NCBI GenBank assembly: GCA_964514545.1
Contig: CAZETR010000032.1
Location: 1 to 57,994, forward strand
Direction: 5' to 3'
Source of the DNA: an uncultured Gammaproteobacteria bacterium
Lineage (GTDB): Bacteria > Patescibacteriota > Microgenomatia > CAZETR01
Length of the DNA stretch: 57,994 bases
The translations under genes were made by a program, and so were the position numbers. Numbering within the stretch: position 1 is the first letter of the stretch; the number at the start of each line of letters is the position of its first letter. Below the pieces are notes generated by a model. It made no database searches. It was given only the letters and a program-made list of their open reading frames with translations, and was not told where the DNA came from. Shown piece after piece: positions 1-57,994 of the stretch.

Positions 1-106
1 CACGCAGTTAATGAAAATATTGGCATCCATATATGAGAAGTCGTAATAATTTATGATTTTAGATTTGAACATTGTTTGGATCTTTGAATTTTGAAGTTAG
101 ATTTTT

Positions 107-1129
107 ATGCAATATAAGATTACTGCTTTTGGGAGCGCGCGAATGGATGTGTTTGTCCAGCTGCCGGATGACGAGATAGATCTGGCATGTGGGATTGACC
201 GAAAGAGGTGCGTGATTGAGTTGGGATATGGGGAAAAGATTCCGTTGCGCGGGGTTGAGTACTGGGTGGGGGGAAATGCGGCAAATTTGGTAGTTGGAAT
301 GAAGAGATTGGATATTAACGGCCAGTTGCTCGCTGAATTGGGAACAGGGCCAATGGCGGATTTGGCCAGCGAACAGTTGGCGAATGAGGGAATAGGAATG
401 GAACGGGTGACGCAGACGACAGGAGTGAGCGGGGGGCTGGGAATAGTTATTAACTATCAGGCGGAGAGAACTATCCTTTCTTATTACGCGCCCGAGAGGC
501 CGCAATTTCCGGAAACTCTAGTTCCGACGGAGTGGGGGTATTTGACCAGCATGGGAGAGGGATTTGAGGATTATTACGCAAAGGTTCTCTCCTGGGTGAG
601 AACAAATAAAGTGAAACTGGGGTTTAATCCGGGAGGGAGACAGATTAAGAAAGGCGCCGAATGGTTGGGGCAATACTTGAAGGCAACGGAGATATTGTTT
701 GTCAACAGAGAAGAAGCCTCCGCTCTGCTGAGCGGAAATCCCAAATCCCAAATCCCAAATCCCAATTTGAATGCCGAGATGATTGTCGATGTAAAAAAAT
801 TATTGGGGGGGTTGGTGGGGATGGGGCCGAGGGTGGTCGTGATGACCGATGGACCAAACGGGGCATACGCTTGTAACGGACAGACCTGCGTACATATACC
901 GATTATTGATGCTCCGGTTGTGGAGAGAACGGGGGCAGGGGATGCGTTTAGCACGGGATTTATGGCGGCAATCATTTTGGGGAAAGACATAGAAACGGCA
1001 ATGAAGTGGGGGACGGTCAATAGCGCGGCGGTGATCGGAAAAGTGGGAGCGGAACAGGGATTACTTCGGACGGGAGAGATAGACGAGTGGATGGGGAAAG
1101 TGGTTGCGGTGATTCAGGTGTCCGGGTAA
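107..1129 (+). CDS. PfkB/ribokinase-family carbohydrate kinase
   Basis: GGNAANL N-terminal signature and VERTGAGDAFSTGF PfkB motif; heptamer-repeat insert NPKSQIPNPNL at ~737-770. Confidence 0.9.
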   Translation: MQYKITAFGSARMDVFVQLPDDEIDLACGIDRKRCVIELGYGEKIPLRGVEYWVGGNAANLVVGMKRLDINGQLLAELGTGPMADLASEQLANEGIGMERVTQTTGVSGGLGIVINYQAERTILSYYAPERPQFPETLVPTEWGYLTSMGEGFEDYYAKVLSWVRTNKVKLGFNPGGRQIKKGAEWLGQYLKATEILFVNREEASALLSGNPKSQIPNPNLNAEMIVDVKKLLGGLVGMGPRVVVMTDGPNGAYACNGQTCVHIPIIDAPVVERTGAGDAFSTGFMAAIILGKDIETAMKWGTVNSAAVIGKVGAEQGLLRTGEIDEWMGKVVAVIQVSG

Positions 1130-1237
1130 GTGAACGCGTGGACGATGCCTGGATCGGTTGGATGTAGGTAATTAGCAACCGTAAAAATTTCTTGACGAAT
1201 CTAGGGTGCTTTGGGCTGACGTTTTCCACCCATTGAA

Positions 1238-1807
1238 GTGGAATTGGGGCTTGATTTTTCTAATTATGGTTACCATAATTTGCTAAGTATGGCTGAAGAT
1301 GATGCAAGAGCCGGTGAGCGGGGTCCAGGTGTAATTGAGGCGGAGCGTGTGGACTATAGGGAGCTAGCTCGTAGCGCGAAGTCTTATTTCACCAGAGCGC
1401 TAGGTGAAGTACGGTTGTCAGCTGAGCTCGGGGACTGTTTACTTAGCGGCAAATTAGTGAGTGAAACGGACGAAAGACAGTATGTATTTACTGAATATGG
1501 AGTATTTGTTGTAAACGTGGGACTGCCGGGTGCGCTTCTTGAAGAACAAATGGAATCGTTTGTGAGATCAGTCAAGGACGGAAAGGCTAGGAATGTGACA
1601 GGGTGGAGTGCAATGAGCGTTGGAGACAGGGAATACTCTGTGGGGAAGATGGAGCTGATGGGAGATCATGATGTTGATCTTCTGGCTGGTGATTTGGCAA
1701 AAATGGAGAGAATGCTAAAGAAAGCAGAAGAGGAGAGGGAGTTGACTAGCGGTCGAGTAACGGAGATCGACGCTCGATTTAGAAGTGCAGCGAGTTCTCC
1801 GGCGTAA
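1238..1807 (+). CDS. Hypothetical protein (alternative ATG at 1289)
   Basis: 189-aa ORF filling an otherwise empty gap; no recognised motif. Confidence 0.6.
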   Translation: MELGLDFSNYGYHNLLSMAEDDARAGERGPGVIEAERVDYRELARSAKSYFTRALGEVRLSAELGDCLLSGKLVSETDERQYVFTEYGVFVVNVGLPGALLEEQMESFVRSVKDGKARNVTGWSAMSVGDREYSVGKMELMGDHDVDLLAGDLAKMERMLKKAEEERELTSGRVTEIDARFRSAASSPA

Positions 1808-1863
1808 CTGTAGCTGGGTGGAGTGGCTGAGGAAAATGGGAGGGGTGGAAGCGAGACAGATTT

Positions 1864-1893
1864 GAGATAAGCAAAGCTTGTTTCTGCGAGATA
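1864..1893. repeat. 30-bp hairpin repeat (family B) in a GAGATA tract
   Basis: gagataagcaaagcttgtttctgcgagata; near-identical to the two tandem copies at 24082-24141. Confidence 0.85.
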
Positions 1894-1952
1894 GAGATGG
1901 AGAAATTAATTTGGTGGTTTGGTGACGGATTTGTTGGTATAGTGAACGTGCG

Positions 1953-2939
1953 ATGCGGATTTTTGTGACTAGAAAGATTCCGTTTTGGGACGAGGTGGCA
2001 AGGCCGCTTTATGAGGCGGGATATGAAATTGTGGTGAGGGAGGAGAATAGCCCGATTGCCAGATCCGAGATAGAGATAGAGATAGAGAAAGGATATGACG
2101 GGATGCTTACTTTACTGACGGATAAAATAGACTCTGAATTGTTGGAACACGACAAAAACAAGCAGTTGAAAATTATTGCCAATTACGCAGTGGGGTTTGA
2201 CAACATTGATGTTGAGGTATGTCGAGCGCGGGGGGTAATGGTGACGAATACGCCTAGCGATAAGGTGAACGAGAGTGTGGCGGAGCACACCTGGACGCTG
2301 ATGCTGGCGCTCTCCCGAAGAGTGGTTGAGGCGCATGAGTTTATGCGGAATGCGGCATACAGGGGATGGGAACCGGATATATTTTTGGGTCAGGATCTGG
2401 TCGGAAAAACAGTGGGAATTGTGGGAATGGGGAGAATCGGGGAAATGGTGGCCAGAAGAGAGAAGGGGTTTGGAATGAAAGTGCTTTACTTTAACAGACG
2501 GAGAATTGAGATAGAGATAGAGAAAGAATTGGGAGTGGACTATAGGGCTAGTCTTGAAGACTTGCTAAGAGAGAGCGACTATGTTTCTTTGCATGTACCA
2601 CTCACTCCCGAGACTCGGCATCTGATTAACGGAAAGAACCTGGCGTTATTTAAGAAGGGCGCGTTTCTGGTAAATACCGCTCGTGGGCCGGTGGTGAATG
2701 AGACGGAGGTGGTGGAGGCGCTAAGAGCGGGAATGCTGGGGGGCTATGCGACTGACGTTTATGAAAATGAGCCTAATCCACATCCGGAGCTATTGGGGAT
2801 GGCAAACGTAATAATGACGCCCCATATTGCCTCGGCGACTGTCGCGGCGAGGAGAGACATGGGTGAGATAGCGGTTAAAAATTTAGTGGAAGGCTTGGGG
2901 GGTAAGCAGCCTTCGAATATGGTTGGCGATAAATCTTGA
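1953..2939 (+). CDS. D-isomer-specific 2-hydroxyacid dehydrogenase (glyoxylate reductase / D-glycerate dehydrogenase-like)
   Basis: IANYAVGFDNID, GIVGMGRIG Rossmann motif, VNTARG, TDVYENEP, TPHIAS. Confidence 0.92.
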   Translation: MRIFVTRKIPFWDEVARPLYEAGYEIVVREENSPIARSEIEIEIEKGYDGMLTLLTDKIDSELLEHDKNKQLKIIANYAVGFDNIDVEVCRARGVMVTNTPSDKVNESVAEHTWTLMLALSRRVVEAHEFMRNAAYRGWEPDIFLGQDLVGKTVGIVGMGRIGEMVARREKGFGMKVLYFNRRRIEIEIEKELGVDYRASLEDLLRESDYVSLHVPLTPETRHLINGKNLALFKKGAFLVNTARGPVVNETEVVEALRAGMLGGYATDVYENEPNPHPELLGMANVIMTPHIASATVAARRDMGEIAVKNLVEGLGGKQPSNMVGDKS

Positions 2940-3007
2940 ATAACTTCTCAAATCGCAAATCCCAAATCCCAAGTTCCAAACAAATTCTAAATTCAAAATA
3001 ATAACAA

Positions 3008-4090
3008 GTGGAGCAAGACCCGCGAAAAATTAAGTTTGAAAATACGTCGGAGTTGCCGCCGACGACGAAAAGGTTTTCGGCGACTCGTGAGGCTAAGCCT
3101 GATTCAGAGAGGGGCGGGGAGGCTGACCAAGGGGGAGGGAAGGGATTGAAGCGAAATAAAAAGGTAGAGAGCAATCCCAGGCTGGTGCTGGCGATTCTGG
3201 CGCTGACGGTGGGCGCGACCTTAGTTATTTGGTGGACCAGGAGAATTCCCGAGGCAATTCGTGAGTTATCTAGCCCAAGGATTGTCGAAATTATGGGCGA
3301 TAGCAAAGAGTCTAAATCGAAGATAGCAGAAGAGAGAAGGATTGACTGGGAAAAACTTAAGATGGAGGTGGGATCCCAATTGAAAGCAGCTAAAGGGGAC
3401 TATTCGGTGGATGTTTATGATTTGGCAAGCCGGAAGTCAATTGGAATTGGCGAAAACAGGCCGATGACGGCCGCCTCTCTAATTAAATTGCCGGTATTAA
3501 TTTCTCTGTATCAACAGGGAGAATTCGGAAAGATAAATCCGGATTCAAAATATGTTTTGGAGGAAGCAGATAAAAGACAAGGGTCGGGGAGTATGGCATA
3601 TGCCAAGGCCGGGTCAAGCTATACTTATCGCAAGATGGCGGAACTGATGGGACAGCAAAGTGATAATACGGCCTTTCACGTTGTGACGGGAAGACTAGGC
3701 GGGGAAGCAATTGAAAAAACAATTACACAGGCAGGCTTGCTAAATACCAGCTTTAAGGAAAATGAAACGACGGCGTACGACGTGGCGACACTATTGATTA
3801 AGCTATACAGGGGGGAACTGCTAAATAGAAAGAATTCGGATGAGATTTTGGGGTTTCTGACAAAGACGATTTACGAGGACAGAATCCCAACCGGGGTGCC
3901 GACTGGGGTGAGAGTGGCGCATAAGGTGGGGACCGAGGTTGGGGTGGTGTCGGATGGGGGGATTGTATATGCAAAAAATCCTTACGTGCTGGTAATTATG
4001 AGTAAGGAGGCGAGTTTGGCTGAGGCACAAAAATTGTTGCCGGAGGTAAGTCGAGTGGTCTGGAATTATTTGGGGGATATACCCAAATAA
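3008..4090 (+). CDS. Membrane-anchored class A beta-lactamase-like serine hydrolase
   Basis: SxxK (ASLIK), SDN, HKVG (KTG-like) motifs; N-terminal TM segment. Confidence 0.85.
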   Translation: MEQDPRKIKFENTSELPPTTKRFSATREAKPDSERGGEADQGGGKGLKRNKKVESNPRLVLAILALTVGATLVIWWTRRIPEAIRELSSPRIVEIMGDSKESKSKIAEERRIDWEKLKMEVGSQLKAAKGDYSVDVYDLASRKSIGIGENRPMTAASLIKLPVLISLYQQGEFGKINPDSKYVLEEADKRQGSGSMAYAKAGSSYTYRKMAELMGQQSDNTAFHVVTGRLGGEAIEKTITQAGLLNTSFKENETTAYDVATLLIKLYRGELLNRKNSDEILGFLTKTIYEDRIPTGVPTGVRVAHKVGTEVGVVSDGGIVYAKNPYVLVIMSKEASLAEAQKLLPEVSRVVWNYLGDIPK

Positions 4091-4228
4091 CCCTAATTTG
4101 TAGGCAAACTGATTTGTGTATATATTCAAATACCCCCGTTTGCGGTTGCAAACCCGAGTATGTTGACTATAAATGAGCGGTACTTACCCATTGACAGGTA
4201 ATCTTAGTTGTTCCAGACTGGAGGAGCG

Positions 4229-5611
4229 ATGTTGGCAAACAGAAAGGGAGCTGCCCACCTGGTGATTCTGTTATTGGTTTTGCTGGTAGTGGGTTTGGTG
4301 GTAGCGTTGTCGGCTTCGAAGAAGACAATTTCCTTTAAGCCCAAGGCGGCGGAGGAGACGGTTATTTGTGGCGGGAGGGTGCCTTGTCCTTCGCCAACGG
4401 GGACAGGTAGATCTCTCAAGATTAAAGTTCAGTTTGAAAAGATAACTAAGGACGTGGGGGTGATTCCTGTAATAGTCAATTTCTACTCAAGCCCGAATGG
4501 CGGGTTGCCGCAGGCGGTCGTAGTGACGACGAAATTTGTTGGTATTGCTGGCCGGGGTGGGGGATATCAAGGCGTGTTGAATAATATTCCGGTTGGAGAT
4601 CGGTTTGACGTGGGGGTAAAGAGCGATAGGCACTTGGGAGTAATAGCGAAGGGGGTAATGTTTAAAGATGGGCAGACGGAGCTGGATCTGACTAACCGAG
4701 TGCTATTGGCAGGGGATATAAACGGGGGATTTGGGGGATGGGGGGATGATTACGTGACCATTCTGGACTTTAGCCGACTGTCGTCGGAGATGGGAAAGAA
4801 GGGGAAATATGTTTCGGACCTGGACTATAATGGAGTAGTTAACCAAGTAGATGCAGATATTCTGAAAGCCAATTTTGGCAAGCAAGGTGACTGGTCATTA
4901 TTGCCCGTACCGACGTCGATACCGACGCCGAGGCCGACTGGGGTGATAATTAAGACGTCTAGTGCCAAAAGGGGAGATTGCAATGGTGATGGAAACGTGG
5001 ACGCTGGGGATGTTTCGGCCTTGGCCTTGGAGATAGCAGATAGCAGTCAAAACAATGGTAATGCGTTGTTGGCCGGGGGTGGAACGTTTGCTGGCACTAT
5101 TGGTTGCGATGTGAATTATGATCGGGTAGTAAATTCTAAAGATAATGCTCCACTCACAGACTTGATCTTTAACACGCCCAACTCACTGCCCGGGGATTGT
5201 AATGCAGATGGGAAGCTGGATGCGGGTGATATTTCGGCAATGGCGCTAGAAATAGAGGATACATTTACCCAAGGGAACAATCCCTTCAAGGCGGGTTTGG
5301 GTAAGTTTAAGGGAGGCTTGGGGTGTGATGTAAACTATGATGGGGTAATAAATGCTGCGGATCCGGTGGCTCTGTCGCTTGTTGTGAGTTCGAATACCAA
5401 GATGGGTCGTTCCGGGGATTGTAATGGGGACTCGCTAATCAATGCAGGCGATATTTCGGCTTTAACTTTGGAAATAAAGGACATGTTTAAGTATGGGTCA
5501 AATCCGCTCGAGGTTGGAAAGGGCGACTTTAACGGGTCGCTGGGTTGCGACATGAATTATGACCGGGTAATAAATGCGGCTGACATATCTGCACAGGCAT
5601 ATCTAAAATAG
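4229..5611 (+). CDS. Secreted/anchored protein with multiple dockerin-like (EF-hand-type) repeats
   Basis: N-terminal hydrophobic segment; three ~70-aa GDCNxDG...GCDxNYDxVxN units plus an earlier GDIN...DLDYNG unit; SD ggagga at 4220-4225. Confidence 0.75.
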   Translation: MLANRKGAAHLVILLLVLLVVGLVVALSASKKTISFKPKAAEETVICGGRVPCPSPTGTGRSLKIKVQFEKITKDVGVIPVIVNFYSSPNGGLPQAVVVTTKFVGIAGRGGGYQGVLNNIPVGDRFDVGVKSDRHLGVIAKGVMFKDGQTELDLTNRVLLAGDINGGFGGWGDDYVTILDFSRLSSEMGKKGKYVSDLDYNGVVNQVDADILKANFGKQGDWSLLPVPTSIPTPRPTGVIIKTSSAKRGDCNGDGNVDAGDVSALALEIADSSQNNGNALLAGGGTFAGTIGCDVNYDRVVNSKDNAPLTDLIFNTPNSLPGDCNADGKLDAGDISAMALEIEDTFTQGNNPFKAGLGKFKGGLGCDVNYDGVINAADPVALSLVVSSNTKMGRSGDCNGDSLINAGDISALTLEIKDMFKYGSNPLEVGKGDFNGSLGCDMNYDRVINAADISAQAYLK

Positions 5612-5614
5612 GCA

Positions 5615-8119
5615 TTATCTGGGGAAGTTGGTTGGTGTGGATTTGGGTTCGAGGATTTGTTTGATTTGGTCCGGGGTGCAGGCGGCTTTGGGTTCGGTGC
5701 CGGGAAGGAAATATTCAGCGCGTTTGTTGGGACACTCGGGGCAGGAGCGGGTACCGGTGAGAGTGCAGATTTCAACCCGGACTAGGTTTTGTGGAGGGGA
5801 ATAGGGCTTGTCGGGAATGTCCCGGGTTAAGGCGTACATAGTTTTTTGCCAGATGGATGAGGCACCTGTTACTCCTGAGGCAACATAGCTCATGGACGAA
5901 CTATCGTTGTTTCCCACCCAGACCGCGACTAGGTAGTTCGGTGTAAAGCCGAGAGTCCAGTTGTCCTTGAGATTATTGGAAGTGCCGGTTTTAACAGCTA
6001 CGTGTTTGTTGGGAATTACCAGGGTGGAGTTGGTGCCGAAAGCGGGGGCGCGGGCGGAGTTATCGGAGAGAATATCGATAAGCTGATAGGCGACGGCGGG
6101 ATTGAGGACGTGTTTGGCGGGGCAGGAGGACGGGAGACTGAGGTTGGAAGTTTGAAGTTGAAGATTGAAGTTTGAGGATTGAAGATCGAAGGGACAAGTG
6201 TACTCTTCGAGTGTTTTGCCTTTGTAATCTGTTACTTTGAGAATGGGTTGAAGGTCGATGCGGGTGCCAAGATTGGCAATGGTGCCAAAGGCCGTGGCCA
6301 TGTCGGTCATTTTGACTTCTCCGCCACCCAGAGTGAGCGACAATCCGTATTGATTCGGGTCGACCCAGGTGGTGATGCCCATTTCCCTGCCTCTTTCGAT
6401 CATTCTTTGAACTCCGAGATTAGCCAGGGTGCGGACTGCCGGGATGTTATATGAGGAGGCGAGAGCTGTTCTAAGCGTGACCTTGCCGTGGAAGGAGCCG
6501 TCGTAGTTGCGGGGGGTATAGATAGGTTGGCCGGGGACTTTGAAACTGACAGGTGAATCGTCGATTATGGACGATGGCGTGTAGCCGTTTTCCAAGGCGA
6601 GCGAGTACATGACCGGCTTGATTGATGATCCGGGTTGGCGGAGGGCCGTTGTGACGTTGAAGTTGCCGTCGTGGGCAATATCGAAATAATCTTTGGAGCC
6701 GACCATGGCCAGGATCTCACCTGTCTGGGGATTGGTAACAAGGGCGGCCCCATTTGAAATTCTAAACCGGTCCAGGGTTTTGATTTCCTCGGAGAGAATT
6801 TGCTGTGAAAGTTTTTGAGTGTTGAGGTCAAGTGACGTGGTCACTTCCAGGCCACCCTGTTCAACAACGTCTTCCCCGTATTTCTCGGCCAACAAACTTC
6901 TGACGTACATGACAAAGTGGGGAGCTTGGATACCGTTTTTAAGGGGAGCGAAAACGAGTAGAGCGTTCTCGGCTTCAGTTAGCTGGGATTTGGTGATGAA
7001 ATTATTAAGATACATAAGACGGAGGACGTCGAGCTGGCGCTTTTTGGCGAGTTCCGGATGAGCACCAAACGGAGAGTAAGTGGTGGGAGAAGCGGGTAGA
7101 CCTGCCAAAAGGGCCGATTCGCTGAGAGTGAGGTCCTTGGCGGATTTGGCGAAGTAAAGTTGCGACGCCTCTTCAACTCCATAGGCTGAGCCACCGTAAT
7201 TGACCTCGTTTAGGTACATTTCCAGGATTTGGTCTTTGGTGTAATAGTTTTCAGTACGGATAGCCAAAACAAGCTCCTTTATTTTTCGGGAATATGTTTT
7301 TTCGGACGAGAGAAGGGCGTTTTTGACTAATTGCTGAGTAATAGTTGAACCACCTGTCCGGGCGTTGTTGGTGGTGTTTTTGTAGATAGCGCGCAGGATC
7401 CCGCGTAGGGAAATGCCGGGGTGGGTGTAGAAATCTTTGTCTTCAGCGGCAATTGTAGCCTGGCGGAGTTGGATGGGGATATTTTCGAATTTGGCAAGTG
7501 AACGGTTTTCATTTTTATAAACTTTGTAGAGAAGATTGTGATTCCGGTCGTAGATTTTGGTTGTCAGGTGGACCTGGCGGGAGGCCAGCTCCTGCGGTGA
7601 GGGGAGGCCGCGGAGGATAGCGATATAAAAATAGGTTGCGAATACAAAAGTAATTGATAGCAAGAGAACCGGCACGGGTCTGATCTTGGGGAGATTAATT
7701 TTAGGTTTTACTAAGATAGAGTGGAATTTTTTCGGTTTGGGTCTAGGGGGAGGGAGGATTAATTTAAATATTGCGGATGGGGCGGAGATAAGGATTGTTA
7801 ATAATTTGGAAGCACTGACTTTGAACTTCGAGAAAGGTCTGATGATGGTTAACAAAGTTTTTAATAAGGCAAACTTAAGTAAGAGAAATAGAAGACGGAG
7901 GAGAAAGTGAGCTGACTTGAGGACAAAAATTAAAGTCGCAGCGGATACAGAGATCGCAAACTGGATTAGATTAAGTGCAAAAAAAAGCGCGAAGTAAAGG
8001 GGTTTTCCTATGAGTTGAAGTAGACGAATGATGTCAGTAGGGGCGGATGCGCCGAACAGGGTCGGGTTCTTTTTAGTGGGTTTCATGTGATTTGGGCTAT
8101 CGAGCGCGGATTTTGACAC
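5615..8119 (-). CDS. Class A penicillin-binding protein (PBP1A family, transglycosylase + transpeptidase)
   Basis: EDKDFYTHPG, GGSTITQQLVKN, RKIKE; transpeptidase SSIK, SYN, KTG. Confidence 0.95.
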   Translation of the reverse strand: MSKSALDSPNHMKPTKKNPTLFGASAPTDIIRLLQLIGKPLYFALFFALNLIQFAISVSAATLIFVLKSAHFLLRLLFLLLKFALLKTLLTIIRPFSKFKVSASKLLTILISAPSAIFKLILPPPRPKPKKFHSILVKPKINLPKIRPVPVLLLSITFVFATYFYIAILRGLPSPQELASRQVHLTTKIYDRNHNLLYKVYKNENRSLAKFENIPIQLRQATIAAEDKDFYTHPGISLRGILRAIYKNTTNNARTGGSTITQQLVKNALLSSEKTYSRKIKELVLAIRTENYYTKDQILEMYLNEVNYGGSAYGVEEASQLYFAKSAKDLTLSESALLAGLPASPTTYSPFGAHPELAKKRQLDVLRLMYLNNFITKSQLTEAENALLVFAPLKNGIQAPHFVMYVRSLLAEKYGEDVVEQGGLEVTTSLDLNTQKLSQQILSEEIKTLDRFRISNGAALVTNPQTGEILAMVGSKDYFDIAHDGNFNVTTALRQPGSSIKPVMYSLALENGYTPSSIIDDSPVSFKVPGQPIYTPRNYDGSFHGKVTLRTALASSYNIPAVRTLANLGVQRMIERGREMGITTWVDPNQYGLSLTLGGGEVKMTDMATAFGTIANLGTRIDLQPILKVTDYKGKTLEEYTCPFDLQSSNFNLQLQTSNLSLPSSCPAKHVLNPAVAYQLIDILSDNSARAPAFGTNSTLVIPNKHVAVKTGTSNNLKDNWTLGFTPNYLVAVWVGNNDSSSMSYVASGVTGASSIWQKTMYALTRDIPDKPYSPPQNLVRVEICTLTGTRSCPECPNKRAEYFLPGTEPKAACTPDQIKQILEPKSTPTNFPR

Positions 8120-8142
8120 AAAAGCTGGTGATTTAGAAGCAG

Positions 8143-8676
8143 GTGATTTGGTGGGCCTGGTATGATATGCGTGGAGTGGAAAGGGAACCTAATACAATTG
8201 AGGTAGAGAGTTGGGGAAAATTGAAAGAGTTGTATGCTGCGTGGTCTGCGGTTTTGACAATGGCTGCAGGTCTAGAGGGATCAGGAAGCTTCGCGGCCAC
8301 TGTTAACGAATTGCCATTTTCTTTGCTATTAAAATTTCCTTCTCAGGTTAGGAAGGAGTTTCGAGAAAACGGAGTAGTAATGATAGTGAGCCCAGCCGGG
8401 AAGGCCGAGTGGAGATTTAGGTTCGTCCGACTTGGTGAATTTGCCGAGAGCCAAGGGCAAACGCCGCTGAGCATGTACCACCAGTTGTTTAGGGAGGCGA
8501 GAAGAGTGATTGAGTCAGGTAGGGTGAGGATGGACGAAGGAGGGGATTTTGAAGAGATCAGTGCCAGGTTGCAGGAATTCTTCTCTGAACTGTCACCCGC
8601 CTCAAAACTGGTGGCCGACCAAATGGGAATCACACCGGAATATCTGAATAAAGGCTTGCGGAATATGCCGTGGTAG
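8143..8676 (+). CDS. Hypothetical protein
   Basis: 177-aa ORF filling the gap between two minus-strand genes. Confidence 0.55.
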   Translation: MIWWAWYDMRGVEREPNTIEVESWGKLKELYAAWSAVLTMAAGLEGSGSFAATVNELPFSLLLKFPSQVRKEFRENGVVMIVSPAGKAEWRFRFVRLGEFAESQGQTPLSMYHQLFREARRVIESGRVRMDEGGDFEEISARLQEFFSELSPASKLVADQMGITPEYLNKGLRNMPW

Positions 8677-8691
8677 CCAGATGTTGAAACA

Positions 8692-9939
8692 CTAATTACT
8701 GATCGCTTGCCAGAGGGAGCCGGTTTCGTCGTCGTAGCCCCAGGCCCAGGCGGCGATGCCCGCGAGTCCGGCGTTATCGACCAGCTGGCGCTTGAGTCTA
8801 AGAGATACGGGGTTGTCATACCAGATTTGTTTTACATTTTTGCCGTCGGAGTAAATGAAATATGGAGTTAAAGAAACCGGGTCGATAGCCTGTTGGTACG
8901 GTTTGCCTAAAAGAGCAAGGGAGTTAATTGTAGCTTGGACCCGGTCATAGGAAGCAGTTATGCCTCTGTCGGTTGTGTTGGCTCCAGGGCTTGCTGAAAC
9001 AGTGGGCCACTCGTAGCCATAAAAGGGAACGGCGAGAACCAGCTTATTTACTGGTACGATCTGGGAGTAGTCGCGAATTGAGGAAGTAATATCATAATCA
9101 TATTGGCAGTGAGAAGTTTCTCTTCCGGAGAGATTTTCAAGTAGACCGGCAAGAGTATTTGCCGGGCAGGCGCCACGAAGCGGGGCGACCGGGCCGGCCT
9201 GAATTGAACCGGGACGAGAAAAGTCATATCCCATGATGATTACCGTATCAACCAGAGGCGAGAGAGATCCAAGGTCCCAAATTCGCGGTTTTTTAGCGGC
9301 GTCGGCGTAGGCATCGATCGATAATTGACAGGGGTTGCTAGTTGATGATTGGCACTGAGATCTGAGCTCTTTGACGAAACTGGTGAGGTTTTGGATTGTT
9401 GATTCCGGTGGGGTGCCGGTGTATTCAATATCGACATTAATCCCGTCGAAGCTTCTTTGGTTAAGCGTGGACATGGTAGTGTCAATTATTTTTTGGCGGG
9501 CCGATGGGGATGAAAGAGCTGTTTCTATGTCGTCGTTTTGCATCATGCGCAAGACCAGCAGAACTTTGCCCCCGCGGTCTTTGACCTTGCGGGCCAGGCG
9601 GGAGAAGGGCTCTTTGAGATAATGGGTGAGTCCGGGTTCTTTGTAACCATCAGCCGTCGTTACCCGAAGGTTTCCTTTTCCGTCAAACTCCAGTCCGAAA
9701 TAGGCAAGATGGGTAAACGGCGGCAAGTCGCGGTCGGCGACGTCGTCGATTAGCCAAAATGGCAGAAAGGCAAATACCTGGCGATTTGATTTGGGAACGG
9801 TGGTGTTGGTATTCAAGGAAAGAATTGATCCAAGCGGGGAGAGGAGTGTTTGGGGGCGGGAGAATCTAAGAACGGTAATGACAAGTCCGATTAGAAATAA
9901 AAACGATCCCGAGAAAAGGAGAGAGTGGGTGCGGGTCAT
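8692..9939 (-). CDS. Glycoside hydrolase family 18 (chitinase/YdhD-like), membrane-anchored
   Basis: FDGINVDIEY catalytic DxxDxDxE-type motif, IMGYDF, VPFYG, WAWGYD. Confidence 0.9.
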   Translation of the reverse strand: MTRTHSLLFSGSFLFLIGLVITVLRFSRPQTLLSPLGSILSLNTNTTVPKSNRQVFAFLPFWLIDDVADRDLPPFTHLAYFGLEFDGKGNLRVTTADGYKEPGLTHYLKEPFSRLARKVKDRGGKVLLVLRMMQNDDIETALSSPSARQKIIDTTMSTLNQRSFDGINVDIEYTGTPPESTIQNLTSFVKELRSQCQSSTSNPCQLSIDAYADAAKKPRIWDLGSLSPLVDTVIIMGYDFSRPGSIQAGPVAPLRGACPANTLAGLLENLSGRETSHCQYDYDITSSIRDYSQIVPVNKLVLAVPFYGYEWPTVSASPGANTTDRGITASYDRVQATINSLALLGKPYQQAIDPVSLTPYFIYSDGKNVKQIWYDNPVSLRLKRQLVDNAGLAGIAAWAWGYDDETGSLWQAISN

Positions 9940-9964
9940 GGCTACGGAATTTTAGCATTTCATT

Positions 9965-12403
9965 TTACGGTGATGGGGTGGGGGTGGGGGTGATGAAGTC
10001 GGCGGGACGGATTGAGACGGGCTCCGTAGGATAGGAGGAACAGTCGAGGCAAAGGAGCAGGCCAAATTTGTCAAAAACTACGGCGTGGTTTTGCATCTCG
10101 ATATTTTCCGGTGGTGTTTTGTCGTTTGCCTGGATGCCGGTGGTTTTGTCGACCGGGATGTCTCTTCTTAGATTTTCAATTTCTGTTGGCAGAGTTCCCT
10201 TTTTAAAATACTCGAAACGAAACTGGCCACGGTCGCAGGATGCCGGATTTGCGGGGTCCGGCGGGAGTAAGCCGGAGGTGTTGCAGATTGTTGCTCCCTC
10301 TATGCCTGCTGGCTGGGTGGGCCAGACAGGCTGGTGATTTTTGAGAGCAGCGAGTGTGATTCGATTCCAAATCGGAGAAGCGCCGGTAACTCCAGAAGCT
10401 ACGTTTCCCAGGGGAGAATTATCGTTGTTGCCAACCCAGACGGCTATTAATCTTTCCGGATTGTAGCCAATTGTCCAGTTATCCCGTTTGTCGTTGGTGG
10501 TACCGGTTTTGACAGATACTTCAGGATGTCCGCTGACGTTTAGGTAAGATGAAGGGCCGAATGTAGCCGAGCGGGCATTGTTGTCTAGGAGGATGTGGGA
10601 GATAAGAAATGCCGTTTCTGGAGAAATTATGCGGGGTTCGTTTGAGGATTGAGAACTGAGATTTGAAGTTGGAGCCTGAAGTTTGATTTTTGAAGTTTGA
10701 TTTTTTGACTTTTCGGTTGCGACAAGCGGTACCGGGTCGTATCTTTCTAAGATTTTTCCAGTGTAGTCTTCGATTTTAAGAATTGGGTGGAGGTCGACTT
10801 TGATTCCGGAGTTGGCAAAGACACCAAAGGCGACAGCCATGTCGACCATTTTTACCTCGCCCCCGCCGAGAGTAAGTGATAGTCCGTAGTTTTTTGGGTC
10901 AATGAAGGTTGTAATGCCGAAATCTCTGGCCTTGGCAACGAAATTCTCCAAATTATTAAGAGTGAGCACTTTGACTGCCGGGATATTGTAGCTATTACCC
11001 AGAGCGAAGCGGGCCTGGGATGGGCCATGAAACGTATTGTCGTAGTTGTCGGGGCAGTAAGGTTTTTGGCCGGAAACCAGAAAGCAGGTAGGAATGTCAG
11101 CCAAAAGGGATGCGGGCGTGATGAGATTCTTTTCAATTCCCAAAGCATAGTTTAAGGGTTTGATTGAAGATCCGGGCTGGCGGGAGCGCAGGGTTATATT
11201 GACCGCACCATCGGCCTCTTTATCGAAATAGTCTTTGGAGCCGACCATGGCCAGAATTTCACCCGTTGCCGGAATTGTTACCAGGGCAGCCCCGTTGCCG
11301 ACCTTGGATTTTTTTAGTTTGGCGGTTTCGGAAGCAACAATGAGTTGGGCCTGATCCTGGAGATCAATATCCAGGCTGGTTGTGACTCTGAGGCCGCCGG
11401 TTTCAACTACCTGTTCTCCGTATTTCTGGACCAGCAGGTCTTTGACAAAGAGGACGAAGTGGGGAGATCGGATACCAACCTGGGGCGGGGCAAAATCTAA
11501 TTTTTCCTCAATTGCGGTACGCGCCTGTTCGCGGGTAATGAGATGATTGTCAACCATGCGACTGAGAACTAATTGCTGACGTTCCTTTGCCAGTTCCGGA
11601 TGAGCCCCGAATGGCGAAAAACGTGTCGGTGCTGCCGGAAGACCTGCCAGAAGCGAGCTTTCAGGTAAGGAGAGCTGGGAGGATTTTTTACCGAAATAAG
11701 TTTGTGATGCCGATTCGATTCCGTAGGAGGTCCCGCCATAAGGAACTTGATTAAGGTACATTTCAAGGATTTGATCTTTGGTGTAAATAGATTCGACTGC
11801 AAAGGTTAGTACAAGTTCCCGCAGTTTGCGCCTGATCGTTCTTTCCGGAGTTAAAAGGGCAGTTTTGACTAATTGCTGTGTAATGGTTGAGCCTCCCTGA
11901 AGCGTAAGTTTGCAATTTTGAATTAGGGTTTTACAAAGACCATACCCGAGATTTTTGATAGAGGCCCTGGCAATGCCGGAAAGGGCAAATCCATTGTGCT
12001 TGTAAAAATCTTTATCTTCAATGGAAATGGTTGCCTGTTTAACGTAAGGAGGAAGGTCGGAGAGCTTGACGGGCGTGCGGTTTTGGTCAGCGAAGATATC
12101 GTAGAGGAGAATTCCGTTGCGGTCATAGATTTTGGTTGAAACTGGAAATGGATTACGGGTTAGGCGTCTGGGGGAGGGAAGATCTTTAAAGACATAGACA
12201 AGTAATAGTAACAGTAAGAGTAAGGGTAAGAGAATTGCGGGGAGACGAAATTTAGTGGCGAGACCAAACTTTTTCCGTTGGGCGTTTCCATTTGATGGCG
12301 GGTTTGATGGCGGGGCGGTTAATTGGGAAAAGCGGCCGGCGGAGTTTCGGTAGAGAAGTTTGGATTTGTTTTTGGGATTGGGAATTGGAGATGGCATTGA
12401 CAA
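9965..12403 (-). CDS. Second class A penicillin-binding protein (PBP1A family)
   Basis: EDKDFYKHNG, GGSTITQQLVK, RKLRE; SSIK, SYN, KTG. Confidence 0.95.
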   Translation of the reverse strand: MSMPSPIPNPKNKSKLLYRNSAGRFSQLTAPPSNPPSNGNAQRKKFGLATKFRLPAILLPLLLLLLLLVYVFKDLPSPRRLTRNPFPVSTKIYDRNGILLYDIFADQNRTPVKLSDLPPYVKQATISIEDKDFYKHNGFALSGIARASIKNLGYGLCKTLIQNCKLTLQGGSTITQQLVKTALLTPERTIRRKLRELVLTFAVESIYTKDQILEMYLNQVPYGGTSYGIESASQTYFGKKSSQLSLPESSLLAGLPAAPTRFSPFGAHPELAKERQQLVLSRMVDNHLITREQARTAIEEKLDFAPPQVGIRSPHFVLFVKDLLVQKYGEQVVETGGLRVTTSLDIDLQDQAQLIVASETAKLKKSKVGNGAALVTIPATGEILAMVGSKDYFDKEADGAVNITLRSRQPGSSIKPLNYALGIEKNLITPASLLADIPTCFLVSGQKPYCPDNYDNTFHGPSQARFALGNSYNIPAVKVLTLNNLENFVAKARDFGITTFIDPKNYGLSLTLGGGEVKMVDMAVAFGVFANSGIKVDLHPILKIEDYTGKILERYDPVPLVATEKSKNQTSKIKLQAPTSNLSSQSSNEPRIISPETAFLISHILLDNNARSATFGPSSYLNVSGHPEVSVKTGTTNDKRDNWTIGYNPERLIAVWVGNNDNSPLGNVASGVTGASPIWNRITLAALKNHQPVWPTQPAGIEGATICNTSGLLPPDPANPASCDRGQFRFEYFKKGTLPTEIENLRRDIPVDKTTGIQANDKTPPENIEMQNHAVVFDKFGLLLCLDCSSYPTEPVSIRPADFITPTPTPSP

Positions 12404-12480
12404 TCTATTATATCTTGCGTGGGGAAACTTGCCTTTGGTTGACCGAGAATGTTACACTCCTATGGCTTATGAGTATGTGG

Positions 12481-13119
12481 ATGAGAAGGTTGGTTTGGTG
12501 GATGGTCTTGTCTGTCTTAGGACTCGTCATTTTGGGGGTTTCGATTGTTCGTTCAACTATGGCAATGTCTCAAGATCTGGTTTTAGTTGGTAGCACTTCT
12601 CAGAATTCCCGACCTGTGAAGGTAGTTGCCACTGTGGCTCAAATACCTACCCCTAGCCCAATCCCTGCGGTTGAATATAAATTAGTATATCCGGGAATTT
12701 TGCCCGATCACTTTTTGTACCCGCTAAAGATGGTAAGGGATAAAGTTAGACTATTGTTTACCCGCGGGGTTCAAAAGAAAACCGAGCTATTAATTTTCTA
12801 CGCAGACAAGAGATTGGGGGCGGCCAAGGCTCTGATTGAAGGGGGAAAAGAGACTTTGGGAGTGGCTACGGCAGGGAAGGCAGAGAAGTATTTGGAACGG
12901 TCGTTTAGAGAAATTGAGAAGGGATCGAGGGGGGGAGAGGAGATAAAAGGGCTGTGGAAGAGGCTTAACCTGGTTGCCCGGAAACACGTTGAGATAATGG
13001 AAGAAGTGTCCAGCACTATTTCTCCGGGAGAAAAACGGGCGTGGAATAAGGCGATGGATATTACGAAGATAGTGAGAGATACGTCGGCACAGAAGATTTT
13101 GGAAATTAAGGAGAATTGA
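12481..13119 (+). CDS. DUF5667-like membrane protein
   Basis: YPGILPDHFLYPLK and ADKRL motifs after a TM segment; the ORF-track start at 12292 overlaps the PBP, so 12481 is preferred. Confidence 0.7.
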   Translation: MRRLVWWMVLSVLGLVILGVSIVRSTMAMSQDLVLVGSTSQNSRPVKVVATVAQIPTPSPIPAVEYKLVYPGILPDHFLYPLKMVRDKVRLLFTRGVQKKTELLIFYADKRLGAAKALIEGGKETLGVATAGKAEKYLERSFREIEKGSRGGEEIKGLWKRLNLVARKHVEIMEEVSSTISPGEKRAWNKAMDITKIVRDTSAQKILEIKEN

Positions 13120-13186
13120 CGAAGTTCTTTCTGAGGCTGTTCGAGTTTAGTCGTGATCCACTCCGATATAGATGTTGATAGTTGAC

Positions 13187-13234
13187 CCGCTTTATCTAGC
13201 GTTTTAGTGTGGTTGGTACCCCTAGATATAGGGG
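13187..13234 (+). promoter_or_regulatory. Tandem NrdR boxes
   Basis: ccgctttatctagcgt (13187-13202) and cccctagatatagggg (13219-13234) match acaCwAtATaTwGtg and start 32 bp apart, upstream of nrdR-nrdJ. Confidence 0.8.
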
Positions 13235-13300
13235 CGGCTTGGGAATAGCTTAAGAGGTTAGTACAAGTCTAAGTAAGAAAAAAATTGACAGATTAATAGC

Positions 13301-13750
13301 ATGCGATGTCCATTTTGCGGTCATAGCGAAACTGGTGTTTTAGAGTCCAGGGTGGCTGAGGACGGACAGTCACTCCGTCGCCGGAGGGAGTGCGAAAAAT
13401 GTCAGAGGCGATTTACGACATTTGAACGAGTTCCCGGCCCGACTCTATTTGTGATTAAACGGGGCGGTGGTCGAGAGCCCTTTGACCGGGAAAAGATTGT
13501 TCGAGGAGTGATCCGCTCCTTTGACAAAAGACCCGTGTCAATTGATCTAATCAATCAATTAGCCGACGATGTCGAGCGGGAAGTCAGACGCAAGGAGGTG
13601 TCTGAAATTGCTAGCAGGGCTATCGGAAAAATGGTCCTAAGAAAACTTAGAAACATCGACAAGGTTGCCTGGCTAAGGTTTGCCAGCGTTTACTTTGAGT
13701 TTACAGACGTCGAGGAGTTTGAAAAATTAATGGAAAAAATTTCAAATTAA
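13301..13750 (+). CDS. nrdR: Transcriptional repressor NrdR
   Basis: MRCPFC, RRRRECEKC, RFTTFE, ATP-cone, WLRFASVY. Confidence 0.97.
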   Translation: MRCPFCGHSETGVLESRVAEDGQSLRRRRECEKCQRRFTTFERVPGPTLFVIKRGGGREPFDREKIVRGVIRSFDKRPVSIDLINQLADDVEREVRRKEVSEIASRAIGKMVLRKLRNIDKVAWLRFASVYFEFTDVEEFEKLMEKISN

Positions 13751-13752
13751 GC

Positions 13753-16254
13753 ATGAAAGCACTTAGATTACACATAGTTACGAGTAGCGCAAAAAAGACA
13801 ACCAAGGCGAAGTTGGTTGGCCGAGGAAATGGGTTTTTGCCTAAACCACACTTTGTGGCGATGGAAGAGGGAACTGAACTTTCAGGAATAAGAAAAGATG
13901 TATTTTTGGATCGGTATTCGCTGAAAGATATTGACGGCAAGGCTATGGAGGCGTTTCCGGAACAAATGTGGCAGAGAGTTGCCTGGGGCATAGCTCAGAC
14001 TGAAAAGACGGGAGTTCTGAAGAGGGAGTGGGAAGGAAAGTTTTACAAAGCGATGCAGGGATTTAAATTCGTACCAGCGGGACGAATTTTGTCAGGGGCC
14101 GGTACCGGATACGAAGTGACCTTTTACAATTGCTATGTAATTCCATCTCCTAAAGATAGCCGGCATGGAATTATGCAGAACATCGAGCTGACCGTGGAAA
14201 TTCAGGCTCGGGCGGGCGGGGTGGGATTGAACTTGTCGTCCCTTCGGCCCCGGGGAGCAAGAGTCAAGAAAGTAAACGGGACATCTTCAGGTCCGGTTAA
14301 CTGGGCGGCTCTGTATTCGACGGCTAATCACGATGTGATTCAACAAGGGGGATCGAGAAGGGGGGCGCTGATGCTAATGCTAAACGACTGGCATCCGGAT
14401 GTGGAGGAATTTATTACCGTGAAACAGGATTTGACAAAGATTCCCGGGGCGAACCTTTCTGTGTGTATCAGCAAAGCGTTTATGGATGCGGTTGAGACTG
14501 ACGGCGATTGGGATTTGGTCTATCCTGATTTATCCGACCCGGAGTATGACGAGGCTTGGGATGGAGATATAGAGAAGTGGAAAAGTTTGGGAAAACAAGT
14601 AAAAATCCATAGGACTCTTAAGGCTAGATATCTATGGGATCTGATAGCTGAGGCGGCTTGGAAGTCGGCTGAGCCGGGGGCGGTTTTCATCGATAGGTAC
14701 AACGAAATGAGTAACAGTTGGTACTTTGAGAAAATAATCGCGACAAACCCCTGTGGTGAACAGGGATTGGGGGCATGGGGGGTGTGCAATTTGGGCCATG
14801 TCAATCTGTCTCCGTTTGTGAGTCACGGAGTGATGGACTATCAGGGATTGAAGGAGCATGTGGCTATTGCGACTCGGTTTTTGGACAATGTAATTGAGGC
14901 TAATTTCTACTTCGCCAAAGAGAATGAACGGGCACAGAGATTTGGGATTAGGAGGACGGGCTTGGGGACCTTGGGCTTGGCAGACGCGCTAATTAAGATG
15001 GGAATAAGATATGGGAGTGAGGAGTCTTTGAGTGAGATAGACAAGATTTACAAGCTGATCCGCGATACGGCATACGAGACATCTGTAATGCTTGCAAAAG
15101 AAAAGGGGGCGTTTGCCAAGTTTGAAAAAGAGAAGTACTTGCAGGGAAAGTTTATTCGCGAGTTGCCTTCCCTGATAAGGGAAGGAATCGCCAAGCACGG
15201 TATCCGAAATGGAATTTTATTGACCCAGGCGCCGACGGGGACGATTTCTTTACTCGCTGGTGCCAGCAGCGGGATTGAGCCGGTTTATGAATTTACTTAT
15301 CAGAGGCGCGATCGGACAGGGGAACACATTGTGAACCATCCGATCTATCAAGAATGGATTGACAAGCACGCGGGTGAGGTAGCGCCGGAGTACTTTGTGA
15401 GCGCGTCTCAATTGACTCCGGAGGAGCATGTTCGGGTGCAGGCACTAGTTCAAAAATATGTTGACTCTTCGATTAGCAAAACCGTGAATGCGCCAAACTC
15501 TCACACGGTTGAAGATGTAAAAAAGTTGTACCGGATGGCTTATGAGTTGGGGTGCAAGGGAGTGACTTATTTCAGGGATGGTAGCAGAACCGGGGTATTA
15601 TCCAAAGTGGAGGAGAAAAAGACTGAAGAGGTTTCCAGACAGACAATCAAGCCGCGGCCGGTAAAAGTGGAAGGGGCGACATACAGGATCGAGACGCCGT
15701 TGGGAATTGCTTTTATTACTGTAAACCAGGATACGGACGGCAATCCGTTTGAAGTGTTTGTGACGATTGGGAAAGCCGGATCTGAAGTGGCGGCGATGGC
15801 CGAGGCTCTGGGGCGGTTAATATCGACGACGTTAAGATTTGGAAACCATATGCCTGCAAAAGAACGGGCAAAAGAGATAATGGAACAGCTGTCAGGTATT
15901 GGGGGGGGCAGGTCGGTGGGGTTTGGGCCGAATAAAGTAAGGAGTTTGCCGGATGCGGTGGCGAGAGCGATTGGGATGCACTTTGGGTTGATAGGATACC
16001 AAGATAGTCAAATCTCAAATCTCGAATCTCAAATCTCAAATCAGGAGACGCGAGGGAATGGGCATGTGGCAAACGGGGTGGTGAAACAGGAGTTGTTACC
16101 CGATTCGGGAATGAGTGAAGTGGGTACGGAATCTTCGGTCTTGCGCCTTTTCGCAGACGCGCACAAGGATATTTGTCCCAGCTGCGGAGAGGCGTCGTTG
16201 GTACTCGAGGAAGGGTGTAAAAAGTGCTATACGTGCGGACACAGCGAATGTTGA
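13753..16254 (+). CDS. nrdJ: Class II (adenosylcobalamin-dependent) ribonucleotide reductase with C-terminal TSCPD and zinc ribbon
   Basis: PAGRIL, FYNCYV, TNPCGEQ, APTGTIS, DSSISKTVN, KGVTYFRDG, terminal CPSC...CYTC; true start may be 13861. Confidence 0.92.
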   Translation: MKALRLHIVTSSAKKTTKAKLVGRGNGFLPKPHFVAMEEGTELSGIRKDVFLDRYSLKDIDGKAMEAFPEQMWQRVAWGIAQTEKTGVLKREWEGKFYKAMQGFKFVPAGRILSGAGTGYEVTFYNCYVIPSPKDSRHGIMQNIELTVEIQARAGGVGLNLSSLRPRGARVKKVNGTSSGPVNWAALYSTANHDVIQQGGSRRGALMLMLNDWHPDVEEFITVKQDLTKIPGANLSVCISKAFMDAVETDGDWDLVYPDLSDPEYDEAWDGDIEKWKSLGKQVKIHRTLKARYLWDLIAEAAWKSAEPGAVFIDRYNEMSNSWYFEKIIATNPCGEQGLGAWGVCNLGHVNLSPFVSHGVMDYQGLKEHVAIATRFLDNVIEANFYFAKENERAQRFGIRRTGLGTLGLADALIKMGIRYGSEESLSEIDKIYKLIRDTAYETSVMLAKEKGAFAKFEKEKYLQGKFIRELPSLIREGIAKHGIRNGILLTQAPTGTISLLAGASSGIEPVYEFTYQRRDRTGEHIVNHPIYQEWIDKHAGEVAPEYFVSASQLTPEEHVRVQALVQKYVDSSISKTVNAPNSHTVEDVKKLYRMAYELGCKGVTYFRDGSRTGVLSKVEEKKTEEVSRQTIKPRPVKVEGATYRIETPLGIAFITVNQDTDGNPFEVFVTIGKAGSEVAAMAEALGRLISTTLRFGNHMPAKERAKEIMEQLSGIGGGRSVGFGPNKVRSLPDAVARAIGMHFGLIGYQDSQISNLESQISNQETRGNGHVANGVVKQELLPDSGMSEVGTESSVLRLFADAHKDICPSCGEASLVLEEGCKKCYTCGHSEC

Positions 16255-16270
16255 ATGATACAATAGCCGC

Positions 16271-17248
16271 GTGATAATTACCCAAACGCCACTTAGGATT
16301 TCATTTTTGGGTGGAGGGACGGATCTCGGAGATTTTTATCGGGAGTTTGGGGGATGTGTGCTTACGAGCGCAATTGATAAATATGTGTATTGCATAGTTA
16401 AGGAAAGATTTGACAAGAAAATCTACGTAAATTATTCGGTGAAAGAAATTGTAGAGCGGGTCGATGATTTAGAGCATGAGCTCGTGCGCGAGGCGATGAA
16501 AAAAACAGGAGTTACTGAAGGCGTTGAGATTACATTTCTTTCCGACGTCCCTGCTGCGGGATCGGGACTTGGGTCATCGAGTACGGTTACCGTGGGAACG
16601 CTCAACGCGCTGTATCAATTTACCGGGCAGGCTGTCGAGGCGGTACGTTTGGCTCGCGAGGCTTGTGAGTTGGAAATAGATGTTCTAAAGAAGCCAATTG
16701 GAGTCCAAGATCAATATATTGCGGCTTTTGGCGGGGTGAGGTTTTTGGAGTTTCACAAGGATGGCGCGGTGAGTGTGGAGCCGCTGAGGTTAAGCGAGGA
16801 ACAACTGGATGATCTGAAAAGCTACATGATGGTATTTTTTACCGGGGTAACGCGTCAGGCGGGATCGGTTTTGTCTGAGCAGAAGAGTAACATCGGAAGG
16901 AAAACTAAGGTTCTGCAAGAAATAGCACAGCAGGCAAGAACAGGTCGCCGGCTATTGGTAAGTGGAAGGATAAGAGAGTTGGGATTACTTTTGGATGAGG
17001 GGTGGAAACTAAAGAAACAACTGGCGAGCAAGATTAGTAACAATGAGATAGATAAATTTTACCAGGCCGCGAAGAGGGCTGGGGCGATTGGGGGGAAAAT
17101 ATCCGGGGCCGGAGGAGGAGGGTTTTTAACCTTGTTTGTGCCGACTCACAAAAGAGAGAAGGTGAGGTCGGCCCTCAAGGGACTGCGGGAGATGCCGGTG
17201 GGACTGTCGAAAGATGGGAGCAAGGTGATATTTAATATTCGGAGATAG
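16271..17248 (+). CDS. GHMP sugar kinase (HddA-like)
   Basis: TPLRISFLGGGTD, PAAGSGLGSSS, GVQDQY, GGKISGAGGGGF. Confidence 0.88.
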   Translation: MIITQTPLRISFLGGGTDLGDFYREFGGCVLTSAIDKYVYCIVKERFDKKIYVNYSVKEIVERVDDLEHELVREAMKKTGVTEGVEITFLSDVPAAGSGLGSSSTVTVGTLNALYQFTGQAVEAVRLAREACELEIDVLKKPIGVQDQYIAAFGGVRFLEFHKDGAVSVEPLRLSEEQLDDLKSYMMVFFTGVTRQAGSVLSEQKSNIGRKTKVLQEIAQQARTGRRLLVSGRIRELGLLLDEGWKLKKQLASKISNNEIDKFYQAAKRAGAIGGKISGAGGGGFLTLFVPTHKREKVRSALKGLREMPVGLSKDGSKVIFNIRR

Positions 17249-17251
17249 CCA

Positions 17252-17884
17252 ATGGTTAAGTCAAAGGTCAAAAGGCAAAAGTCAAAAATACAAGTTAAAA
17301 TGCAAAAGCGACATTTTGCTGTATCCAGGATTTACACAAGGATGGGGGATAAAGGGGAGACGGGGACGTTTCGGGGCAGAATGAATAAGAGCGAGCAGTT
17401 GGCGGTGGCGTTGGGTACGATAGACGAATTGAATTCATGGATAGGAGTGTGTAGAGAGGAAAATCAAAAGTCAAAAATCAAAAGTCAAAATTATAATTTA
17501 AAAGTCAAAAGTTTTAGCTTAGGTGGTGAATTGAGGAGAGTGCAGGGGAATTTGCTTAGGATTGGGGCGATACTGGCGGGGGCGCCGGATAAGTTTACCG
17601 GAATAGAAACGAGGAGACTGGAGAAAATGATTGATCGGTTAAGTTCGGACCTGCCGACATTAAGAAACTTTATCTACCCAACCGGAGTTGGCGTGGCCGG
17701 ATATTTGCAGGTGGCAAGGACAGTGGCGAGACGAACAGAACGAGAGATCGTTCTGGTCGTAGATCCAAAATCAAAAAGCGAAGAAAATGTTTTAAAATAT
17801 TTAAATAGGTTGTCGGATGCGTTGTTTGTGATGGCTAGGTGGGTAAATCTGGAATTAGGGGGGAAGGAAGAGGTTTGGAAGTGA
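17252..17884 (+). CDS. pduO: PduO-type ATP:cob(I)alamin adenosyltransferase
   Basis: IYTRMGDKGET, GTIDELNSWIG, ARTVARRTER, YLNRLSD; two K/S/Q-rich repeat inserts. Confidence 0.9.
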   Translation: MVKSKVKRQKSKIQVKMQKRHFAVSRIYTRMGDKGETGTFRGRMNKSEQLAVALGTIDELNSWIGVCREENQKSKIKSQNYNLKVKSFSLGGELRRVQGNLLRIGAILAGAPDKFTGIETRRLEKMIDRLSSDLPTLRNFIYPTGVGVAGYLQVARTVARRTEREIVLVVDPKSKSEENVLKYLNRLSDALFVMARWVNLELGGKEEVWK

Positions 17885-17896
17885 TATCATTTAGGT

Positions 17897-18484
17897 ATGG
17901 ACCAAAGCGCTGGCGCGCAAATCCCAAACAGCCCCCTTCAGGATGTTTCGATTCCAGCGATGCAAGCTAATGGGGCTATCCCTTCTGTATATCAGCCCAC
18001 TCAAGCAAACTTGAATGCGGCGGATCCGGCTACGGCACCTGGGGGGCCGTTTTATGATCCGTATCCGACGGCGGCTCCCGGTCAAGCGATTACCAATGAC
18101 CCGTGGAAAGCGGATTTTCCACAGACTCCCGCGGCTGGAAAAGAGCGACTAGATGCGTTTCCCCGAATTACGGAGAGTGAAAAACACCCAATCGTAGAAA
18201 TTCCGACGACGATTGAGAAAAAAGAAGTAGATAAGATTGGCGAGGCGGGAATTGAAGTGGAGGAGAAGGAGCATGCGAGACTAGAGCAACCGGTTAGGGA
18301 TGGCTTAATGCGTGAGCCGTTGGTGATGGCACCGGAACACGAAGTAGCTTCGATAGAAGTGCCGGTAAGTCACGCGCAGTTCGTAGCTGGGGCTAAAGTT
18401 AGTCCCGATTTCTCCTTAAGATGGATAGTAACTCTGGTTAACTTGTTGTTTAAAAAAGGATACAGAATTGTATTTAAAGATTAG
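17897..18484 (+). CDS. Hypothetical protein (Pro/Ala-rich N-terminus)
   Basis: 195-aa ORF co-directional with and abutting the ATPase gene. Confidence 0.7.
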   Translation: MDQSAGAQIPNSPLQDVSIPAMQANGAIPSVYQPTQANLNAADPATAPGGPFYDPYPTAAPGQAITNDPWKADFPQTPAAGKERLDAFPRITESEKHPIVEIPTTIEKKEVDKIGEAGIEVEEKEHARLEQPVRDGLMREPLVMAPEHEVASIEVPVSHAQFVAGAKVSPDFSLRWIVTLVNLLFKKGYRIVFKD

Positions 18485-18488
18485 AAGA

Positions 18489-20828
18489 ATGACAGAACTT
18501 GTGACTACATTACTAAACCTGCTTGCCGTTTTTGCCTGGGGGGTTTTGGGTGTGGCGATATTAATTGCCCTCGGGTACTGTGCGCTTTTGTGGTACAGGC
18601 ACAGGAACCGAGAGACACACGCGCTGGACTTTAAACTGCTGCAGATTGCCGTACCCCGGGATAACGAAACGAAGATTGATGCGGCAGAGCAAATGATGGG
18701 GGCGCTGTACTCTATTAAAAAAGGAGGGTGGGGGCAGTTTTTAAAAGTTCAACCGCATTTGACATTTGAATTGGTAGCCAGGGAAGGAGACATACGATTT
18801 TATGTCTCTGTTCCTGAGGGTTTGCGGGATCTGGTAGAAAAGCAGATCCACGGAGCTTACCCCGGGGCGGAGATTAAAGAGGTACCGGAATATAATATCT
18901 TTACCGAAAACGGACGGGTAGCCTATGCGGCGCTACAACTGCGGAGTCATCCGTTTTATCCACTCAAAACTTATAAAGATTTGCCGACTGACCCGCTGTC
19001 CCTGCTAACTTCGGGATTAGCCAAGATGGGGGCAGACGAGGGGGCGATTATTCAAATTTTGGTTTCGCCGGCGGAGAATAAATGGAGAGCGTCGGGGCGG
19101 CGGTGGGTAGCCAAGACCAAGAAGAGCGAATCAGACCCGGAAAAGGCAAGCTTTAAAGTTGATCCCAAGGTATTTGAAGCAGTTGATACTAAGTGCCAGA
19201 AATCAGGATTTAACGTATCGGTGCGAATAGTGGTTTCAGCGGGGACGGCGGATATGGCCAAGATGCACCTAACTAATATTAAAGGCGCTTTTGAGCAATT
19301 TGCTTCGGATTTAAACGGGTTTAAGGGAAAGAAGATTCGATTTAAGCCGGGATTTATGATGGATGTGATTTACCGTTATCAAACAATTGGAAATCCGTTT
19401 GCAAATCAATCAATTTTGACCCCGGATGAGCTTGCGACCTTGTGGCACATGCCAAACAAAACCGTCGAGACGCCGCATATCTTCTGGCTTAATTCCAAGA
19501 GAGCTCCGGCGCCAGCGGACATACCTGATCACGGAGATTTATATCTCGGAAAAAGTATTTTCCGCGGGGTGGAGCGGCCGGTGTATATGAATAACGATGA
19601 TCGCAGACGTCACATGTACACAATTGGAAAGACGGGGACTGGGAAAACGGAGTTTTTGAAAGACATGATGATCCAGGATATAAGGGCTGGGCACGGGATT
19701 GCCTTCTTGGACCCGCACGGATCGGGGATCTCCGATATCTTAACCATGATCCCGCCGGAGAGAGCGGAGGATGTGGTTTACTTTAATCCCAGCGATCTGG
19801 ATCGGCCGATGGGGCTAAACTTACTGGATGCTCGGACCGAGCAGGAGAAACATTTTATTACCAGCGCAATTATAGGGCTTATGTATAAGCTCTATGATCC
19901 GCATAAAACCGGAATTATCGGGCCGCGGTTTGAGCACGCTATCCGGAATGCGATGCTGACTGTGATGTGCGAACCGGGGAATACGTTTGTTGAGGTGGTA
20001 CGGGCCCTGACGGACTCGGCATACGTACAAGAATTGCTGCCGAAAGTTCAGGATCCGATGGTAAGAAGATATTGGACTGACCAAATTGCCCAGACGTCTG
20101 ACTTTCATAAATCAGAGGTCCTGGACTATATCGTGTCAAAGTTCGGGCGGTTTGTGACGAACAAGATGATGCGAAATATCATCGGCCAATCCCACTCTTC
20201 GTTTGATTTCCGCGAGGTGATGGACCAAAAGAAGATTTTGTTGGTCAATCTGTCAAAGGGAGATTTGGGAGAGGAGAATGCCCAGTTTCTGGGACTGGTG
20301 ATAGTTCCCAGAATTCTGACTGCGGCCATGAGCCGGATCGACATGCTATCTAAAGGTCAAGACTTCCCTGATTTTTACCTCTACGTTGACGAGTTTCAGA
20401 ACTTTGCTACGCCTGATTTTGCGTCCATAATGTCTGAGGCGAGAAAGTTTAAACTGAACTTAATTGTGGCTAACCAGTATATCGCCCAGATGGAGGAGGA
20501 TATTAAAAATGCCGTATTTGGTAACGTAGGAACGATTGTTTCCTACCGGGTGGGTGTAGCTGATGCGTCATTTTTGGCACATGAGTTTGCGCCGACATTC
20601 TCCGAAACGGATCTGGTAAATGTCGAGGGCCAATCAGTGTTTGTAAAGACGATTGTAAATGGGCAACCGCAACCATCGTTTACAATGAGCGTCCTTAAGG
20701 ACATGACGGCGCAAAAGGCGATGATGCGGAGAGACGTAGCGGAGGCCATAACGCAACTTTCGAGACTCAAGTACGGGCGGGATGCGAAAGTGGTGGAGGA
20801 GGAGCTATCGCAGAGATCAAGGCTCTAG
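18489..20828 (+). CDS. VirD4/TraG/HerA-like coupling ATPase with N-terminal TM
   Basis: Walker A GKTGTGKT, FLDPHG, Walker B LYVDEFQNF, EARKFKLNLIVANQYIAQ, GNVGTIV. Confidence 0.85.
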   Translation: MTELVTTLLNLLAVFAWGVLGVAILIALGYCALLWYRHRNRETHALDFKLLQIAVPRDNETKIDAAEQMMGALYSIKKGGWGQFLKVQPHLTFELVAREGDIRFYVSVPEGLRDLVEKQIHGAYPGAEIKEVPEYNIFTENGRVAYAALQLRSHPFYPLKTYKDLPTDPLSLLTSGLAKMGADEGAIIQILVSPAENKWRASGRRWVAKTKKSESDPEKASFKVDPKVFEAVDTKCQKSGFNVSVRIVVSAGTADMAKMHLTNIKGAFEQFASDLNGFKGKKIRFKPGFMMDVIYRYQTIGNPFANQSILTPDELATLWHMPNKTVETPHIFWLNSKRAPAPADIPDHGDLYLGKSIFRGVERPVYMNNDDRRRHMYTIGKTGTGKTEFLKDMMIQDIRAGHGIAFLDPHGSGISDILTMIPPERAEDVVYFNPSDLDRPMGLNLLDARTEQEKHFITSAIIGLMYKLYDPHKTGIIGPRFEHAIRNAMLTVMCEPGNTFVEVVRALTDSAYVQELLPKVQDPMVRRYWTDQIAQTSDFHKSEVLDYIVSKFGRFVTNKMMRNIIGQSHSSFDFREVMDQKKILLVNLSKGDLGEENAQFLGLVIVPRILTAAMSRIDMLSKGQDFPDFYLYVDEFQNFATPDFASIMSEARKFKLNLIVANQYIAQMEEDIKNAVFGNVGTIVSYRVGVADASFLAHEFAPTFSETDLVNVEGQSVFVKTIVNGQPQPSFTMSVLKDMTAQKAMMRRDVAEAITQLSRLKYGRDAKVVEEELSQRSRL

Positions 20829-20900
20829 GGCCCCGTCATTTATTGTAATTGGTAGTCATTTGTGGTCATTTGTTGTGGGTTTGGGTAAAATGTGAGCGTT

Positions 20901-20972
20901 GCGCCCGTAGCTCAGCGGTAGAGCAGATGTCTTATACACATCGTGTCGGTGGTTCGAATCCATCCGGGCGCA
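20901..20972 (+). tRNA. tRNA-Ile(UAU)
   Basis: Cloverleaf gcgcccg/cgggcgc, D-stem gctc/gagc, anticodon stem gatgt/acatc, loop cttatac (TAT at 20933-20935), T-loop ttcgaat, A73. Confidence 0.9.
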
Positions 20973-21090
20973 CCGTAAATTTCTTGAGAATAGCTTACGG
21001 CGTAAACCCACCTGAGAAAAGTTTAAGGTCTAAACATAAGGGTAAACCGGTCCTTGACACAAAGAAAACAGTTAGTGTATAGGTAGGTTT

Positions 21091-21537
21091 ATGGGAGCAG
21101 AGACAGGTGATGGACGAAATATTGGAGATGAAGATGTGAAGCTGGCTTTTGATCTCGCGACATTGTGGGAGGCGATAGCGGAGAAGGTAACTAGCGAGGT
21201 AAAGGATGGGGTTGGGAGGCTTTATATGCGAGAGGTCTTGCAACTAACTGATGAAGAGATTGAGGCCTTTCTTCGTGAGGAGCAAAATATTTGGGGTATC
21301 GTGGGATTAAAGCAAAATACCTTTCATGGCGATACACCTGTGAAAGGTTTTTGGGCGATGGTGCGGGAACTCGCTCCTGAGTTGGTTTCGGGGGAGGCTA
21401 ATGAGCGTTTTCTATCTGACAAAGGAGGTGTGCCGGGGGTACTTAAGTTGGCGTGGACGCTGCAACACGAGAGTAGAAATGGGAATTTGAGCTGGGTTCT
21501 GATTTTATTGAAGCGGAACGCGATTGCCTACAAGTAG
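21091..21537 (+). CDS. Hypothetical protein
   Basis: 148-aa ORF preceded by TTGACA at 21054-21059. Confidence 0.6.
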   Translation: MGAETGDGRNIGDEDVKLAFDLATLWEAIAEKVTSEVKDGVGRLYMREVLQLTDEEIEAFLREEQNIWGIVGLKQNTFHGDTPVKGFWAMVRELAPELVSGEANERFLSDKGGVPGVLKLAWTLQHESRNGNLSWVLILLKRNAIAYK

Positions 21538-21542
21538 AAGGG

Positions 21543-22403
21543 TTACAGTTCGTCGAGCTTGACGGAGCCGGTTGATTCGCCTTTGATGAGCTGGAGATAT
21601 TTCTCGGTGGTTGAGAGGCGCTTGTGACCTACTAACTGACTCATAACCAGAGGAGAGGTGCCTGCGGCCAGGTGGTGGGCGATAAAGGTGTGGCGCAGGT
21701 CGTTGACTTTGGCATTCTGGATGCCGGCGATTCTGAAATAGCGATCGATGGCGGTTCTGATATTACGAGTTAATAGGGGCCGGCCGGTTTTGGTGATAAA
21801 AAGCGCCTGGGATTTGGATTGAGGACGGATGGCCAGATAACGGTCCAGGGCTTGCTTGGCGGCCTTGTTTAGCGGAACTGTCCGCTCCAGGTGGGACTCG
21901 AAGGGTTTGATGTAGAGCTTATCTCCTTTGATATCTTCTGTTTCCAGGCTTGAGACTTCGCCGATGCGAATTCCGGTCTGGAGCATGAGCTCAACGATTG
22001 CAGCAATGCGGTAGTCGCTTCTGCAGGTGTCACGCAGAGCGCGATACTCGACCTGGGTAAAGATCCGGGGAGGGGAGACCTGGTATTTGGGGTGGGTCAC
22101 GGCCGTAGCCGGATTGGAGTCAAGAAAATCCTCGCTTTTGGCATAACGAAAGAAGGTTTTGAGGGAATTAATCTTGCGGCTGACGGATTTGGCGGTATAG
22201 CCGTCTTTGAGAAGGCCGTTTTTGAACTCATCAAGCGCGCTTGATGTAATTTGGCTTAGTTGCTGGACGTTTTTCTTGATAAGAAAATCGACCATTTGGT
22301 CGATGTCTTTGCCGTAGGCCAAAATGGTAGAAGAAGCCTTTTTGCCGTCCTTGAGGAATTTGAGGAAGCGGGTGTGGGCTTCTTTGAGGGTAATTTGAAT
22401 CAT
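21543..22403 (-). CDS. XerC/XerD-like tyrosine recombinase
   Basis: SAM-like N-domain (RKINSLKTFF), TGIRIGE, NDLRHTF, LVGH...TTEKY; ATG at 22403 preferred over the ORF-track extension. Confidence 0.9.
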   Translation of the reverse strand: MIQITLKEAHTRFLKFLKDGKKASSTILAYGKDIDQMVDFLIKKNVQQLSQITSSALDEFKNGLLKDGYTAKSVSRKINSLKTFFRYAKSEDFLDSNPATAVTHPKYQVSPPRIFTQVEYRALRDTCRSDYRIAAIVELMLQTGIRIGEVSSLETEDIKGDKLYIKPFESHLERTVPLNKAAKQALDRYLAIRPQSKSQALFITKTGRPLLTRNIRTAIDRYFRIAGIQNAKVNDLRHTFIAHHLAAGTSPLVMSQLVGHKRLSTTEKYLQLIKGESTGSVKLDEL

Positions 22404-22500
22404 AACTGAACTTTTTGTAATACTATGGGGTATCGGCAGAGATGATAGCAAATTTGGGTGGGTGGTGTCAACAGCGGGATTTGTGTATGATTTTGTGGGT

Positions 22501-22884
22501 ATGAGGAAGCTAGTCCAGGCAGTGGTCGTGATTTTGTTCGTAGGCACGGTGATAAACTTTGTCAAGACGACTCGACGGCTGGCCGGGGTTTCGAGGGAAA
22601 TCCAGGCTCAGAGGGACAATCTGGTGAGGCTGGAGCGGGAACAGAAGGAGCTACTGGCAAAAAAGGCGGAGGTCGAGACTCCGGGGTTTGTAGAGAAGGA
22701 GGCCAGGGAGAAGCTGGGGATGGGAAGAGAAGGGGAGACCATTTTGGTCCTGCCGGACCAAAATGAAATTCCCAGACCTCCCTCCTTCGCTGAAGCTTCG
22801 GCGGGCAGGCAAATGACAAATCAAGTGTTGGAGAATTTAGAAAATTGGGAGAGGTGGGCGGTGGTGTTTGGGTTTAAGAAGTGA
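22501..22884 (+). CDS. Septum formation initiator (FtsB/DivIC-like)
   Basis: TM segment + coiled coil + VEKEAREKLGM.REGE motif. Confidence 0.75.
   Translation: MRKLVQAVVVILFVGTVINFVKTTRRLAGVSREIQAQRDNLVRLEREQKELLAKKAEVETPGFVEKEAREKLGMGREGETILVLPDQNEIPRPPSFAEASAGRQMTNQVLENLENWERWAVVFGFKK
22780..22809 (+). repeat. 30-bp palindromic element (family A), in frame in the FtsB-like gene
   Basis: ccctccttcgctgaagcttcggcgggcagg, encodes PSFAEASAGR. Confidence 0.85.
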
Positions 22885-22901
22885 AGAAGGAAGAGGGTTT
22901 G

Positions 22902-22973
22902 TGGCTGCGACAGGACTCGGACCTGTAACCATTGCCTTATGAAGACACCGCTCTACCATTGAGCTACGCAGCC
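22902..22973 (-). tRNA. tRNA with CAU anticodon, probably elongator Met
   Basis: ggctgcg/cgcagcc acceptor (G1:C72), loop ttcataa, T-loop tccgagt. Confidence 0.88.
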
Positions 22974-23062
22974 ATAACGTGACTGGCATATTTTAACGTA
23001 GATTGGGCGAGTTGTCATTCGGCTTTGAATCTGGTATAGTTTTGTGGCTGAAAAGCAAAACA

Positions 23063-23132
23063 CGCGGGGTAGTGTAAAGCCGCACGGAAGGCTCATAATC
23101 TTCCAGTCCTGGTGCGATTCCGGGCCCCGCAA
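23063..23132 (+). tRNA. Atypical initiator-type tRNA-Met(CAU)
   Basis: cgcgggg/ccccgca acceptor with C1xA72 mismatch, loop ctcataa; anticodon stem gaagg/tcttc; T-loop tgcgatt. Confidence 0.75.
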
Positions 23133-23142
23133 CACGTAAATA

Positions 23143-23170
23143 AAGAGGCTGTAACTAGCTTCTTTTTTGT
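23143..23170 (+). terminator. Probable intrinsic terminator after the tRNA
   Basis: aagaggct...agcttctt stem followed by a T-run. Confidence 0.55.
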
Positions 23171-23187
23171 TATTATATAATCGTGGT

Positions 23188-23631
23188 ATGGCTCTTCAAG
23201 ACGTTTGGTCACAACTAATCAGGTTTCCCAATGGTGAGGCCGTAGGAAAAAGAATGGCCTAGTTGTTAGAGCTGTCTTTGAGGCTAGGCAACGACGATCT
23301 CTACCCTTCAGTCCAGACAATTTGGCGAGCCATAGAAAGCCGGGAGGAGCAACTTTTGGGTAGAACTTTTGAGGATGTTCACAAAGGAGGCAGCGTCACT
23401 GTCAAGCTAGAAGATGCCATGAGAAAAGCCGGCGACGACGAGTGGGATGAGTTCAAAAGGATTATTAACTTGGAACCAATTAAAGACAAGGAAGCCGAGA
23501 GAATAATCGCCGACGGCAGCGGCCTGGTAAGGGGAACCGGTTTTGAGGACTGGGTATTGGGAAAAACCGAAAAACCCATCGACCCAGAAACAATAATAAG
23601 GAAGGTGAAAACTTTGGGGAAAGAAGCCTAG
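23188..23631 (+). pseudogene. Hypothetical gene interrupted by one in-frame TAG (23260-23262)
   Basis: ATG 23188 lies 6 nt after TATAAT and is in frame with ORF 23263-23631. Confidence 0.55.
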
Positions 23632-23652
23632 TTCAGGTATAATGCACAAATT

Positions 23653-23838
23653 ATGGCGAAGGAGGGGCGGGTAATATCAATTTATGTGTGTTCGAGCATG
23701 GGGGACACCATGCAGGAAGTGCCGACAGTTAAGGGCAAATTTCGCACGATTTATGTTAAAGCCAGCGCCGGCCGGGAGAGAAACCAGGATCTGATTTTAT
23801 GGAGTCCCCGCAACAAAGAACGACGATTCGTAGAGTAG
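23653..23838 (+). CDS. Short ORF, possibly a truncated MOSC-like N-terminus
   Basis: GRVISIYV...MQEV resembles MOSC N-termini; TATAAT at 23638-23643. Confidence 0.35.
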   Translation: MAKEGRVISIYVCSSMGDTMQEVPTVKGKFRTIYVKASAGRERNQDLILWSPRNKERRFVE

Positions 23839-23847
23839 AATTGGGGA

Positions 23848-24075
23848 ATGAAAATGACCCGCGAAGAGATACTGGCAAAGATTGAGGAATTAAAGAAGAA
23901 AAAGGCCGAGAAGGAGGCAAGGTATAAGCACAAGATGCGGTTTTACCGGGGGGTGATACACGAGAGCGCGGCGAGCGAGCTCAAACACCAAGAGGTGAAG
24001 GTGCTGGAGAGTTATCTGGATAGTATTGAGAAGGAAATTAAGGCGTGGGAGGAGAAGCTGGGAGGGGGTAGATAG
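23848..24075 (+). CDS. Small coiled-coil hypothetical protein
   Basis: 75-aa highly charged helical ORF with + strand codon style. Confidence 0.65.
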   Translation: MKMTREEILAKIEELKKKKAEKEARYKHKMRFYRGVIHESAASELKHQEVKVLESYLDSIEKEIKAWEEKLGGGR

Positions 24076-24081
24076 AGATTT

Positions 24082-24141
24082 GAGATAAGCAGAGCTTGTC
24101 TCTGCGAGATGGAGATAAGCAGAGCTTGTCTCTGCGAGATG
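24082..24141. repeat. Two tandem 30-bp family B hairpin repeats
   Basis: gagataagcagagcttgtctctgcgagatg x2, internal gcagag/ctctgc stem. Confidence 0.9.
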
Positions 24142-24256
24142 GAGATTTGAGATAGAGATAGAGTAATTGAGGAAAAGATTGGAGAGATTGAACAATTGGT
24201 TATCGGTTGTCATTGGTAGTCATTTGTGGTCATGGGTTGTGCGGTATAATTAAGCT

Positions 24257-25243
24257 ATGAATAGAATTGTGTTTTCGGGAATACAGCCCTCGGGCAATTT
24301 GCATATTGGCAACTACATTGGGGCGATGCGGCAGTGGGTGGCGGGGCAAACAATCGGGATGAATATTTTCTGCGTTGTAGATTTGCATGCGATTACGGTG
24401 CCACAGGATCCGGTGGTATTGCGGGAAAAAACGCTTGAGGTGGCCGGGCTAATTATTGCCTGCGGAATAGATCCGGAGAAATCAATTCTATTTGTGCAGT
24501 CGCACAATCCGGACCACGCTAATCTCGCGTGGATTTTAAATTGCAATTTATCTATGGGTCAGATGAGCCGAATGACGCAGTTTAAGGAAAAGTCGGAGGA
24601 GAAGGAGTTTGTGGGGGTGGGACTATTTGATTATCCGGCCCTGATGGCGGCTGACATTTTGCTTTATGACACGACCGAGGTGCCGGTGGGAGAGGACCAG
24701 AAACAGCACGTGGAACTGACGCGGGACGTGGCGGAGAGGTTTAATTCTAAGTACGGAGAGACGTTTGTTTTGCCAAAACCAGTCATCCCGCAATTGGGTG
24801 GGAGGGTGATGAGTTTATCTGACCCCTTGAAGAAAATGAGCAAAAGCGACGATGACGCGATGGGGGCAATTGGGTTGTTGGAAGGAAAAGACGCGATTGT
24901 AAAGAAAATAATGAGCGCCGTGACTGATAGCGGAGATGAAATAAAATATGATGAAGAGAAGCGACCGGGGATTTCTAATCTGATGGCGATTTATCGGTAT
25001 TCAACTGGAAAGAAAATCGAGCAGGTGGAGGAGGAGTTTGCGGGAAAAGGATATGGTGAGTTTAAAAAGAGAGTGGCGGAGGCAGTGGTTGCGCTTCTGG
25101 AGCCAATTCAGGCAAAGTATAAAGAATTGCGGGAGTCGGGGGAGCTGGTAAAGATACTGGCCGGAGGAGCTGCCAAAACCCGGGAGATTTCCGGAAAGAA
25201 ATTGGAGCAGGTGTATGAGAGGGTGGGGTTTGTAGTCGGATAG
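24257..25243 (+). CDS. trpS: Tryptophanyl-tRNA synthetase
   Basis: SGIQPSG, HIGN, YPALMAADIL, VPVGEDQKQH, KMSKS. Confidence 0.98.
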   Translation: MNRIVFSGIQPSGNLHIGNYIGAMRQWVAGQTIGMNIFCVVDLHAITVPQDPVVLREKTLEVAGLIIACGIDPEKSILFVQSHNPDHANLAWILNCNLSMGQMSRMTQFKEKSEEKEFVGVGLFDYPALMAADILLYDTTEVPVGEDQKQHVELTRDVAERFNSKYGETFVLPKPVIPQLGGRVMSLSDPLKKMSKSDDDAMGAIGLLEGKDAIVKKIMSAVTDSGDEIKYDEEKRPGISNLMAIYRYSTGKKIEQVEEEFAGKGYGEFKKRVAEAVVALLEPIQAKYKELRESGELVKILAGGAAKTREISGKKLEQVYERVGFVVG

Positions 25244-25296
25244 AGAAAGTAAAGATTAAATATCAAAAATCAAAAGTACACATTAAATATCAAAAA

Positions 25297-25626
25297 ATGA
25301 TTACGATTGACGAGTTTGAAAAGATTGAGATGAGAGTGGGGATGGTAACGGAGGCGAGCGAGGTGGAGGGGAGCGCGAAATTAATAAAACTAAAAGTAAG
25401 AGTAAGTGTAGGTGGGGACGAAATAACTGTATTTACGGGGGTTAAAAGATGGTATTCGGCGGAGTTTTTTACCGGGAAAAAATTTATATTTCTGGTGAAC
25501 CTGGAGTACAAGAAAATAATGGAGAGCGAGTCGCAGGGAATGATTTTGGCGGCGGAGCACGAAGACGGAAAGCCTATTTTTTTGGTCCCGGAGGGAGAGA
25601 TTAGGGTGGGAGCGAGGGTACGATAG
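25297..25626 (+). CDS. tRNA-binding OB-fold protein (MetG C-terminal/CsaA/Trbp111-like)
   Basis: DEFEKIEMRVG, VNLEYKKIMESESQGMIL. Confidence 0.85.
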   Translation: MITIDEFEKIEMRVGMVTEASEVEGSAKLIKLKVRVSVGGDEITVFTGVKRWYSAEFFTGKKFIFLVNLEYKKIMESESQGMILAAEHEDGKPIFLVPEGEIRVGARVR

Positions 25627-25732
25627 GATGGGGGACCAAGAAAATGAGTGTAAGTGGGTAGTCTAAGTCTAGTAAATCGGGGTTGGCCGTGGATAAAAAT
25701 GGGCTTGGGGAGTATGATATGGAAGCAAAAAT

Positions 25733-27688
25733 ATGGAGAAAAAGACAGTTAGGAAAAAAGTCGGAGCCGGGTTTGGATTGCCGGCGCGTAGTGGCAATGG
25801 AAACGGAAAGAAGGTAAAAAAGTTTGAGCTGCGACTGAATTTTAACCTGCGCACAGTTTTGACCTGGATGCTGATTTTTTTCTTTTTGGCATCGATTGTT
25901 TTTACGACCCGGGGCGGGGTGTTGCCTGACAAAGAGTTGTCAACAGGGGAGGCGTTAAGGGCTGTTTCGGAACAAAAGGTGAAGAAATTAGAAGTGGACG
26001 GAGAAAAAGTGCTGGTTTATTACAAGGATTCCGACAAGGTTGACTTTTTCCGTAAAGAATCTCAAGACTCCCTTATTACAGTGCTGCAAAGATCCGGGAT
26101 TGATCCGAAGATGGTTGAAACGTCGGTTAAAGATCAAAGTACGGGGAGATTGGTGAGTGGGTTTTTTAATATCGTTTTCCCGCTTTTGGTTACTGTAATC
26201 GTGATTCTGTTTGTTTTTCGCCAGGCCAGGGGAGCGCAGGATTCAATTTTTTCGTTCGGGCAAAGCCGCGCTAAGCTCTTTTCAAAGGGCAAGCAGAGTG
26301 TCAAGTTTGGGGACGTAGCGGGGGTGGACGAGGCCAAAAAGGAACTTGAGGAAATCGTTGATTTCCTGAAGAACCCGGGCAAATACAAGGCTGTCGGTGC
26401 GAGAACACCCAAAGGAGCTCTGTTGGTTGGGCCGAGCGGGGTGGGAAAAACTTTACTTGCCCGTGCTGTAGCCGGAGAGGCAGGAGTGCCGTTTTTTAGC
26501 ATGGCGGGATCCGAGTTTATGGAGATGCTGGTGGGGGTCGGCTCGGCTCGGGTGAGGGATTTATTCGCGACGGCGAAAAAGGCGGCGCCGGCAATAATTT
26601 TTATAGACGAGATTGACGCGATTGGGAGGCAACGGGGGAACGGGATGATGGGGGGGCATGACGAGCGAGAGCAGACTCTAAACCAGATACTGGTTGAGAT
26701 GGACGGGTTTACCCAAAATGATAACGTGGTGGTTCTAGCCGCGACTAACCGGGGGGATCTCCTTGATCCGGCTTTACTTCGCCCGGGAAGGTTTGACCGG
26801 AGGATTGTGGTAGATATGCCGGATATCGAAGGAAGGAAAGCGATCCTCGGGATATACGCCAGGAATAAACCATTTGACGCAGGGGTTAACTGGGATGCGG
26901 TGGCCAAAAGGACGGTCGGGTTTTCGGGAGCGGATTTGGAAAATATGCTTAATGAAGCCGCAATTACGGCAGCGCGGGAGGACAAAAAACTAATTGAGAT
27001 GAAGGATGTGGAGGAGGCGGCGACCAAGGTGAAGTTAGGGCCGCAGAAGAAGAGGCTGCAGAGCGAAGACGATCGGAAAATGACGGCGTATCACGAAGTG
27101 GGACACGCGATTGTGAGCTGGGCGATGCCGGGGGCCGACCCGGTACATAGGATCTCCATTGTGTCGCGCGGTATGACATTGGGACATACGTTGGTTCCTC
27201 CTTCAACGGACAGGGTACATGAGACTAAGAGTAGACTGCTGGGCCAAATTGCGATGATGCTGGGAGGAAGAGCCGCGGAAGAGCTGGTATTCGGAGAACT
27301 GACAACCGGGGCTGGAAACGACATAGACAAGGCGACAATGGTAGCGCGAAATATGGTGATGGAATACGGAATGAGTCAACTGGGACCGATTAACTATGGA
27401 CCCCAGCAGGACGTGGTGGAGTGGGGCAGGGCTTATTATGAGCCGACACAGGTGTCACAGGAGATGCAGGGTAAGATTGATACTGAAGTCAAAAGAATTG
27501 TAGACGAGGGTTATACAAAAGCTAAGGAGGTGCTGAAAAAATATCGAAGGCCAATGGACAAGGTTGTCGAGAAATTGATGGAGATCGAGACGATGGATGG
27601 AGATGAGTTTGTGAAGATAATGGCCGCGTCAAACGCGATTGCGGGAGATAAAGACAAAGCAGAAGAGCGTAGAGGCATAAAAGCGTAA
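25733..27688 (+). CDS. ftsH: ATP-dependent zinc metalloprotease FtsH
   Basis: Two TMs, GPSGVGKT, IIFIDEID, SRH ALLRPGRFDR, HEVGH. Confidence 0.98.
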   Translation: MEKKTVRKKVGAGFGLPARSGNGNGKKVKKFELRLNFNLRTVLTWMLIFFFLASIVFTTRGGVLPDKELSTGEALRAVSEQKVKKLEVDGEKVLVYYKDSDKVDFFRKESQDSLITVLQRSGIDPKMVETSVKDQSTGRLVSGFFNIVFPLLVTVIVILFVFRQARGAQDSIFSFGQSRAKLFSKGKQSVKFGDVAGVDEAKKELEEIVDFLKNPGKYKAVGARTPKGALLVGPSGVGKTLLARAVAGEAGVPFFSMAGSEFMEMLVGVGSARVRDLFATAKKAAPAIIFIDEIDAIGRQRGNGMMGGHDEREQTLNQILVEMDGFTQNDNVVVLAATNRGDLLDPALLRPGRFDRRIVVDMPDIEGRKAILGIYARNKPFDAGVNWDAVAKRTVGFSGADLENMLNEAAITAAREDKKLIEMKDVEEAATKVKLGPQKKRLQSEDDRKMTAYHEVGHAIVSWAMPGADPVHRISIVSRGMTLGHTLVPPSTDRVHETKSRLLGQIAMMLGGRAAEELVFGELTTGAGNDIDKATMVARNMVMEYGMSQLGPINYGPQQDVVEWGRAYYEPTQVSQEMQGKIDTEVKRIVDEGYTKAKEVLKKYRRPMDKVVEKLMEIETMDGDEFVKIMAASNAIAGDKDKAEERRGIKA

Positions 27689-27701
27689 AAAGGAGTAAGA
27701 G

Positions 27702-28745
27702 ATGAAAACATTGTTAGTAATCGATGGGAATGCGGTACTGCATCGGGCTTTTCATGCGATGCCGGAGTGGAGAAATAGAAGCGGGGAGGCAACTAGCGGA
27801 GTGTATGGGTTTTTTTCCATGCTTTTAAAGGCCAGAGAAGATTTGAATCCGGATTATTTAGTCGTGACATTTGATATGCCGGAGCCAAACTTTAGGCATG
27901 CGATGTATGTGGGTTATCAGTCCAATCGCGGGAGAGACGAGCAACTAGATCGGGATATTTGGGAACAGGTGGAGAAACTTAAAGTTGCTTTGGAGAAACT
28001 GGGAGTGCCTGTTTTTGCGGTAGCGGGATATGAGGCGGATGATGTAATAGGAACTGTTGCCCTGCAGGCAACTAGTTCCAAATCCCAAATCCCAAATCCC
28101 AAATCCCAAAAAGTTGATGAAGTAATAATTTTGACAGGGGATCGCGATTTGCTGCAATTGGTGGACGACCGAGTGAAAGTTTACATGCCAATTAAGGGCT
28201 TGTCGGAAACAGTATTACTGGATCGGGATGGAGTAAAGGCAAAAATGGGGGTATGGCCGGAGCAGATAGTTGACTACAAGGCATTGGTGGGTGATGGGAG
28301 TGACGGGTACCCGGGGGTGGCGGGAGTGGGACCTAAAGGAGCTTGCCAACTCATATCACAATTTGAAAACCTAGACAGATTATACGGGGAAATCACAAGC
28401 TCAAAACCACAAATCCCTGCTCGCAATGCTACGCATAGCGTTGCAGGCGGGCCAAATCCCAAATCCCAAATAAAGGACAATCTGAAGGCAAAACTTTTGG
28501 AGGGATATGAGATGGCGAGGATGAGCCAAAAATTGGCAACTATTATTTGTGATGTTCCCTTGACACTGGATTTAGGGAAAGCGGTAATGCCTAGCAAGGA
28601 GAAGTTTGCTCAGTTGTTTGAAGAGGTGAGACATCCGAGCTTAAAAGCGAGGGTGATGGGGGAAGAATTCAAAACTCAAAATTCAAAACTCAAAAGTGAA
28701 AGGCAAAATTCAAAAGTTAGCGAGAATCAGGAACTGTTGTTTTGA
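27702..28745 (+). CDS. Standalone 5'-3' exonuclease (Pol I N-terminal/flap endonuclease)
   Basis: IDGN, GYEADD, TGDRDLLQL, LVGDGSDGYPGVAGVGPK; no polymerase domain. Confidence 0.92.
   Translation: MKTLLVIDGNAVLHRAFHAMPEWRNRSGEATSGVYGFFSMLLKAREDLNPDYLVVTFDMPEPNFRHAMYVGYQSNRGRDEQLDRDIWEQVEKLKVALEKLGVPVFAVAGYEADDVIGTVALQATSSKSQIPNPKSQKVDEVIILTGDRDLLQLVDDRVKVYMPIKGLSETVLLDRDGVKAKMGVWPEQIVDYKALVGDGSDGYPGVAGVGPKGACQLISQFENLDRLYGEITSSKPQIPARNATHSVAGGPNPKSQIKDNLKAKLLEGYEMARMSQKLATIICDVPLTLDLGKAVMPSKEKFAQLFEEVRHPSLKARVMGEEFKTQNSKLKSERQNSKVSENQELLF
28416..28451 (-). repeat. 36-bp family A-related palindrome, in frame in the exonuclease
   Basis: cctgctcgcaatgctacgcatagcgttgcaggcggg; reverse complement runs cccgcc...gcagg; encodes PARNATHSVAGG. 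Confidence 0.75.
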
Positions 28746-28945
28746 CCCTCCGTCGCTTGCCTCAAGCCTTTGGTCCTGATTGAATCGGGAACTGCTTGAA
28801 GAGCGCTTCTGGCGGGTTTCGCACTGTTTTGCAATTTGGTTTAAGATGGTTGTGCTCATGAAAAACCCCACCTTGCGGAGGGGTTTTTCGAAAGAACAAT
28901 TCTTGCGAACTATTCCTACTGATTAACCCTTGCGAGTTGATCAGT
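28745..28945 (-). ncRNA. Candidate structured RNA with three C(GCAA)G hairpins
   Basis: Hairpins 28918-28945, 28893-28916, 28860-28889; G-U pairs work only on the minus strand; consensus promoter immediately upstream; 3' end uncertain. Confidence 0.6.
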
Positions 28946-28951
28946 GAAGGC

Positions 28952-28980
28952 ATAGTACATAAAATCTAAATATATGTCAA
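28952..28980 (-). promoter_or_regulatory. Sigma70 promoter TTGACA-17-TACTAT (TG-extended)
   Basis: -35 at 28980-28975, -10 at 28957-28952; predicted +1 about 28945. Confidence 0.8.
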
Positions 28981-30311
28981 GAGGGAAGTTTAATCAAGCC
29001 ACAAGCCACAAGCCACCCGCCTACGCTGAAGCTTCCACTTTCGCAGCTGCTTCGGCGGACAGGTCGGCGGGCAGGCAAATTCTAAGAACCATAAAGATAG
29101 CTATCGTTCATGACCCCGCACAAACCTCGTCGCTCCCGAGGTCTACGTCCTCGCGTCGCGATGTCGGTAATGCGGGGCAGGTTACTTTAAAGGTAGCACT
29201 AGTGCACGATTATTTAAAGGAGGTGGGGGGGGCGGAGAGGGTACTGATGGTACTAAAGGAAATGTTTCCGAATGCCACGGTTTATACAGCTTATAAATTT
29301 CCTCCCTATTGGGGACAGTTCCGGGACGAACTTCTAAAATGGGATATTCGGGAAAGTTGGGGACGGTGGTTGCCTTTTCTACCTAAATTTATTAGCTATT
29401 ACACGATATTGTCCCCGCTTTTTTTCTCTAGAATGGATCTATCAGAATATGATCTGGTGATTGTTTCGGCGACGGGGGGGTACTTTCCAAACGGGGTAAA
29501 AATCGGGGAGAAAACAGGACTACTGACTTATTGCCATACTCCTCCACGGTTTTTGTACGGCTATCCGACGGCAACAGTCGAACGGAATAAATGGTATTGG
29601 AAGCCGATATCGGCTGTGGCAAATTTGATTTTGAGACAGGTTGATTTTCGATTTGCGCAAAGGCCACATTTGTTTATTGCCAATTCAAAAAATGTGGCAA
29701 GGAGGATTTGGAAGTTTTATAGAAGAGAATCAGTGGTGGTATATCCACCAATACAAATCCCAAATCAACTAATAAAAAAGAATCCTAAACTGGATTACTA
29801 TTTAATGGTTTCTAGGATTGTGGGGGGGAAGAATATCGAGATGGTGGCAGAGGCGGCGGAAAAAGGCGGATTTAAATTGATGATTGCCGGAAGACCAATT
29901 GGCCGAAGCGGGCGGGAGATTTTAAACAAGATCAGTAACAGTAAAAGCAAGATGGTCAAGTATTTGGGAGAGGTGAGTGATGAGGAAAGAGGTAGGCTAT
30001 TTGCTGGAGCCAGGGCCTTTTTGGCGATGGAGAGTGACGCGGATTTTGGAATTACGGCAGTTGAACCGCAAATATATGGAACACCGGTAATTGCATACCG
30101 GGGAGGGGGATATTTGGAGACAGTGGTCGAAGGAAAGACGGGAATTTTTGTTGATAGGTTGGATGTTGACGGGGTTATAGAGGCTGTCGAGAAATTTGAA
30201 AAAACAGAATTTAACAGCATGGTTATCAGGAATAATGCTGAGAAGTTTTCTAAAGAGACTTTTAAGGAGCAGATGATAGAATTGATAGCGAAGTATGCCG
30301 GAATTACCTGA
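28974..30311 (+). CDS. GT4-family glycosyltransferase with repeat-derived N-terminal extension
   Basis: KVALVHDYL...GGAERV, YCHTPPRFL, DFGITAVE; TAAAAT at 28960-28965 supports this start. Confidence 0.9.
   Translation: MSRGKFNQATSHKPPAYAEASTFAAASADRSAGRQILRTIKIAIVHDPAQTSSLPRSTSSRRDVGNAGQVTLKVALVHDYLKEVGGAERVLMVLKEMFPNATVYTAYKFPPYWGQFRDELLKWDIRESWGRWLPFLPKFISYYTILSPLFFSRMDLSEYDLVIVSATGGYFPNGVKIGEKTGLLTYCHTPPRFLYGYPTATVERNKWYWKPISAVANLILRQVDFRFAQRPHLFIANSKNVARRIWKFYRRESVVVYPPIQIPNQLIKKNPKLDYYLMVSRIVGGKNIEMVAEAAEKGGFKLMIAGRPIGRSGREILNKISNSKSKMVKYLGEVSDEERGRLFAGARAFLAMESDADFGITAVEPQIYGTPVIAYRGGGYLETVVEGKTGIFVDRLDVDGVIEAVEKFEKTEFNSMVIRNNAEKFSKETFKEQMIELIAKYAGIT
29016..29075 (+). repeat. Nested family A elements (a 30-bp unit inside a 30-bp unit)
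   Basis: Outer 29016-29033 + 29064-29075 = cccgcctacgctgaagcttcggcgggcagg; inner 29034-29063 = tccactttcgcagctgcttcggcggacagg. Confidence 0.8.
29114..29181 (+). repeat. 68-bp hairpin element with family A-like ends
   Basis: ccccgca...tgcgggg followed by cagg. Confidence 0.6.
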
Positions 30312-31182
30312 GATTGAAACCGTCCGGTTGCAACTCGCGAAAGTGTTGCCGGGTTTGGAGGTCGAGGGGCTTGACGTGTTGAAGGAAAAGAGTGTGCAGG
30401 GAGATTGGAGCTTGGCGAAAGGAAAGAAGGTCGAGGAGGTATTGAGAAAGGGGAAAATGTTACAGATAAATTTGTCTGGGGAAATTTCAGTGGCGATTCA
30501 TTTTAAGATGACCGGTCAATTGGTGTTCGAACCAATTGGCAAGCCACAAATCCCAAGCCACAAATCCCAAATTGGCCGGATTGTAGGTGGGCATCCGACG
30601 GAGGATTTCTTCGGGCCCTTGCCGAGCAAACACACGCGGGCGGTTTTTAACTTTACCGGTGGATCAAAAATGTATTTTAACGATCAGCGGATGTTTGGGT
30701 GGATAAAAATAGGAATGAGATTGGAGATTGCGAAAATGAAGTTCTTGCAGGAGCTGGGGCCGGAGCCATTCGAGTTGACGAGTGAGGAGTTTATAAAGCT
30801 AATAGAGCGATCAAAAAGGCCAATTAAATTGGTGCTGATGGACCAGACGATAATTTCTGGAGTGGGAAATATTTATGCTAACGACGCTTTGTGGGAGGCA
30901 AGAGTCGACCCAAGGCGAGGGGCAAATACGCTCACGGAAAAACAATATAAAGATTTATACAAGGGCGTGATAGATGTGCTACGGGAAGGAATTAAGTATG
31001 GGGGAGCGACAGCGGCGGATGCTAAATATATAGATCTTCACGGCATGGGTGGGCATTATCAAGATCATTTTCGGGTTTATGACAGAGAGGGACAACCCTG
31101 CTTGCGAGAGGATCGAGGAATTGTTCACAAGTTTGTCCTAGGAGGGAGAGGAACGTATTTTTGCCCGGAGTGCCAGAGATAA
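30295..31182 (+). CDS. mutM: Formamidopyrimidine-DNA glycosylase
   Basis: MPELPEIE, HFKMTG, DQRMFG, GVGNIYANDAL, C-terminal finger FCPECQ. Confidence 0.95.
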   Translation: MPELPEIETVRLQLAKVLPGLEVEGLDVLKEKSVQGDWSLAKGKKVEEVLRKGKMLQINLSGEISVAIHFKMTGQLVFEPIGKPQIPSHKSQIGRIVGGHPTEDFFGPLPSKHTRAVFNFTGGSKMYFNDQRMFGWIKIGMRLEIAKMKFLQELGPEPFELTSEEFIKLIERSKRPIKLVLMDQTIISGVGNIYANDALWEARVDPRRGANTLTEKQYKDLYKGVIDVLREGIKYGGATAADAKYIDLHGMGGHYQDHFRVYDREGQPCLREDRGIVHKFVLGGRGTYFCPECQR

Positions 31183-31251
31183 GTAAATAGTTAATGGTAA
31201 TAGAAGTTAAAGGGTAATGAATTGCCGCAGATTATTACTTGTTGTCCGAGT

Positions 31252-32091
31252 TTAGTTCGAGAGGAGTGAGTCGAGGTTCTTGAGATATTTTCTAAATCTG
31301 TACTGGAGACGCTTTATGGATTTTTGGGGGTGAGGAGTTTTTACTTTTCCCCCCATGGGATAATCAAATAGCTCTTGGGTGATCGGGCCTTCCAGGAAAT
31401 ATTTTCTACCGGCAATGGCATACTTTCTAAGCAAGGCAAGAGTGCCTTCGCGACGAAAACGACGGAAGGAAATAGTTGTCTTTGGGTCGCGTAAGATTTG
31501 GAGTCGATACTGGAGGCGATGTAGTTGACGGGCAAGCTCATGGTCTTCTGCCATTCTGAGTTTTTCGTTGAAACCGCCGACCTTTTGGAAGGCTGATTTT
31601 TTTACTACCATAACAAATCCCCCTATAACTGGTTTGGCCGTGGTTTTTGAGATCTCCAAGGCAATGTTATAGAAATTACAAAGCACAGAGTCGGCTTTTT
31701 TATCTGAGTCTGGCCTGATCCAAGTCGTTAGAAAGCGGCAGTTTTTGTATTCATCAGTGAGGGCGTGGTGGACTTCGCTGATAAAGTTGGAAGGAAGAGT
31801 TACGTCGGCGTCAAGGAAAACCAAAAAATTCCCAATCGCATTTTTGACACCTAGGTTTCTCTGGTGGGAGACGTTTCTTTTGGGTGAGGCGATTGTTGTG
31901 AGTGAGGGGAGACGGGAGATAAATTTGCGCGCTGCAGAGATGGTCTGGTCTTCGGAGTTGCCATCGATGACCACAACCTCGAAATCCTTGTCAAGTTGAG
32001 CAGAGAGGGATTTAAGGAGTTTAGGGAGGTATTTTTCTTCGTTCAGAGTGGGGATTACAATGGAAAAAAAGGGATCGGGTTTATTTGACAT
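31252..32091 (-). CDS. GT2-family glycosyltransferase
   Basis: SIVIPTLNEE, VIDGNSED, RNLG, FLDAD, EDHEL. Confidence 0.92.
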   Translation of the reverse strand: MSNKPDPFFSIVIPTLNEEKYLPKLLKSLSAQLDKDFEVVVIDGNSEDQTISAARKFISRLPSLTTIASPKRNVSHQRNLGVKNAIGNFLVFLDADVTLPSNFISEVHHALTDEYKNCRFLTTWIRPDSDKKADSVLCNFYNIALEISKTTAKPVIGGFVMVVKKSAFQKVGGFNEKLRMAEDHELARQLHRLQYRLQILRDPKTTISFRRFRREGTLALLRKYAIAGRKYFLEGPITQELFDYPMGGKVKTPHPQKSIKRLQYRFRKYLKNLDSLLSN

Positions 32092-32099
32092 GATTGGGA

Positions 32100-33263
32100 T
32101 TATAGTGGGATATTATCTGTATTGTTCTTTTTGACTAAGCCCGCGAATAGTTCCTCCAATTGGTCAATGGTCTGATCGAGCGAAAAGAGGTTGGATTTTT
32201 GTTTTGCATTGTTTCCTATCTTTTCTCTCAATAGTTTGTTGGTTAGAAGTTTTTCAAGGTAATTTGTGAATTCTTTCTGATTATTTGCGAGGAGTCCGTT
32301 TTTTCCGTGATCTATAAAGTCGTTAGGGCCAGGAGTGTTGAACGCAATAATTGGGAGGCCGGCCGACATGGCCTCGAGAATAACTCCGGCCTGGACTTCG
32401 GCTTGAGATGGGAAAGCAAACAAGTCGGACGCCGAGTAATAGAGAGACATCTTGTCAAACGGGATGATGCCATAAAATTTGACTTTGTTTGCTAAGCCCT
32501 GTGAATTAACCTGTTTAATTAATTTGTCTTTTTCGGGACCGTCACCGACGATCATCAATTGAAATGGCAGTTGATTAAGTTTGCCGAGCGAATCGATGAG
32601 CACACTTACTTCCTTGTCCGGGCTAAGACGAGAGACGCAGAGAATTACCGGGATACTAGTATCTAAGCCGAGTTTTAGCTGTAGTTGCCGTGTTGAAAGT
32701 TGAGGATGGGTCATTGGATTATGCACGGTAGGGATGACTGAAATTGGAATTTTTACGCCTTGTTTTTTTAGTCGCGACTTTGATGTTTGGGTCAAAGCGA
32801 CAACGTGACTGGCGTGGTCAATTGTTTTTCTGACAGACCAGGTGATTGCCCTTGAAACAATACCCGCAGGAATAACCTTGGAGATAAAGTGGGTTGCCAT
32901 GACTTCGTATGCGGAGTGATACATGAAGACTGAAGGAACCTTGTAGTAACTTGCCAGACTGTTGGCGATGTCGCCGAGAAGAAAAGGGTGGTGAAAGAAG
33001 ATTAGGTTCGGTTTGGTTTTAAGCTCGCTGACTAGCTTTGGTGTAGGAATTGGGAGAATAATTGGGTAGTCAGGAGCTTTGGGGTTGGGGAGAGAAGGAA
33101 CTCTAAACACTCCTGGTTCGTTTTTTTCCTGCCGCGGGTGCATGGGAGCAACTACCATGATTGAATGCCCTCTTTTTGAAAGTTCCTTTTGAAATATATT
33201 GGCATTGACAGCAACGCCGTTGGCGCTGGGGGAGTAAGTGGCAGTAAGAAGAAGGATGCGCAT
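32100..33263 (-). CDS. GT4-family glycosyltransferase
   Basis: YSPSANGV, VSRLSPDK, VGDGP, ILEAMSAGLP. Confidence 0.92.
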   Translation of the reverse strand: MRILLLTATYSPSANGVAVNANIFQKELSKRGHSIMVVAPMHPRQEKNEPGVFRVPSLPNPKAPDYPIILPIPTPKLVSELKTKPNLIFFHHPFLLGDIANSLASYYKVPSVFMYHSAYEVMATHFISKVIPAGIVSRAITWSVRKTIDHASHVVALTQTSKSRLKKQGVKIPISVIPTVHNPMTHPQLSTRQLQLKLGLDTSIPVILCVSRLSPDKEVSVLIDSLGKLNQLPFQLMIVGDGPEKDKLIKQVNSQGLANKVKFYGIIPFDKMSLYYSASDLFAFPSQAEVQAGVILEAMSAGLPIIAFNTPGPNDFIDHGKNGLLANNQKEFTNYLEKLLTNKLLREKIGNNAKQKSNLFSLDQTIDQLEELFAGLVKKNNTDNIPL

Positions 33264-33283
33264 TAGGGTATTATACTGGGCAT
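33264..33283. promoter_or_regulatory. Overlapping bidirectional -10 elements
   Basis: TATACT (+, 33272-33277) and TATAAT (-, 33275-33270), each 6 nt from a start codon. Confidence 0.7.
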
Positions 33284-34360
33284 ATGGTAATTAAGGCTGT
33301 TAATCTACACAACTTTAGAAGTTATAACAGGGTGGAATTTGAATTTGACCCGGAGACGACTGTCGTAATCGGACCGAATGGAAGCGGGAAGACAAACATG
33401 CTTGAGGCGATCTATATGATAGCGACGGGAAAGAGCTTTCGGGCGGAGATGGAGGCGGAAGTAATTCGATATGGGGAGGGATTTGGGAGAATAGAGGCGG
33501 AAATCCGAATCAAGCCTCAAATCACAAGCCCCAAGTCACAAATTAAACGACTGGAAATTCTGGTGAGCGACGGTAGTCAGGAATTTCCCAGGAAGAGGTT
33601 TTTAGTTAACGGTGTTTCCAGGAGAATGATTGACTTTGTGGGAAATTTAAGAGCTGTATTGTTTGGGCCGTGGGATATGGAACTACTGGACGGGAGTCCC
33701 GGGAAAAGAAGGAGGTATCTGGATATGGTTTTGTCGCAGGTGGACCGAGAGTACGGGAGGTCGCTAATTTCCTATGAAAAAGGAATCAGACAGAGAAATA
33801 AGTTGCTGGAAAGTATTCGAGAAGGGTTTGCCAGTCGAACACAGCTTTCGTTTTGGGATAAGCTGGTAATCCGCAACGGAAATTATATTACAGACAAGAG
33901 GGCGGAGTTTATTGATTTTCTTGTTAACCGAGTTGGTCAGCCAATTGAACTGGGAATGGAATATGATAAAAGTGAGATTTCGGAGGCGAGATTGGCCCAG
34001 TACGAAAATGAAGAAGTAGCGGCCGCGGTGACACTAGTGGGACCGCACCGTGACGACTTCGTCGTCGCGCAAGCCACAAATCTCAAATCTCAAGCCACAA
34101 AAGACGTGGCGAAATTTGGATCTAGGGGGGAACAGAGAATGGCGGTGTTGTGGTTAAAGATGGGGGAGCTGGACTTTATAGAGAGCAAGACCGGAGAAAG
34201 ACCGCTGTTGCTGTTGGATGATATTTTTTCTGAGCTAGATCAAAAACACAGGATGGTCGTTTGTGGGATGGTGGGGAGCCAGCAGACGATAATCACCGCA
34301 GCGGATGAACACCTGGTTTTAGGGGTGGGGGGGAAAGTTTTGCGGTTGGGCGTAGAGTGA
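33284..34360 (+). CDS. recF: DNA replication and repair protein RecF
   Basis: NFRSY, GPNGSGKTN, GPHRDD, SRGEQR, LLLDDIFSELD. Confidence 0.95.
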   Translation: MVIKAVNLHNFRSYNRVEFEFDPETTVVIGPNGSGKTNMLEAIYMIATGKSFRAEMEAEVIRYGEGFGRIEAEIRIKPQITSPKSQIKRLEILVSDGSQEFPRKRFLVNGVSRRMIDFVGNLRAVLFGPWDMELLDGSPGKRRRYLDMVLSQVDREYGRSLISYEKGIRQRNKLLESIREGFASRTQLSFWDKLVIRNGNYITDKRAEFIDFLVNRVGQPIELGMEYDKSEISEARLAQYENEEVAAAVTLVGPHRDDFVVAQATNLKSQATKDVAKFGSRGEQRMAVLWLKMGELDFIESKTGERPLLLLDDIFSELDQKHRMVVCGMVGSQQTIITAADEHLVLGVGGKVLRLGVE

Positions 34361-35023
34361 CTTGTAGTATTGGGCTGCCGAATCCAGGGGCATGGCCAGA
34401 AGAGGGAGGTCACGGTTAAAAACGCGATCCAGTTCCGGCCTACTGGAGTTTGACCCGCAACCCATGACCCAGACAGGTGGGATGTTCCAACCAACATGGC
34501 GGATATTACGGTTTACGCGGCCCTTGGGAACTAGCTTGTTAAAGAGGACAGCGACGTCGAGGCTGATACGACGGAGACTGGCGTCCTGGTTGATGTTCCA
34601 GATTGTCCAGCCTGTATCTTCCATGTCTTCCAGAAGCAGGGCCTTGATGTGGGTCTCCGGATAGAAGGAGAGCGGGGTCACTTTGGATATTTCTTCTGAC
34701 CTGGCATTTTCTCCGGTAACAGACCTATATTCTATCGGGATGATTGACGGAAGCGTATCTCCATGGGCGGCTTGCCAACGACGCTCGAGTTGCGTGGCGA
34801 GGAAGCTGCCTCCCTTACGGTTATAAAAAATAAGGTCGTACAAGAAGGGGTTGATTTCGTGTGCGAGCCTATTAAGTTGGGCGATGACCGTAGCTTCGTC
34901 AACAACCAGGGCAACCTCCTGACTACCAAACTGAAGAACTTGAATAATTTCGGGAGGAGGATATGTGGGAACAGAATCGTGAAGCGGAACTAGATTTGCC
35001 TGGCGTTCGGTTCTCCAACCCAT
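34319..35023 (-). CDS. Phosphoribosyltransferase-fold protein (HPRT-like)
   Basis: LLLEDMEDTGWT PRPP-binding loop, RKGGSF, WVMGCG; ATG at 35023 preferred. Confidence 0.65.
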   Translation of the reverse strand: MGWRTERQANLVPLHDSVPTYPPPEIIQVLQFGSQEVALVVDEATVIAQLNRLAHEINPFLYDLIFYNRKGGSFLATQLERRWQAAHGDTLPSIIPIEYRSVTGENARSEEISKVTPLSFYPETHIKALLLEDMEDTGWTIWNINQDASLRRISLDVAVLFNKLVPKGRVNRNIRHVGWNIPPVWVMGCGSNSSRPELDRVFNRDLPLLAMPLDSAAQYYKSLYAQPQNFPPHP

Positions 35024-35150
35024 GTTTGTGGTTTGGGGATTCCCTTTACCATTGTTAATTTTTGTGCAAATAGTTTGCAAGGGGCAAAATGGGGATTGCG
35101 GGTGCGGTAATATTGCGGTAAAAATGCGGAGAATCCCAGCACTAGTCTTA

Positions 35151-35207
35151 CCCTGCGCCGGAGGCTTCCAGCCTCGCGCTCGCGAGGGGCGACGGTGCGG
35201 GACAAGG
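35151..35207 (+). repeat. Intergenic hairpin element with family A-like ends
   Basis: cctgcgccg...cggtgcggg + acaagg; inner gaggct/agcctc. Confidence 0.6.
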
Positions 35208-35213
35208 CGGGAT

Positions 35214-36290
35214 ATGTATATTCCAAAATATTCAATTACACAGGGGATCCTCCGAAACATCGGGATAATCGAGGCGGCGAAGGAAGTGATAGTGAACGCG
35301 CCGTTGGTTCCTGCGTGGGAGGCGAAGTTTCGGGAGGAGGCGATGCTGCGAATGGTTCACTACGGGACGAAGATTGAAGGAAATGACTTATCGTATGCGG
35401 ATGCGGGCAGGGTTGTGGCCGGTGAGCAGATTGTGGCGCGCGACCGGGATATTCAGGAGGTAATTAATTATAGAAATGTGGTGGCAAGACTGGCCGAAAT
35501 GGTGGAAGGGTCCAGGGAAGGGGGAAGGTTTATCTACGGCATGACGGTTTTATTGGAGTTACATAGGCTGGTGACCGAAAAAATTGTATCCACCGAAGAC
35601 GTGGGACGAATTAGGCGGGTACAGGTGGTTCTGCGGAATGCTCTAACCGGGGAGGTGGGATACCGCCCGCCGCCGGCGATCGAGGTAAAGTATCTGCTGG
35701 ATGATTTTTTATTTTGGTTGAATAGCGATGAAGGAAGAGATGCGCATCCGGTAATTCGGGCGGCGATTTCCCACTATACACTGACCGCGATTCATCCATT
35801 TGTCGAGGGAAATGGTAGGACTGCAAGGGGCTTTTCGATGGTGGTGCTTTTTTCGGAAGGATATGATACGAGAAAGTTTTTTTCGCTGGAGGAGCATTTT
35901 GATGGTGATGCTGCCGGATACTTTGGAAAGCTAATGGAAGTGTCAAATCAGTCGACGGAGCTGGAAAATCGTGACCTAACCGCCTGGGTTGAATATTTCG
36001 TATCTGCCTTGGCCATTGAGCTTACCAAAATAAAGGGGAAAGTGAGGCAACTGTCTGTTGATGTAAAGATTAAGGAGAGGATCGGTGGGGAACAGTTGTA
36101 TCTGACCGAGAGACAAATGAAGCTAATGGAGTATTTACAGGCTCAGCGGCAGATGACGATGAATGCTGCAAAAAGCTTATTGCCCCTGGTTTCGGAGGAC
36201 ACAATTCTTCGTGATCTAAGACTACTTATGGATCGGGGGGTGGTGAAGAAAGAAGGAGTGACAAAGGCGGCAAGATATGTGCTGGCCTAA
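35214..36290 (+). CDS. Fic-domain protein with C-terminal winged HTH
   Basis: HPFVEGNGRTAR, inhibitory-helix-like TKIEGN, SEDTILRDL HTH. Confidence 0.92.
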   Translation: MYIPKYSITQGILRNIGIIEAAKEVIVNAPLVPAWEAKFREEAMLRMVHYGTKIEGNDLSYADAGRVVAGEQIVARDRDIQEVINYRNVVARLAEMVEGSREGGRFIYGMTVLLELHRLVTEKIVSTEDVGRIRRVQVVLRNALTGEVGYRPPPAIEVKYLLDDFLFWLNSDEGRDAHPVIRAAISHYTLTAIHPFVEGNGRTARGFSMVVLFSEGYDTRKFFSLEEHFDGDAAGYFGKLMEVSNQSTELENRDLTAWVEYFVSALAIELTKIKGKVRQLSVDVKIKERIGGEQLYLTERQMKLMEYLQAQRQMTMNAAKSLLPLVSEDTILRDLRLLMDRGVVKKEGVTKAARYVLA

Positions 36291-36362
36291 ACAAATCAAA
36301 AATTAAAAGTTAAAAGGCAAAAGTGAAAGTCAAAAATAAAAAGTTGGATGTAAGATGTAATC

Positions 36363-38114
36363 ATGCTTTTTAGGAGGTTTGCAGAATTTCTGGAAAAATT
36401 GGAGGGGATGAGTTCGAGGAATGAGATGACTGTGGTGTTGGCAGAATTATTAAAGGAATTGAGTGCAGAGGAAGCTGACAAAGCGGTCTATCTGGCATTG
36501 GGATATTTGGCACCGCCGTATGCGGGACTCGAGATTGGGCTGGCCGAGAAGATGATGGCAAGGGTTGTGGCGCGTGCATTCGGGGTTACGGAGATAGAAG
36601 CATGGAGGGAATATAAGAAGGCCGGAGATTGGGGAAGTGCTACGCTTCAAATCCCAAATCCCAAATCCCAAATCCCAAAGAAACTGACGATAGGCGATGT
36701 CTATGAGGAGTTGGTGCGGATTGCGAAGGAGGGTGGTGAGGGGAGCCAGGAGAGAAAGGTAGAGATGCTGGCGAACTTGCTAAAGGAGGTGGGGGACGGG
36801 AGAAGTGCTAAGTACTTGGCCAGGATACCGATTGGAAGGCTAAGATTGGGGTTTTCGGACGTGACAATTCTCGACGCATTGTCGGTCATGAAGTCGGGTG
36901 ATAAATCACTTCGGAAGGAGATAGAGAGGGCATTTAACGTGATGGTTGACATCGGAAGGATTGCAAAAGTATTTAAAAAGGATCCAAGAGAGATCGCGAA
37001 AATACAATCAGAGCCCGGGATACCTATACGTCCTGCCTTGGCGGAAAGAATTCCGACGGCCGAGAAAATTATTGAAAAACTGGGTGAATGTGTGGTTGAG
37101 CCAAAATACGACGGAGTTCGTGTGCAGGTGCATATTACCACCCAAGGAGAAGTATCAATTTTTAGCAGAAACTTGGAAAGTACGACCGCAATGTTTCCGG
37201 ATTTGGTGTTAGCCGCCAAGAAAGAGCTTCCGAGAGGAGTAGTTTTTGACGGGGAGGCAATTGCGTACGATCCAAAAACAAACAAATTTTTGCCTTTTCA
37301 GGAGACGTCGCAGAGAAAAAGAAAACACGATATTGAGGAGAAGGCTCGCGAGTTGCCTTTGCGGGTATTTTTGTTTGACGTACTCTACGCAAACGGCCAT
37401 AGCCATCTGAATTCTTCGTATCGGGAGCGAAGGGAGGTTTTGGAAAGGATGGTAAAAGATAAAGGAACTTTTATCAAGGCGAAGTATCTGGCTGTGAAAA
37501 ATGCCCAGGAGATAAGGGCCGAATTTAGGGAATCAATAAAAGCAGGTTTGGAGGGGTTGATGGTGAAAAAGCCGGACTCGGTATATCAGGCGGGGGGAAG
37601 AAACTTTAATTGGGTGAAGTTTAAAAAAAATACTGAGACAGAAAGCGGAAAATCCAGGCTAATTGATACCTTGGATTGTGTGGTGATGGGAATATATCGA
37701 GGACGGGGAAAGAGAGTAGGGTTTGGGGTGGGAGCTTTCCTGGTCGGAGTGCTAGGCGCAAATAAAAAATTAAATATCAAAGACCAAAAATCTACCAGAA
37801 TTTTTACTATTGCGAAGATTGGAACCGGGCTGACCGATGATAAATGGCGGGAAATGGAAAGGAGGGGCCGAGAGCTGTTGGTACAAGAGAAACCTCCAGA
37901 GTACGACGTCGACAAAAATTTAAGCCCCGATGTATGGATGAGGCCTAAACTAGTGGTTGAAATATTGGCGGATGAGATAACTCGAAGCCCGATTCATTCG
38001 GCCGGATTGGCCTTACGATTTCCCAGACTTATCAGATTTCGAGACGATAAAAATTATCTGGATGCGACGACGCTTACAGAAGTTGAGAAACTATTTAAAT
38101 TGCAGGGCAGGTAA
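36363..38114 (+). CDS. ATP-dependent DNA ligase (DBD + adenylation + OB)
   Basis: EPKYDGVRVQVH, FDGE, FDVLY, EGLMVK, WVKFK, LRFPR. Confidence 0.95.
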   Translation: MLFRRFAEFLEKLEGMSSRNEMTVVLAELLKELSAEEADKAVYLALGYLAPPYAGLEIGLAEKMMARVVARAFGVTEIEAWREYKKAGDWGSATLQIPNPKSQIPKKLTIGDVYEELVRIAKEGGEGSQERKVEMLANLLKEVGDGRSAKYLARIPIGRLRLGFSDVTILDALSVMKSGDKSLRKEIERAFNVMVDIGRIAKVFKKDPREIAKIQSEPGIPIRPALAERIPTAEKIIEKLGECVVEPKYDGVRVQVHITTQGEVSIFSRNLESTTAMFPDLVLAAKKELPRGVVFDGEAIAYDPKTNKFLPFQETSQRKRKHDIEEKARELPLRVFLFDVLYANGHSHLNSSYRERREVLERMVKDKGTFIKAKYLAVKNAQEIRAEFRESIKAGLEGLMVKKPDSVYQAGGRNFNWVKFKKNTETESGKSRLIDTLDCVVMGIYRGRGKRVGFGVGAFLVGVLGANKKLNIKDQKSTRIFTIAKIGTGLTDDKWREMERRGRELLVQEKPPEYDVDKNLSPDVWMRPKLVVEILADEITRSPIHSAGLALRFPRLIRFRDDKNYLDATTLTEVEKLFKLQGR

Positions 38115-38119
38115 AGAGG

Positions 38120-39061
38120 TTAGACAATTTTGATAGCCAGCTCGGCGATTACAAAAGCGATGTAAATAAGAACAAGGAAATAGCCTTCCTTTAGTGAGAT
38201 ATGCCGTCTGGTGTAGGAGGCGATTGAGAAAAACGCAAGAGCTGCAAGCAGGAATAGGCCCCCGAGTAGTATTTCTCCTTGGTCGGTGATTGAAAAAGGC
38301 GAGATGAGCGCGACTATGCCGAGGATTAGTGAATTTGCGGTGGCACTACCAATGATATCTCCCAGAGCCATTTGCTGGTGATGCTTACGAAGGGCTGTCG
38401 CGATAAGAGTAATCTCGGGCAGGTTCGTGCCGAACGAGAGGATGAGTAATCCGACGAGGAGGGTGGAAATCCCTGCGATTTGGGCAATTGAAACAGCTGA
38501 CGCGACAACGAAGTGTGAAGAAATGATAAGTAGTGTAATGGCAAAAGTTACATGGAAAATTGTTTTTAGCATTCCTTGTTGCGGGTGTTGGTTAAGCTGA
38601 ACTTCCCTTTCACTTTCGGAGATTTCCTGAACAAGGCGAAGCGAGTAGAGACCGACGAGGAAAAGACCTTCGATTCTACTCAAGCTTTTGTCCAGAAGAA
38701 AGATTACGGGCAAAAGAATTAGGAGATTGGTAAAGAGTAGTTGGTGAGATTTGATTTCCCGGTTGGTGGAAAGACCGTTTTGCGCGATAGCTGCAAAGCC
38801 AGCAAGACCGGCAAAAAGCAGGATTGTCGCGCCGATGAGGTTTCCGGCTGCTAGTTGTACGTTTCCGGAGAGGGCGGAACTGATGCCGACAAATAATTCA
38901 GGGGCGGATGTCGCGAAGCTAAGAACCAGGACTCCGGTTATAAATTCACCCAAGTGAAGATGTCGCGAGAGTCGGGTGATTGAGACCATTAGCAAATCGG
39001 CTGATCTAATAAGGAGAAAAATGGAAACGGAAATGATGACGAGATTTGGGAGTAGCGACAT
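38120..39061 (-). CDS. CaCA-family Na+/Ca2+ exchanger
   Basis: Alpha-repeats ATSAPEL and GTNLPEI, ~10 TMs. Confidence 0.88.
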   Translation of the reverse strand: MSLLPNLVIISVSIFLLIRSADLLMVSITRLSRHLHLGEFITGVLVLSFATSAPELFVGISSALSGNVQLAAGNLIGATILLFAGLAGFAAIAQNGLSTNREIKSHQLLFTNLLILLPVIFLLDKSLSRIEGLFLVGLYSLRLVQEISESEREVQLNQHPQQGMLKTIFHVTFAITLLIISSHFVVASAVSIAQIAGISTLLVGLLILSFGTNLPEITLIATALRKHHQQMALGDIIGSATANSLILGIVALISPFSITDQGEILLGGLFLLAALAFFSIASYTRRHISLKEGYFLVLIYIAFVIAELAIKIV

Positions 39062-39238
39062 GTCTGTGATTGTTTGTAGGGTGGTTGAGAGGTGCTGCCA
39101 CGCGCCGTAGGGGTATTATTTCAAATTTATGGAAAGAAGGACAGGCGGCAGTGGTTTGAGGATGCTGTCGGAGTAGGCTTAAATTTATGGTTGACTTGGA
39201 TTATTAATAATGCAATCCTTGATTAAGGAGATGTAGCG

Positions 39239-39568
39239 ATGGCGACAGAAATTTCAGGGCTACCGAAAAATACAGCTGCGGCTTTGTCGTACTTGGCCTG
39301 GTGGGTTACAGGGCTAATATTTTTGCTGACATCAAAAGATGAGTTCGTGAGGTTTCACGCGATGCAATCGACTGTAGTTTTTGGGGCTTTGAGCTTGGCA
39401 ATGATGGTTCCTGTTGTAGGCCGGTTTTTGGCTACCTTTCTGGGGTTGGTAGGGTTTGTACTATGGTTGGTGCTGATTATTAAGGCGTATAAAGGCGAGG
39501 AATGGGAAGTTCCGGAGTTGGGGAAATTGGCAAGACAACTACTAAAACAGTCTAAGATTTCAGTCTAA
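39239..39568 (+). CDS. DUF4870-like small membrane protein
   Basis: AAALSY, FVRFHAMQS, KAYKGE; SD aaggag. Confidence 0.8.
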   Translation: MATEISGLPKNTAAALSYLAWWVTGLIFLLTSKDEFVRFHAMQSTVVFGALSLAMMVPVVGRFLATFLGLVGFVLWLVLIIKAYKGEEWEVPELGKLARQLLKQSKISV

Positions 39569-39605
39569 GTTTGGTTTGACTAGACATGGGTGATATATTC
39601 GGGTT

Positions 39606-40283
39606 GTGAAGTTTGTCGAGGGAAAGGAGCGGAAGGAAGAGAGAGAACGGATGGTGGAGAATTTAATTCGAGACGGAAAGGTATGGGATTATGAGGTGCT
39701 GCGGGCGATGAGGCGGGTGCCGCGGCACTTATTTGTAACTGGTGCAAACCAAGACAGTGCCTACGAGGACAAGGCACTTCCGCTTGCTTGGTCTAAAGAG
39801 GAAGTGATGTCATCTGTGTCCCAGCCAACTACGATCGGAATAATGCTCCAATTATTGGAACTTTCCAGAAAAGACAAAGTTTTGGAAGTAGGGACCGGGA
39901 CTGGGTACCAGGCGGCGTTGTTGTCGATGATTGTAGCTTATGTATATACGATTGAGATGGAAGCAAATTTGGCGAGCAAGGCAAGGGAAATTTTGGCAAA
40001 GTTGGGAACTGATAATGTCAGAATAACAGAAGGAGACGGGAGGGAGGGGTGGGAACAAAATGCCCCATTTAATGCAATTATTGTGGCGGCGATGGCTGAA
40101 GACGTGCCGCCCAGGTTAATTGAGCAATTGGACGTGGAAGGAAGGTTGGTAATGCCGATTAAGTCAAAAAGAGAGGGAGATTTTTCTGCAGACTTGGTCT
40201 TGGTCAGAAAAACGAAACATGGAGTGAAACGGACGGTTGCAGAGGAGGGATTTGGGTTTGTGCAGCTGTTGGGTGTGGTCTGA
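39606..40283 (+). CDS. pcm: Protein-L-isoaspartate O-methyltransferase
   Basis: VPRHLF, AYED, SQP, LEVGTGTGY, GDGREGW, QLDVEGRLV. Confidence 0.9.
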   Translation: MKFVEGKERKEERERMVENLIRDGKVWDYEVLRAMRRVPRHLFVTGANQDSAYEDKALPLAWSKEEVMSSVSQPTTIGIMLQLLELSRKDKVLEVGTGTGYQAALLSMIVAYVYTIEMEANLASKAREILAKLGTDNVRITEGDGREGWEQNAPFNAIIVAAMAEDVPPRLIEQLDVEGRLVMPIKSKREGDFSADLVLVRKTKHGVKRTVAEEGFGFVQLLGVV

Positions 40284-40284
40284 C

Positions 40285-41184
40285 CTAGATTGGCCTAAGA
40301 AACTTTCCCATATCGCCGACCACGAAGGTTCCTTCGGGGTATCCTTCCTCTTGAGTACGTAGCAAGTAATAGTCGTTGTTCATTGCAAAAACCGGGATGC
40401 CGGCGAAAGCGTGGAAATCCGTAAAACCCATTTGTGGGAGAGTGGCCTCGATGGCCATGGCTCCGCGGACGGTCAGGGCTGTTGCGGCAATGAGTACTTG
40501 AACATCCTGATGGGGGAGGGCGTGGAGCGAGGCAAAAAGTGTGCCGACGGCGGCGATACAATCATCGGCGAAGATAACAGTTGCTCCCGGGAGGATGTCA
40601 GGCAGGCGATCGTTAAACCGCAGGCCGATGTTGTAGCCGTTGGGCCCAACCACTCGGCTGGCGCGATAGTCGACAATCTCAATAGAGCGGGGAACGGTTG
40701 GTAATTGGACAAACCGGTCTTTGACAAACTTGCCTCCGTTGAGCGGTGGCATGAGGGTAATGGTACCTTTGGCTCTGGCTAGAGCTTCTGTGAGGACAAG
40801 ATCAACGACAGGTGTGATGGCTGTCTGATAGTGCTCGCGGGAGGACGGGTCGTCTGGAGAATAAGACGAACCGTTAGCGATATCGGTTACGGTACGCATA
40901 CCGTAACTGATAACTCTGCGATTGTCGAGAAAAGAGGTGTGAGCGAGGTCTCTAATTTGTTCCTTAGTAGCGGGAATGCGCAGGGGTTCCAGGGAATGGC
41001 CGAAGTCGGCAATTTGGTGGAAAGGTCCGAGCTCGCCTTCAGTCACGACTTCTTGGCGAAAATAAAGCTCTCCTCCTTCCTGGTAAATGTGGGGAGGAAG
41101 AACTGGTTTGAATTCGGGAGTAAAAGATTTGAATCCTACTGCTTCTACTGCCATAGTTACAAAAAACCAGAGTCCTTGTTTCAA
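40285..41184 (-). CDS. Hypothetical protein with a PRTase-like motif
   Basis: IFADDCIAAVGT resembles a degenerate PRPP loop; C-terminal VVGDMG. Confidence 0.55.
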   Translation of the reverse strand: MKQGLWFFVTMAVEAVGFKSFTPEFKPVLPPHIYQEGGELYFRQEVVTEGELGPFHQIADFGHSLEPLRIPATKEQIRDLAHTSFLDNRRVISYGMRTVTDIANGSSYSPDDPSSREHYQTAITPVVDLVLTEALARAKGTITLMPPLNGGKFVKDRFVQLPTVPRSIEIVDYRASRVVGPNGYNIGLRFNDRLPDILPGATVIFADDCIAAVGTLFASLHALPHQDVQVLIAATALTVRGAMAIEATLPQMGFTDFHAFAGIPVFAMNNDYYLLRTQEEGYPEGTFVVGDMGKFLRPI

Positions 41185-41433
41185 GTATTCTTAAAGATAC
41201 TTGGCAGGCTCTGGGGTTAAAGAATGCCAGAGAGCGACTGGTTGGTCAAGGGGCAAATGGTTACATAAGCGAAGAGATGAATAGCCAATAGACAAGTAGA
41301 TCAGTAGCAAAGTTCAAAGCCCAAATGATAAATGTCAAATCAAACCTAATACGAAGGTTGATTTAGGTGTAGGAGTTATGAACAGTAGGCTAGAATCTAA
41401 AGTTTAAGTGAGAGCAGGTTGATAGCTGGTATC

Positions 41434-41459
41434 ACTTTAATGATTTAAATCATTAAAGT
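41434..41459. repeat. Perfect 26-bp AT-rich palindrome
   Basis: actttaatgatttaaatcattaaagt equals its reverse complement. Confidence 0.95.
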
Positions 41460-41478
41460 ATTTAGAAGCTGGAGAGCT

Positions 41479-42160
41479 GGGACGGTGTATGGGTTTGGGG
41501 CGGGTGGGTTGAAATCTGAAGATTGGTGATTGGAAGATGGGGTTGAAGGCCGGGTTTGTAAAGATATAGAAAATGCGGATACCGTCCCGCGGGTTTCCAG
41601 AGAGCGTCTTGAGTTTCGCGAAATGTGCGAAGCGACGCTATCTGTTCTCCCGCGGGACGGGGATCCAACCGCGTCAAACGCGGTGGGATTTTTATTTGCC
41701 GACCTGTTACCAGGCCGGCGACAACCCCGGGAGGAGGACGGGGCTGAAAATAACAGGAGCGAGCCGACGGCAGCTCGCCCACGGAGTCCCACCAGGAGAA
41801 AAGGTTATTGAATTAGCCTGGCCGCGTCCGGATGGAGCCGGAGGCGGCCGTTCTCCCATTCGGCTAGCATGTGTGTTAGGAGTGCCGAGCTATCGGCCTG
41901 ACGCTCGGCTTGATCCTTCTCCATCTTGAACCCCTTTGGCTTCCGCGCCAGTGCGCGGAATAGAGTTTTCGCGGCTGGTGGGGCGGCAGCCGCGTCCAGC
42001 TTTTTGTCGATCGCACGAAAATTGAGCTGGGGCATTTTAACTCCGGGTGGGTATGTCTCCGGTGGGACTGGGTAGGGAATCAGATTCCGTGAATGCGTAG
42101 AATGCGTAGAGTGCCTAGTTGCGCTAGATGTATACGTGACTGCCTAGCCGATCCCACCGG
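41479..42160 (-). ncRNA. Large, densely hairpinned locus of unknown class (strand tentative)
   Basis: Ten stems of 6-12 bp in ~580 nt; no match by eye to tmRNA, RNase P, group I/II intron or hammerhead cores. Confidence 0.5.
41805..42035 (-). CDS. 76-aa hypothetical protein inside the structured locus
   Basis: SD ggag 5 nt before ATG; amphipathic helical sequence. Confidence 0.5.
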   Translation of the reverse strand: MPQLNFRAIDKKLDAAAAPPAAKTLFRALARKPKGFKMEKDQAERQADSSALLTHMLAEWENGRLRLHPDAARLIQ

Positions 42161-42284
42161 ATTTGAAATCAATTTATAAAGAGCTAAGAGAAACAAAATA
42201 CCGGCGTGCCGGTACGATATCCTATAACACGTCTACAGGAAGAGTGTCAAGGGGAATTTGAAACTTGCGATGTACAATGGGATT

Positions 42285-42833
42285 ATGAAACTGACAATTG
42301 GTTTAGGAAACCCCGGCGAGAAATATGTGAAGAATAGGCATAATGTGGGGAGGATGGTGGTAGATCGATTAAATAAAAAATTAAATATCAAAGATCAAAA
42401 ATACAGAGCAAAAATAAAAAACGATGATGGTTGGGTTGTACTTGGAGGAGCTTTGGTGGCAAAGAACGGGAATATATTATTGGCAAAAGCCGCAGAAGAA
42501 AATTTTATGAACGAGAGTGGGGAATGGGTAGGGAAACTTAAAAATTTTTATAAAGTGGAAAATAAAGACATCGCGGTTATTTACGATGATCTGGACTTAG
42601 AAATGGGGAGGGTGCTGGTCAGCGATAAAGGGCCGAAGATCCACAACGGAGTGAATAGCGTGATTGAGAGAATTGGCGAGGGGTTTATCCACGTGCGGTG
42701 CGGAGTGGACGATAGAGCAGGTGACCGAAGTTTGCCCGGGGCAGAGTATGTACTGCGAGATTTCCCTGATAAAGAAAAAAGGGAAAGGTTAATTGAAAGG
42801 GCAGTTGGGGAAACAGAAACACTAATATGTTGA
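42285..42833 (+). CDS. pth: Peptidyl-tRNA hydrolase
   Basis: IGLGNPG, RHNVG, FMNESG, YDDLDL, HNGVNS, EYVL; TACAAT 6 nt upstream. Confidence 0.95.
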   Translation: MKLTIGLGNPGEKYVKNRHNVGRMVVDRLNKKLNIKDQKYRAKIKNDDGWVVLGGALVAKNGNILLAKAAEENFMNESGEWVGKLKNFYKVENKDIAVIYDDLDLEMGRVLVSDKGPKIHNGVNSVIERIGEGFIHVRCGVDDRAGDRSLPGAEYVLRDFPDKEKRERLIERAVGETETLIC

Positions 42834-44002
42834 GGGTCTATTTGCGGCATAGACTGCAGTTTCATCCTAAAGTTGAAAGGTCCGTTTTGGCGGGGTTATC
42901 GGCGAATGTTTTCTTGCGGAACATGGGGCTAGCTTCGGTGGCGCTCTTTTTACCTATATTTTTGTTTAAGTTAGGGGGGATGGGAATGCTGGTGGGGTAT
43001 GTGGTCGTGACCCGGTTTCTAGAGGCGTTGTTGGCTAACAAAATGGCTAAGATTGTGGCCCGGATCGGATTTAAGAAATCTGTGGTGCTGGCGGGGATTT
43101 TGCTGGCATTGGTACTTTTGAGTTTTGAGTATGCTAAAACATATCCGCTGCTGGTTTGGGCGGGGGCGCTGGTAGCCCCAGTTGCGGCCCTGCTTTATTG
43201 GGTTCCTTTCCATTTACTGTTTCTTGAAACAAAACCGGAGAAGCTGGGAGAGGAGGCCGGGATATTAAGTGTATTAACCCGTTGGAGTCAGGTTCTGGGA
43301 CCGATAATCGGTGGAATACTAATAGTCGGAAGCGGTTACCGCGGGCTGTTTTGGTGGGGGGTGGTTTTGGTTATTCTCTCCATTTTTCCCATATGGTTTC
43401 TGGAGCCGGATAATCTGAAATGGAGATTTCACTTGGATCATTATTGGGAGAAGGTTAGCGACCGGTGGTTCCGTAGAGACTTATTGGCTCATGTTGGGTT
43501 AGGTTTGGAGGAGGTTTTGTTTGAAACGTTCTGGCCCGTGTTTCTGATTGGAATTCTGGGGGGGTCCAATTTGCAACTGGGCGGGTATAAAACCGGGGTG
43601 CTGATTGTGACAAGTGTGGTTGTGATGGTGATGGGAAAGAAGATGGACCGGTCAGCTGGAGGGAAACTGATGACTGGAGCTTCTGTCGTGCTGGTTCTGA
43701 TGTGGGTGGTGCGCGGATACTTAAAAAATAGATTCGGATTGTGGGCCCTGGACTCGATTGATGGGATTATGGGAATACTGGTATTTATGCCGTTTACGGT
43801 TTATGTTTATAGGAGGGCGCTTGCGACCGATCGGCCGCTCTATGTGGTAGAGAGGGAGTCGGCGATAAGTATCGGGCGGGGATTGTCGGGGCTAATCGTG
43901 GGTTTGATTTATGTCTTGGGAGGGGGTTGGAATGTAATGGTGTGGATAGGAGTTTTGGGAATGATCCTAGTTAACTTTATGCCGAAAAATGAGGTCGCTT
44001 AA
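42827..44002 (+). CDS. MFS-fold membrane transporter
   Basis: ~12 TMs, ARIGFKK and KKMDR loop motifs. Confidence 0.75.
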   Translation: MLRVYLRHRLQFHPKVERSVLAGLSANVFLRNMGLASVALFLPIFLFKLGGMGMLVGYVVVTRFLEALLANKMAKIVARIGFKKSVVLAGILLALVLLSFEYAKTYPLLVWAGALVAPVAALLYWVPFHLLFLETKPEKLGEEAGILSVLTRWSQVLGPIIGGILIVGSGYRGLFWWGVVLVILSIFPIWFLEPDNLKWRFHLDHYWEKVSDRWFRRDLLAHVGLGLEEVLFETFWPVFLIGILGGSNLQLGGYKTGVLIVTSVVVMVMGKKMDRSAGGKLMTGASVVLVLMWVVRGYLKNRFGLWALDSIDGIMGILVFMPFTVYVYRRALATDRPLYVVERESAISIGRGLSGLIVGLIYVLGGGWNVMVWIGVLGMILVNFMPKNEVA

Positions 44003-44288
44003 GCAAATATTTGATGATCCGGCGTATGGGAAAGTGGCGGGTGGAAAGGCCATAAACAAATTCGTTTCCCGGGAATATCAGGACTATGGGTATCGATTGG
44101 CTGCGGAGCTTGATGACTTGGGACATAAGGCCTTGTATATCAAACTAGCCAAGGAGGCGGATCGGAAGTTGCTGGATTTGGCCAGGAGCTTTGCGATAGA
44201 TAGTAACGCGCGAAAGAAGGGGGCGCTGTTTATGTGGAGGCTGAGCGAGCTGAAAAAGCGAGAGAAGCTGACACACAAGAGGAGTTGA
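43989..44288 (+). CDS. Small hypothetical protein
   Basis: 99-aa ORF overlapping the MFS stop; helical, charged. Confidence 0.65.
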   Translation: MRSLKQIFDDPAYGKVAGGKAINKFVSREYQDYGYRLAAELDDLGHKALYIKLAKEADRKLLDLARSFAIDSNARKKGALFMWRLSELKKREKLTHKRS

Positions 44289-44346
44289 GCGAAGCGAGAA
44301 GCTTTTATGTGGAAATTGAATCAGCTGAGGAAATCAAATATTAAAG

Positions 44347-44733
44347 ATGAAAAATCAAAAATACAGATCAAAAATTAAAAACAACATTGGTTTGAGGTTC
44401 TTTGATAGTGTTTATCAAATTGTGAAGAGGATTCCGGCGGGAAACGTAGCGACATATGGGCAGATAGCGAAGGCGATTGGAACAAGGGATGCCAGGATAG
44501 TTGGGTTTGCGTTGCATGCCAATAGAGATTCTGATGTGCCGTGTCACCGGGTGGTGAACAAGGAGGGGGGGCTAGCGGAGAACTTTGGCGGCCCGTTCGA
44601 CCCTACTTCGCAAATGCTTCGCAGGACAAGTGGGTGGAGAGAACAGAGGAGGAGGCTGTTGGCGGAGGGGGTGCCGTTTAAAAACGAAAAGATCGTGGAT
44701 ACAGAAAAGTGTAATTTCGATGTCAAAGTTTGA
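44347..44733 (+). CDS. MGMT-family O6-alkylguanine alkyltransferase (single domain)
   Basis: VATYGQIA, ARIVG, PCHRVV. Confidence 0.9.
   Translation: MKNQKYRSKIKNNIGLRFFDSVYQIVKRIPAGNVATYGQIAKAIGTRDARIVGFALHANRDSDVPCHRVVNKEGGLAENFGGPFDPTSQMLRRTSGWREQRRRLLAEGVPFKNEKIVDTEKCNFDVKV
44601..44630 (+). repeat. 30-bp family A element, in frame in the MGMT gene
   Basis: ccctacttcgcaaatgcttcgcaggacaag aligns ungapped with the 22780 copy. Confidence 0.7.
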
Positions 44734-44768
44734 GTTGATTTAGAGTTTCGTGCTTGCGTTCTAGGTTA

Positions 44769-44875
44769 GTGATATTCAGAGGGTCCTGCCGAGTTGTCCT
44801 CCCCCAATAAGTGCTCGGATACCTGCGCGCTTATTGGGGGTCTGCTGCGGCCTCATAGAGCCCTCCACTCGTCAC
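44769..44875. ncRNA. Candidate rod-shaped RNA with central bubble (6S-like?)
   Basis: cccccaataag/cttattggggg 11-bp apical stem; gagggtc/gagccctc and gtga/tcac outer stems; intergenic. Confidence 0.4.
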
Positions 44876-44957
44876 CCAGTCTCAAGTCGGTTTAGTTACT
44901 TGATGGAGAATTTTTGGGCCACGAAACTCGTGATTGGTCCAGTGATATACTTGGAAC

Positions 44958-45524
44958 ATGAAGCTTGCCCGAGGGAATAGGGTACTCGTAGGATATGTGT
45001 TGGTATTGGTCCTTGTCAGAATTTGGTTTGGGGGATTATATAAAGGCATTACAGGAGATTATTTAGCTGGCTGGTTGAGACTGGGAACTATAGTAGTCGG
45101 TCTTCTAGCTGGGTGGATATTGCCCGCAGTAGACCATCTGATATATTGGTATACGTATCCTCATGAGTTGACGCCAATGCGGGGATTGGAGCTGATGAAG
45201 GCGAAAAGGTACGGGGAAACGTTTTCTCTGCTGCGATCGACGGAGAACGAGAGGGGCCGGCTGGTTTTGCATGGTATTTTGTTCCAAGCGGTGTTTGCGG
45301 TTTTTGCTTTTTGGGTAATTAGTTCGGCGGGCAATGATATAGGGCGGGGATTGGTACTGGGAGTTTTGCTAAATCTGCTAATTTGGGACTATGGGAAAAT
45401 AAAGGGTGGCGAGACACAAAAGATTTTTTGGCAGATAAAAAGAGTGGTGGAAAAGAGAGAAGGGGTTGTTGCGGTGGGGGTAATGGGAGCGGTATTTACT
45501 TATTTGACACTGGCTATTTTTTAG
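44958..45524 (+). CDS. Hypothetical membrane protein
   Basis: ~5 TMs, DHL motif; TG-TATACT 6 nt upstream. Confidence 0.75.
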   Translation: MKLARGNRVLVGYVLVLVLVRIWFGGLYKGITGDYLAGWLRLGTIVVGLLAGWILPAVDHLIYWYTYPHELTPMRGLELMKAKRYGETFSLLRSTENERGRLVLHGILFQAVFAVFAFWVISSAGNDIGRGLVLGVLLNLLIWDYGKIKGGETQKIFWQIKRVVEKREGVVAVGVMGAVFTYLTLAIF

Positions 45525-45742
45525 AGAGGAGGATTACTAACGGTGCGACTATGTCGGCGACATAGGCGAGACCCGCAAGAGCTGCCCAGAAAAACCTTGG
45601 ACTGGGGAAGCTAAGCGTAAGGATACCGGCGAGAACGGGGGTGCAGCGGGATGAGGAGAAAAGTAATGCGACAGGGAGCAAAGAGGGCAATCACGCCTCC
45701 GGCAAATGCAGCCATTAACGAGATTCCGTTTAGAAGCTGCAT
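45514..45742 (-). pseudogene. CcdA-like (cytochrome c biogenesis/DsbD-beta) remnant with internal deletion and frameshift
   Basis: Frame 1 AAFAGGVIALFAPC; shifted frame SSRCTPVLAGILTLS. Confidence 0.55.
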
Positions 45743-45746
45743 TGAT

Positions 45747-45845
45747 TTACAGTACGTTGGCCGAGACTGAAAGCGTGATCCTGGACTGGTTAGGGTCGTT
45801 GGTACCGAAGCTGACTGACCGGGAAACGGGGCCGTTTACGGGCAT
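45747..45845 (-). pseudogene. 32-aa fragment resembling a DUF1573/Ig-like C-terminus
   Basis: GPVSRSVSFGTNDPNQSRITLSVSANV between csoR and the ccdA remnant. Confidence 0.35.
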
Positions 45846-45884
45846 AATTTTGGGGCGATAACGATTTTGGTATCAGAGTTTATA

Positions 45885-46166
45885 TCAATCAGCTTTGTCC
45901 ATTACCTTCATGACTTCGTCCACCACTTCTTTGGTATTGCCTTTTTTTATCTCGTGCGCGACGCAGGTTAGAAGATGGTCTTTGAGAATTACCTTGTTTA
46001 TTTCTTCCAGGGAAGAGCTCACGGCCAAAGATTGATGGATAACGTCGATACAGTAATCGCCTTTTTCTACCATTCGGATAACCTTATCTAAGTGGCCGCG
46101 GGCGATTTTGAGGCGGTGAAGAACCTTTCTCTTGGTTGATTTGTCTCTAGGAACACCCTTTGGCAT
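45885..46166 (-). CDS. csoR: CsoR/RcnR-family metal-sensing repressor
   Basis: RLKIARGHL, YCIDVIHQ, DHLLTCV. Confidence 0.88.
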   Translation of the reverse strand: MPKGVPRDKSTKRKVLHRLKIARGHLDKVIRMVEKGDYCIDVIHQSLAVSSSLEEINKVILKDHLLTCVAHEIKKGNTKEVVDEVMKVMDKAD

Positions 46167-46172
46167 ACTTTT

Positions 46173-46189
46173 ATCCCTACTAGGGGGAT
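46173..46189. promoter_or_regulatory. Probable CsoR operator
   Basis: atccctactagggggat: C-tract/G-tract pseudo-palindrome between csoR and the cop genes. Confidence 0.55.
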
Positions 46190-46241
46190 TGACATGATTT
46201 AAGCACTTGATTATGATGTCTGTCAAGGGAAGATTTAAGAT

Positions 46242-46664
46242 ATGCAAACTGATAAAATTTTCGTTTTGTTGATTGGAGTCGGCGCCATGGGATTTACGTA
46301 TATATGGTTTATGACGGGGTGGGGGAAGAAGGATGTGAGACTGAAACTGCTAAAAGAAGAGGGAAAAAAGAAGCTCGAAAGGCAGACCATAGAAATTGTT
46401 GTTGATGGGGGCTATCGACCTGAAACTGTTGCTGTCGACAAGGGAGCCAGGACGACGATTAGCTTTCTAAGGAAGGATCCAAGTTCGTGTTTGGAAGAGG
46501 TAGTCTTGCCGGAATTTGGGATCAAGAAGTTTTTACCGCTGGGAAAGAAAGTGGAGGTAAGTTTTGTGCCTGACAAAGCCGGAACGTTTAATTTCTCGTG
46601 CGGGATGCGAATGTTTCATGGGAAGATTGTTGTGACTGACCAACCTCCTCGACTACATTTATGA
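46242..46664 (+). CDS. Cupredoxin-domain protein
   Basis: [19 protein letters not shown]. Confidence 0.88.
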
Positions 46665-48967
46665 ATAGCGTAAAGAAACAGTTTCCAATTGTAGGAATGC
46701 ACTGTGCGGCCTGCGCGATAAACATTCAAAGAACGCTTCGAAAGACTGTCGGGGTGGTGGTGGCTGATGTGAATTACGCCAGCGGAAGTGCTAGCGTGGA
46801 ATATGATCCCAGCGAGTGTAATGAGAAGAATCTGGAAGTGGCGGTTGCCAGCGTAGGTTCAGAGTATAAAGCTGTTCTGGGCGATGAAGGGGGCGGTGGA
46901 GCGAGTCCTTCGGGTTTAAGTGAAAGCGATCAAGTAGAAGAGCTGAAAAGAAAAGAACTCGACGATCTGCGGAAAAAGGTTGTTGTAAGTTGCGTGTTTT
47001 CGGTACTAATATTCATGGGGTCGATCCGAGACTTTGTTGCTTTTGTCCCATCCTTTTTGGCTTCCGGCCGGGTGCAGTTTTGGCTGTCTCTGCCGGTACA
47101 ATTTTGGGCCGGTGGAGTGTTTTTGAGAGCCTTGGTAAATAGTTTCAAAAACAGAATGGCCGGGATGGATACGCTAATTGGCTTGGGAACGATAGCGGCG
47201 TTTATTTTTTCTACGATCCAGGTTTTTGCTCCGGCGATGTTTGGGGGAGAGGGAATTTATTACGACACTGCGGCGGTAATTATTACCTTGATTTTACTGG
47301 GGAGGTTTCTGGAGATGAGGGCGAAGTCAAGAACGGGAGAGGCGATAAAGAAGTTATTGGGGCTTTCGGCTAGGACAGCGAGAGTGATACGGGGCAAAGA
47401 TGAGATAGAGATAGAAATTGAGAAGGTGATGGCGGGAGACTTGATTCGAGTGAGGCCGGGTGAGAAAGTGCCGGTTGACGGGAAGGTAATTGAGGGAGAA
47501 TCGGCTGTCGATGAAGCGATGATTTCCGGGGAGTCGATACCGGTTGAAAAAGGAGAAGGGGACATGGTCATCGGGGCGACGATTAATAAAAGCGGAAGCT
47601 TTGTTATGCAGGCGACCAAGGTAGGAAAAGATACGGTTTTGTCACAGATAGTAAAAATGGTCGAGCAGGCGCAGAATAGCCGGGCTCCGATTGCGCGGTT
47701 GGCGGACGAGATATCCGGATATTTTGTCCCGGTGGTAATGATGGCGGCGATTGGCACTTTTGTCGCCTGGTATTTGGCAGGGGCTGGGATTTCGTTTTCT
47801 TTACTTACAATGGTTGCGGTTTTGATTATTGCTTGTCCGTGCGCACTGGGACTCGCAACTCCGACCGCGATTATGGTGGGAGTGGGCAAAGGGGCTCAAA
47901 AAGGAATTTTGATAAAAGACGCGCAGGCCCTGGAGATTGCGCATAAGACAAGAACAGTAGTCTTTGACAAGACGGGGACACTGACCCGCGGTGAGCCAAA
48001 AGTAACTGACTTTGCGCTGATGCAGGCTCTGGAAAAGGTGGGGTTAAGTGTGAAGTGGCCTGTGGGCAGGATAGGGTCGATTGAGGGGTTTGTAAAACAG
48101 GCGGTCGCAAACCTGGAGAAAGGGTCGGAGCACCCTTTGTCTCGGGCGATAGTGGAGTTTTGTAGTAGTGACAGTAAGAGTAAGAGGGGTGAATTTCCGG
48201 TTAAAGAGTTTGTGGCGATTGAAGGATTTGGGGTTAGAGGAAGGGTGGGGGGGCTGAAAGTTGTAGTAGGGAACAGGAGGCTAATGGAGAGGGAGAAAGT
48301 GATGCGGTGTGCGGAGTTGGACAAAAAGGCTGACGCATGGTCGGGCGAGGGAAAGACATTGGCGTACGTGGGGATTGACGGAAAGAATGTGGCCTTGTTT
48401 GCCATTGCCGATACTCTAAAAGAAGAGGCTGGCGAGACTGTTGCAACACTAAAGAGGATGGGAGTTGATGTGTGGATGATTACCGGAGATAATACGCCCA
48501 CGGCCCAGGCGATTGGGCGAATGGCGGGGATCGATATGGTGATGGCGCAAGTGCTGCCGGAAGACAAGGTGAATAAGGTAAAGGAGCTGAAAGAGAAGTC
48601 AGGCGGGGTGGTGATGTTTGTCGGTGACGGGGTAAACGACGCTCCGGCGCTGGCGGCAGCTGATGTGGGGGTGGCCATGGGGAGCGGCACGGATGTGGCA
48701 ATTGAGTCGGCGGGGGTGACGCTACTCAGCCGTGACCTGCGGTCGGTTGTGTCGGCTCTCAAGTTATCGCGGGCGACGATGGGGGTGATAAAACAAAATT
48801 TGTTTTGGGCGTTTGCCTATAACGTGATTTTGATTCCGGTTGCAGCGGGAGCGCTCTTTCCTTTCTTTAGAGTTTTATTAAATCCAATACTGGCAAGTCT
48901 GGCGATGGCGGCAAGCTCGATTAGCGTGGTCGGGAACTCCCTGCGATTAAGGGAAGGCAAAATTTAA
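46661..48967 (+). CDS. copA: Cu(I)-translocating P1B-type ATPase
   Basis: [41 protein letters not shown]. Confidence 0.96.
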
Positions 48968-49105
48968 AATTCAAAGGGCCAAATTACAATTCAAAATTCA
49001 AAAATTATCGCCATTTGCCACCAATTTAAACCCCATATGGTGACAAGTGTCGTAAGGCGACTTGTAGTTGCTAAATGGAATGCTTTTGGTATAACCTGGG
49101 TTACA

Positions 49106-49426
49106 ATGTCGATAAAAATTACAGACCAAAATTTTGACACGGAGGTTATAAAGGAGACCTTACCGGTAATGGTTGATTTCTGGGCCGAGTGGTGCGGGCC
49201 GTGCAAAATGGCCGAGCCCGTGATTGAGGAACTGGCAAGTACGTACGTCGATAAGGTCAAAGTGGGGAAACTGAACGTGGACGAGAATACAGCTGTTGCG
49301 GCAAAGTATGGGGTGATGAGTATCCCGACGGTGATACTGTTTAAAGATGGTGCCGAGGTGGCCCGACAGGTGGGGTATGCGGGTAAGGCAGGGTACGAGC
49401 AATTGGTTGCGAAGGCGAGCGTGTAA
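49106..49426 (+). CDS. trxA: Thioredoxin
   Basis: DFWAEWCGPCK, MSIPT. Confidence 0.96.
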   Translation: MSIKITDQNFDTEVIKETLPVMVDFWAEWCGPCKMAEPVIEELASTYVDKVKVGKLNVDENTAVAAKYGVMSIPTVILFKDGAEVARQVGYAGKAGYEQLVAKASV

Positions 49427-49431
49427 TTAGC

Positions 49432-50015
49432 CTATCGCTTGAAGAGCCTCTTCTTTTTAAGATCTACCACGTTGGAGCAGAGGTCGGTTATAACAAGCTG
49501 GTTGCCAATCGGTTTGACGTTCCAGGCAATCATGTTTATGCCTACAGTTCGAAGCCGATTGTTGAAGTTTTCCGAGGCAAATTCTAATATTCTCAAAATT
49601 TCTGAGTTGATACTGCGTTCGAGGCTTCACCAACTTGAAAAATATCTGCTAAAGTTTTGCCGGGGATAAGTTTCGATATTGTGAACGGCACGATTGCACT
49701 TCGGATATATGGGTCTTGACACCTACCGATTCCAAGAATTGGATTGACTGACCAGGCGAAATTGCACTCTTTGTGTAAGGGAAAACCGGCAACTTTGATT
49801 GATCGAAATTTCCGGGCTGCATCATTTGTTACCTTTGTATAATATGAGACTGTTTCGTAATTTACACTATCGTGCTTTGTGGGATTGCGCAGCCAGTAGA
49901 TTTTTACAGCGATTGCTTCTCCGGTTTTCGGATCTACTCCTCTAAGAACTAAAGACTCGTTGTGTCCGATTGATTCTTTTTCTAATGTGTATGCGGATAG
50001 GCTAACCTCTTTCAT
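49432..50015 (-). pseudogene. Frameshifted kinase-like/hypothetical gene
   Basis: ORF 49593-50015 (IG...AIAVKIY) continues in a shifted frame to WNVKPIGNQLVITDL, stop at 49432-49434. Confidence 0.4.
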
Positions 50016-50107
50016 AATTATGTGGTGTATTGTCTATTAGGTGCTATGTTTTTGCAAGTCGGGGTCGCGGGTTGTGGGTATGACTGGCGGCATGGTATGG
50101 TAGGTGG

Positions 50108-51211
50108 ATGGAGGGCGATATTTACGATGTGATGATAATTGGTTCGGGGCCGGCGGGGCTGACGGCGGGGATATATTGCGGTCGGGCAAATCTCAAGACG
50201 GTGGTGGTCGGTGGATCAATCTGGGGCGGACAGCTGATGCTGACGACGGATGTGGAGAATTTTCCGGGATTTCCCAAGGGAATACTCGGACCGCAACTGA
50301 TGGGGAATATGCGGGCACAAAGTGAGAAGTTCGGCGGAAGGGTTGTTGAAGAAGACGCAACCGGGGTTGACTTTTCCAAGCGGCCGTTTGAAGTAAGTGC
50401 GGGGGAAAAGAAGTACTTGGGCAAAGCTGTAATTGTGGCGACGGGCGCGGCTGCGAAATGGTTGGAGCTGCCCAATGAGCAAAAGTTAATCGGCAGAGGG
50501 GTCTCGAGTTGCGCCCCGTGCGACGCGCCGTTCTTTAGGGAAAAAGATGTGATTGTGGTGGGTGGAGGAGACGCGGCGATGGAAGAGGCGCTGACACTCG
50601 CGAGGTTTGCTAAAACCGTGACGATAGTCCACCGGAAAAGCGAGTTTAAGGCAAGCAAGATAATGCAGGAGAGGGTGATGGGGGAGCCAAAGATAAAGAT
50701 AATTTGGAATACGGAGGTAGCGGATATATTGGGGGAGAGCAAGGTGGGGGGAGTAACATTCAAATCCCAAACCCCCCGCCTTCGCCAGGGCTATGGCGGG
50801 CAGGCAAATTTGAAGTTCCAAATAAACCAAAATTTTCAAAATTCAAAAGTTGTTTCGCAAAACGAAAAAGAGATTATTTGGGAGATGGCGATAGACGGGG
50901 TGTTTGTGGCGATAGGGCACGTGCCGGCGACGGGTATTTTTAACGGGAAGATTGAGCTGGACGAGAAAGGGTATGTGGCGAAAGCCACAAATTCCTCATG
51001 GAAAGGTTCTGGCGAATTTTCCAGGGCAAGCAAATTCCAAACCTCAAAAAGGTACTCATCAATGAGTAGTGTTGAGGGGGTATTTGTGAGCGGGGACGTG
51101 CATGATTATTACTATCGGCAGGCAATAACGGCGGCGGGTTTCGGGTGTATGGCGGCGATGGACGCGGAGAGATGGCTGGCGGAGCAGGAGATATCTGAGG
51201 GCACAGTCTAA
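50108..51211 (+). CDS. trxB: Thioredoxin reductase
   Basis: IGSGPAG, CAPCD, GGGDAAMEEA, VFVAIGH, RQAITAAG. Confidence 0.96.
   Translation: MEGDIYDVMIIGSGPAGLTAGIYCGRANLKTVVVGGSIWGGQLMLTTDVENFPGFPKGILGPQLMGNMRAQSEKFGGRVVEEDATGVDFSKRPFEVSAGEKKYLGKAVIVATGAAAKWLELPNEQKLIGRGVSSCAPCDAPFFREKDVIVVGGGDAAMEEALTLARFAKTVTIVHRKSEFKASKIMQERVMGEPKIKIIWNTEVADILGESKVGGVTFKSQTPRLRQGYGGQANLKFQINQNFQNSKVVSQNEKEIIWEMAIDGVFVAIGHVPATGIFNGKIELDEKGYVAKATNSSWKGSGEFSRASKFQTSKRYSSMSSVEGVFVSGDVHDYYYRQAITAAGFGCMAAMDAERWLAEQEISEGTV
50775..50804 (+). repeat. 30-bp family A element, in frame in trxB
   Basis: cccgccttcgccagggctatggcgggcagg within a heptamer tract; read as PRLRQGYGGQ. Confidence 0.85.
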
Positions 51212-51287
51212 GTCTTGAGAGTACAGAAGATTTGACGAGATGGTGGTTGACAGAGGGAATTTGAAAAGATAATGTTGAGACCGCTGT

Positions 51288-52100
51288 ATGGAAGGCGCAA
51301 AGGGAAACAAGTTGATACCGGTGTTGGTCGTGGTTTTGGTGGCAGCGGCGTTTTTTATCGGCAATCTATCGGCAAAGGTGGCGTTTTTGGAAAAGGGAGG
51401 CGGAGTTAAAAATACTGCCGCGGGTGGCGCTGATGCCGCAGCTGCCCAACCCCAACAGCCGGCGGCTCCCAAGGTAACGCTTGATCAAGTGAAGCAATTG
51501 TTTAAGGGTGATCGAATAAAGTTTGGCGATGAGAAGAAGAAATTGTTATTTGTAGAGGTGGCTGATCCTAGTTGTCCTTACTGTCACGTAGCTGCCGGGA
51601 AGAACCCAGCATTAAACAAGCAGGTGGGAGATAAGTTCACTTTGGTGTCTGATGGCGGCAGCTATGTAGCTCCCGTGCCGGAAATGAAAAAGCTGGTTGA
51701 CGAGGGGAAGGCAGCGATGGTCTGGATATATTCGCCGGGACACGGGAATGGGGAGATGGGAACAAGGGCACTCTACTGCGCCCAGGAGAAAGGTAAGTTT
51801 TGGCAGGCGCATGACCTACTGATGTCTGACGCGGGGTACACACTGCTTAACGAAAAGGTAAAGAACGATAAAGCTAAGTCGGGCGAAGTAGCTGAATTCT
51901 TGAAATCCGTGGTGGATTCTGGCCAGATGAAGTCGTGTATAGATAGCGGAAAATACGACAGTAGGTTGACTGATGAGCCGCAGCTGGCATCGACATTTGG
52001 AATTAATGGGACCCCGGGATTTATCATAAATGACCAGGTATTTCCGGGGGCGTATTCATATACGGATATGAAATCGACGATTGAAGGGATACTGAAATAA
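51288..52100 (+). CDS. Membrane-anchored DsbA-family thioredoxin-fold protein
   Basis: DPSCPYC, GINGTPGF, GAYSY. Confidence 0.88.
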   Translation: MEGAKGNKLIPVLVVVLVAAAFFIGNLSAKVAFLEKGGGVKNTAAGGADAAAAQPQQPAAPKVTLDQVKQLFKGDRIKFGDEKKKLLFVEVADPSCPYCHVAAGKNPALNKQVGDKFTLVSDGGSYVAPVPEMKKLVDEGKAAMVWIYSPGHGNGEMGTRALYCAQEKGKFWQAHDLLMSDAGYTLLNEKVKNDKAKSGEVAEFLKSVVDSGQMKSCIDSGKYDSRLTDEPQLASTFGINGTPGFIINDQVFPGAYSYTDMKSTIEGILK

Positions 52101-52136
52101 CTCTTTGGTCAAATTTGTTGAACTGGGCCAATCGGG

Positions 52137-52832
52137 GTGGATACAATTACAATATTGAAGATGAAGATACTTATATTTTCGGATACACATCTAAACGGAA
52201 AGTTTGAGGAGAAGAAGGCGCGGTTTTTGAAAAGGATTATTACCGGCGCTGATCGGGTAATTATCAATGGAGATTTTTGGGACGGATGGCGAATAAATTT
52301 TTCCCAGTTTTTGGATTCTCCATGGAAAGAACTCTTCCCCTTGCTTAGGAAAAAACACACAGTTTATATTTACGGGAATCACGATACTGAGGGAATGTCC
52401 GACACGCGGGCCTCGATTTTTTCATCTATGAAGGCAAACAGCTGGGAGATGTCGATAGACGGGAAAACTTTCTCTTTTGAACATGGACATCGGTTGTCCG
52501 GAACTGCAGACAAGAATTTTCGTTTGGCGAAATATCAGAATGCTGCGCGCTATTTGCTGGAGAAATGGGACTCGTTGGAAGAAAGATTGGTGAGAAATTA
52601 TGGGAAAGGATACCTAAAGTACTTTTGGGGGGTAATTAATCCCAAAATGAAGTGGGAGATGCGAAAGAGATACCCTGATTCTAATTATTTGTTCTGCGGT
52701 CATTCACACTTGGCTGAGGCGGATAATAAGAGCGGGTTTTACAATACGGGTTTGATAAGGTATGGGTTGGGGCAATATATTGTGGTGGAAGATTCTAAAA
52801 TTTCTCCCAAAGAGGAGTGGTATGAAAAGTGA
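52137..52832 (+). CDS. Calcineurin-like metallophosphoesterase
   Basis: SDTH, NGD, GNHD, HGH, GHSH. Confidence 0.9.
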   Translation: MDTITILKMKILIFSDTHLNGKFEEKKARFLKRIITGADRVIINGDFWDGWRINFSQFLDSPWKELFPLLRKKHTVYIYGNHDTEGMSDTRASIFSSMKANSWEMSIDGKTFSFEHGHRLSGTADKNFRLAKYQNAARYLLEKWDSLEERLVRNYGKGYLKYFWGVINPKMKWEMRKRYPDSNYLFCGHSHLAEADNKSGFYNTGLIRYGLGQYIVVEDSKISPKEEWYEK

Positions 52833-52879
52833 GACTTTCTTGGCTAGGGAGTCGAACGGGCTGGTTTTGTATTTGTTAT

Positions 52880-53034
52880 AGCGGATCGAGAGTCCACGGG
52901 CGTGAACCCGCGGGTGAATCGGTCAAATCACATATCGGAGCGAACCCGCGTTACACGCGGGGGCGACCCGATATGAAGCAGTTCAGGCTTTCAGCCTCAG
53001 AAGAAACCCCGGGCGTAAGCCCGGGGAGCTTCAT
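52880..53034 (+). mobile_element. Non-autonomous IS200/IS605-family mini-element (omegaRNA-like), no tnpA/tnpB
   Basis: Left hairpin 52894-52913; right end gaaa-ccccgggc/gcccgggg-agcttcat 53003-53034; internal stems; left boundary uncertain. Confidence 0.7.
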
Positions 53035-54567
53035 CAAGAGTTTTTGGACCACGATTTTGCCGAGCGTAGCCTGGTCGACAAGAGTTGAATTTGCTGAGAT
53101 AGCGCTGATCCAATCGGTTCTGGGAGTTTTCCTTTCGTCGGGCTCGATAATTAGAAATACCTGGTTAGTGCATGGTTTGGTTGGGTAAGAGTAGCGGGCT
53201 AGAGGAGGGTAGAAAAGTTTGCTCGAGTTTTTGTAAGGAGCGTACTCGCATGGAAGAAAGCCGTATTTTTTGAGACCGTACCAGTGGAATAGATATTGAT
53301 AAGGGTAATCGTAAATCGAGGGAAGATAATTATAAACATAGAAGCCCTGATTTCCGCTGTGTTCGTAAACCCAGTCGATCGCTGATAATTCATTGGTGAA
53401 CAAACTTGGGTCGTCGGTGGGGCGGAAGTTTTCGGCATATCGAGAACTAAAAACATGAAGGTGGGAATAAAGACTGATGACATAGAGAAGAAGAGCCAGT
53501 TTCTTCGGAAGAAATGGTAACAAGAGAAGAAATGAGATAAAGATAAGGGGAGAGAGAAAAGAGGTATGCCAATCTCTCCAACCGGAGTTGCTGATGAAAA
53601 ACATCCACGAGATAAGCGTGAGAAGAAGAGTGAGGCTAATAAAAACCCGAGCAAAGACGCTTGATGGAGACGGCCGCAGGTTTTTAAAAAAGATAAGAAG
53701 GCTTATGCAAAAGAGAAATATCCCCAGCTCGGGAATTTCCCTGAAAGTACTGCGGGAAATAGTAATTATAAAACGCCTCGATATGTATCGGGTATTTGAG
53801 CTTTGGAATACACCTTTAGGATTATCAAGTTCTCTGAGAAAAACTCTGGATTGGGAAAAGTTTGAAGATAATTCCGAAAAAATGTGGGGGGCGAGAAAGA
53901 AAACAACTATTGCCAAAACATACAATAAATTCTTGAGGCGGACTCTTTTTTTGTGTACCAATATTATGATTACGACTAGGAAAAAGGAAGTGAGGGCGGC
54001 GGCGCTAGCTATGTCTGCGTGAAACGATAATCCAACAAAAATCGATGAAAAAAGTAAGTGTTTAAGCTCTCGGCTGCGGAAAAATTTGATGAGGCTTAAA
54101 ATCAGAAGCAATCCCAGCAAGAGCATGGGAAAGGGATTAAAGGCATAGCGGGCGGTGTCGTGAACTGTCCAGCTGAAAAGGAGATTGGCTCCGACAAAAA
54201 GGCCGAAAGCGGGAGAAATTGCAGATTTGATTTCCTTCATGACAACAAAGAGAAACAGAGTATTGAGAAGGACTAGAGATATAACTGCACTGGCTGGATT
54301 GCCGCCGGAGAGAAAGTATCCGGGAGCGAGAAGGTAAAACCACAAGGGTCCGGCGAAAAGGCCAAAGACGCTGGTTTCGGGACCCAATAGGGGAAAGCGG
54401 CCGCGAAGAAGCTCGCGGACGTGGACCGCGTCGTTGCCCTGGTCCATGGTGAAGTAAAAATTATTATTTCGAAGTGGGAGGAGGCGGAGAAGGATAAAGG
54501 TCAGCAGGATACAAATTGAGAGAAGGGTGTAGTTGCGGGTTAAAAACTTGCTAATCTTTTGTTCCAT
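52951..54567 (-). CDS. ArnT/PMT-like (GT-C fold) membrane glycosyltransferase
   Basis: FTMDQGND, LLGP, GPLWFY, WNP-like AFNP, many TMs; last 27 aa come from the mini-element. Confidence 0.75.
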   Translation of the reverse strand: MEQKISKFLTRNYTLLSICILLTFILLRLLPLRNNNFYFTMDQGNDAVHVRELLRGRFPLLGPETSVFGLFAGPLWFYLLAPGYFLSGGNPASAVISLVLLNTLFLFVVMKEIKSAISPAFGLFVGANLLFSWTVHDTARYAFNPFPMLLLGLLLILSLIKFFRSRELKHLLFSSIFVGLSFHADIASAAALTSFFLVVIIILVHKKRVRLKNLLYVLAIVVFFLAPHIFSELSSNFSQSRVFLRELDNPKGVFQSSNTRYISRRFIITISRSTFREIPELGIFLFCISLLIFFKNLRPSPSSVFARVFISLTLLLTLISWMFFISNSGWRDWHTSFLSPLIFISFLLLLPFLPKKLALLLYVISLYSHLHVFSSRYAENFRPTDDPSLFTNELSAIDWVYEHSGNQGFYVYNYLPSIYDYPYQYLFHWYGLKKYGFLPCEYAPYKNSSKLFYPPLARYSYPTKPCTNQVFLIIEPDERKTPRTDWISAISANSTLVDQATLGKIVVQKLLMKLPGLTPGVSSEAESLNCFISGRPRV

Positions 54568-54600
54568 TGAAATTTTGGTGAGCTGGGGGGATTCCCATAA

Positions 54601-54720
54601 AAAATTTGCGATCAAATTTTTCAGGGCAAGCGAGTCACAAGTTCCTCGCTTCGCTCGGCCTCGCGACTCCATCTCCCTCGCCCCGTTTTTAGTGGGGCTC
54701 AGTCCGATTAGTTCGAATCC
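54601..54720. repeat. Palindromic element downstream of tRNA-Lys ending in an inverted T-arm copy
   Basis: Nested stems (aaaatttg/caaatttt, gagtc/gactc, gcccc/ggggc); gttcgaatcc at 54711-54720. Confidence 0.55.
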
Positions 54721-54730
54721 TCAATTCAAA

Positions 54731-54772
54731 TTATTAAAATTCCCAGAACTTTTGTCCAGGGAATTTTAATAA
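54731..54772 (-). terminator. 14-bp AT-rich hairpin immediately 3' of tRNA-Lys
   Basis: ttattaaaattccc/gggaattttaataa. Confidence 0.55.
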
Positions 54773-54773
54773 G

Positions 54774-54845
54774 TGAGCCGGGGGGGATTCGAACCCTCAA
54801 CCAAGAGCTTAAAAGGCTCCTGCTCTACCGTTGAGCTACCGGCCC
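54774..54845 (-). tRNA. tRNA-Lys(UUU)
   Basis: gggccgg/ccggctc, loop cttttaa, T-loop ttcgaat. Confidence 0.95.
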
Positions 54846-54862
54846 TGTAAGAAATTCTGAGG

Positions 54863-54936
54863 AATTTTTACAGGATAAACCCCTTCAGAAAATCTAACTA
54901 ATTTTTACAGGGTAAACCCCTTCAGAAAATCTGAAC
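54863..54936. repeat. Two tandem 37-bp direct repeats
   Basis: aatttttacagg(a/g)taaaccccttcagaaaatct.. x2. Confidence 0.85.
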
Positions 54937-54960
54937 GATCTTTAATGAGTGACCTTTGAA

Positions 54961-55218
54961 CTAGGGAACGAAATTTTCTATTAGTTTTAATTTATTTTTC
55001 CTTTTCCAGTTTTTGATTGACGCTTCTCTTTTGAGAGCTGAGCTTTGAGTGTCCACAATTTCATAATATTGTAAGATAACCGGCCTTTTGGCTTTTAAAG
55101 ATTTGGCGCCTTTAAGATTATCATGGTTGTGTTCGTTTACACGTCTTTTTAGGTCAGTTGTGATACCTGTGTACAAAGAATTGTCTTTGCACCGGACTAT
55201 ATAGACGAACCAGGCCAT
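54961..55218 (-). CDS. GIY-YIG nuclease (UPF0213/YazA-like)
   Basis: WFVYIVRC...LYTGITTDLKRR, SALKREASIK. Confidence 0.9.
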   Translation of the reverse strand: MAWFVYIVRCKDNSLYTGITTDLKRRVNEHNHDNLKGAKSLKAKRPVILQYYEIVDTQSSALKREASIKNWKRKNKLKLIENFVP

Positions 55219-55220
55219 TG

Positions 55221-55292
55221 TGACGCCACGGGGATTCGAACCCCGATTAGAGCCTTGAAAGGGCTCGGTCCTAGCCATTAGACGATGGCGCC
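55221..55292 (-). tRNA. tRNA-Glu(UUC)
   Basis: ggcgcca/tggcgtc, loop ctttcaa, T-loop ttcgaat. Confidence 0.95.
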
Positions 55293-55386
55293 GCGTCAAA
55301 CGCGACTAGAACATATGATGTTTTGCCGAACGGTGGAATTATACTAAATTTACTCCAAGTGGGCGAGTGGAGTAAAATTAGGAGCT

Positions 55387-55752
55387 ATGAGCGACGATCC
55401 GGAAAAAGGAATGGAAGAGAGCGAGAAAGGGGAGGTGCCGACCGGCGGGGGAACGATAAGTTCATCGAAGATGACACTCGCTAAGGCAATTGAGATGGGG
55501 GAATATGATCCAGACTATTTGGCCACATTTCCGGAGTGGTATACCCACCCCAGACATTCACAATTTCAGCTGATTAGCAAGGCGCTCGACAATAGGAGGA
55601 AACACCTGTTGGTGCAGTGGGCCGAGCTTAATAATGTTCTTGATTTCAGTAAGAAACCGCATTTAAGGGATGCGCTGAAGAATGTGGAACAACAACTGAG
55701 AAAAGTGAGGGGTGATAAAGAGAGGATATTTGTAGAGTTTTCCCGTGATTAG
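55387..55752 (+). CDS. Hypothetical protein
   Basis: 121-aa ORF with SD aggag. Confidence 0.7.
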   Translation: MSDDPEKGMEESEKGEVPTGGGTISSSKMTLAKAIEMGEYDPDYLATFPEWYTHPRHSQFQLISKALDNRRKHLLVQWAELNNVLDFSKKPHLRDALKNVEQQLRKVRGDKERIFVEFSRD

Positions 55753-55756
55753 ACTG

Positions 55757-56092
55757 TCAGGCATGTTTTTCCAATGAAGCTGCTAGGGTAAAGGCATAAA
55801 AATAACGTTGCCATTGTTTGGCAGTTTGCCGGTATTGATTTTTCCCCAGGAAGAAATCGAGCCAGAGCTCGCGTCCACGGGCTATTTCTTTGAGTGTTGG
55901 GTAGTCGGAATGTGTGTCCAGTGTCAGATCGAAAAGTTCAAGAGCCCGGATGTTGGCAAGATTAGCATATTCGGAATTTCCCTTTTGTCTCCAGCGAATA
56001 GCTCTTTCAACTTCGCTGCCGATGTTGGCAAATTGATTGAATAGACTGAGTTTTGACCAACTATTTTTGTCTAGGTCTGAGTGTTGCATCAC
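55757..56092 (-). CDS. Hypothetical helical protein coupled to the DUF5674 gene
   Basis: QFANIGSEVERA...RALELFDLT; ATGA-type overlap with the upstream gene. Confidence 0.75.
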   Translation of the reverse strand: MMQHSDLDKNSWSKLSLFNQFANIGSEVERAIRWRQKGNSEYANLANIRALELFDLTLDTHSDYPTLKEIARGRELWLDFFLGKNQYRQTAKQWQRYFYAFTLAASLEKHA

Positions 56093-56460
56093 TTGACTAA
56101 TTTATTAACGAGATCCCGAATTTGGGTTTGGATTTCGGGATCGTCAACTCCTCGGCTGCTGTTGCCCTGGCTGGGTCGAAGATTAATCATTGAGTCGAAT
56201 TCAACAAAATCATCTCCTGTGAGTTCCGGGTAAAGATTTATTCCCCAGAGATCTGATTGACCGGAGCCAGTGGAGAGTAGGAATGACTCTTCGTCTGAGT
56301 GTAAGCTAGCATCGATGGCCATGACCCCCTTTTTAATATCCACGACTGCTTTTACCAGATTCCCAAACTTTGAAGAGGCTATTTGCTGAAGGTCTGATTT
56401 GAGGATGGGGAAGTCGATGAGTTTCACTGGTGTGATTATACACATGGTCGAGAGTGGCAT
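56089..56460 (-). CDS. DUF5674-family protein (alternative start 56445)
   Basis: LVKAVVDI, LHSDEE, LWGINLYP, EFDSMINLRPSQGN. Confidence 0.75.
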   Translation of the reverse strand: MPLSTMCIITPVKLIDFPILKSDLQQIASSKFGNLVKAVVDIKKGVMAIDASLHSDEESFLLSTGSGQSDLWGINLYPELTGDDFVEFDSMINLRPSQGNSSRGVDDPEIQTQIRDLVNKLVK

Positions 56461-56508
56461 CCGTGTTAAAATTCGGTTAGTCGGCGTTTTGGATTATCTT
56501 TTTAGGAT

Positions 56509-57531
56509 ATGATTGCAGGTTATAAACAAGTTTGGGAGAAAATAAGCGGAGCTGGCAGGGTACTGATATGTTGTCATGCCCGTCCGGACCCAGACATGGT
56601 GGGATCGGCGTTGGCGATGAAACTTGTGCTGGAGAAGTTGGGGAAGAAGGTGACGGCTATCTCCGGCGACGATCCGCCCCTCCTGTCTGTAAGTTTTCTC
56701 AAAGGTTTTGAGACTATAAAGCACTCGAGTTTTGGGGAGGTTAATTTAGCTGACTATGACTTGTTTCTAGCACTGGACTCGGGAAGTCCCGGGCAAATTT
56801 CCAGTAAAACGCCGCCTGACTTCCCGCTTTCGATTCCGACCGTGGTAGTTGACCACCATCAAGATAACGGGAAATACGGCGTTGTCAATTTGATTGAACC
56901 AAACATTTCTTCTACTGCTGAGTTACTGGCAAAAATGTTTGGCGAAATTGATTTTTCCTTAGTGGACTCTAACGTGGCCACTTGTTTATATGCCGGGATG
57001 TGGTCGGACAGCGGGGGGTTTACGTACTCATCTGTGACCGGGAATACATACATAATGGCGGGGAAGCTGTTGGAGAAGGGGGCGGATTTTACCAAAGTTG
57101 TTGCCGCGCTAAGTACGGTAGATCTGGCTAGTTTGAAAGTGCAAGGGTTGGCCTTGGCTAATACTAAATTATATTTTGGAAAGAGAGTGGTTGTGGCGAA
57201 GGTGCCGCTATCAGTGTTTCGGGAATTCGGAGTTAGGGAAGGCAGAATCGGGGACGTAAAGGAGGTGATTAATCGGAGTCTGTCTGGTTGCGGCGAGGTG
57301 GAAGTGTCGGCGGTAATATATGAATATAAACCGGGAGAGGTAAGCGTAAGCATGCGGTCGAACAATCCGAGAAAATATTGGGATATCTCAAAAATTGCCA
57401 AAGAGTTGGGTGGAGGTGGGCATAGTCAGACAGCGGCAGGGAGAGTGGGCGGAACAGTGGATGATGGGGAGAGGAAGTTTTTGGCGGCGGCCGCAAGGGT
57501 CTATCCTCTGTGGGGGGAAGCAGAGAGTTAG
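56509..57531 (+). CDS. DHH/DHHA1 phosphoesterase (NrnA-like)
   Basis: HARPDPD, LALDS, VVDHH, SSTAEL, DSG, GGGGH. Confidence 0.92.
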   Translation: MIAGYKQVWEKISGAGRVLICCHARPDPDMVGSALAMKLVLEKLGKKVTAISGDDPPLLSVSFLKGFETIKHSSFGEVNLADYDLFLALDSGSPGQISSKTPPDFPLSIPTVVVDHHQDNGKYGVVNLIEPNISSTAELLAKMFGEIDFSLVDSNVATCLYAGMWSDSGGFTYSSVTGNTYIMAGKLLEKGADFTKVVAALSTVDLASLKVQGLALANTKLYFGKRVVVAKVPLSVFREFGVREGRIGDVKEVINRSLSGCGEVEVSAVIYEYKPGEVSVSMRSNNPRKYWDISKIAKELGGGGHSQTAAGRVGGTVDDGERKFLAAAARVYPLWGEAES

Positions 57532-57616
57532 GGTTGGGGTTTGGGCTAATTGGGCCAATTTGTCTAATTTGGGGGGATGGGGAAAAACTGGAGTTGGTCG
57601 GGTATAATGTGAGTGG

Positions 57617-57941
57617 ATTGCGGGGTCGTCTGGAAATTGCCAACGCAATTTCAGAGGCTAGCTTTGCTAGCCGACACGGTAGTCCGAAGGGAAAACTAGA
57701 TTTAATTGCGGGGTCGTCTAACGGTATCAGGTTCTGCGGAACTGATATCCCTTACCTCGCTTGGGGTATAACGGATTTGCGAGTCCGATATCGCTTACCT
57801 CATTTTGTTGCTCATCTTGACTGCAAGATTCGCAAGTCGTGAGGAGCGCGAGCAAAGTGTTTCGCAAGTCGCGAGGGGCGTGATAAGCCCTGGACGATTA
57901 TTTGTAATCAACATTAATAATTGCGGGGTCGTCTAACGGTA
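57617..57941 (+). repeat. Three direct copies of the tRNA-Gln 5' end with structured spacers
   Basis: attgcggggtcgtct at 57617, 57705 and 57920; copies 2 and 3 share 24 bp. Confidence 0.9.
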
Positions 57942-57993
57942 GGACGCATCTCTTTGGAAGATGATATTCTAGGTTCGAATCCTAGCCCCGCAG
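57922..57993 (+). tRNA. tRNA-Gln(UUG)
   Basis: tgcgggg/ccccgca, loop ctttgga, T-loop ttcgaat, G73. Confidence 0.95.
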
Positions 57994-57994
57994 C

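Follow-up and report, generated by a model that had tools for sequence, protein, structure and literature searches.

The heptamer tracts of this DNA belong to a lineage-wide family of simple sequence repeats (SSRs) with a CAAANNN-type unit. On balance, we consider it probable that they are slippage-born heptanucleotide SSRs on which the genetic code and the protein context act as filters and which carry a chromosome-strand polarity. The window under study, a stretch of 57,994 nucleotides, comes from the 1.1-Mb Microgenomatia (CPR) MAG of an uncultured bacterium, whose genome is 90% coding; all 90% protein clusters were singletons. Period 7 is the dominant repeat class, accounting for 219 of the 759 TRF rows genome-wide as against 21 when the genome is simulated with a 3rd-order Markov model, and the family comprises the units AAATCCC, AAATCTC, AAAATTC, AAGCCAC, AAAGTCA and AAATCAT. 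Most arrays hold 3.4–4.6 units; the length mode is 32 nt (4.6 units) in every unit type, and the longest perfect run does not exceed 34 nt. The 115 robust arrays divide into 74 in coding sequences (CDS), 16 at gene edges and 25 in intergenic DNA, where they are about 2-fold enriched (p = 4e-4).

TRF and direct reading of the window upheld 18 of the 19 tracts listed in the preliminary description. The trxB tract near 50760 is weaker: about two units (TTCAAATCCCAAACCCC) are followed by a palindromic element and then by degenerate heptamers. The arrays and the small palindromic elements (families A and B) that accompany some of them are located as follows.

736–765, plus strand: AAATCCC ×4.3, encoding NPKSQIPNPN in frame within a pfkB-family sugar kinase ORF (107–1129).
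2949–2980, plus strand: intergenic CAAATCC ×4.6, filling the spacer that separates a 2-hydroxyacid dehydrogenase gene from a beta-lactamase-family gene.
6139–6191, minus strand: AATCTTC/AACTTCA ×6.6, on the sense strand of a PBP1A-family gene (5615–8119, minus).
10662–10705, minus strand: AAACTTC/AAAAATC array, on the sense strand of a second PBP1A-family gene (9965–12403, minus).
16008–16042, plus strand: AAATCTC ×5 (SQISNLESQISN), C-terminal region of nrdJ (13753–16254).
17258–17287, plus strand: AAAAGTC ×4.3, first codons of a pduO-type ORF; since the PduO family match begins at residue 28, this array may be a 5' leader rather than coding.
17460–17512, plus strand: AAAGTCA/AAAATCA ×7.7, within the PduO-type adenosyltransferase.
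22778–22826, plus strand: family-A palindromic element, then CAAATGA CAAATCA units.
28050–28079: 30-nt near-palindrome directly upstream of the next array.
28078–28110, plus strand: AAATCCC ×4.7, an exact 11-aa insertion in loop 1 of a 5'-3' exonuclease.
28383–28471, plus strand: degenerate heptamers, a family-B element, then AAATCCC ×2.9, exonuclease loop 2.
About 28416–28451: the ~36-nt palindromic family-B element of loop 2; with this element excised in silico, the array reads as continuous.
28666–28715, plus strand: AAAATTC/AAAACTC ×7.3, a 14-aa insertion close to the exonuclease C-terminus.
28995–29080, plus strand: AAGCCAC ×3.1, then two overlapping family-A palindromic elements, N-terminus of a GT4 glycosyltransferase ORF.
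30540–30570, plus strand: (CAAGCCA CAAATCC) ×2.2, within an insertion of ~29 aa in MutM/Fpg.
33511–33541, plus strand: CAAGCCT/CAAATCA array (IKPQITSPKSQIK), variable loop of RecF.
34077–34093, plus strand: CAAATCT ×2.4, second variable loop of RecF.
36293–36345, plus strand: intergenic A-rich heptamers of AAAAGTT type, spacer between a Fic-domain gene and an ATP-dependent DNA ligase gene.
36648–36679, plus strand: AAATCCC ×4.6 (QIPNPKSQIPK), ATP-dependent DNA ligase; one Logan unitig terminates within this array.
44331–44381, plus strand: AAAAATC-type array, 5' edge or leader of an MGMT-like gene.
48958–49003, plus strand: AAAATTC-type array, across the stop of a P-type ATPase gene and the spacer before a thioredoxin gene.
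50755–50830, plus strand: about two AAATCCC units, a family-A element (about 50770–50804), then degenerate heptamers, in frame in trxB.

Alignments bear out the earlier proposal that the tracts add in-frame low-complexity loops to enzymes: the exonuclease insert SSKSQIPNPKS coincides with an exact 11-residue gap in M. smegmatis Pol I, and MutM carries ~29 residues more than its T. thermophilus counterpart. Measured against 24 same-order orthologues, the exonuclease has 11, 13–23 and 14 additional residues at three loops, and different lineages bear different inserts in these same loops; the trxB product exceeds the Pfam profile span by ~50 aa. Since 7 and 3 share no common factor, an array passes through all three frames in turn, and its translation repeats every seven residues. 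Neither frameshifts nor split genes were found at arrays in the window, and its intergenic arrays lie between complete, unrelated genes. Array length modulo 3 is flat in CDS and non-CDS alike and array edges are fuzzy, making this measure uninformative on frame.

The arrays have a marked sense-strand bias. In the window the sense strand of each of the 15 CDS arrays is C/A-rich, both minus-strand PBP genes included, and the C/A-rich coding strand first described there extends to 60 of the 74 robust CDS arrays of the genome; the added claim that it runs against the local G skew holds for plus-strand genes only, the arrays of the minus-strand PBP genes being G-rich on the plus strand. This bias is mostly forced, since flipping the array in place yields an in-frame stop in 49 of the 74 cases: A/C-rich readings of the units are stop-free and most G/T-rich complements contain TGA. 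Among the 25 arrays free to flip, the sense strand is A+C-rich in 19 and not in 6. AAATCTC, whose reverse contains TGA, occurs 16 times in sense and never in antisense, and AAATCCC, the main stop-free unit, is sense in 10 and antisense in 5 of its 15 CDS cases in this genome. Since the stop filter explains most of the C/A-rich coding-strand rule, transcription need not be involved.

AAATCCC tracks the G/C-skew strand: its C-rich reading occupies the G-rich strand, the opposite of what composition would favour. The ratios in favour of the G-rich strand are 12:1 in this genome (|skew| >= 0.17), 15:0 in same-order relatives (whose skews are 0.2–0.4) and 10:1 in other orders (|skew| >= 0.15), or 37:2 when genome, order and class are pooled. 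A composition null places 16% of AAATCCC on that strand (p = 4e-9 for this genome), and a pooled 2×2 test gave Fisher p = 5e-6 at a strict and 8e-5 at a lenient skew cut-off. Four A-rich units lie 19:2 on the G-rich strand; uniform skew polarity is absent in stop-constrained units (AAATCTC, 5:7). Of two pointers to the leading strand, the 16S gene lies on the G-rich strand, but the L2 operon on the weakly C-rich strand of C11. Heptamers are also abundant in one skew-free class member.

Under the slippage account, a DNA-level process, most likely replication slippage, would create the arrays and keep them homogeneous. A genic array would survive only if none of its seven possible sense codons were a stop, if the net insertion kept the reading frame and if it fell in a tolerant place in the protein; hydrophilic KSQIPNP-type peptides lie in surface loops of soluble enzymes, whereas most of the hydrophobic GIWDLGF type belong to membrane proteins. 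Arrays whose orientation is not constrained by the code are polar relative to the skew strand, which would arise either because the G-quadruplex-capable GGGATTT ×4 strand is stable in one replication orientation only or because the array is a selected polar element. Palindromic elements, probably moved by Y1 transposases, are located preferentially beside or inside arrays, family A with fixed polarity. Plain slippage predicts monotonic lengths, and the observed 32-nt peak speaks against it. 

Comparison with relatives bears on both slippage and selection. Among 27 same-order genomes 14 contain AAATCCC ×3, as do 39 of 401 across the class. Some arrays sit at orthologous sites across genera, over deep divergence, and some of these are better conserved than synonymous positions: a DnaN array is identical at 30/30 nt between species whose third codon positions outside it agree at 50% (p = 0.002), another array is identical at 31/31 nt between two genera (p = 0.002), and a third matches at 27/30 nt where third positions reach only 38%. 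A second DnaN array differs between the two species across the whole unit (CAGGAGT vs CGGTGTC), as is typical of slippage turnover. A difficulty for slippage is that the slip of one unit would shift the frame of dnaN, nrdJ or the ligase gene; it is thus not easy to see how slippage could homogenise arrays within essential genes, and selection is favoured there.

A possible, if rather doubtful, alternative is that AAATCCC arrays, and perhaps those of other units, are cis-elements under selection, acting as a G-quadruplex or i-motif, as a binding site for protein or RNA, or as a polar signal in replication or segregation. They would be tolerated in genes and would not be passengers, which is compatible with an origin by slippage. 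Besides the nucleotide conservation and an orientation that opposes mutational and compositional bias, it draws on the number of runs, exactly four C3 runs being the most frequent AAATCCC form in this genome and its relatives, on a G-quadruplex predicted for the GGGAUUU ×4 strand only (-8.4 kcal/mol), and on GGGNATC repeats, which have the same four-unit preference (PMC4692102). However, units that lack G runs (AAATCAT, AAAATTC) have the 4.6-unit mode as well, and the conserved G018/G011 block contains just two CCC runs, so a G-quadruplex cannot explain it. Further, a genome has only ~18 AAATCCC arrays, half of the order's genomes have none when 3 units are required, and the dnaN array of four relatives is missing from this genome's own dnaN.

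We regard as unlikely the proposal that the arrays belong to a mobile-element system, whether inserted as pre-formed blocks of ~32 nt, grown from the CAAG/CAAA ends of small palindromic elements (themselves moved as single-stranded DNA by Y1 transposases of IS200/RAYT type) or serving these elements as preferred landing pads. The 32-nt mode is sharp in all unit types, here and in another family, and the AAATCCC block recurs at unrelated loci across many genera. Palindromic elements do lie in or beside heptamer arrays, as the preliminary description had it, in 16 GC-rich copies. The 13 of family A share one chromosome polarity in 12 cases, with 7-spaced CAAR cores after most; the three of family B all adjoin AAATCCC/AAACCAC-type heptamers, which flank two copies on both sides and the third on one. 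Four PF01797 (Y1-transposase) genes are present in the genome, one of them next to a deformylase gene bearing AAGCCAC ×9.6 and an inverted GGGATTT ×4.4. Single-stranded-DNA transposition of the IS200/IS605 kind is polar with respect to replication, and the lineage-specific inserts in the same exonuclease loops would also suit such a system. Against it, the array flanks have neither a conserved end nor a target duplication in common, palindromes are absent from the vicinity of most arrays, and the units flanking palindromes vary from copy to copy, so the element does not include an array as a constant component. Persistence at orthologous sites and concerted unit change within an array, a signature of slippage, likewise disfavour it.

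The preliminary description had suggested a transcription-oriented process of insertion or expansion, in which the C/A-rich strand would always be the non-template one. The sense-strand counts fit this, as does AAATCCC in the pooled CDS set (sense in 53 of 61); because all 28 CDS arrays outside the order are sense, a sense preference exceeding stop avoidance exists, which could act via the peptide or via transcription. Yet most CDS arrays are irreversible without a stop, and in strongly skewed DNA the genes on the C-rich strand (a small discriminating sample of just 7–8) carry AAATCCC in antisense 6 times and in sense 1–2 times (the Fisher values above, 5e-6 strict and 8e-5 lenient); Pfam verified 3 of the 5 antisense gene calls (a peptide deformylase, a PMT-family glycosyltransferase and a PEGA protein). 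Non-coding arrays ignore their neighbours: AAATCAT lies 10:0 on one skew strand despite often being placed between divergent genes, and intergenic arrays between co-directional genes are found in both senses. The idea is largely refuted, and we now hold it to be very improbable. Phase variation, in which heptamer copy number would switch genes by frameshift, is scarcely credible: a unit that is not a multiple of 3 shifts the frame and several arrays lie near gene 5' ends, but the arrays sit in housekeeping genes present in single copy (dnaN, nrdJ, the ligase gene, recF, mutM, def and PBP genes) and are short (3–5 units), split genes are absent from the window, and Rehm et al. were likewise negative for GGGNATC repeats (PMC4692102).

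The resemblance to cyanobacterial STRR heptamers noted at the outset is supported by short tandem 7-nt units that are dispersed and lineage-specific in repertoire. The STRR units described by Mazel and colleagues in 1990 are reportedly CCCCAAT, TTGGTCA and CAACAGT; CAAATCC is one base off the first (STRR1), and a TTGGTCA array is present in a class relative. Unlike the large cyanobacterial genomes that host STRRs, the present host has a 1.1-Mb genome. The prokaryotic heptanucleotide long simple-sequence repeats (LSSR) of Mrazek, Guo & Shah 2007, as summarised in PMC4692102, share with STRRs and with our arrays the short tandem format, one or few unit families at many loci, a lineage-specific repertoire, non-coding enrichment and the lack of an assigned function. 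As far as that summary goes, three features set our arrays apart: with 90% of the genome coding, about two thirds fall within housekeeping genes and are translated; they are polar by chromosome strand, against an extreme G/C skew; and some are nucleotide-conserved across genera.

Rehm et al. 2015 (PMC4692102) described G-quadruplex-forming GGGNATC and GGGGA(C/T)T heptamers in Xanthomonas and Nostoc. Common to both systems are a heptamer with a G3 run (here GGGATTT), a G-rich strand that is rarely coding, random functional classes of associated genes and conserved flanking loci. In contrast, our unit does not fit GGGNATC, most of our arrays are within ORFs whereas GGGNATC repeats strongly favour non-coding DNA, units lacking G runs show the four-unit mode too, and the polarity follows the skew strand and not just the adjacent ORF. 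TAACTGA direct repeats (2–6 copies per set) occur in Beggiatoaceae, Cyanobacteria and Bacteroidetes, many just upstream of start codons (MacGregor 2015, PMC4679880), much as our arrays fill spacers or leaders at 2949, 36293, 44331 and 48958; TAACTGA contains stops and is almost exclusively intergenic, whereas the dominant units here are stop-free in one sense and translated.

The palindromes of 30–36 nt, beside or inside arrays and in frame within genes, recall the small dispersed repeats of Nostoc, Rickettsia palindromic elements and REP-RAYT systems; Y1-transposase genes are present here as well. Small dispersed repeats are said to be embedded in Nostoc heptamer arrays, according to Elhai and colleagues in 2008. 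The elements described here belong to other sequence families, are putatively mobile and, unlike those others, are GC-rich, with family A polar by skew strand (12/13).

Whole-chromosome G/C strand disparity is known in Microgenomates from Kadnikov et al. 2020 (PMC7143001), a paper whose text makes no mention of heptamer repeats ('heptam' occurs 0 times). The skew here is similarly extreme (+0.29 over the window) and independent of gene direction, but it is strong in only ~45% of the assembly, a part that holds 5 times more arrays.

Tandem repeats with a period of seven nucleotides dominate the repeat content of the genome to which the window belongs, a 1.10-Mb MAG of 63 contigs that is 96% complete (the window is one of them, C32). 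Period 7 accounts for 219 of 759 TRF rows, compared with 21 in a 3rd-order Markov simulation, and is the commonest tandem period genome-wide, followed by periods 9 (121 rows) and 6 (83 rows). The counts below refer to a robust TRF set of 115 arrays of at least 2.8 copies, placed relative to our own longest-ORF gene model, by which ~10.5% of the genome is non-coding. Seventy-four arrays (64%) lie wholly within ORFs, 16 sit at ORF edges and 25 are intergenic, a ~2-fold enrichment of intergenic DNA (p = 4e-4). Nine of the arrays scored as coding occupy the first 5% of their ORF and may be leaders (one such candidate lies at 17258 in pduO, a gene matched to its family from residue 28 onwards), and the true intergenic excess exceeds ~2-fold. 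On another contig of the same MAG (C53:927-3623), five successive small ORFs of 153-187 aa each start with a different heptamer array, and these arrays probably serve a tandem gene family as leaders or spacers.

The commonest stop-free unit, AAATCCC (complement GGGATTT), forms 18 arrays on nine contigs and is also present in 14 of 27 related genomes of the order and 39 of 401 of the class. Array lengths are not geometrically distributed: the mode is 32 nt, corresponding to four units plus a 4-nt CAAA core, for every unit type including those without G runs, and a family of the class that lacks skew (genome G031 and sequences L028-L036) shows the same mode. Perfect period-7 runs longer than 34 nt are absent genome-wide. 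Longer arrays concealed at assembly breaks were ruled out, as none of the contigs ends in a period-7 tract, and a search of 90% protein clusters for close strain variants returned singletons throughout. A public Logan unitig (L008; run ERR3478687) is 100% identical to positions 29137-36676 (7.5 kb) and ends inside an AAATCCC array; a length polymorphism at 36676 was ruled out, this end being a k = 31 unitig break. The Logan-derived protein set contained no proteins bearing arrays of at least four units, and such a k-mer assembly effect could conceal array-bearing genes in surveys.

The preliminary description had proposed that the heptamers add in-frame low-complexity loops to many enzymes, and this holds well. 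TRF and direct reading placed period-7 arrays at 18 of its 19 sites; the trxB site consists of a two-unit remnant, a palindromic element and degenerate heptamers. In the exonuclease, the AAATCCC array at 28078-28110 coincides with an exact 11-residue gap (SSKSQIPNPKS) in the alignment to M. smegmatis Pol I, and MutM has ~29 extra residues around its array. Compared with 24 same-order orthologues, the exonuclease has three loops extended by 11, 13-23 and 14 residues, and these loops hold different inserts in other lineages. The RecF arrays are located in variable loops, and an AF2 model, weak evidence given its mediocre quality (pLDDT 67.6, 5-sequence alignment), puts them between strands. The intergenic arrays of the window separate complete, unrelated genes and so give no sign of frameshifting. 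The suggestion that coding tracts be checked for lengths that are multiples of three proved uninformative, since length modulo 3 is uniform in CDS and non-CDS arrays alike. As CPR genomes are ~90% coding, heptamers that are intergenic in cyanobacteria and Xanthomonas are here forced into essential enzymes, where they become protein loops; these genomes thus offer a natural test bed for DNA-level repeats that create protein insertions.

A second claim was that the arrays follow the direction of transcription. The underlying bias is real, the sense strand being A+C-rich in 60 of the 74 CDS arrays; transcription as its cause gives way to the genetic code and the chromosome strand. Because 7 is coprime to 3, every cyclic trinucleotide of an array becomes a codon and all three frames are read, so that no frame of a non-triplet tandem repeat within a gene may contain a stop. 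Flipping each CDS array in place introduced an in-frame stop in 49 of 74 cases, and three units whose complements carry TGA occur in one sense exclusively (sense to antisense 16:0 for AAATCTC, 7:0 for AAAATTC and 3:0 for AAAGTCA). The C/A-rich sense bias is therefore mostly imposed by the genetic code. Of the 25 CDS arrays that can be reversed, 19 have an A+C-rich sense strand and six do not; GGGATTT makes up five of these six. The stop-free requirement alone is enough to yield a transcription-like bias, and this filter is a trap whenever repeat polarity is taken as mechanistic evidence.

The AAATCCC unit escapes this constraint, as it is stop-free both ways (encoding KSQIPNP in one sense and GIWDLGF in the other), and it is found in 10 sense and five antisense positions in this genome. 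What it does follow is the chromosome strand, defined by GC skew as G-rich or C-rich. The C-rich reading of AAATCCC lies on the G-rich strand in 12:1 cases in this genome (|skew| >= 0.17), 15:0 in same-order relatives and 10:1 in other orders of the class (|skew| >= 0.15), or 37:2 when pooled, a count in which orthologous arrays of the relatives are not all independent events. Composition predicts the reverse, with only 16% of AAATCCC on the G-rich strand (p = 4e-9 for this genome). Genes on the G-rich strand carry the unit in sense 27-28 times and in antisense 0-1 times, whereas genes on the C-rich strand, the few discriminating cases, carry it six times in antisense and 1-2 times in sense; gene strand and array sense are associated with Fisher p values from 5e-6 (strict) to 8e-5 (lenient). 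Peptide deformylase, a PMT-family membrane glycosyltransferase and a PEGA-domain protein, three of the antisense hosts, proved to be genuine genes, and we infer from the resemblance of four of the five antisense hosts to membrane or exported proteins that the hydrophobic GIWDLGF would be tolerable there.

The remaining units had to be analyzed one at a time, since a crude table of A+C-rich sense against skew sign, which mixes code-constrained with free units, showed no relation. Four stop-constrained, A-rich units are found 19:2 in genes of the G-rich strand (baseline 58%, p = 0.001), and AAATCTC displays no skew-strand bias (5:7). AAATCAT, which contains stops both ways, is nearly always non-coding and often lies between divergent genes; its polarity is 10:0 on one skew strand, a value that, with a single G/C position in the unit, is only modestly above the composition expectation. 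Among related genomes AAATCAT is rare in the order, and the sole genome rich in it, G031, is skew-free. The AAATCAT sites include C24:2110, C25:2318, C44:6303, C44:25358 and C62:6608, with six more, and these arrays may be promoter-region or protein-binding repeats. We conclude that array polarity depends on the chromosome strand, overlaid by a coding filter, and does not depend on transcription.

This strand asymmetry is itself pronounced. GC skew in the window is +0.29, continues through the minus-strand PBP genes and is independent of gene direction. A G/C strand disparity across the whole chromosome has been described for related Microgenomates in a study that makes no mention of heptamer repeats (Kadnikov et al. 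2020, PMC7143001). Two compartments can be distinguished in the assembly, one of ~493 kb with strong skew (|GC skew| 0.17-0.32, GC ~45-51%) and one of ~608 kb with weak skew (|skew| <0.17, GC ~41-49%), and array density is 5x higher in the former (0.19/kb against 0.036/kb). A chimeric MAG was ruled out: of 508 proteins, only 23 are matched in the other compartment, all at most 46% identical, so the assembly looks like one genome. The 16S rRNA gene (C61:11964-13569) is on the G-rich strand and the L2 operon (C11:159879-160256) on the weakly C-rich strand, and because of this opposition the leading strand is not assignable from the draft.

Heptamer arrays are found throughout the order and class with lineage-specific units (for example AAATCAT/AAATCTT in the skew-free G031), and some are orthologous. 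A glycosyltransferase array occupies matching sites in this genome and in the relative G001 at 52% amino-acid identity, and the dnaN genes of four relatives from two genera carry RKQIPNPKSQIPN at one shared site, which is array-free in the dnaN of the present genome. In a second array of the relatives' dnaN, period 7 is retained and the whole unit differs between two species (CAGGAGT vs CGGTGTC), a unit-wide change that amounts to concerted evolution and is indirect evidence of slippage. In three pairs, orthologous arrays are more conserved than synonymous sites: 30/30 nt between G015 and G014, against 50% identity at third positions elsewhere (p = 0.002); 31/31 nt for G018 and G011, which belong to different genera (p = 0.002); and 27/30 nt in a third pair between genera with third positions 38% identical. 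Some arrays thus outlast synonymous-site saturation, and the G4-capable unit runs against an extreme skew.

The arrays probably originate by slippage, and the products would be filtered at the peptide level. The G4-capable strand (a quadruplex predicted in silico) would be stable in one orientation relative to replication; in model systems, the stability of structure-forming repeats is known to depend on orientation. Readings of the arrays as selected cis-elements or mobile blocks are kept alive by the 32-nt mode of units without G runs and by the difficulty of explaining homogenization in essential genes, in which slippage by a single unit shifts the frame. On the most far-reaching reading, which we consider improbable, AAATCCC-type arrays would not be slippage debris; Microgenomatia would maintain them as replication-polar cis-elements whose G-quadruplex strand is held on the C-rich chromosome strand and whose nucleotides are conserved even in essential genes such as dnaN, and the arrays would double as polar landing sites for palindromes that are driven by Y1 transposases and write new protein loops. 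If true, ultra-small genomes would possess a strand-polar system that acts at the DNA level and steadily supplies new protein loops.

Heptamer repeats are known from other bacteria, and the likeness to the STRR repeats of heterocystous cyanobacteria drawn in the preliminary description is valid in a general sense: the arrays consist of head-to-tail 7-nt units in at least three copies, show a period-7 excess and recur at many unlinked loci and in relatives, as expected of heptanucleotide long SSRs or STRR-type repeats. In the strict sense, which implies a heterocystous cyanobacterial host and the units CCCCAAT, TTGGTCA or CAACAGT, it fails, as the units differ and the host belongs to Microgenomatia: the best relatives of its RecF come from Patescibacteria MAGs (50-54% identity), including a Candidatus Blackburnbacteria genome, placing it in the CPR and not among the cyanobacteria. 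One class relative (G040) carries TTGGTCA x4.3 in an ORF (L027:4829-4858), a unit identical to cyanobacterial STRR2. The reversed control CCCTAAA x3, complement of the plant-type telomere unit TTTAGGG, gave 11 hits in G115 and five in G315, both genomes of relatives, and is a further lineage-specific heptamer family. Contingency SSRs of phase variation, which the non-triplet unit would fit, were rejected, as the hosts are housekeeping genes and no split genes were seen in the window.

The closest known classes also include the G4-forming GGGNATC repeats known from Xanthomonas and Nostoc (PMC4692102). Only the AAATCCC family shares their at least four G3 runs with short loops: GGGATTT x4 is present at 736, 28078 and 36648 and in relatives, and ViennaRNA with the G4 option predicts a quadruplex of -8.4 kcal/mol for it. 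However, GGGATTT fits neither GGGNATC nor GGGGA(C/T)T (Rehm 2015). GGGNATC-type repeats are strongly biased to non-coding DNA; the present arrays are ~2-fold enriched between genes, with 64% wholly within ORFs, some of these possibly being leaders. The TAACTGA repeats are another close heptamer class (PMC4679880). The present arrays differ from the known classes in their CPR host, their heavy in-frame load in housekeeping enzymes, their polarity against extreme skew and their nucleotide-level conservation, and the literature searched contained no description of such arrays in Patescibacteria. The function of bacterial heptamer repeats, a long-standing question, becomes more testable in this lineage.

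The arrays were also said to host small palindromes and possibly to be their target sites, and the flanks of two element families support this, with mobility putative. Thirteen copies belong to family A (core CCTTCGCTGAAGCTTCGGCGGGCAGG); 12 of them share one polarity relative to the skew, and most of the 13 are directly followed by 7-spaced CAAR cores. All three copies of family B (core GCAATGCTACGCATAGCGTTGC) adjoin AAATCCC/AAACCAC-type heptamers, on both sides in the C9 and window copies and on one side in the C11 copy, and the array becomes continuous again when the window copy is excised. These flanks were read directly, since they comprise only ~2 units and a 28-nt period-7 score is too strict for them. 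Four genes for Y1 (IS200/RAYT-type) transposases (PF01797) are present in the genome, and the exonuclease, trxB and GT4 genes each contain palindromic sequence in frame. Dispersed, imperfect 20-40-nt palindromes with in-frame copies and a Y1 transposase are the hallmarks of REP/RAYT- or RPE-like elements, and the present families fit this description, their pairing with Y1 being putative. SDR elements of Nostoc, as Elhai is said to have described in 2008, are likewise embedded in heptamer arrays.

Several smaller observations concern palindromes and arrays. A 30-nt near-palindrome in the exonuclease gene (28050-28079, GGAACTGTTGCCCTGCAGGCAACTAGTTCC) adjoins the AAATCCC array and overlaps the conserved motif GTVALQA; fold-back copying of its left arm at the time of the insertion could have produced the right arm. 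Relatives carry the inserts SPNLGEG, PLNLRGG and PPKLGG in the same exonuclease loops (L076, L077, L078, L082, L084, L088 and L098), and PLNLRGG is encodable, in a hypothetical back-translation, by the perfect DNA palindrome TCCCCTCTTAA|TTAAGAGGGGA, which suggests in-frame palindromic elements across the order. The peptide deformylase gene (C33:65178-66353), just downstream of a Y1-transposase-like ORF, contains AAGCCAC x9.6 and, immediately after it, GGGATTT x4.4 in inverted orientation. Finally, a 30-nt unit with its own hairpin (GAGATAAGCAGAGCTTGTCTCTGCGAGATG) is tandemly duplicated at 24082-24146, with a third copy at 1853 (1853-1898), and its copies are accompanied by GAGATA hexamer arrays (2067, 2508, 24136 and 47398).

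Follow-up and report, generated by a model that had tools for sequence, protein, structure and literature searches.

A 30-nucleotide hairpin repeat in genes of a Microgenomates-group bacterium, probably a REP- or SDR-like family that occurs in several bacterial phyla

A repeat of 30 nucleotides (nt), here called E30, is present in five copies, together with three relatives, in 58 kb of DNA of a bacterium that its closest homologues place in the Microgenomates group of CPR (57,994 nt; the whole analyzed stretch is referred to as the window). Codon-exact 30-nt indels and nested copies demonstrate, as far as sequence comparison goes, that E30 is a discrete unit that enters DNA whole. The best reading is that E30 would be a REP/SDR-like hairpin family that has not been described previously; neither Rfam nor the literature searched gave a match. 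It is rather probable that the repeats of the window are copies of such a REP-like or SDR-like miniature hairpin family, moved in trans. A small mobile element family had been proposed in the first-pass annotation of this DNA. The family and the insertions stand; we infer mobility itself because copies are nested, borders are sharp, flanks are unrelated and indels are precise.

E30 has the layout CCCGCC-TTCGCYRARGCTTC-GGCGGG-CAGG, with sharp borders and with flanks that are unrelated between copies. The 30 nt make ten codons; a 31st base is often present and repeats base 1. Its stem of 6 bp encloses 14 conserved nt (TTCGCYRARGCTTC), which include a 2-bp GC clamp and a tetraloop; on the 3' side lies CAGG, an unpaired tag that is likewise conserved. 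Read from the opposite strand, the unit has CCTG as a 5' tag, and the hairpin follows. The information profile covers 31 nt, has sharp edges and falls to zero beyond them.

Changes in the stem are compensatory; the interior and CAGG stay constant. Stem pairing is 85% versus 64% in shuffles (0 of 500 shuffles reached 85%), a control with slid partners gives at most 46%, and double changes are found at all six stem pairs. A complementary left stem, which was not forced by the search pattern, is present in 100 of the 121 pattern matches; nine of the 121 are chance matches in GC-rich genomes. The consensus RNA fold has an energy of -14.2 kcal/mol for one strand and -17.6 kcal/mol for the other. 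Mismatches are asymmetric (33 A.C versus 12 G.T), which suggests that the CCTG-first strand may be the one that folds. A four-base-shifted 12-bp fold of this strand was rejected, because the invariant CAGG is unable to track a variable stem; covariation backs the 6-bp register. The description of the repeat as palindromic holds in the sense of a hairpin established by covariation across other genomes; for the DNA of single window copies, folding does not exceed that of shuffled sequence (z about 0).

Two further properties were considered and set aside. The absence of stop codons in six frames was rejected as an adaptation, 48% of composition-matched shuffles also being stop-free. The likeness of the core to the anticodon arm of tRNA-Gly(GCC) was dropped as a coincidence between palindromes, because tRNA-linked copies of E30 have a TAAA loop. 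No Rfam family matches E30: in scans of the window and of four loci nothing but tRNAs exceeds the gathering threshold, and positions 22740-22850 give only noise at E <=10. Neither 13-15-mers of E30 nor E30 peptides were found in the literature searched, which also contained no paper that links REPs with CPR bacteria.

The sequences listed in the first-pass annotation are present at the positions named and read as the peptides given there, and a repeat search groups the segments at 22778, 29014, 29032, 44599 and 50773 as one family. The annotation had called for an HMM or a covariance model. A profile based on copies from other organisms (nhmmer) finds the copies at 22780 (E 1e-8), 50775 (E 0.023), 29035 and 44601; at a score of at least 11.8 bits there are four matches in the window versus 0.01 per dinucleotide-shuffled window. 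The covariance model, with filters off, finds the same four copies and nothing else, at 49.1, 44.6, 28.1 and 24.5 bits, its training set including the two best-scoring window copies (49.1 and 44.6 bits).

All five copies lie within long ORFs, on the + strand. The canonical copy, CCCTCCTTCGCTGAAGCTTCGGCGGGCAGG (22780..22809), forms codons 107-116 (PSFAEASAGR) of a DivIC/FtsB-family gene (22462-22884). The copy CCCGCCTTCGCCAGGGCTATGGCGGGCAGG (50775..50804) encodes PRLRQGYGGQ, residues about 223-232 of trxB (50108-51211), and is embedded in a degenerate CCAAATC-type array. A decayed copy, CCCTACTTCGCAAATGCTTCGCAGGACAAG (44601..44630), encodes PTSQMLRRTS in an MGMT-family gene (44347-44733). It is 69% identical to the reference copy and scores 24.5 bits (E 0.004) with the covariance model; its CCCTAC stem subtype recurs among metagenome copies. 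The other two copies make up a composite (29016..29075) in the 5' region, or N-terminal extension, of a GT4 gene (28974-30311). Both copies reported here are present, but they are not separate: the inner one (29034-29063) is nested between positions 18 and 19 of the outer one (29016-29033 and 29064-29075), and the joined halves of the latter give CCCGCCTACGCTGAAGCTTCGGCGGGCAGG. The covariance model matches 29034-29064 at 28.1 bits (E 7e-4). The composite has (CAAGCCA)3 directly upstream, and the fold of 29006-29080 is -17.2 kcal/mol (z -2.3).

Several frames and orientations had been claimed. Three frames are used, but the four bona fide E30 copies have the same orientation, and only the 36-nt element described below is reversed. 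Insertion into conserved genes holds for 22780, 44601 and 50775. It does not hold for an intergenic hairpin at 35151, and it is less certain for the GT4 copies: the Pfam domain of the GT4 protein begins at residue 84, and both the composite and another hairpin at 29114 are upstream of it, in a part of the ORF that is only putatively translated. The proposed replacement of TGA by CAG in the trxB copy is true relative to the local TGAA-type copy. It need not be assumed, however, because the commonest forms elsewhere have CAAG or CGAG, with no stop in frame.

Alignment with orthologues, which the annotation had suggested, shows that the segments in TrxB, the 5'-3' exonuclease, the MGMT-family protein and DivIC are insertions and not ancestral sequence. 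In the MGMT-family gene, excision of 44601-44630 (ga|C...G|t ggg tgg -> GAT GGG TGG) restores F-D-G-W-R-E, which is common to all 14 aligned homologues. An ancestral origin of this segment, considered when an alignment with PDB structures put it on the C-terminal helix of Ada, was thereby refuted. The Pfam domain of DivIC ends at residue 99, before the insert, and homologues have about 10 residues fewer in the linker that precedes the conserved NWxRWxxVFGF tail. The closest TrxB homologues (58-64% identical) have a neighboring low-complexity insert and lack the decapeptide; minimal TrxBs lack both. Residues 220-259 of TrxB align to 9 residues of a solved TrxR, and in the AF2 model pLDDT is below 50 at residues 226-229, between strands 215-221 and 246-251. 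The exonuclease has insertions relative to orthologues at two sites, and about 17 of its residues are missing from the closest homologues. Mapped on structures, as had also been suggested, the inserts fall into variable or low-confidence loops; TrxB, DivIC and the exonuclease have 10-17 extra residues each in variable loops. The nearest relatives of the proteins of this genome are only 64-70% identical, and no close relatives were seen to differ by a filled and an empty site.

The exonuclease gene (27702-28745) contains a 36-nt element, CCCGCCTGCAACGCTATGCGTAGCATTGCGAGCAGG (28416..28451, - strand), which encodes PARNATHSVAGG. It had been regarded as a relative of E30. Its CCCGCC start and CAGG end are indeed alike, but the interior is different, and the element belongs to a separate 36-nt sister family. 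It has CCAAATC heptamers on its flanks and is abutted by the array (CCAAATC)2.9 (28452..28471, + strand, TRF); in all, the window has about 18 arrays of short period. The fold of 28406-28460 is -11.4 kcal/mol (z -2.7). A 92% identical copy occurs in L182, an unrelated metagenome contig, where CTGACTC heptamers enclose two copies of the sister element, one of them lying in the loop of the other and in opposite orientation to it.

Two longer hairpins with E30-like termini had also been listed as relatives. One of 68 nt, CCCCGCAC...GCGGGGCAGG (29114..29181, + strand), lies in the 5' region of the GT4 gene, and the fold of 29105-29185 is -18.5 kcal/mol (z -2.8). The first codons of the gene are duplicated, in diverged form, on the two sides of this hairpin (IKIAIVHD / LKVALVHD; 16 of 22 positions identical, shuffle p about 0.01). 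The other, a GC-rich hairpin of 57 nt, CCCTGCGCCGG...GGTGCGGGACAAGG (35151..35207, + strand; fold z -1.5), is intergenic, between a minus-strand gene and a divergent Fic gene. The Fic domain starts from residue 177 of a long ORF, for which an ATG at about 35216 is a plausible start. Both hairpins share with E30 only the termini CCCNGC...GCNGGG-CA(A)GG, and it is these that suggest a possible kinship of the 35151 hairpin to E30. Neither of them, nor a palindrome at 24082, has a match in 1.66 Mb of fetched loci.

The spread of E30 was surveyed by a scan for the exact pattern in genomes that represent one species each, the counts referring to the matches listed. Metagenome contigs supplied further matches, those listed being a lower bound. 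Among these, E30 occurs in at least nine bacterial phyla with a near-identical interior; the matches include CPR, PVC, Acidobacteriota, Bacteroidota, Proteobacteria, Myxococcota, Chloroflexota and Armatimonadota. The 14-nt core is almost invariant in genomes of 32% to 70% GC. The original framing of the repeat as a CPR feature was therefore not borne out, the same 30-mer being found in many phyla. Metagenome-assembled genomes (MAGs) account for 117 of the 119 genome matches listed and two isolate genomes for the rest; the matches span different assemblers and long-read complete chromosomes. Complete sequences with E30 include the Saprospiraceae chromosome OZ245751.1 and OY969699.1. About 20 further copies per 710 kb were found around anchor copies in other genomes; therefore, the copies are not single relics. 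They lie inside unrelated long ORFs (about half) and in intergenic DNA, in both orientations and in all frames; in low-GC loci 27 of 55 copies are deep inside long ORFs. There are 11 matches in IMG/VR and no credible match in 72,556 plasmids and 50,697 phages (all E >=0.05).

E30 was compared with known classes of repeats. With 30-31 nt and a 6-bp stem backed by covariation it agrees with the definition of REPs as imperfect palindromes of 20-40 bp. MITEs have terminal inverted repeats and target-site duplications and are usually longer than 50 bp; E30 has 30 nt and in general no target-site duplication, a flanking 7-mer direct repeat being found in 5 of 121 cases, all in the subset within arrays. 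CRISPR repeats are distinguished by spacer architecture, which E30 lacks: its copies are solitary, nested or directly tandem without spacers.

REPs are imperfect hairpins of 20-40 bp with superfamilies tagged by GTAG or CGTC; those inside ORFs are a minority, add 10-30 residues and are often found in replication and repair genes (Di Nocera et al. 2013, PMC3733652). E30 resembles them in size, in the imperfect hairpin with a 4-nt unpaired tag at one end, in subfamilies distinguished by complementary stem changes, and in the occurrence of singletons and of tandem and nested groups. As with intragenic REPs, hosts in the window include a 5'-3' exonuclease and an MGMT-family protein. Unlike REPs, E30 has the tag CAGG/CCTG, neither GTAG nor CGTC being present at either end; about half of its copies are intragenic, whereas REPs are mainly extragenic; and its interior is near-identical across at least nine phyla. 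The E30 sequence was not found in the text or supplements of PMC3733652.

REPIN/RAYT systems share with E30 a short hairpin repeat and a presumed mobilization in trans by a single-copy enzyme that recognizes folded single-stranded DNA. REPINs are inverted REP doublets, whereas E30 copies are mostly singlets. A RAYT gene has its REPs on its flanks, and a REP/RAYT-like element should show some copies of this kind; among about 250 E30 copies there is none beside a RAYT or any other linked gene. ORF clustering within 2.5 kb of these copies revealed no recurrent gene family, only generic clusters (kinases, ABC ATPases, sigma factors). The window has no HUH, Y1_Tnp (RAYT) or other transposase, in agreement with the earlier statement that no mobilizing enzyme is visible in it. 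REPIN/RAYT systems have been reported to pass mostly by vertical inheritance within lineages (bioRxiv 10.1101/2022.05.22.493013), which is at odds with near-identical E30 interiors across phyla. Single-strand transposition that depends on the replication fork predicts an orientation bias relative to GC skew; no significant bias was seen for E30 (108 versus 95).

The parallel with Rickettsia palindromic elements (RPE) and cyanobacterial SDRs, drawn in the first-pass annotation, holds as an analogy. SDR4-6, described by Elhai et al. in 2008, are reportedly 21-27 nt long, highly conserved, prone to form hairpins and nested in one another, with no known mobilizing enzyme. SDRs are reported solely in Nostocaceae (PMC5861425), whereas E30 has 30 nt and is pan-bacterial; the two are set apart by the descriptions of SDRs and not by sequence. 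RPE are palindromic repeats found in frame in unrelated housekeeping genes, where they add surface peptide segments (PMC10969869). E30 likewise sits in frame within unrelated genes. However, RPE are about 100-150 bp long, encode a peptide that is conserved and read in a single frame, and are specific for Rickettsia and relatives, while E30 has 30 nt, uses three frames in the window and occurs in several phyla. Short GC-rich palindromic mobile inserts are also tolerated in coding genes of AT-richer genomes in the case of GC clusters and "byp"-type mini-insertions of yeast mitochondria. Those elements belong to a eukaryotic organelle, and ribosomes skip over some of them; E30 inserts keep the frame and are presumably translated.

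Under the preferred reading of E30 as a REP/SDR-like family, the element would be non-autonomous and would be copied in trans by an enzyme that recognizes the folded single strand through its loop, tag and stem shape. By analogy, RAYT and the Y1 transposases of IS200/IS605 could serve as a model. The gene for this enzyme may lie in another part of the genome; alternatively, a host function of wide distribution may do the work. Inserts in surface loops and linkers would spare the gene because the unit has ten codons, is GC-rich and is mostly stop-free. Tolerated inserts would persist as extra peptide loops and other insertions would be purged; the 36-nt sister family, with 12 codons, would behave likewise. 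This gives a concrete and datable route to extra surface loops and linkers in TrxB, MGMT, DivIC and Pol I-type exonuclease. It also accounts for "junk" peptides (…FAKASAGR…, …RLRQGFGGQA…) that recur in the proteomes predicted for uncultured bacteria. In annotation and structure prediction, one small covariance model can recognize and mask the inserts. The search for the enzyme can start directly from the stem covariation and from the terminal redundancy, which is one-sided.

A ten-codon unit with a near-invariant core in at least nine phyla implies either a mobilizing activity of very broad host range or frequent horizontal seeding; neither is currently described. We tentatively suggest, as a less probable view, that E30 and its 36-nt sister represent a class of mobile DNA in bacteria that has not been described and that may be the smallest and most widespread one, moved by a widely shared activity that is not of RAYT type and is perhaps tied to the cassettes of PF05635 genes and heptamer arrays. 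If so, E30 would be a codon-phase-neutral hairpin unit, defined by its loop and tag, that colonizes coding sequence across most bacterial phyla and from which bacterial proteins generally gain new loops and linkers.

It is unlikely that the hairpin is instead a functional nucleic-acid motif selected in place (a protein-bound site, an mRNA stabilizer or processing site, or a tRNA leader) and owes its spread to function. Its covarying stem and conserved loop and tag resemble those of protein-bound hairpins, and the A.C excess points to one folding strand. In five CPR loci E30 is in the leader of a tRNA-Gly or tRNA-Pro, in tRNA-sense orientation, and reaches 4-5 nt into the tRNA itself; antisense placement in ORFs (CCTG-first strand in the mRNA) is slightly commoner than sense placement (40 versus 25). 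This explanation is opposed by the presence of both orientations and all frames in unrelated ORFs and intergenic DNA, by nested copies and spacerless tandems, by orthologues of the same gene without copies, and by the lack of an Rfam match.

PF05635 proteins are four-helix-bundle "23S rRNA intervening sequence proteins", relatives of the DGR protein Avd; no catalytic activity is known for them. Their cassettes resemble E30 in being sporadic insertions bounded by pairing-capable sequences, and E30 and the arrays could be parts or leftovers of a larger system of such mobile cassettes, with hairpins as minimal non-autonomous derivatives or preferred landing sites. We regard this, too, as improbable. 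In 1.66 Mb of E30-anchored loci there are five PF05635 genes, and four of them are within 450 nt of E30, while about 11% is expected for each. In one locus (L104) the PF05635 gene is bracketed by TTGTTGA arrays, each broken by a hairpin element of about 30 nt, one of which is E30; inverted 7-8-nt arrays flank the PF05635 genes of L099, L104, L149, L248, L253 and L255-L257. Compared with random control positions, E30 copies of other genomes are 10 times more often in phase within arrays of 7-8 nt. Yet an array is missing beside more than 90% of the E30 copies, the window has no PF05635 gene, and no E30 was found near five PF05635 genes fetched from viral contigs. E30 has no ORF, no rRNA is involved in the window, and the link is statistical: with a sample of five genes, co-localization may reflect just shared permissive DNA.

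Finally, it is extremely improbable that the similarity reflects chance, low complexity, ancestral protein sequence or an assembly or sequencing artefact: such a reading could draw on the weak folding of single window copies, the low identity and first structural placement of the 44601 copy, the predominance of MAGs and the nine chance pattern matches, but it is already refuted by the shuffle test (four window matches versus 0.01), by orthologues that lack the segments together with codon-exact excision, and by covariation, since no artefact could give rise to diverged copies whose stems have changed in a compensatory way, and copies are present in the output of different assemblers, in long-read complete chromosomes and in two isolate genomes.

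The repeats reported in the first-pass annotation were found in the window, with the peptides it had assigned to them. Repeat clustering joined the segments at 22778, 29014, 29032, 44599 and 50773 into one family (66-100% identity over 32 nt), designated here E30, a 30-nt hairpin element often with a 31st base. A profile HMM, trained on copies from other organisms with the window copies left out, gave four matches in the window: 22780 (E 1e-8), 50775 (E 0.023), 29035 (E 0.037) and 44601 (E 0.22). At scores of at least 11.8 bits these four real matches compare with 0.01 per shuffled window (100 dinucleotide-preserving shuffles). A covariance model run with filters off recovered the same four copies (49.1, 44.6, 28.1 and 24.5 bits, the two highest scores belonging to the copies 22780 and 50775, which were in its training alignment); its other window matches were all at noise level. 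The term "palindromic" holds only in part: isolated single window copies fold, as DNA strands, no better than shuffles. Better-than-shuffle folding was confined to the composite (29006-29080), the 36-nt element (28416) and the 68-nt hairpin (29114). The copy at 22780 is a TGAA/CCCTCC variant, also seen in other phyla. The DivIC-family gene bearing this best copy begins inside a minus-strand XerC/D-like tyrosine recombinase gene (21543-22565).

One genome per species was scanned with the pattern TTCGCNNNNGCTTCGGCGGGCAGG (20 specified bases, about one chance match expected), and at least 119 stretches matched. The matches listed span CPR, Verrucomicrobiota, Kiritimatiellia, Planctomycetota, Acidobacteriota, Bacteroidota, Proteobacteria, Myxococcota, Geobacterales, Chloroflexota and Armatimonadota, and include long-read complete chromosomes and two isolates. 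Nine of the 121 listed are chance matches, all in GC-rich genomes. The six left bases, which lie outside the search pattern, are CCCGCC or differ from it at one position in 100 of the 121, information content is zero directly beyond the 31-nt block, and the flanks are otherwise unrelated. These three facts together define the unit as CCCGCC-TTCGC-YRAR-GCTTC-GGCGGG-CAGG, usually followed by C. Its loop variants among the matches listed are CAAG (40), CGAG (18), TAAA (15) and TGAA (12). E30 is thus pan-bacterial, and the cross-phylum matches make it wider than the CPR-bound family first supposed. The window organism, judged by closest homologues, is a Microgenomates-group CPR bacterium.

The E30 hairpin is conserved as structure. 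Metagenome contigs were scanned with both stem arms free, so that a match had to agree only in the 14-nt interior and the CAGG tag; the alignment was ungapped, and structure played no part in fitting. Among the matches listed (87 distinct copies), double compensatory changes occur at all six stem pairs, for example TCCGCC/GGCGGA, TCCTCC/GGAGGA, TCCACC/GGTGGA, CCAGCT/AGCTGG and CCATAC/GTATGG. In these 87 listed copies 85% of stem cells are paired, against 64% in shuffles (none of 500 equalled the real value) and at most 46% with partners slid. The uneven mismatches (A.C 33 vs G.T 12) suggest that the CCTG-first strand is the folding strand, though mutation bias could contribute. Base 31 is often the same as base 1, and the 3' flank repeats 4-5 nt of the element start in about 10% of copies vs 3.6% of controls; nothing comparable was found at the 5' junction.

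Comparison with orthologues bore out the proposal that the segments are inserted rather than ancestral in the MGMT-family, TrxB, DivIC-family and 5'-3' exonuclease genes. All 14 MGMT-family homologues (55-68% identical) have NFAFDGWRE, where the window has NFGGPFDPTSQMLRRTSGWRE; excising exactly 44601-44630, from its first C to its last G, joins ga to t ggg tgg as GAT GGG TGG and restores F-D-G-W. An impression from a PDB alignment that this segment is the C-terminal helix of Ada is overturned by the homologue alignment and the exact excision. Minimal TrxB homologues pass directly from VKFKDG to EMxIDG, and the closest ones (58-64% identical) have a low-complexity insert without PRLRQGYGGQ. 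Against a solved TrxR, 9 residues stand opposite 40 query residues, and in the AlphaFold model (mean pLDDT 81.5) residues 226-229, between two strands, score below 50. In the DivIC-family protein, the ten inserted residues lie in a variable linker from the Pfam domain to a conserved NWxRWxxVFGF tail. The closest exonuclease homologues have neither the CCAAATC array nor the 36-nt element plus heptamers, and in other lineages these two loops are occupied by unrelated inserts. Insertion into conserved genes does not describe every element: the 57-nt hairpin at 35151 is intergenic, and the GT4 elements lie 5' of the Pfam domain (which begins at residue 84), so their translation is uncertain. In this GT4 5' region the first codons of the gene are present twice in diverged form, one copy on each side of the 68-nt hairpin (29087-29113 and 29182-29208; 16/22 nt identical; IKIAIVHD and LKVALVHD). 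The ten-codon length would account for the retention of E30 copies within genes. Their lack of stop codons is a consequence of GC-richness and no sign of adaptation.

At 29016-29075 an E30 copy of the TCC…GGA subtype (29034-29063) is nested in a second E30, the outer halves of which rejoin as a perfect 30-mer. The 36-nt sister element (28416-28451) shares the CCCGCC start and CAGG end but not the interior. An unrelated contig contains a 92% match to it, with one copy placed inside the loop of another, inverted one and CTGACTC heptamers on either side. A contig of an "Akkermansia" MAG has 30-nt copies in direct tandem. There, six model matches (L068:5616-6631), three of them directly tandem, lie in about 1 kb of apparently non-coding DNA and adjoin a gene whose product looks, by eye, like a GIY-YIG-type restriction endonuclease. 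In other genomes roughly half of the copies are found deep in long ORFs, with both orientations and every frame represented, and about 20 further copies occur per 710 kb around anchor copies. Target-site duplication was in general not found at E30 copies. Between 5 and 8% of copies are exactly in phase within 7-8-nt tandem arrays, a tenfold excess over controls, in agreement with the window, where elements abut CCAAATC or CAAGCCA units. In several CPR genomes a TAAA-loop E30 is found in the tRNA-Gly or tRNA-Pro leader and shares 4-5 nt with the 5' end of the tRNA; after the element its start recurs in part, as CCCGCT (fetched loci L007:6383-6413, L041:7923-7953, L077:1912-1942, L016:843-873, and L107, next to tRNA-Gly 7252-7323). 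In L118 (3630-3740) an E30 splits a 21-nt copy of the tRNA-Met 5' end, 28 nt upstream of the intact tRNA.

REP sequences are the closest described kind: 20-40 bp hairpins with a 4-nt tag, with subfamilies that differ through complementary stem changes, and sometimes intragenic, notably in repair genes (PMC3733652). E30 differs from them in its tag (CAGG rather than GTAG or CGTC) and in lacking both the extragenic bias and the linkage to RAYT; as a fourth point against membership, its sequence was not found in PMC3733652 or its supplements. The analogy drawn earlier with Rickettsia palindromic elements stands for their effect, but those are five times longer and lineage-bound. No Rfam family matches E30, and neither its sequence nor its peptides were found in the literature searched. 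Cyanobacterial SDRs, as described, are similar in spirit. The repeat family originally noticed is real, and we read E30 as a new family within a known kind, the small hairpin repeats (REP/SDR-like).

As the first-pass annotation had stated for mobilising enzymes, no transposase is encoded in the window, which holds the XerC/D-like recombinase beside the best E30 copy and otherwise housekeeping genes. Among the genes within 2.5 kb of about 250 E30 copies no family is recurrent, cultured plasmids and phages gave no credible match, IMG/VR gave 11 pattern matches, and E30 orientation showed no association with GC skew. Any mechanism of mobilisation is an inference by analogy, not a proven one. One candidate pointer is PF05635, the four-helix-bundle "23S rRNA intervening sequence protein": four of the five such genes in E30-anchored loci have an E30 within 450 nt. 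PF05635 genes were located at L099:1449-1796, L104:7288-7656, L149:237-863, L248:686-1093, L182:6465-6923 and L253-L257:1501-1851; inverted 7-8-nt tandem arrays bracket all but that of L182, viral contigs included. No E30 was found near the viral-contig examples, and no PF05635 gene in the window. The cassette of L253 seems to split a larger ORF.

Every 2-kb bin of 1-57994 has a strongly positive GC skew (+0.16 to +0.43), irrespective of gene strand, an unusually high level for a piece of bacterial chromosome. Also present in the window are about 18 tandem arrays of short period (7 or 14 nt) with an A/C-rich sense strand, among them 736-765, 2949-2980, 6139-6191, 10662-10705, 16008-16042, 17258-17287, 17460-17512, 28078-28110, 28666-28715, 30540-30570, 33511-33541, 34077-34093, 36648-36679, 44331-44381 and 48958-49003. 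Many are in frame within PfkB, RNR, exonuclease, Fpg, RecF, ATP-dependent DNA ligase and PBP-like genes and encode KSQIPNPKSQ-type segments. Another palindromic unit of 30 nt, GAGATAAGCAGAGCTTGTCTCTGCGAGATG, is intergenic at 24082-24146 and 1853-1898 (2.2 perfect tandem copies and one 89% copy, GAGATA hexamers at the flanks, fold z -2.6); it had no match in the fetched loci. The ORF-poor region 41200-42250, with long hairpins at 41582-41660 (27-nt arms) and 42058-42161 (25-nt arms) and no Rfam match at E ≤1, may be an unannotated structured RNA. Two minus-strand paralogues of about 800 aa (5615-8119 and 9965-12403) have blocks in common that are 71-82% identical in nucleotide sequence and always 4542 nt apart, which looks like a local gene duplication.

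Follow-up and report, generated by a model that had tools for sequence, protein, structure and literature searches.

An intergenic segment of the minus strand of the window (the whole stretch of 57,994 nucleotides that was analysed, from an uncultivated Amesbacteria-related member of the Microgenomates) probably encodes a real, independently transcribed and structured small RNA (sRNA), a reading to which we give a probability of about 0.6. The segment contains its own near-consensus promoter followed by three consecutive stem-loops, the last of which has the features of an intrinsic terminator. The same module is found, at the syntenic position between the genes of a 5′-3′ exonuclease and of a GT4 glycosyltransferase and on the antisense strand, in four to five related lineages of Microgenomates. 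It constitutes a new small-RNA family with a narrow distribution among these members of the Candidate Phyla Radiation (CPR). Transcription of the RNA, the position of its 5′ and 3′ ends and its mode of action are predictions made from the sequence and its conservation.

The promoter proposed in the first-pass annotation is present on the minus strand. Its −35 box, TTGACA, was located at positions 28975-28980 both by direct reading and by a promoter scan, and is followed after a spacer of 17 nt by the −10 box, TACTAT, at positions 28952-28957. A discriminator of 6 nt separates the TACTAT hexamer from A28945, the predicted +1, which coincides, as had been claimed, with the first base of hairpin 1 (HP1). 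The sRNA promoter scores 10/12 in the promoter scan, and on both strands of the whole 58-kb window only 10 sites reach a score of at least 10/12. Two of these 10 sites drive tRNA-Met genes, which supports the existence of a promoter type that serves stable-RNA genes in this organism; the tRNA-Met genes are divergent, and the promoter of the sRNA is as good as theirs. A promoter of its own lies directly upstream of the structured region in the relatives as well, scoring 11/12 in L074, 10/12 in L157 and 9/12 in L076. The TTGAC[AT] −35 element is found in the four lineages, the spacing in the three relatives is identical to that of the window, and the overall geometry, TTGAC[AT]-17-TA[CT][AT][CT]T-6-ACUG, is invariant. 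The TG dinucleotide that had been read as a further promoter element must be discarded. It directly abuts the −10 hexamer, out of the TGn register, and is not conserved in the relatives; the promoter scan detected no extended −10 (TGn, with TG at −15/−14) in the sRNA promoter of the window or in that of any relative.

HP1 (28918-28945, minus strand) has the sequence ACUGAUCAACUC-GCAA-GGGUUAAUCAGU and forms a stem of 12 bp that contains a single C·A mismatch. The first base of the hairpin is the predicted +1; the basal ACUG/CAGU segment of the stem is invariant, and the upper part varies with compensation. Hairpin 2 (HP2; 28892-28917, minus strand), AGGAAUAGUUC-GCAA-GAAUUGUUCUU, has a stem of 11 bp that includes three G·U pairs, and its C(GCAA)G cap is invariant in all four lineages. 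Hairpin 3 (HP3; 28860-28889, minus strand), GAAAAACCCCUCC-GCAA-GGUGGGGUUUUUC, is the intrinsic terminator. The three adjacent GCAA-capped stems recognized in the first-pass annotation are all present between positions 28945 and 28860, and they were recovered as the MFE fold, which consists of exactly HP1, HP2 and HP3. The energy of this fold, −41.8 kcal/mol, compares with −16.9 ± 2.9 kcal/mol for shuffled sequences (z = −8.67), none of 200 shuffles being as good. About 78% of the nucleotides of the RNA are paired, the only exposed bases being those of the three GNRA tetraloops and of a linker of 2-3 nt. The plus strand folds at −30.2 kcal/mol and without HP2, and this poorer fold agrees with the earlier argument that the G-U pairs are valid on the minus strand only. 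HP3 folds equally well on the plus strand. Perfect GCAA-capped stems of at least 5 bp number six on both strands of the window, compared with 2.9 ± 1.4 in shuffled sequences, and two of the six are located at this locus.

The core of HP3, CCCCUCC-GCAA-GGUGGGG, has an A-tract on its 5′ side and is followed by a run of five U residues (28865-28861), and it was scored as an intrinsic terminator of the minus strand. A GC stem followed by U5 was scored as a terminator in L074 and L157 as well, and the corresponding stem of L076, with U4 only, falls below the threshold of the tool. With HP3 acting as a Rho-independent terminator, the predicted RNA comprises just the three hairpins, about 85 nt, from 28945 to approximately 28861. 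Hence, of the earlier description of an RNA beginning with three hairpins, the hairpins stand and the word beginning does not, since the third of them is the terminator and the transcript would end there. The A-tract located 5′ of HP3 means that the hairpin reads as a plus-strand terminator as well, placed after the exonuclease gene. Within the terminator stem, a CCUCC sequence resembling an anti-Shine-Dalgarno element faces a GGUGG sequence resembling a Shine-Dalgarno element.

The position of the terminator bears directly on the alternative in which HP1 to HP3 would be the structured leader of a small protein. As the first-pass annotation had indicated, there is an ATG at position 28859, immediately past HP3, and it opens an ORF of 49 amino acids (MSTTILNQ...; 28710-28859, minus strand) antisense to the 3′ end of the exonuclease gene, ending at 28710 and thus overlapping the exonuclease stop at 28745; the GGUGG of the stem could moreover be taken for a ribosome-binding sequence. 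Nevertheless, the ATG lies beyond the U-run of the terminator, and much of the ORF coincides with an array of heptamer repeats and with the strand opposite the 3′ end of the exonuclease gene. No homologue of the peptide was found among 5.8 billion proteins, and neither an ATG nor an ORF occurs at the corresponding position in L074, L157 and L076, the relatives for which the complete sequence is available. In L074 the exonuclease stop is only 4 nt away from the terminator, leaving no space for an ORF. We judge the ORF to be non-coding, and the leader reading is effectively refuted.

Homologues of the module occupy the syntenic site in L074, L076, L157-159 and L160, the last one represented by the terminator only, at the end of a contig. 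A covariance model was trained on the sequences of the window, L074 and L157. With it L076, left out of its construction, was recovered with an E value of 1e-7, and the L160 fragment with one of 9e-7. The model detected no further members in about 0.6 Mb, and a second model detected none in 0.77 Mb of other loci. In the family alignment 96.5% of the cells are standard pairs, compared with 37-57% when the partners are slid by 1-3 columns, and in 14 of the 34 pairs both partners have changed, a value reached by none of 500 shuffles; these figures come from four full-length sequences and one fragment, in a single alignment fitted to the model, and with so few sequences the covariation statistics are weak. 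RNAalifold, applied to a structure-blind MAFFT alignment, returned HP1, HP2 and HP3 again, 12 of the pairs being compensated. Fifteen cells of the family alignment are G·U or U·G. On the opposite strand each of them would become an A·C mismatch, which indicates that it is the minus-strand RNA that is under selection. The loop is GCAA in 11 of 13 cases, and the two remaining loops, GUAA and UUCC, both belong to L076. Conservation extends, in summary, to the promoter, the hairpins and the loops, which the relatives keep with compensatory changes.

The pattern of conservation within HP1 could also be considered from the perspective of the DNA, with its ACTG...CAGT inverted repeat, which overlaps the −35 element of a putative glycosyltransferase promoter, being the operator of a dimeric regulator. 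Invariant ACTG/CAGT ends surrounding a variable centre would be expected of such a site, as would its fixed position relative to the plus-strand promoter. However, complementarity is maintained along the full 12-bp arms and not in the half-sites alone, it includes G·U pairs, which are mismatched in DNA, and HP2 behaves alike without overlapping any promoter. We consider an operator very improbable.

Conservation is not uniform along the sRNA. HP1 and HP2 are approximately 60-65% identical between lineages, and the linker and terminator are 91-100% identical among four lineages but wholly different in L076; an exact terminator match of 22 nt is shared by L074, L157-159 and L160. A model based exclusively on the shape of the RNA does not account for this contrast, which hints that the terminator stem is constrained beyond its pairing and might have a sequence-specific role.

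When the whole window was searched against Rfam 15 at the gathering thresholds, only six tRNAs reached them. A permissive search (E ≤ 10) of positions 28600-29250 reached no family either, the best matches being BTnc231, with 22.2 bits for a threshold of 80.4, and RNAI, with 19.6 bits for a threshold of 47. The absence of any Rfam family at threshold, together with the conservation of promoter, hairpins and loops in the relatives, supports the earlier proposal of a novel sRNA. Beyond the Rfam search, SRP, 6S, tmRNA, tracrRNA, omega and retron RNAs were set apart by eye from established knowledge: to our knowledge, none of them is built of perfect short helices without internal loops, and no gene associated with any of them was seen by eye near the locus. 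The sRNA is single-copy in the window and sequencing depth over it is flat at 14.4, compared with 80-130 over the flanking repeats; on these grounds an interspersed repeat, a MITE or a REP element was rejected.

The distribution of the family was surveyed through its gene neighbours as well. A scan of genome contigs with the exonuclease protein yielded only distant phyla (35-42% identity), none of them with the RNA. A scan of metagenome contigs with an exonuclease alignment yielded 80 loci, the Amesbacteria-like ones among them (45-60% identity) having no module within 2.5 kb. One locus, P0005, has a gap of 181 nt, the right size for the module. No match was obtained in plasmids and phages (blastn) or, with the exact terminator pattern, in viral contigs. 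The locus was matched in two DNA metagenome runs and in no RNA run. Literature searches returned no description of such an RNA, or of regulatory RNAs in CPR/Patescibacteria.

The upstream neighbour of the module is the plus-strand gene of a 5′-3′ exonuclease (PF02739 + PF01367; 27702-28745), and the divergent neighbour is that of the GT4 glycosyltransferase (28974-30311, plus strand). Their best named homologues, with 50-65% identity for the exonuclease and up to 75% for the glycosyltransferase, belong to Candidatus Amesbacteria and Microgenomates. The glycosyltransferase carries an N-terminal extension of 70 amino acids that begins inside the sRNA promoter, the −35 box of the sRNA being, on the plus strand, codons 1-3 of the gene (ATG TCA AGA). 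Its ATG abuts the sRNA −35 in the window, L074 and L157, where the proteins start MSRGKF, MSMGKSK and MESRGKF, respectively, while all other homologues start MKVALVHDY. A plus-strand promoter-like site, TTGATC-17-TAAAAT (28937-28965), is interleaved with the sRNA promoter and ends 8 nt before the ATG at 28974, at which it would start a leaderless, or nearly leaderless, glycosyltransferase mRNA. L157 and L076 have a promoter-like site at nearly the same offset, with its −35 beginning 8-9 nt inside the sRNA, and in L074 only a weaker candidate could be read by hand. Judging from their geometry, the two interleaved promoters could not be occupied simultaneously.

The coding regions of the exonuclease and the glycosyltransferase overlap in L075, L161, L162 and L165 and abut each other directly in L164; more distant Amesbacteria loci are devoid of the module. 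Since the gene pair overlaps in sister lineages, the module is an insertion that split an overlapping pair. An NJ tree of the exonuclease, which carries no support values, groups the sRNA-bearing loci in one clade, with L075, which has no module, nested inside; the L075 lineage probably lost it. By the insertion the exonuclease gains a terminator and the glycosyltransferase a new 5′ end. The locus exemplifies how a small cassette can split overlapping genes, supplying a terminator to one of them and a promoter and start codon to the other.

This organization brings in the main alternative to a functional RNA, an insulator module, in which the arrangement of the DNA, a bidirectional terminator closing the exonuclease transcript plus a bidirectional promoter driving the glycosyltransferase, would be what is selected, and the minus-strand RNA a short divergent by-product, halted immediately by the terminator and with no function in trans. 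In a variant of it, the strong sRNA promoter may merely compete with the interleaved promoter of the glycosyltransferase. Several features fit such a module: it splits a gene pair that previously overlapped, HP3 would terminate on both strands, plus-strand promoter-like sites recur at almost equal offsets in L157, L076 and the window, the start codon of the glycosyltransferase lies within the sRNA promoter in three lineages, and the terminator is the most conserved part. A by-product, however, would not be expected to retain, in four lineages, helices of 11-12 bp by means of compensatory changes, G·U pairs that form on the minus strand only and GNRA caps. Moreover, the minus-strand promoter surpasses the plus-strand one both in conservation and in closeness to the consensus (9-11/12). 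On balance, a pure insulator seems to us rather unlikely, although it deserves more weight than the other alternatives.

The sRNA could alternatively act in cis, as an antisense RNA against transcripts reading through from the exonuclease into the glycosyltransferase gene, which would contain its exact complement, pairing with them in the manner of RNAI or CopA and leading to their cleavage or to a block of expression. The layout of three stem-loops from promoter to terminator and the weak Rfam match to RNAI (19.6 bits) point in this direction, and in L074 the module fills the entire intergenic space, so that any read-through transcript would be antisense to the sRNA. In a GNRA tetraloop a sheared G·A pair closes the loop, and loops of this kind, of only 4 nt, are unsuited to loop-loop kissing. 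In addition, the plus strand would meet a terminator before the body of the sRNA and a promoter-like site after it, and a transcript overlapping the sRNA may be almost absent; plasmids and phages, finally, yielded no relative. We regard antisense action in cis as improbable, less so than an operator.

Returning to an sRNA with a function of its own, we propose the following model. A small module would have been inserted in the ancestor of a small clade, between exonuclease and glycosyltransferase genes that formerly overlapped. This module would combine two hairpins with a bidirectional terminator on one side and a divergent pair of promoters on the other, and would, besides producing the sRNA, end the exonuclease transcript and provide the glycosyltransferase with a promoter and a start codon. 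RNA polymerase would start at A28945 from the near-consensus sigma-70-type promoter, and the 5′ hairpin, HP1, would form immediately and, as is general for 5′-terminal stem-loops, would shield the 5′ end. Polymerase would then transcribe the two stable GNRA-capped hairpins and stop at HP3, near position 28861. The product would be a rigid RNA exposing GNRA loops, which may serve as a ligand, scaffold or titrating agent for a protein, or dock through its tetraloops onto a larger RNA; the first-pass annotation had likewise conjectured protein-docking loops.

Regarding the mode of action, duplex energies between the sRNA and 36 translation-start regions of the 58-kb window were the same as those of shuffled RNA, and indicated no base-pairing target, the calculation being made with a crude tool that ignores intramolecular structure. 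With about 78% of the bases in helices and only GNRA loops and the linker exposed, action through the folded shape, by protein binding or titration or by tetraloop docking, is favoured over base pairing. We put this forward tentatively, as a possibility with the odds still somewhat against it. A more specific version, with correspondingly lower chances, is that of a dedicated ribonucleoprotein or docking RNA of this CPR lineage, whose three C(GCAA)G-type loops would be presented by rigid helices, possibly stacked coaxially, to a specific protein that they bind or to a large RNA, for instance the ribosome, on which they dock. If it were true, this RNA would count among the earliest trans-acting sRNAs with a defined function in the CPR. 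A related reading would see terminator, sRNA and divergent promoters as a transferable 'operon-splitting' cassette. The genomes of CPR/Patescibacteria are tiny. A compact, conserved and covarying RNA gene provides a concrete candidate from the CPR for experiments; with so narrow a family and a role that is only hypothetical, the immediate impact is modest.

The locus shares features with several known systems and is equal to none of them. Like ColE1-type RNAI (RF00106), of about 90-100 nt, the sRNA would have a promoter and a terminator of its own and consist of three consecutive stem-loops, with a 5′ hairpin at +1. It differs in that it is chromosomal with no plasmid relative, in its score of 19.6 bits for a gathering threshold of 47, and in its GNRA loops of 4 nt where RNAI has kissing loops of 6-7 nt; its antisense target, moreover, is only hypothetical. 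With Bacteroides BTnc231 (RF04180), the best Rfam match, it has in common being an intergenic sRNA with a terminator made of A-tract, GC stem and U-tract. BTnc231, however, belongs to an unrelated phylum, and the alignment with it (22.2 bits, threshold 80.4) is based only on the terminator and on the A/U-rich sequence proximal to the promoter. By analogy with CsrB/RsmZ and with 6S RNA, a mimic of shape, a highly structured RNA that repeats a loop motif could plausibly bind a protein rather than an mRNA. Unlike CsrB/RsmZ, its loops are only three and are GCAA (GUAA and UUCC in L076) instead of GGA, and the multiple GGA loop motifs of a CsrB/Rsm-type sponge are absent; with 85 nt, it is also far smaller than 6S RNA. 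At the DNA level, HP3, flanked by an A-tract and a U-tract between transcripts that would arrive convergently, resembles the bidirectional intrinsic terminators, and the two promoters interleaved within about 45 bp resemble bidirectional or divergent sigma-70 promoters. In contrast to plain bidirectional terminators and promoters, those described here bracket a conserved and covarying RNA, and the unit they form is one inserted cassette confined to a single clade.

The spacer between the stop codon of the 5′-3′ exonuclease gene and the terminator of the sRNA, the predicted minus-strand RNA of about 85 nt, measures 115 nt in the window (28746–28860) versus only 0–9 nt in relatives. It holds degenerate copies of the final codons of the exonuclease, GAATCGGGAACTG at 28782 matching GAATCAGGAACTG at 28724, and TGCTTGAAGAG at 28793 matching TGTTTGAAGAG at 28615. 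The spacer, which contains the 49-aa ORF, probably arose by duplication of the gene's end.

On the other side of the sRNA, the 5′ end of the glycosyltransferase gene is present in two copies, 29069–29114 and 29175–29213, separated by 106 nt. The degenerate copy, ATA AAG ATA GCT ATC GTT CAT GAC (IKIAIVHD), is located upstream of the functional LKVALVHDY, and both copies flank a GC-rich inverted repeat, CCCCGCA...TGCGGGG (29114–29177). The arrangement has the look of an insertion whose flanking duplication is long and has since diverged. L157, a related Microgenomates lineage carrying the sRNA at the syntenic site, has two copies of GCAAGGTGGGGTTTTTC, the 17 nt that make up the 3′ half of the sRNA terminator (3960–4070, minus strand); between them lies a GC-rich insert of about 80 nt, just downstream of the sRNA. 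This is a second insertion bordered by a long duplication, in another lineage but at the same locus. Upstream of the exonuclease, L157 (1–2940) encodes an FtsH homologue of 1078 aa with intein and LAGLIDADG domains; the FtsH of the window (651 aa) is devoid of both.

Three stretches flanking the sRNA, each of some 55–60 nt (28665–28718, 29014–29076 and 29126–29180), have a contig depth 6–9 times that of their surroundings, with counterparts of about 85–90% identity in many other short contigs from the same metagenomes. They appear to be short interspersed repeats, community-wide, and two of the three fall within the 70 aa by which the glycosyltransferase ORF is extended at its N-terminus.

The whole window has a very strong GC skew, with positive values in all 2-kb bins (+0.16 to +0.43), including those over 5.6–12.4 kb, where the long ORFs lie on the minus strand; the skew does not switch anywhere in the 58 kb. 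Two divergent tRNA-Met genes share a 90-nt spacer (22973–23063) in which each strand carries a promoter-like site, TTGTCA-17-TATAGT on one and ATGACA-17-TAAAAT on the other, and the two sites overlap; the sRNA locus has the same layout of interleaved divergent promoters.

Short tandem arrays with a 7-nt period occur by the dozen across the window, among others at 736–765, 2949–2980, 16008–16042, 28078–28110, 28452–28471, 28666–28715, 28995–29016, 30540–30570, 33511–33541 and 36648–36679, with units that include CAAATCC/AAATCCC, CAAGCCA, AATTCAA and AAAGTCA. Many are intragenic and translated as odd low-complexity inserts, such as SSKSQIPNPKSQ in the exonuclease, whose C-terminal tail KTQNSKLKSERQNSKV is another stretch of this origin, and GKPQIPSHKSQIG in Fpg; comparable low-complexity inserts are present in glycosyltransferase homologues. 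The arrays are similar to the heptanucleotide repeats (STRR) of cyanobacteria.

Follow-up and report, generated by a model that had tools for sequence, protein, structure and literature searches.

A 155-nt gene-less element of a Microgenomates genome, very probably derived from TnpA-only IS200-type insertion sequences

Positions 52880–53034 of the window, the whole 57,994-nt stretch of DNA analysed here, very probably represent a non-autonomous, gene-less derivative of a TnpA-only insertion sequence (IS) of the IS200 type, that is, a PATE or IS200/IS605-family MITE. We demonstrate its anatomy, the family of copies to which it belongs, the ends that TnpA-only elements have in common with it, and that TnpB is absent. 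A protein-free IS200/IS605 mini-element had been predicted at this site from the sequence, and this part of the original prediction is borne out by end hairpins on the same strand, a position 3′ of TTAT, the lack of a target duplication and a TCAT motif 8 nt past the right hairpin; the stems, motifs and coordinates listed with it are all present.

The element is 155 nt long, lies on the + strand (the active ‘top’ strand) and belongs to subtype A of its family. Copies in its own genome were found with BLAST and nhmmer, and its ends were set by alignment with a second copy (C31:2263–2400), in which homology opens directly after TTAT and closes directly after GCTTCAT, so that the boundaries are exact as judged from the alignment. 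The TTAT (52876–52879, +), which is both target and left cleavage motif, is kept on the left flank, just 5′ of where the C31 homology begins. Inside the element, on the + strand throughout, the 5′ arm of a helix that we call P2 (GATCGA, 52884–52889) pairs with TCGGTC (52919–52924) and thereby encloses the left-end subterminal hairpin, CCACGGG-CGTGAA-CCCGCGG (52894–52913), the predicted TnpA binding site. This hairpin contains one A·C mismatch, whereas the stem in the C31 copy is perfect (CCACGGG/CCCGTGG). Directly 5′ of it lies a degenerate left guide position, GAGT (52890–52893), at which the family consensus is GAAAA and which differs from C31 by a 1-nt deletion and substitutions; 3′ of it, a GTGAA linker (ATGAA in the family) leads into the P2 3′ arm (together 52914–52924).

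The interior holds a nested hairpin found only in subtype A (52931–52975), in which catatcgg (52931–52938) and ccgatatg (52968–52975) surround cccgcgt (52945–52951) and acgcggg (52955–52961); in one compensatory change, a C:G pair of one subtype-A copy is T:A in the other. An 18-nt hairpin insertion, agttcaggctttcagcct (52980–52997), which includes the aggct (52985–52989)/agcct (52993–52997) stem, is confined to the window copy and appears as an 18-column gap against C31. The right end consists of the guide position GAAA (53003–53006), the subterminal hairpin CCCCGGGC-GTAA-GCCCGGGG (53007–53026), and the terminus AGCTTCAT (53027–53034), whose cleavage motif TCAT (53031–53034) lies 8 nt downstream of the hairpin; atgaagc (52973–52979) is complementary to gcttcat (53028–53034). 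Both end hairpins are on the + strand and terminal inverted repeats are absent, as in all family copies. The element folds at −79.2 kcal/mol, compared with −57.8 ± 4.2 for shuffled sequences (z = −5.1), the opposite strand folding equally well, and it has no coding capacity, the frames that cross it being either those of the neighbouring gene or spurious.

Other mini-copies, which the original prediction had suggested seeking, do exist: the 1.1-Mb Microgenomates (CPR) genome to which the window belongs contains about 11, in three subtypes and at unrelated sites. Beyond it, the right-end motif occurs at 79 loci in genome contigs and at no fewer than 120 metagenome loci, in public MAGs and metagenomes that are mostly from Patescibacteria. 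All 59 delimited copies lie directly 3′ of T[T/A]AT (mostly TTTAT) and end in GGAGCTTCAT, a terminus that is invariant in the family; the sequence beyond it is unrelated in every copy, and there is no target duplication. The family unit measures 100–220 nt and carries two hairpins in direct orientation, and a 45-nt form with a single hairpin is present at several sites. Most lengths in the family are divisible by three; when this rule was examined strictly on single indels, only four events (11, 27, 33 and 40 nt) were available.

The spread of the element is patchy: among 401 class genomes, seven carry it, three of them in multiple copies. In addition, 70 insertions showed no bias in orientation relative to the flanking genes; we count the patchy distribution and the lack of orientation bias as evidence for selfish-element behaviour. 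A motif scan of IMG/VR viral contigs returned no match and hence no sign of a phage vector. When the joined flanks were searched for as an empty site in 60 relatives, among which there was no genome of the same family, none matched. We infer mobility of the lineage from its multiple copies only.

Nine contigs (L074 and L104–L111) carry full-length relatives of about 0.6–0.7 kb. These IS200-type elements have the same end hairpins, the left-end hairpin in L105–L110 being identical at 20/20 positions to the right-end hairpin of the window copy. Their sole gene encodes a Y1 TnpA of 147–148 aa (PF01797, 112 bits), and their right end begins 3–5 nt past the stop codon of tnpA, too close for a tnpB to fit in between. 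That right end reads AGATA-hairpin-AG(C/T)TTCAT, the left flank being TTTAT, TTTGT or TTGGT. One of these IS occupies at least four different sites, several copies of the full-length CPR IS sit directly 3′ of an intrinsic-terminator-like hairpin and T run, and remoter TnpA-only elements (42–47% identity) retain a hairpin and an AGTTTCAT end. The interior of the mini-elements is unrelated to that of the full-length IS, which counts against derivation.

A tnpA with matching ends, which the original prediction had suggested seeking, was found in the nine contigs elsewhere, but the own genome, which is 96% complete, has neither a tnpB nor, by tblastn, a classical tnpA, so that a supplier of TnpA in trans is unseen there. 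Classical TnpA was present in one of 14 other element-bearing genomes examined and in none of the seven from the class sample; the corresponding comparison across the 401 class genomes (0/7 element-bearing versus 34/394 others) involves numbers too small to inform. Full-length IS reside mostly on contigs shorter than 2 kb, a size range often lost in binning, and because of this the missing TnpA is weak evidence against a trans-acting partner.

The own genome does encode four RAYT-like Y1 proteins (PF01797; open frames of 215–276 aa), and of 14 other genomes with the element, 10 have similar genes, which would fit an element that is the repeat partner of such a protein and is mobilised or maintained by it, as in REP/RAYT systems. 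We consider this improbable. One mini-element does lie inside a RAYT-like gene (L095), yet at RAYT-like loci in other genomes the motif was found in only 1 of 11 examined, and there as an insertion. The own RAYT-like genes are bordered by other palindromes, such as ACAGGGTTCAACCCTGT at the gene on C33, and were rejected as mobilisers on this ground. Four element-bearing genomes lack any Y1 match, one of them despite at least seven near-identical copies, and the direct hairpins of the 100–220-nt unit resemble neither single REPs nor inverted REPIN pairs.

The original prediction had gone further, describing the element as a complete omegaRNA (reRNA) scaffold working with a TnpB or TldR encoded elsewhere: the element would be transcribed, and a guide of 16–20 nt from its 3′ flank would direct the nuclease or repressor. 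The concept itself is established, as PATEs of Geobacillus stearothermophilus bear omegaRNAs and depend on a TnpB acting in trans (PMC10055086), and the window element is strongly structured and ends exactly at the right-end boundary. No TnpB/TldR-like gene was found in the own 96%-complete genome, however (PF07282 best at 12 bits, below the cut-off; PF01385 and NF040570 without match), and in 14 further genomes with the element TnpB models gave no match at or above the cut-off; of 14 control genomes, 7–9 were positive in the same searches. There is no TnpB-like neighbour among the approximately 200 right-end matches listed, and the full-length elements with these ends have tnpA, not tnpB, against the right end. 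Open reading frames of 300–414 aa that end near the right end at metagenome loci were tried as TnpB candidates and rejected, each lying upstream of a complete mini-element; of three that were compared with Pfam, one matched a TIM barrel weakly, one a cupin and one nothing.

A CM search of Rfam 15 at E ≤ 10 returned no omegaRNA-like match, a result whose weight depends on Rfam’s omegaRNA coverage, and on the plus strand produced only a CRISPR-DR29 repeat match at chance level (E = 4.5). No promoter-like site was found within the element, and its insertions lack the orientation bias that would supply read-through transcription. The proposed guide (53035–53054, +) is indeed antisense to the neighbouring gene, but trivially so, its minus strand simply coding ...GKIVVQKLL of the open reading frame at 52951–54672; this gene, taken for a glycosyltransferase, has no Pfam match and encodes a membrane protein. 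With neither a TnpB nor a CM match, we regard the omegaRNA reading as largely refuted and rate a stand-alone guide RNA as extremely improbable.

The same neighbourhood bears on whether the window copy now serves its host. The membrane-protein gene (52951–54672, −) has its last 27 codons and stop inside the element, and a calcineurin-like metallophosphoesterase gene (52137–52832, +; PF12850, PF00149) lies upstream, convergent and outside it. Joining the flanks without the element gives the membrane protein the tail ...QKLLITNTKPARSTP*, and its orthologues stop 2–4 residues past the junction motif GKIxVxxL; by this comparison, the insertion appears to have replaced only the non-conserved last 11 codons. 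Whatever its origin, the copy could now be an exapted host signal, terminating transcription of the membrane-protein gene and forming its 3′ end. On the minus strand, the right hairpin forms a terminator-like site (53026–53007) followed by TTTCTTCT, the gene’s stop codon is now inside the element, and the better Rfam near-matches, all on the minus strand, are terminator-type sRNA 3′ ends. These matches (SorX, NsiR1 and others) were set aside as RNA candidates, since the right hairpin and T run account for them. Against exaptation, the stop codon (52951–52953) lies about 55 nt past the right hairpin, so that, short of read-through, termination there would yield a non-stop mRNA, and insertions in the family show no preferred orientation with respect to genes. 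We regard exaptation as unlikely; it would in any case be a side effect compatible with a mini-transposon, rather than a rival origin.

Across the family, the mini-transposon carries the marks of a maintained fold. Compensatory changes affect all five stem pairs of the left hairpin and three pairs of the right hairpin, and P2 covaries, its arms occurring as 28 distinct pairs. When RNAalifold was applied to a MAFFT alignment, misalignment of the subfamilies left nothing but the two end hairpins in the predicted fold; P2 was therefore tested with a hairpin-anchored script, and a P2-type helix of at least 6 bp was present in 53% of modules as against 6% with mismatched partners. We count these patterns of covariation in favour of selection on the family structure. 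P2 would close off the left hairpin together with two conserved 5-nt loops, GAAAA and ATGAA, and a GAAGC/GCTTC pairing would close the right hairpin; P2 and this right closing stem most likely pre-fold the single strand, which would make a small element an efficient substrate.

For the transposition chemistry, we infer by analogy with IS608 that a TnpA dimer supplied in trans would bind both top-strand subterminal hairpins on single-stranded DNA, and that the cleavage motifs, TTAT in the left flank and TCAT at the right-hand tip, would be recognised through pairing with a few bases 5′ of each hairpin foot. Excised as a circle, the top strand could then insert on the 3′ side of a new TTAT or TTTAT, with no duplication of the target. 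At the right end of the window copy, GAAA/TCAT mirrors the GAAT/TCAA of IS608 with the fourth position swapped compensatingly; GATA, which stands in the guide position of most family members and of the full-length IS, fits the IS608 pairing scheme less well. At the left end, the window copy has GAGT where the family has AAAA for TTAT. This copy would have inserted into the last 11 codons of the membrane-protein gene and then decayed: the damaged left guide, the left-stem mismatch and the 18-nt hairpin insertion make it look decayed, and it is probably immobile now.

More tentatively, the family may form a lineage of its own among IS200-derived mini-elements, one that spreads horizontally and is specialised for ultra-small CPR genomes, a possibility that we hold to be rather less probable than its opposite. 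The covarying fold would then be a self-organised TnpA substrate, multiple-of-three lengths and open minus-strand frames would let copies in genes and gene ends be tolerated as peptide insertions, and the 45-nt single-hairpin form would be the smallest mobile unit. If the multiple-of-three bias and the open frames hold, these would be transposons shaped by life in coding sequence, in genomes nearly without intergenic space.

For the window itself, a tempting but wrong annotation is removed: neither an orphan guide RNA nor a hidden RNA-guided system is present here. More generally, recurrent hairpin repeats of Patescibacteria MAGs, which are easily misread as small RNAs, riboswitches or terminators, are tied to an IS200 lineage that encodes TnpA alone and targets TTAT/TTTAT. 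Identifying the family aids the annotation of CPR genomes and accounts for several contig breaks, and its members (45–170 nt) offer a very small natural substrate for studies of single-strand ‘peel and paste’ transposition. The literature that we searched contained no published description of such a mini-element family in CPR bacteria.

Like IS608 of Helicobacter pylori, which serves as mechanistic model for the IS200/IS605 family, the window family has subterminal hairpins on one strand and no target duplication (PMC3201880, PMC5934647). In IS608, the guide GL occupies the four nucleotides before the hairpin foot, and guide and target form base triplets with an A-T dinucleotide that directly follows the left hairpin (PMC3201880, PMC5934647); here too, candidate 4-nt guides precede the hairpin feet and an A-T dinucleotide follows the left hairpin, and there are likewise a left cleavage and target tetranucleotide upstream of the left hairpin and a right cleavage site downstream of the right one. 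The motifs differ, with TTAC as target and TCAA at the right in IS608 but TTAT/TTTAT and TCAT here, the distances are 14–17 nt and 8 nt here against 19 and 10 in IS608, and the window element lacks the tnpA and tnpB of IS608. IS200 of Salmonella and E. coli, from the TnpA-only group, resembles the full-length relatives (L074, L104–L111) in its single Y1 tnpA and structured ends, although its sequences and hairpins are unrelated to those of the CPR elements and the window element itself is gene-less. With the TnpB omegaRNA/reRNA of ISDra2 and ISGst (PMC8612924, PMC10055086), the element has in common that it is structured, derives from a right end and stops precisely where the transposon does; unlike these, it comes without TnpB, tnpB-derived sequence, a CM match or a visible promoter.

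The closest counterparts are PATEs, gene-less IS200/IS605 derivatives known for example from Haloquadratum walsbyi, Halanaerobium hydrogeniformans and Geobacillus stearothermophilus (PMC3119063, PMC7290912, PMC10055086). Like the window family, these consist of only two hairpin-bearing ends, have no open reading frame, are multi-copy and depend on TnpA in trans. The described IS605-type PATEs keep the 3′ end of tnpB with the right end, and hence an omegaRNA, whereas the window family belongs to a TnpA-only IS200 lineage; it also differs in its own interior, the covarying helix around its left hairpin, its mostly multiple-of-three lengths and its CPR/Patescibacteria hosts. A further parallel is provided by the Rickettsia palindromic elements, small hairpin-forming repeats that survive in or at the ends of coding genes with the frame kept open. 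To our knowledge, no transposase is assigned to those elements; for the window family, in contrast, both an IS200-type partner and a TTAT target can be identified.

The hairpins, motifs and complementarity listed in the original prediction were each found in place on the top strand: a left hairpin (CCACGGG/CCCGCGG, 52894–52913), a nested internal hairpin (52931–52975), a small aggct/agcct hairpin (52985–52997) and a right hairpin of 8 perfect base pairs looped by GTAA (53007–53026); the right hairpin has GAAA at its foot and TCAT 8 nt further 3', and atgaagc (52973–52979) is complementary to gcttcat (53028–53034). The fold is real: as a single strand, the 191-nt region reaches −79.2 kcal/mol, compared to −57.8 ± 4.2 kcal/mol for shuffled sequences (z = −5.1); the opposite strand folds equally well, so energy alone decides neither the relevant strand nor between DNA and RNA. 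Alignment with a second copy in the same genome (contig C31) showed homology beginning directly 3' of TTAT and stopping directly 3' of GCTTCAT, which delimits the element at 52880–53034. Relative to the C31 copy, the left guide of the window copy reads GAGT instead of GAAAA, with one base lost and two changed; a T-to-C change produces an A·C mismatch in the left hairpin, and an 18-nt hairpin has been gained (52980–52997). In addition, a C:G pair of the internal hairpin has become T:A and an A:T pair of the right hairpin has become C:G, both changes being compensatory.

The further mini-copies that the original prediction had suggested looking for were recovered by BLAST and nhmmer, amounting to ~11 copies of three subtypes in the assembly (1.10 Mb, 63 contigs, 96% complete). 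Subtype A comprises the window copy and C31:2263–2400, subtype B seven copies of 129–162 nt (on C15, C23, C50, C54, C44, C53 and C42), and subtype C two minus-strand copies of ~100 nt on C11 (18436–18543 and 28030–28136). All three have a common architecture with different interiors, and A and B have the last ~37 nt in common. Subtype C follows the same plan with other hairpins (CCCCGGTCGTCAGACCGCGGG, CCCCGACCGTCAGGTCGCGGG) and the terminus TAAATTCAT. Copies were also seen at or near contig ends (the end of C15, the start of C56, and the short contigs C50, C54 and C31); the start of C56 carries the same flank and element start as the end of C15, indicating that these repeats break the assembly and that C15 and C56 adjoin.

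Scanning with the right-end motif CGGGCGNNAGCCCG(N0-2)GGAGCTTCAT gave 79 loci in a collection of species-representative genomes, nearly all in Patescibacteria MAGs (Gottesman-, Davies-, Woese-, Roizman-, Ames-, Kerfeld-, Doudna-, Gracili-, Sungii- and Andersenbacteria, and Parcubacteria), with a few genomes labelled Deltaproteobacteria, Omnitrophota, Elusimicrobium or Actinomycetes, and matches in at least 120 metagenome contigs; viral contigs gave no match. All 59 complete copies delimited (45–222 nt) have T(T/A)AT on the 5' side (mostly TTTAT), the terminus GGAGCTTCAT and unrelated sequence beyond, without duplication. Class-wide, the motif occurs in 7 of 401 genomes, in three of them in multiple copies (reversed-pattern control, 0), a patchy distribution that fits horizontal arrival followed by local bursts. 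Our literature search found no paper tying Patescibacteria to such elements. The shortest form, of 45 nt (TTTAT, then CCGCCTGCGCGAGAATA-CCCCGGGCGTAAGCCCGTGG-AGCTTCAT), consists of a single hairpin flanked by the left 5' segment and the right tail, and was seen at several unrelated sites (two in L035, and L039, L046 and L089, with a variant in L140); this form would be either a deletion product that arose repeatedly or a minimal mobile unit.

Only one of the 79 genome loci, in a Kerfeldbacteria MAG (L074), carries a gene between such ends, encoding a 148-aa Y1 transposase, TnpA (PF01797, 112 bits). Upstream of this tnpA is the hairpin CCCCGGGCGTGAGCCCGGGG, which recurs with AGCTTCAT, starting 3–5 nt after the stop codon. 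The closest homologues of this TnpA (71–75% identity) lie in ~0.6-kb elements of the same design, running on the left from TTTAT, TTTGT or TTGGT through TAGCAGAGCTAATA to CCCCGGGCGTAAGCCCGGGG, and on the right from AGATA through a hairpin to AGTTTCAT. One such IS occupies at least four different sites, most of them on contigs shorter than 2 kb, and its left hairpin is identical at 20 of 20 positions to the right hairpin of the window element. The ending in a hairpin and AGTTTCAT persists in TnpA-only elements of the same class that are more distant (42–47% identity), and none of the full-length elements has space for a second gene. Judged from these sequences, the full-length lineage belongs to the IS200 (TnpA-only) type, with the mini-elements as its apparent gene-less derivatives (PATEs); the common ends bear out the prediction of a protein-free IS200/IS605 mini-element. 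At five loci (L104, L108, L110, L111 and L074), the TnpA-encoding element was observed directly 3' of a GC-rich hairpin and T run resembling an intrinsic terminator, the left flanks ending in TTTAT, TTTGT or TTGGT.

The original prediction went further, reading the element as an omegaRNA scaffold possibly acting with a TnpB or TldR encoded in trans. Published work already describes PATEs with omegaRNAs that rely on a trans-acting TnpB (PMC10055086), which makes this hypothesis reasonable; it failed every test run. Six-frame searches (PF07282, PF01385, NCBIfam guided_TnpB) found no TnpB above cut-off in the element's own genome or in 14 other element-bearing genomes, with matches in 7–9 of 14 control genomes. 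The full-length relatives lack tnpB, and among the matches listed, covering at least ~200 loci with the right end, no neighbouring ORF is TnpB-like. A covariance-model search, a kind of check likewise suggested with the prediction, gave no + strand match of note in Rfam, and no promoter-like site was found within the window element. Across 70 independent insertions, orientation is random relative to flanking genes (upstream, 33 same and 37 opposite; downstream, 34 and 35), which counts against a conserved co-transcribed role.

Like TnpB, classical TnpA was not found in the element's own genome, and in the class sample all seven genomes that bear the element lack it as well. The own genome has four Y1 genes (C33:64917–65639, C41, C56:6474–7304 and C7), all RAYT-like, with open frames of 215–276 aa and their own flanking palindromes; ACAGGGTTCAACCCTGT, for instance, flanks the C33 gene on either side, and GGGGACGGTCCTCAAA copies surround the C7 gene in inverted orientation. 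The TnpA supplier is either on unbinned short contigs, the typical location of the IS copies found, or lost, the copies then being fossils.

Within the family, compensatory changes affect every one of the five pairs scored in the left hairpin and three pairs in the right one. With the left hairpin as anchor, a further helix, P2, emerged, enclosing this hairpin and two conserved 5-nt loops, with 28 different arm pairs among 51 distinct modules (for example TTCGCA/TGCGAA, ACGCA/TGCGT, AATCTT/AAGATT, TAAAGCA/TGCTTTA and CCAAA/TTTGG; GATCGA/TCGGTC in the window). Its best helix averages 5.4 bp, compared to 3.7 bp when 5' and 3' flanks come from different subfamilies, and reaches at least 6 bp in 53% of modules versus 6% in this mixed-flank control. 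Several P2 arms contain G·T pairs, indicating a selected fold on the top strand, which is TnpA's working strand; a + sense RNA would fit this just as well. Upstream of the right hairpin, a GAAGC segment is complementary to the terminus's invariant GCTTC and could pair with it, and both helices would pre-organise the excised or exposed single strand.

The window element sits between convergent genes, a calcineurin-like phosphoesterase (52137–52832, +) and a 573-aa membrane-protein ORF (52951–54672, −), 27 codons of which reach into the element. This ORF, labelled a glycosyltransferase in the original prediction, has no Pfam match at E ≤ 0.001; conservation of its C-terminal ~160 aa was seen in 34 of 41 related genomes. 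With the flanks joined, the ORF regains an 11-codon tail (...QKLLITNTKPARSTP*); a search of 60 relatives with these joined flanks gave no empty site. In other families of the class, orthologues stop 2–4 residues past the GKIxVxxL motif, which lies at the element junction. The insertion thus replaced just a non-conserved tail, and the gene probably still functions. Read on the minus strand, the right hairpin and the TTTCTTCT after it resemble a terminator, but the present stop codon lies ~55 nt past this hairpin. At C15:9079–9082 and C53:10733–10736, TGA in the terminal ATGAAGC (opposite-strand reading) ends the upstream ORFs, the element thus providing their stop codon; the same pattern was seen in L142, L169 and L196.

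Across loci L013–L091 and L128–L247 and the own genome, 59 of the 74 distinct sequences have lengths divisible by three, and such lengths make up 18 of the 32 distinct ones (binomial p = 0.006, uncorrected for shared ancestry); the window's additional hairpin is likewise 18 nt, and minus-strand frame 0 (MKLP...) is open through 54 of the 74 sequences. These features suggest selection for tolerance inside ORFs. Strictly defined single indels numbered only four (11, 27, 33 and 40 nt). In a 0.9-Mb MAG labelled Gammaproteobacteria (binchicken_co266_188; L095, 166–951), a 144-nt mini-element was observed within a RAYT-like Y1 ORF, the 262-aa frame remaining open through it. The family's covarying fold and its surplus of lengths divisible by three are side observations deserving proper study.

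In IS608, the mechanistic model of the family, the left cleavage site follows TTAC and lies 19 nt 5' of its hairpin, and the right one follows TCAA and lies 10 nt 3' of its hairpin; the guides AAAG and GAAT, 5' of the hairpin feet, read these sites, and an A-T dinucleotide just 3' of the left hairpin forms base triplets with guide and target (PMC3201880, PMC5934647). Our family reads TTAT, 14–17 nt ending in GAAAA, hairpin and ATGAA on the left, and GA(T/A)A, hairpin and AGCTTCAT on the right. In the window element, GAAA/TCAT mirrors the GAAT/TCAA of IS608 with a compensating change at the fourth position, in line with the original prediction. Most relatives have GATA, which would fit the published pairing scheme less neatly. 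The window element works like, and qualifies as, a PATE of the IS200/IS605 family, outside the omegaRNA class.
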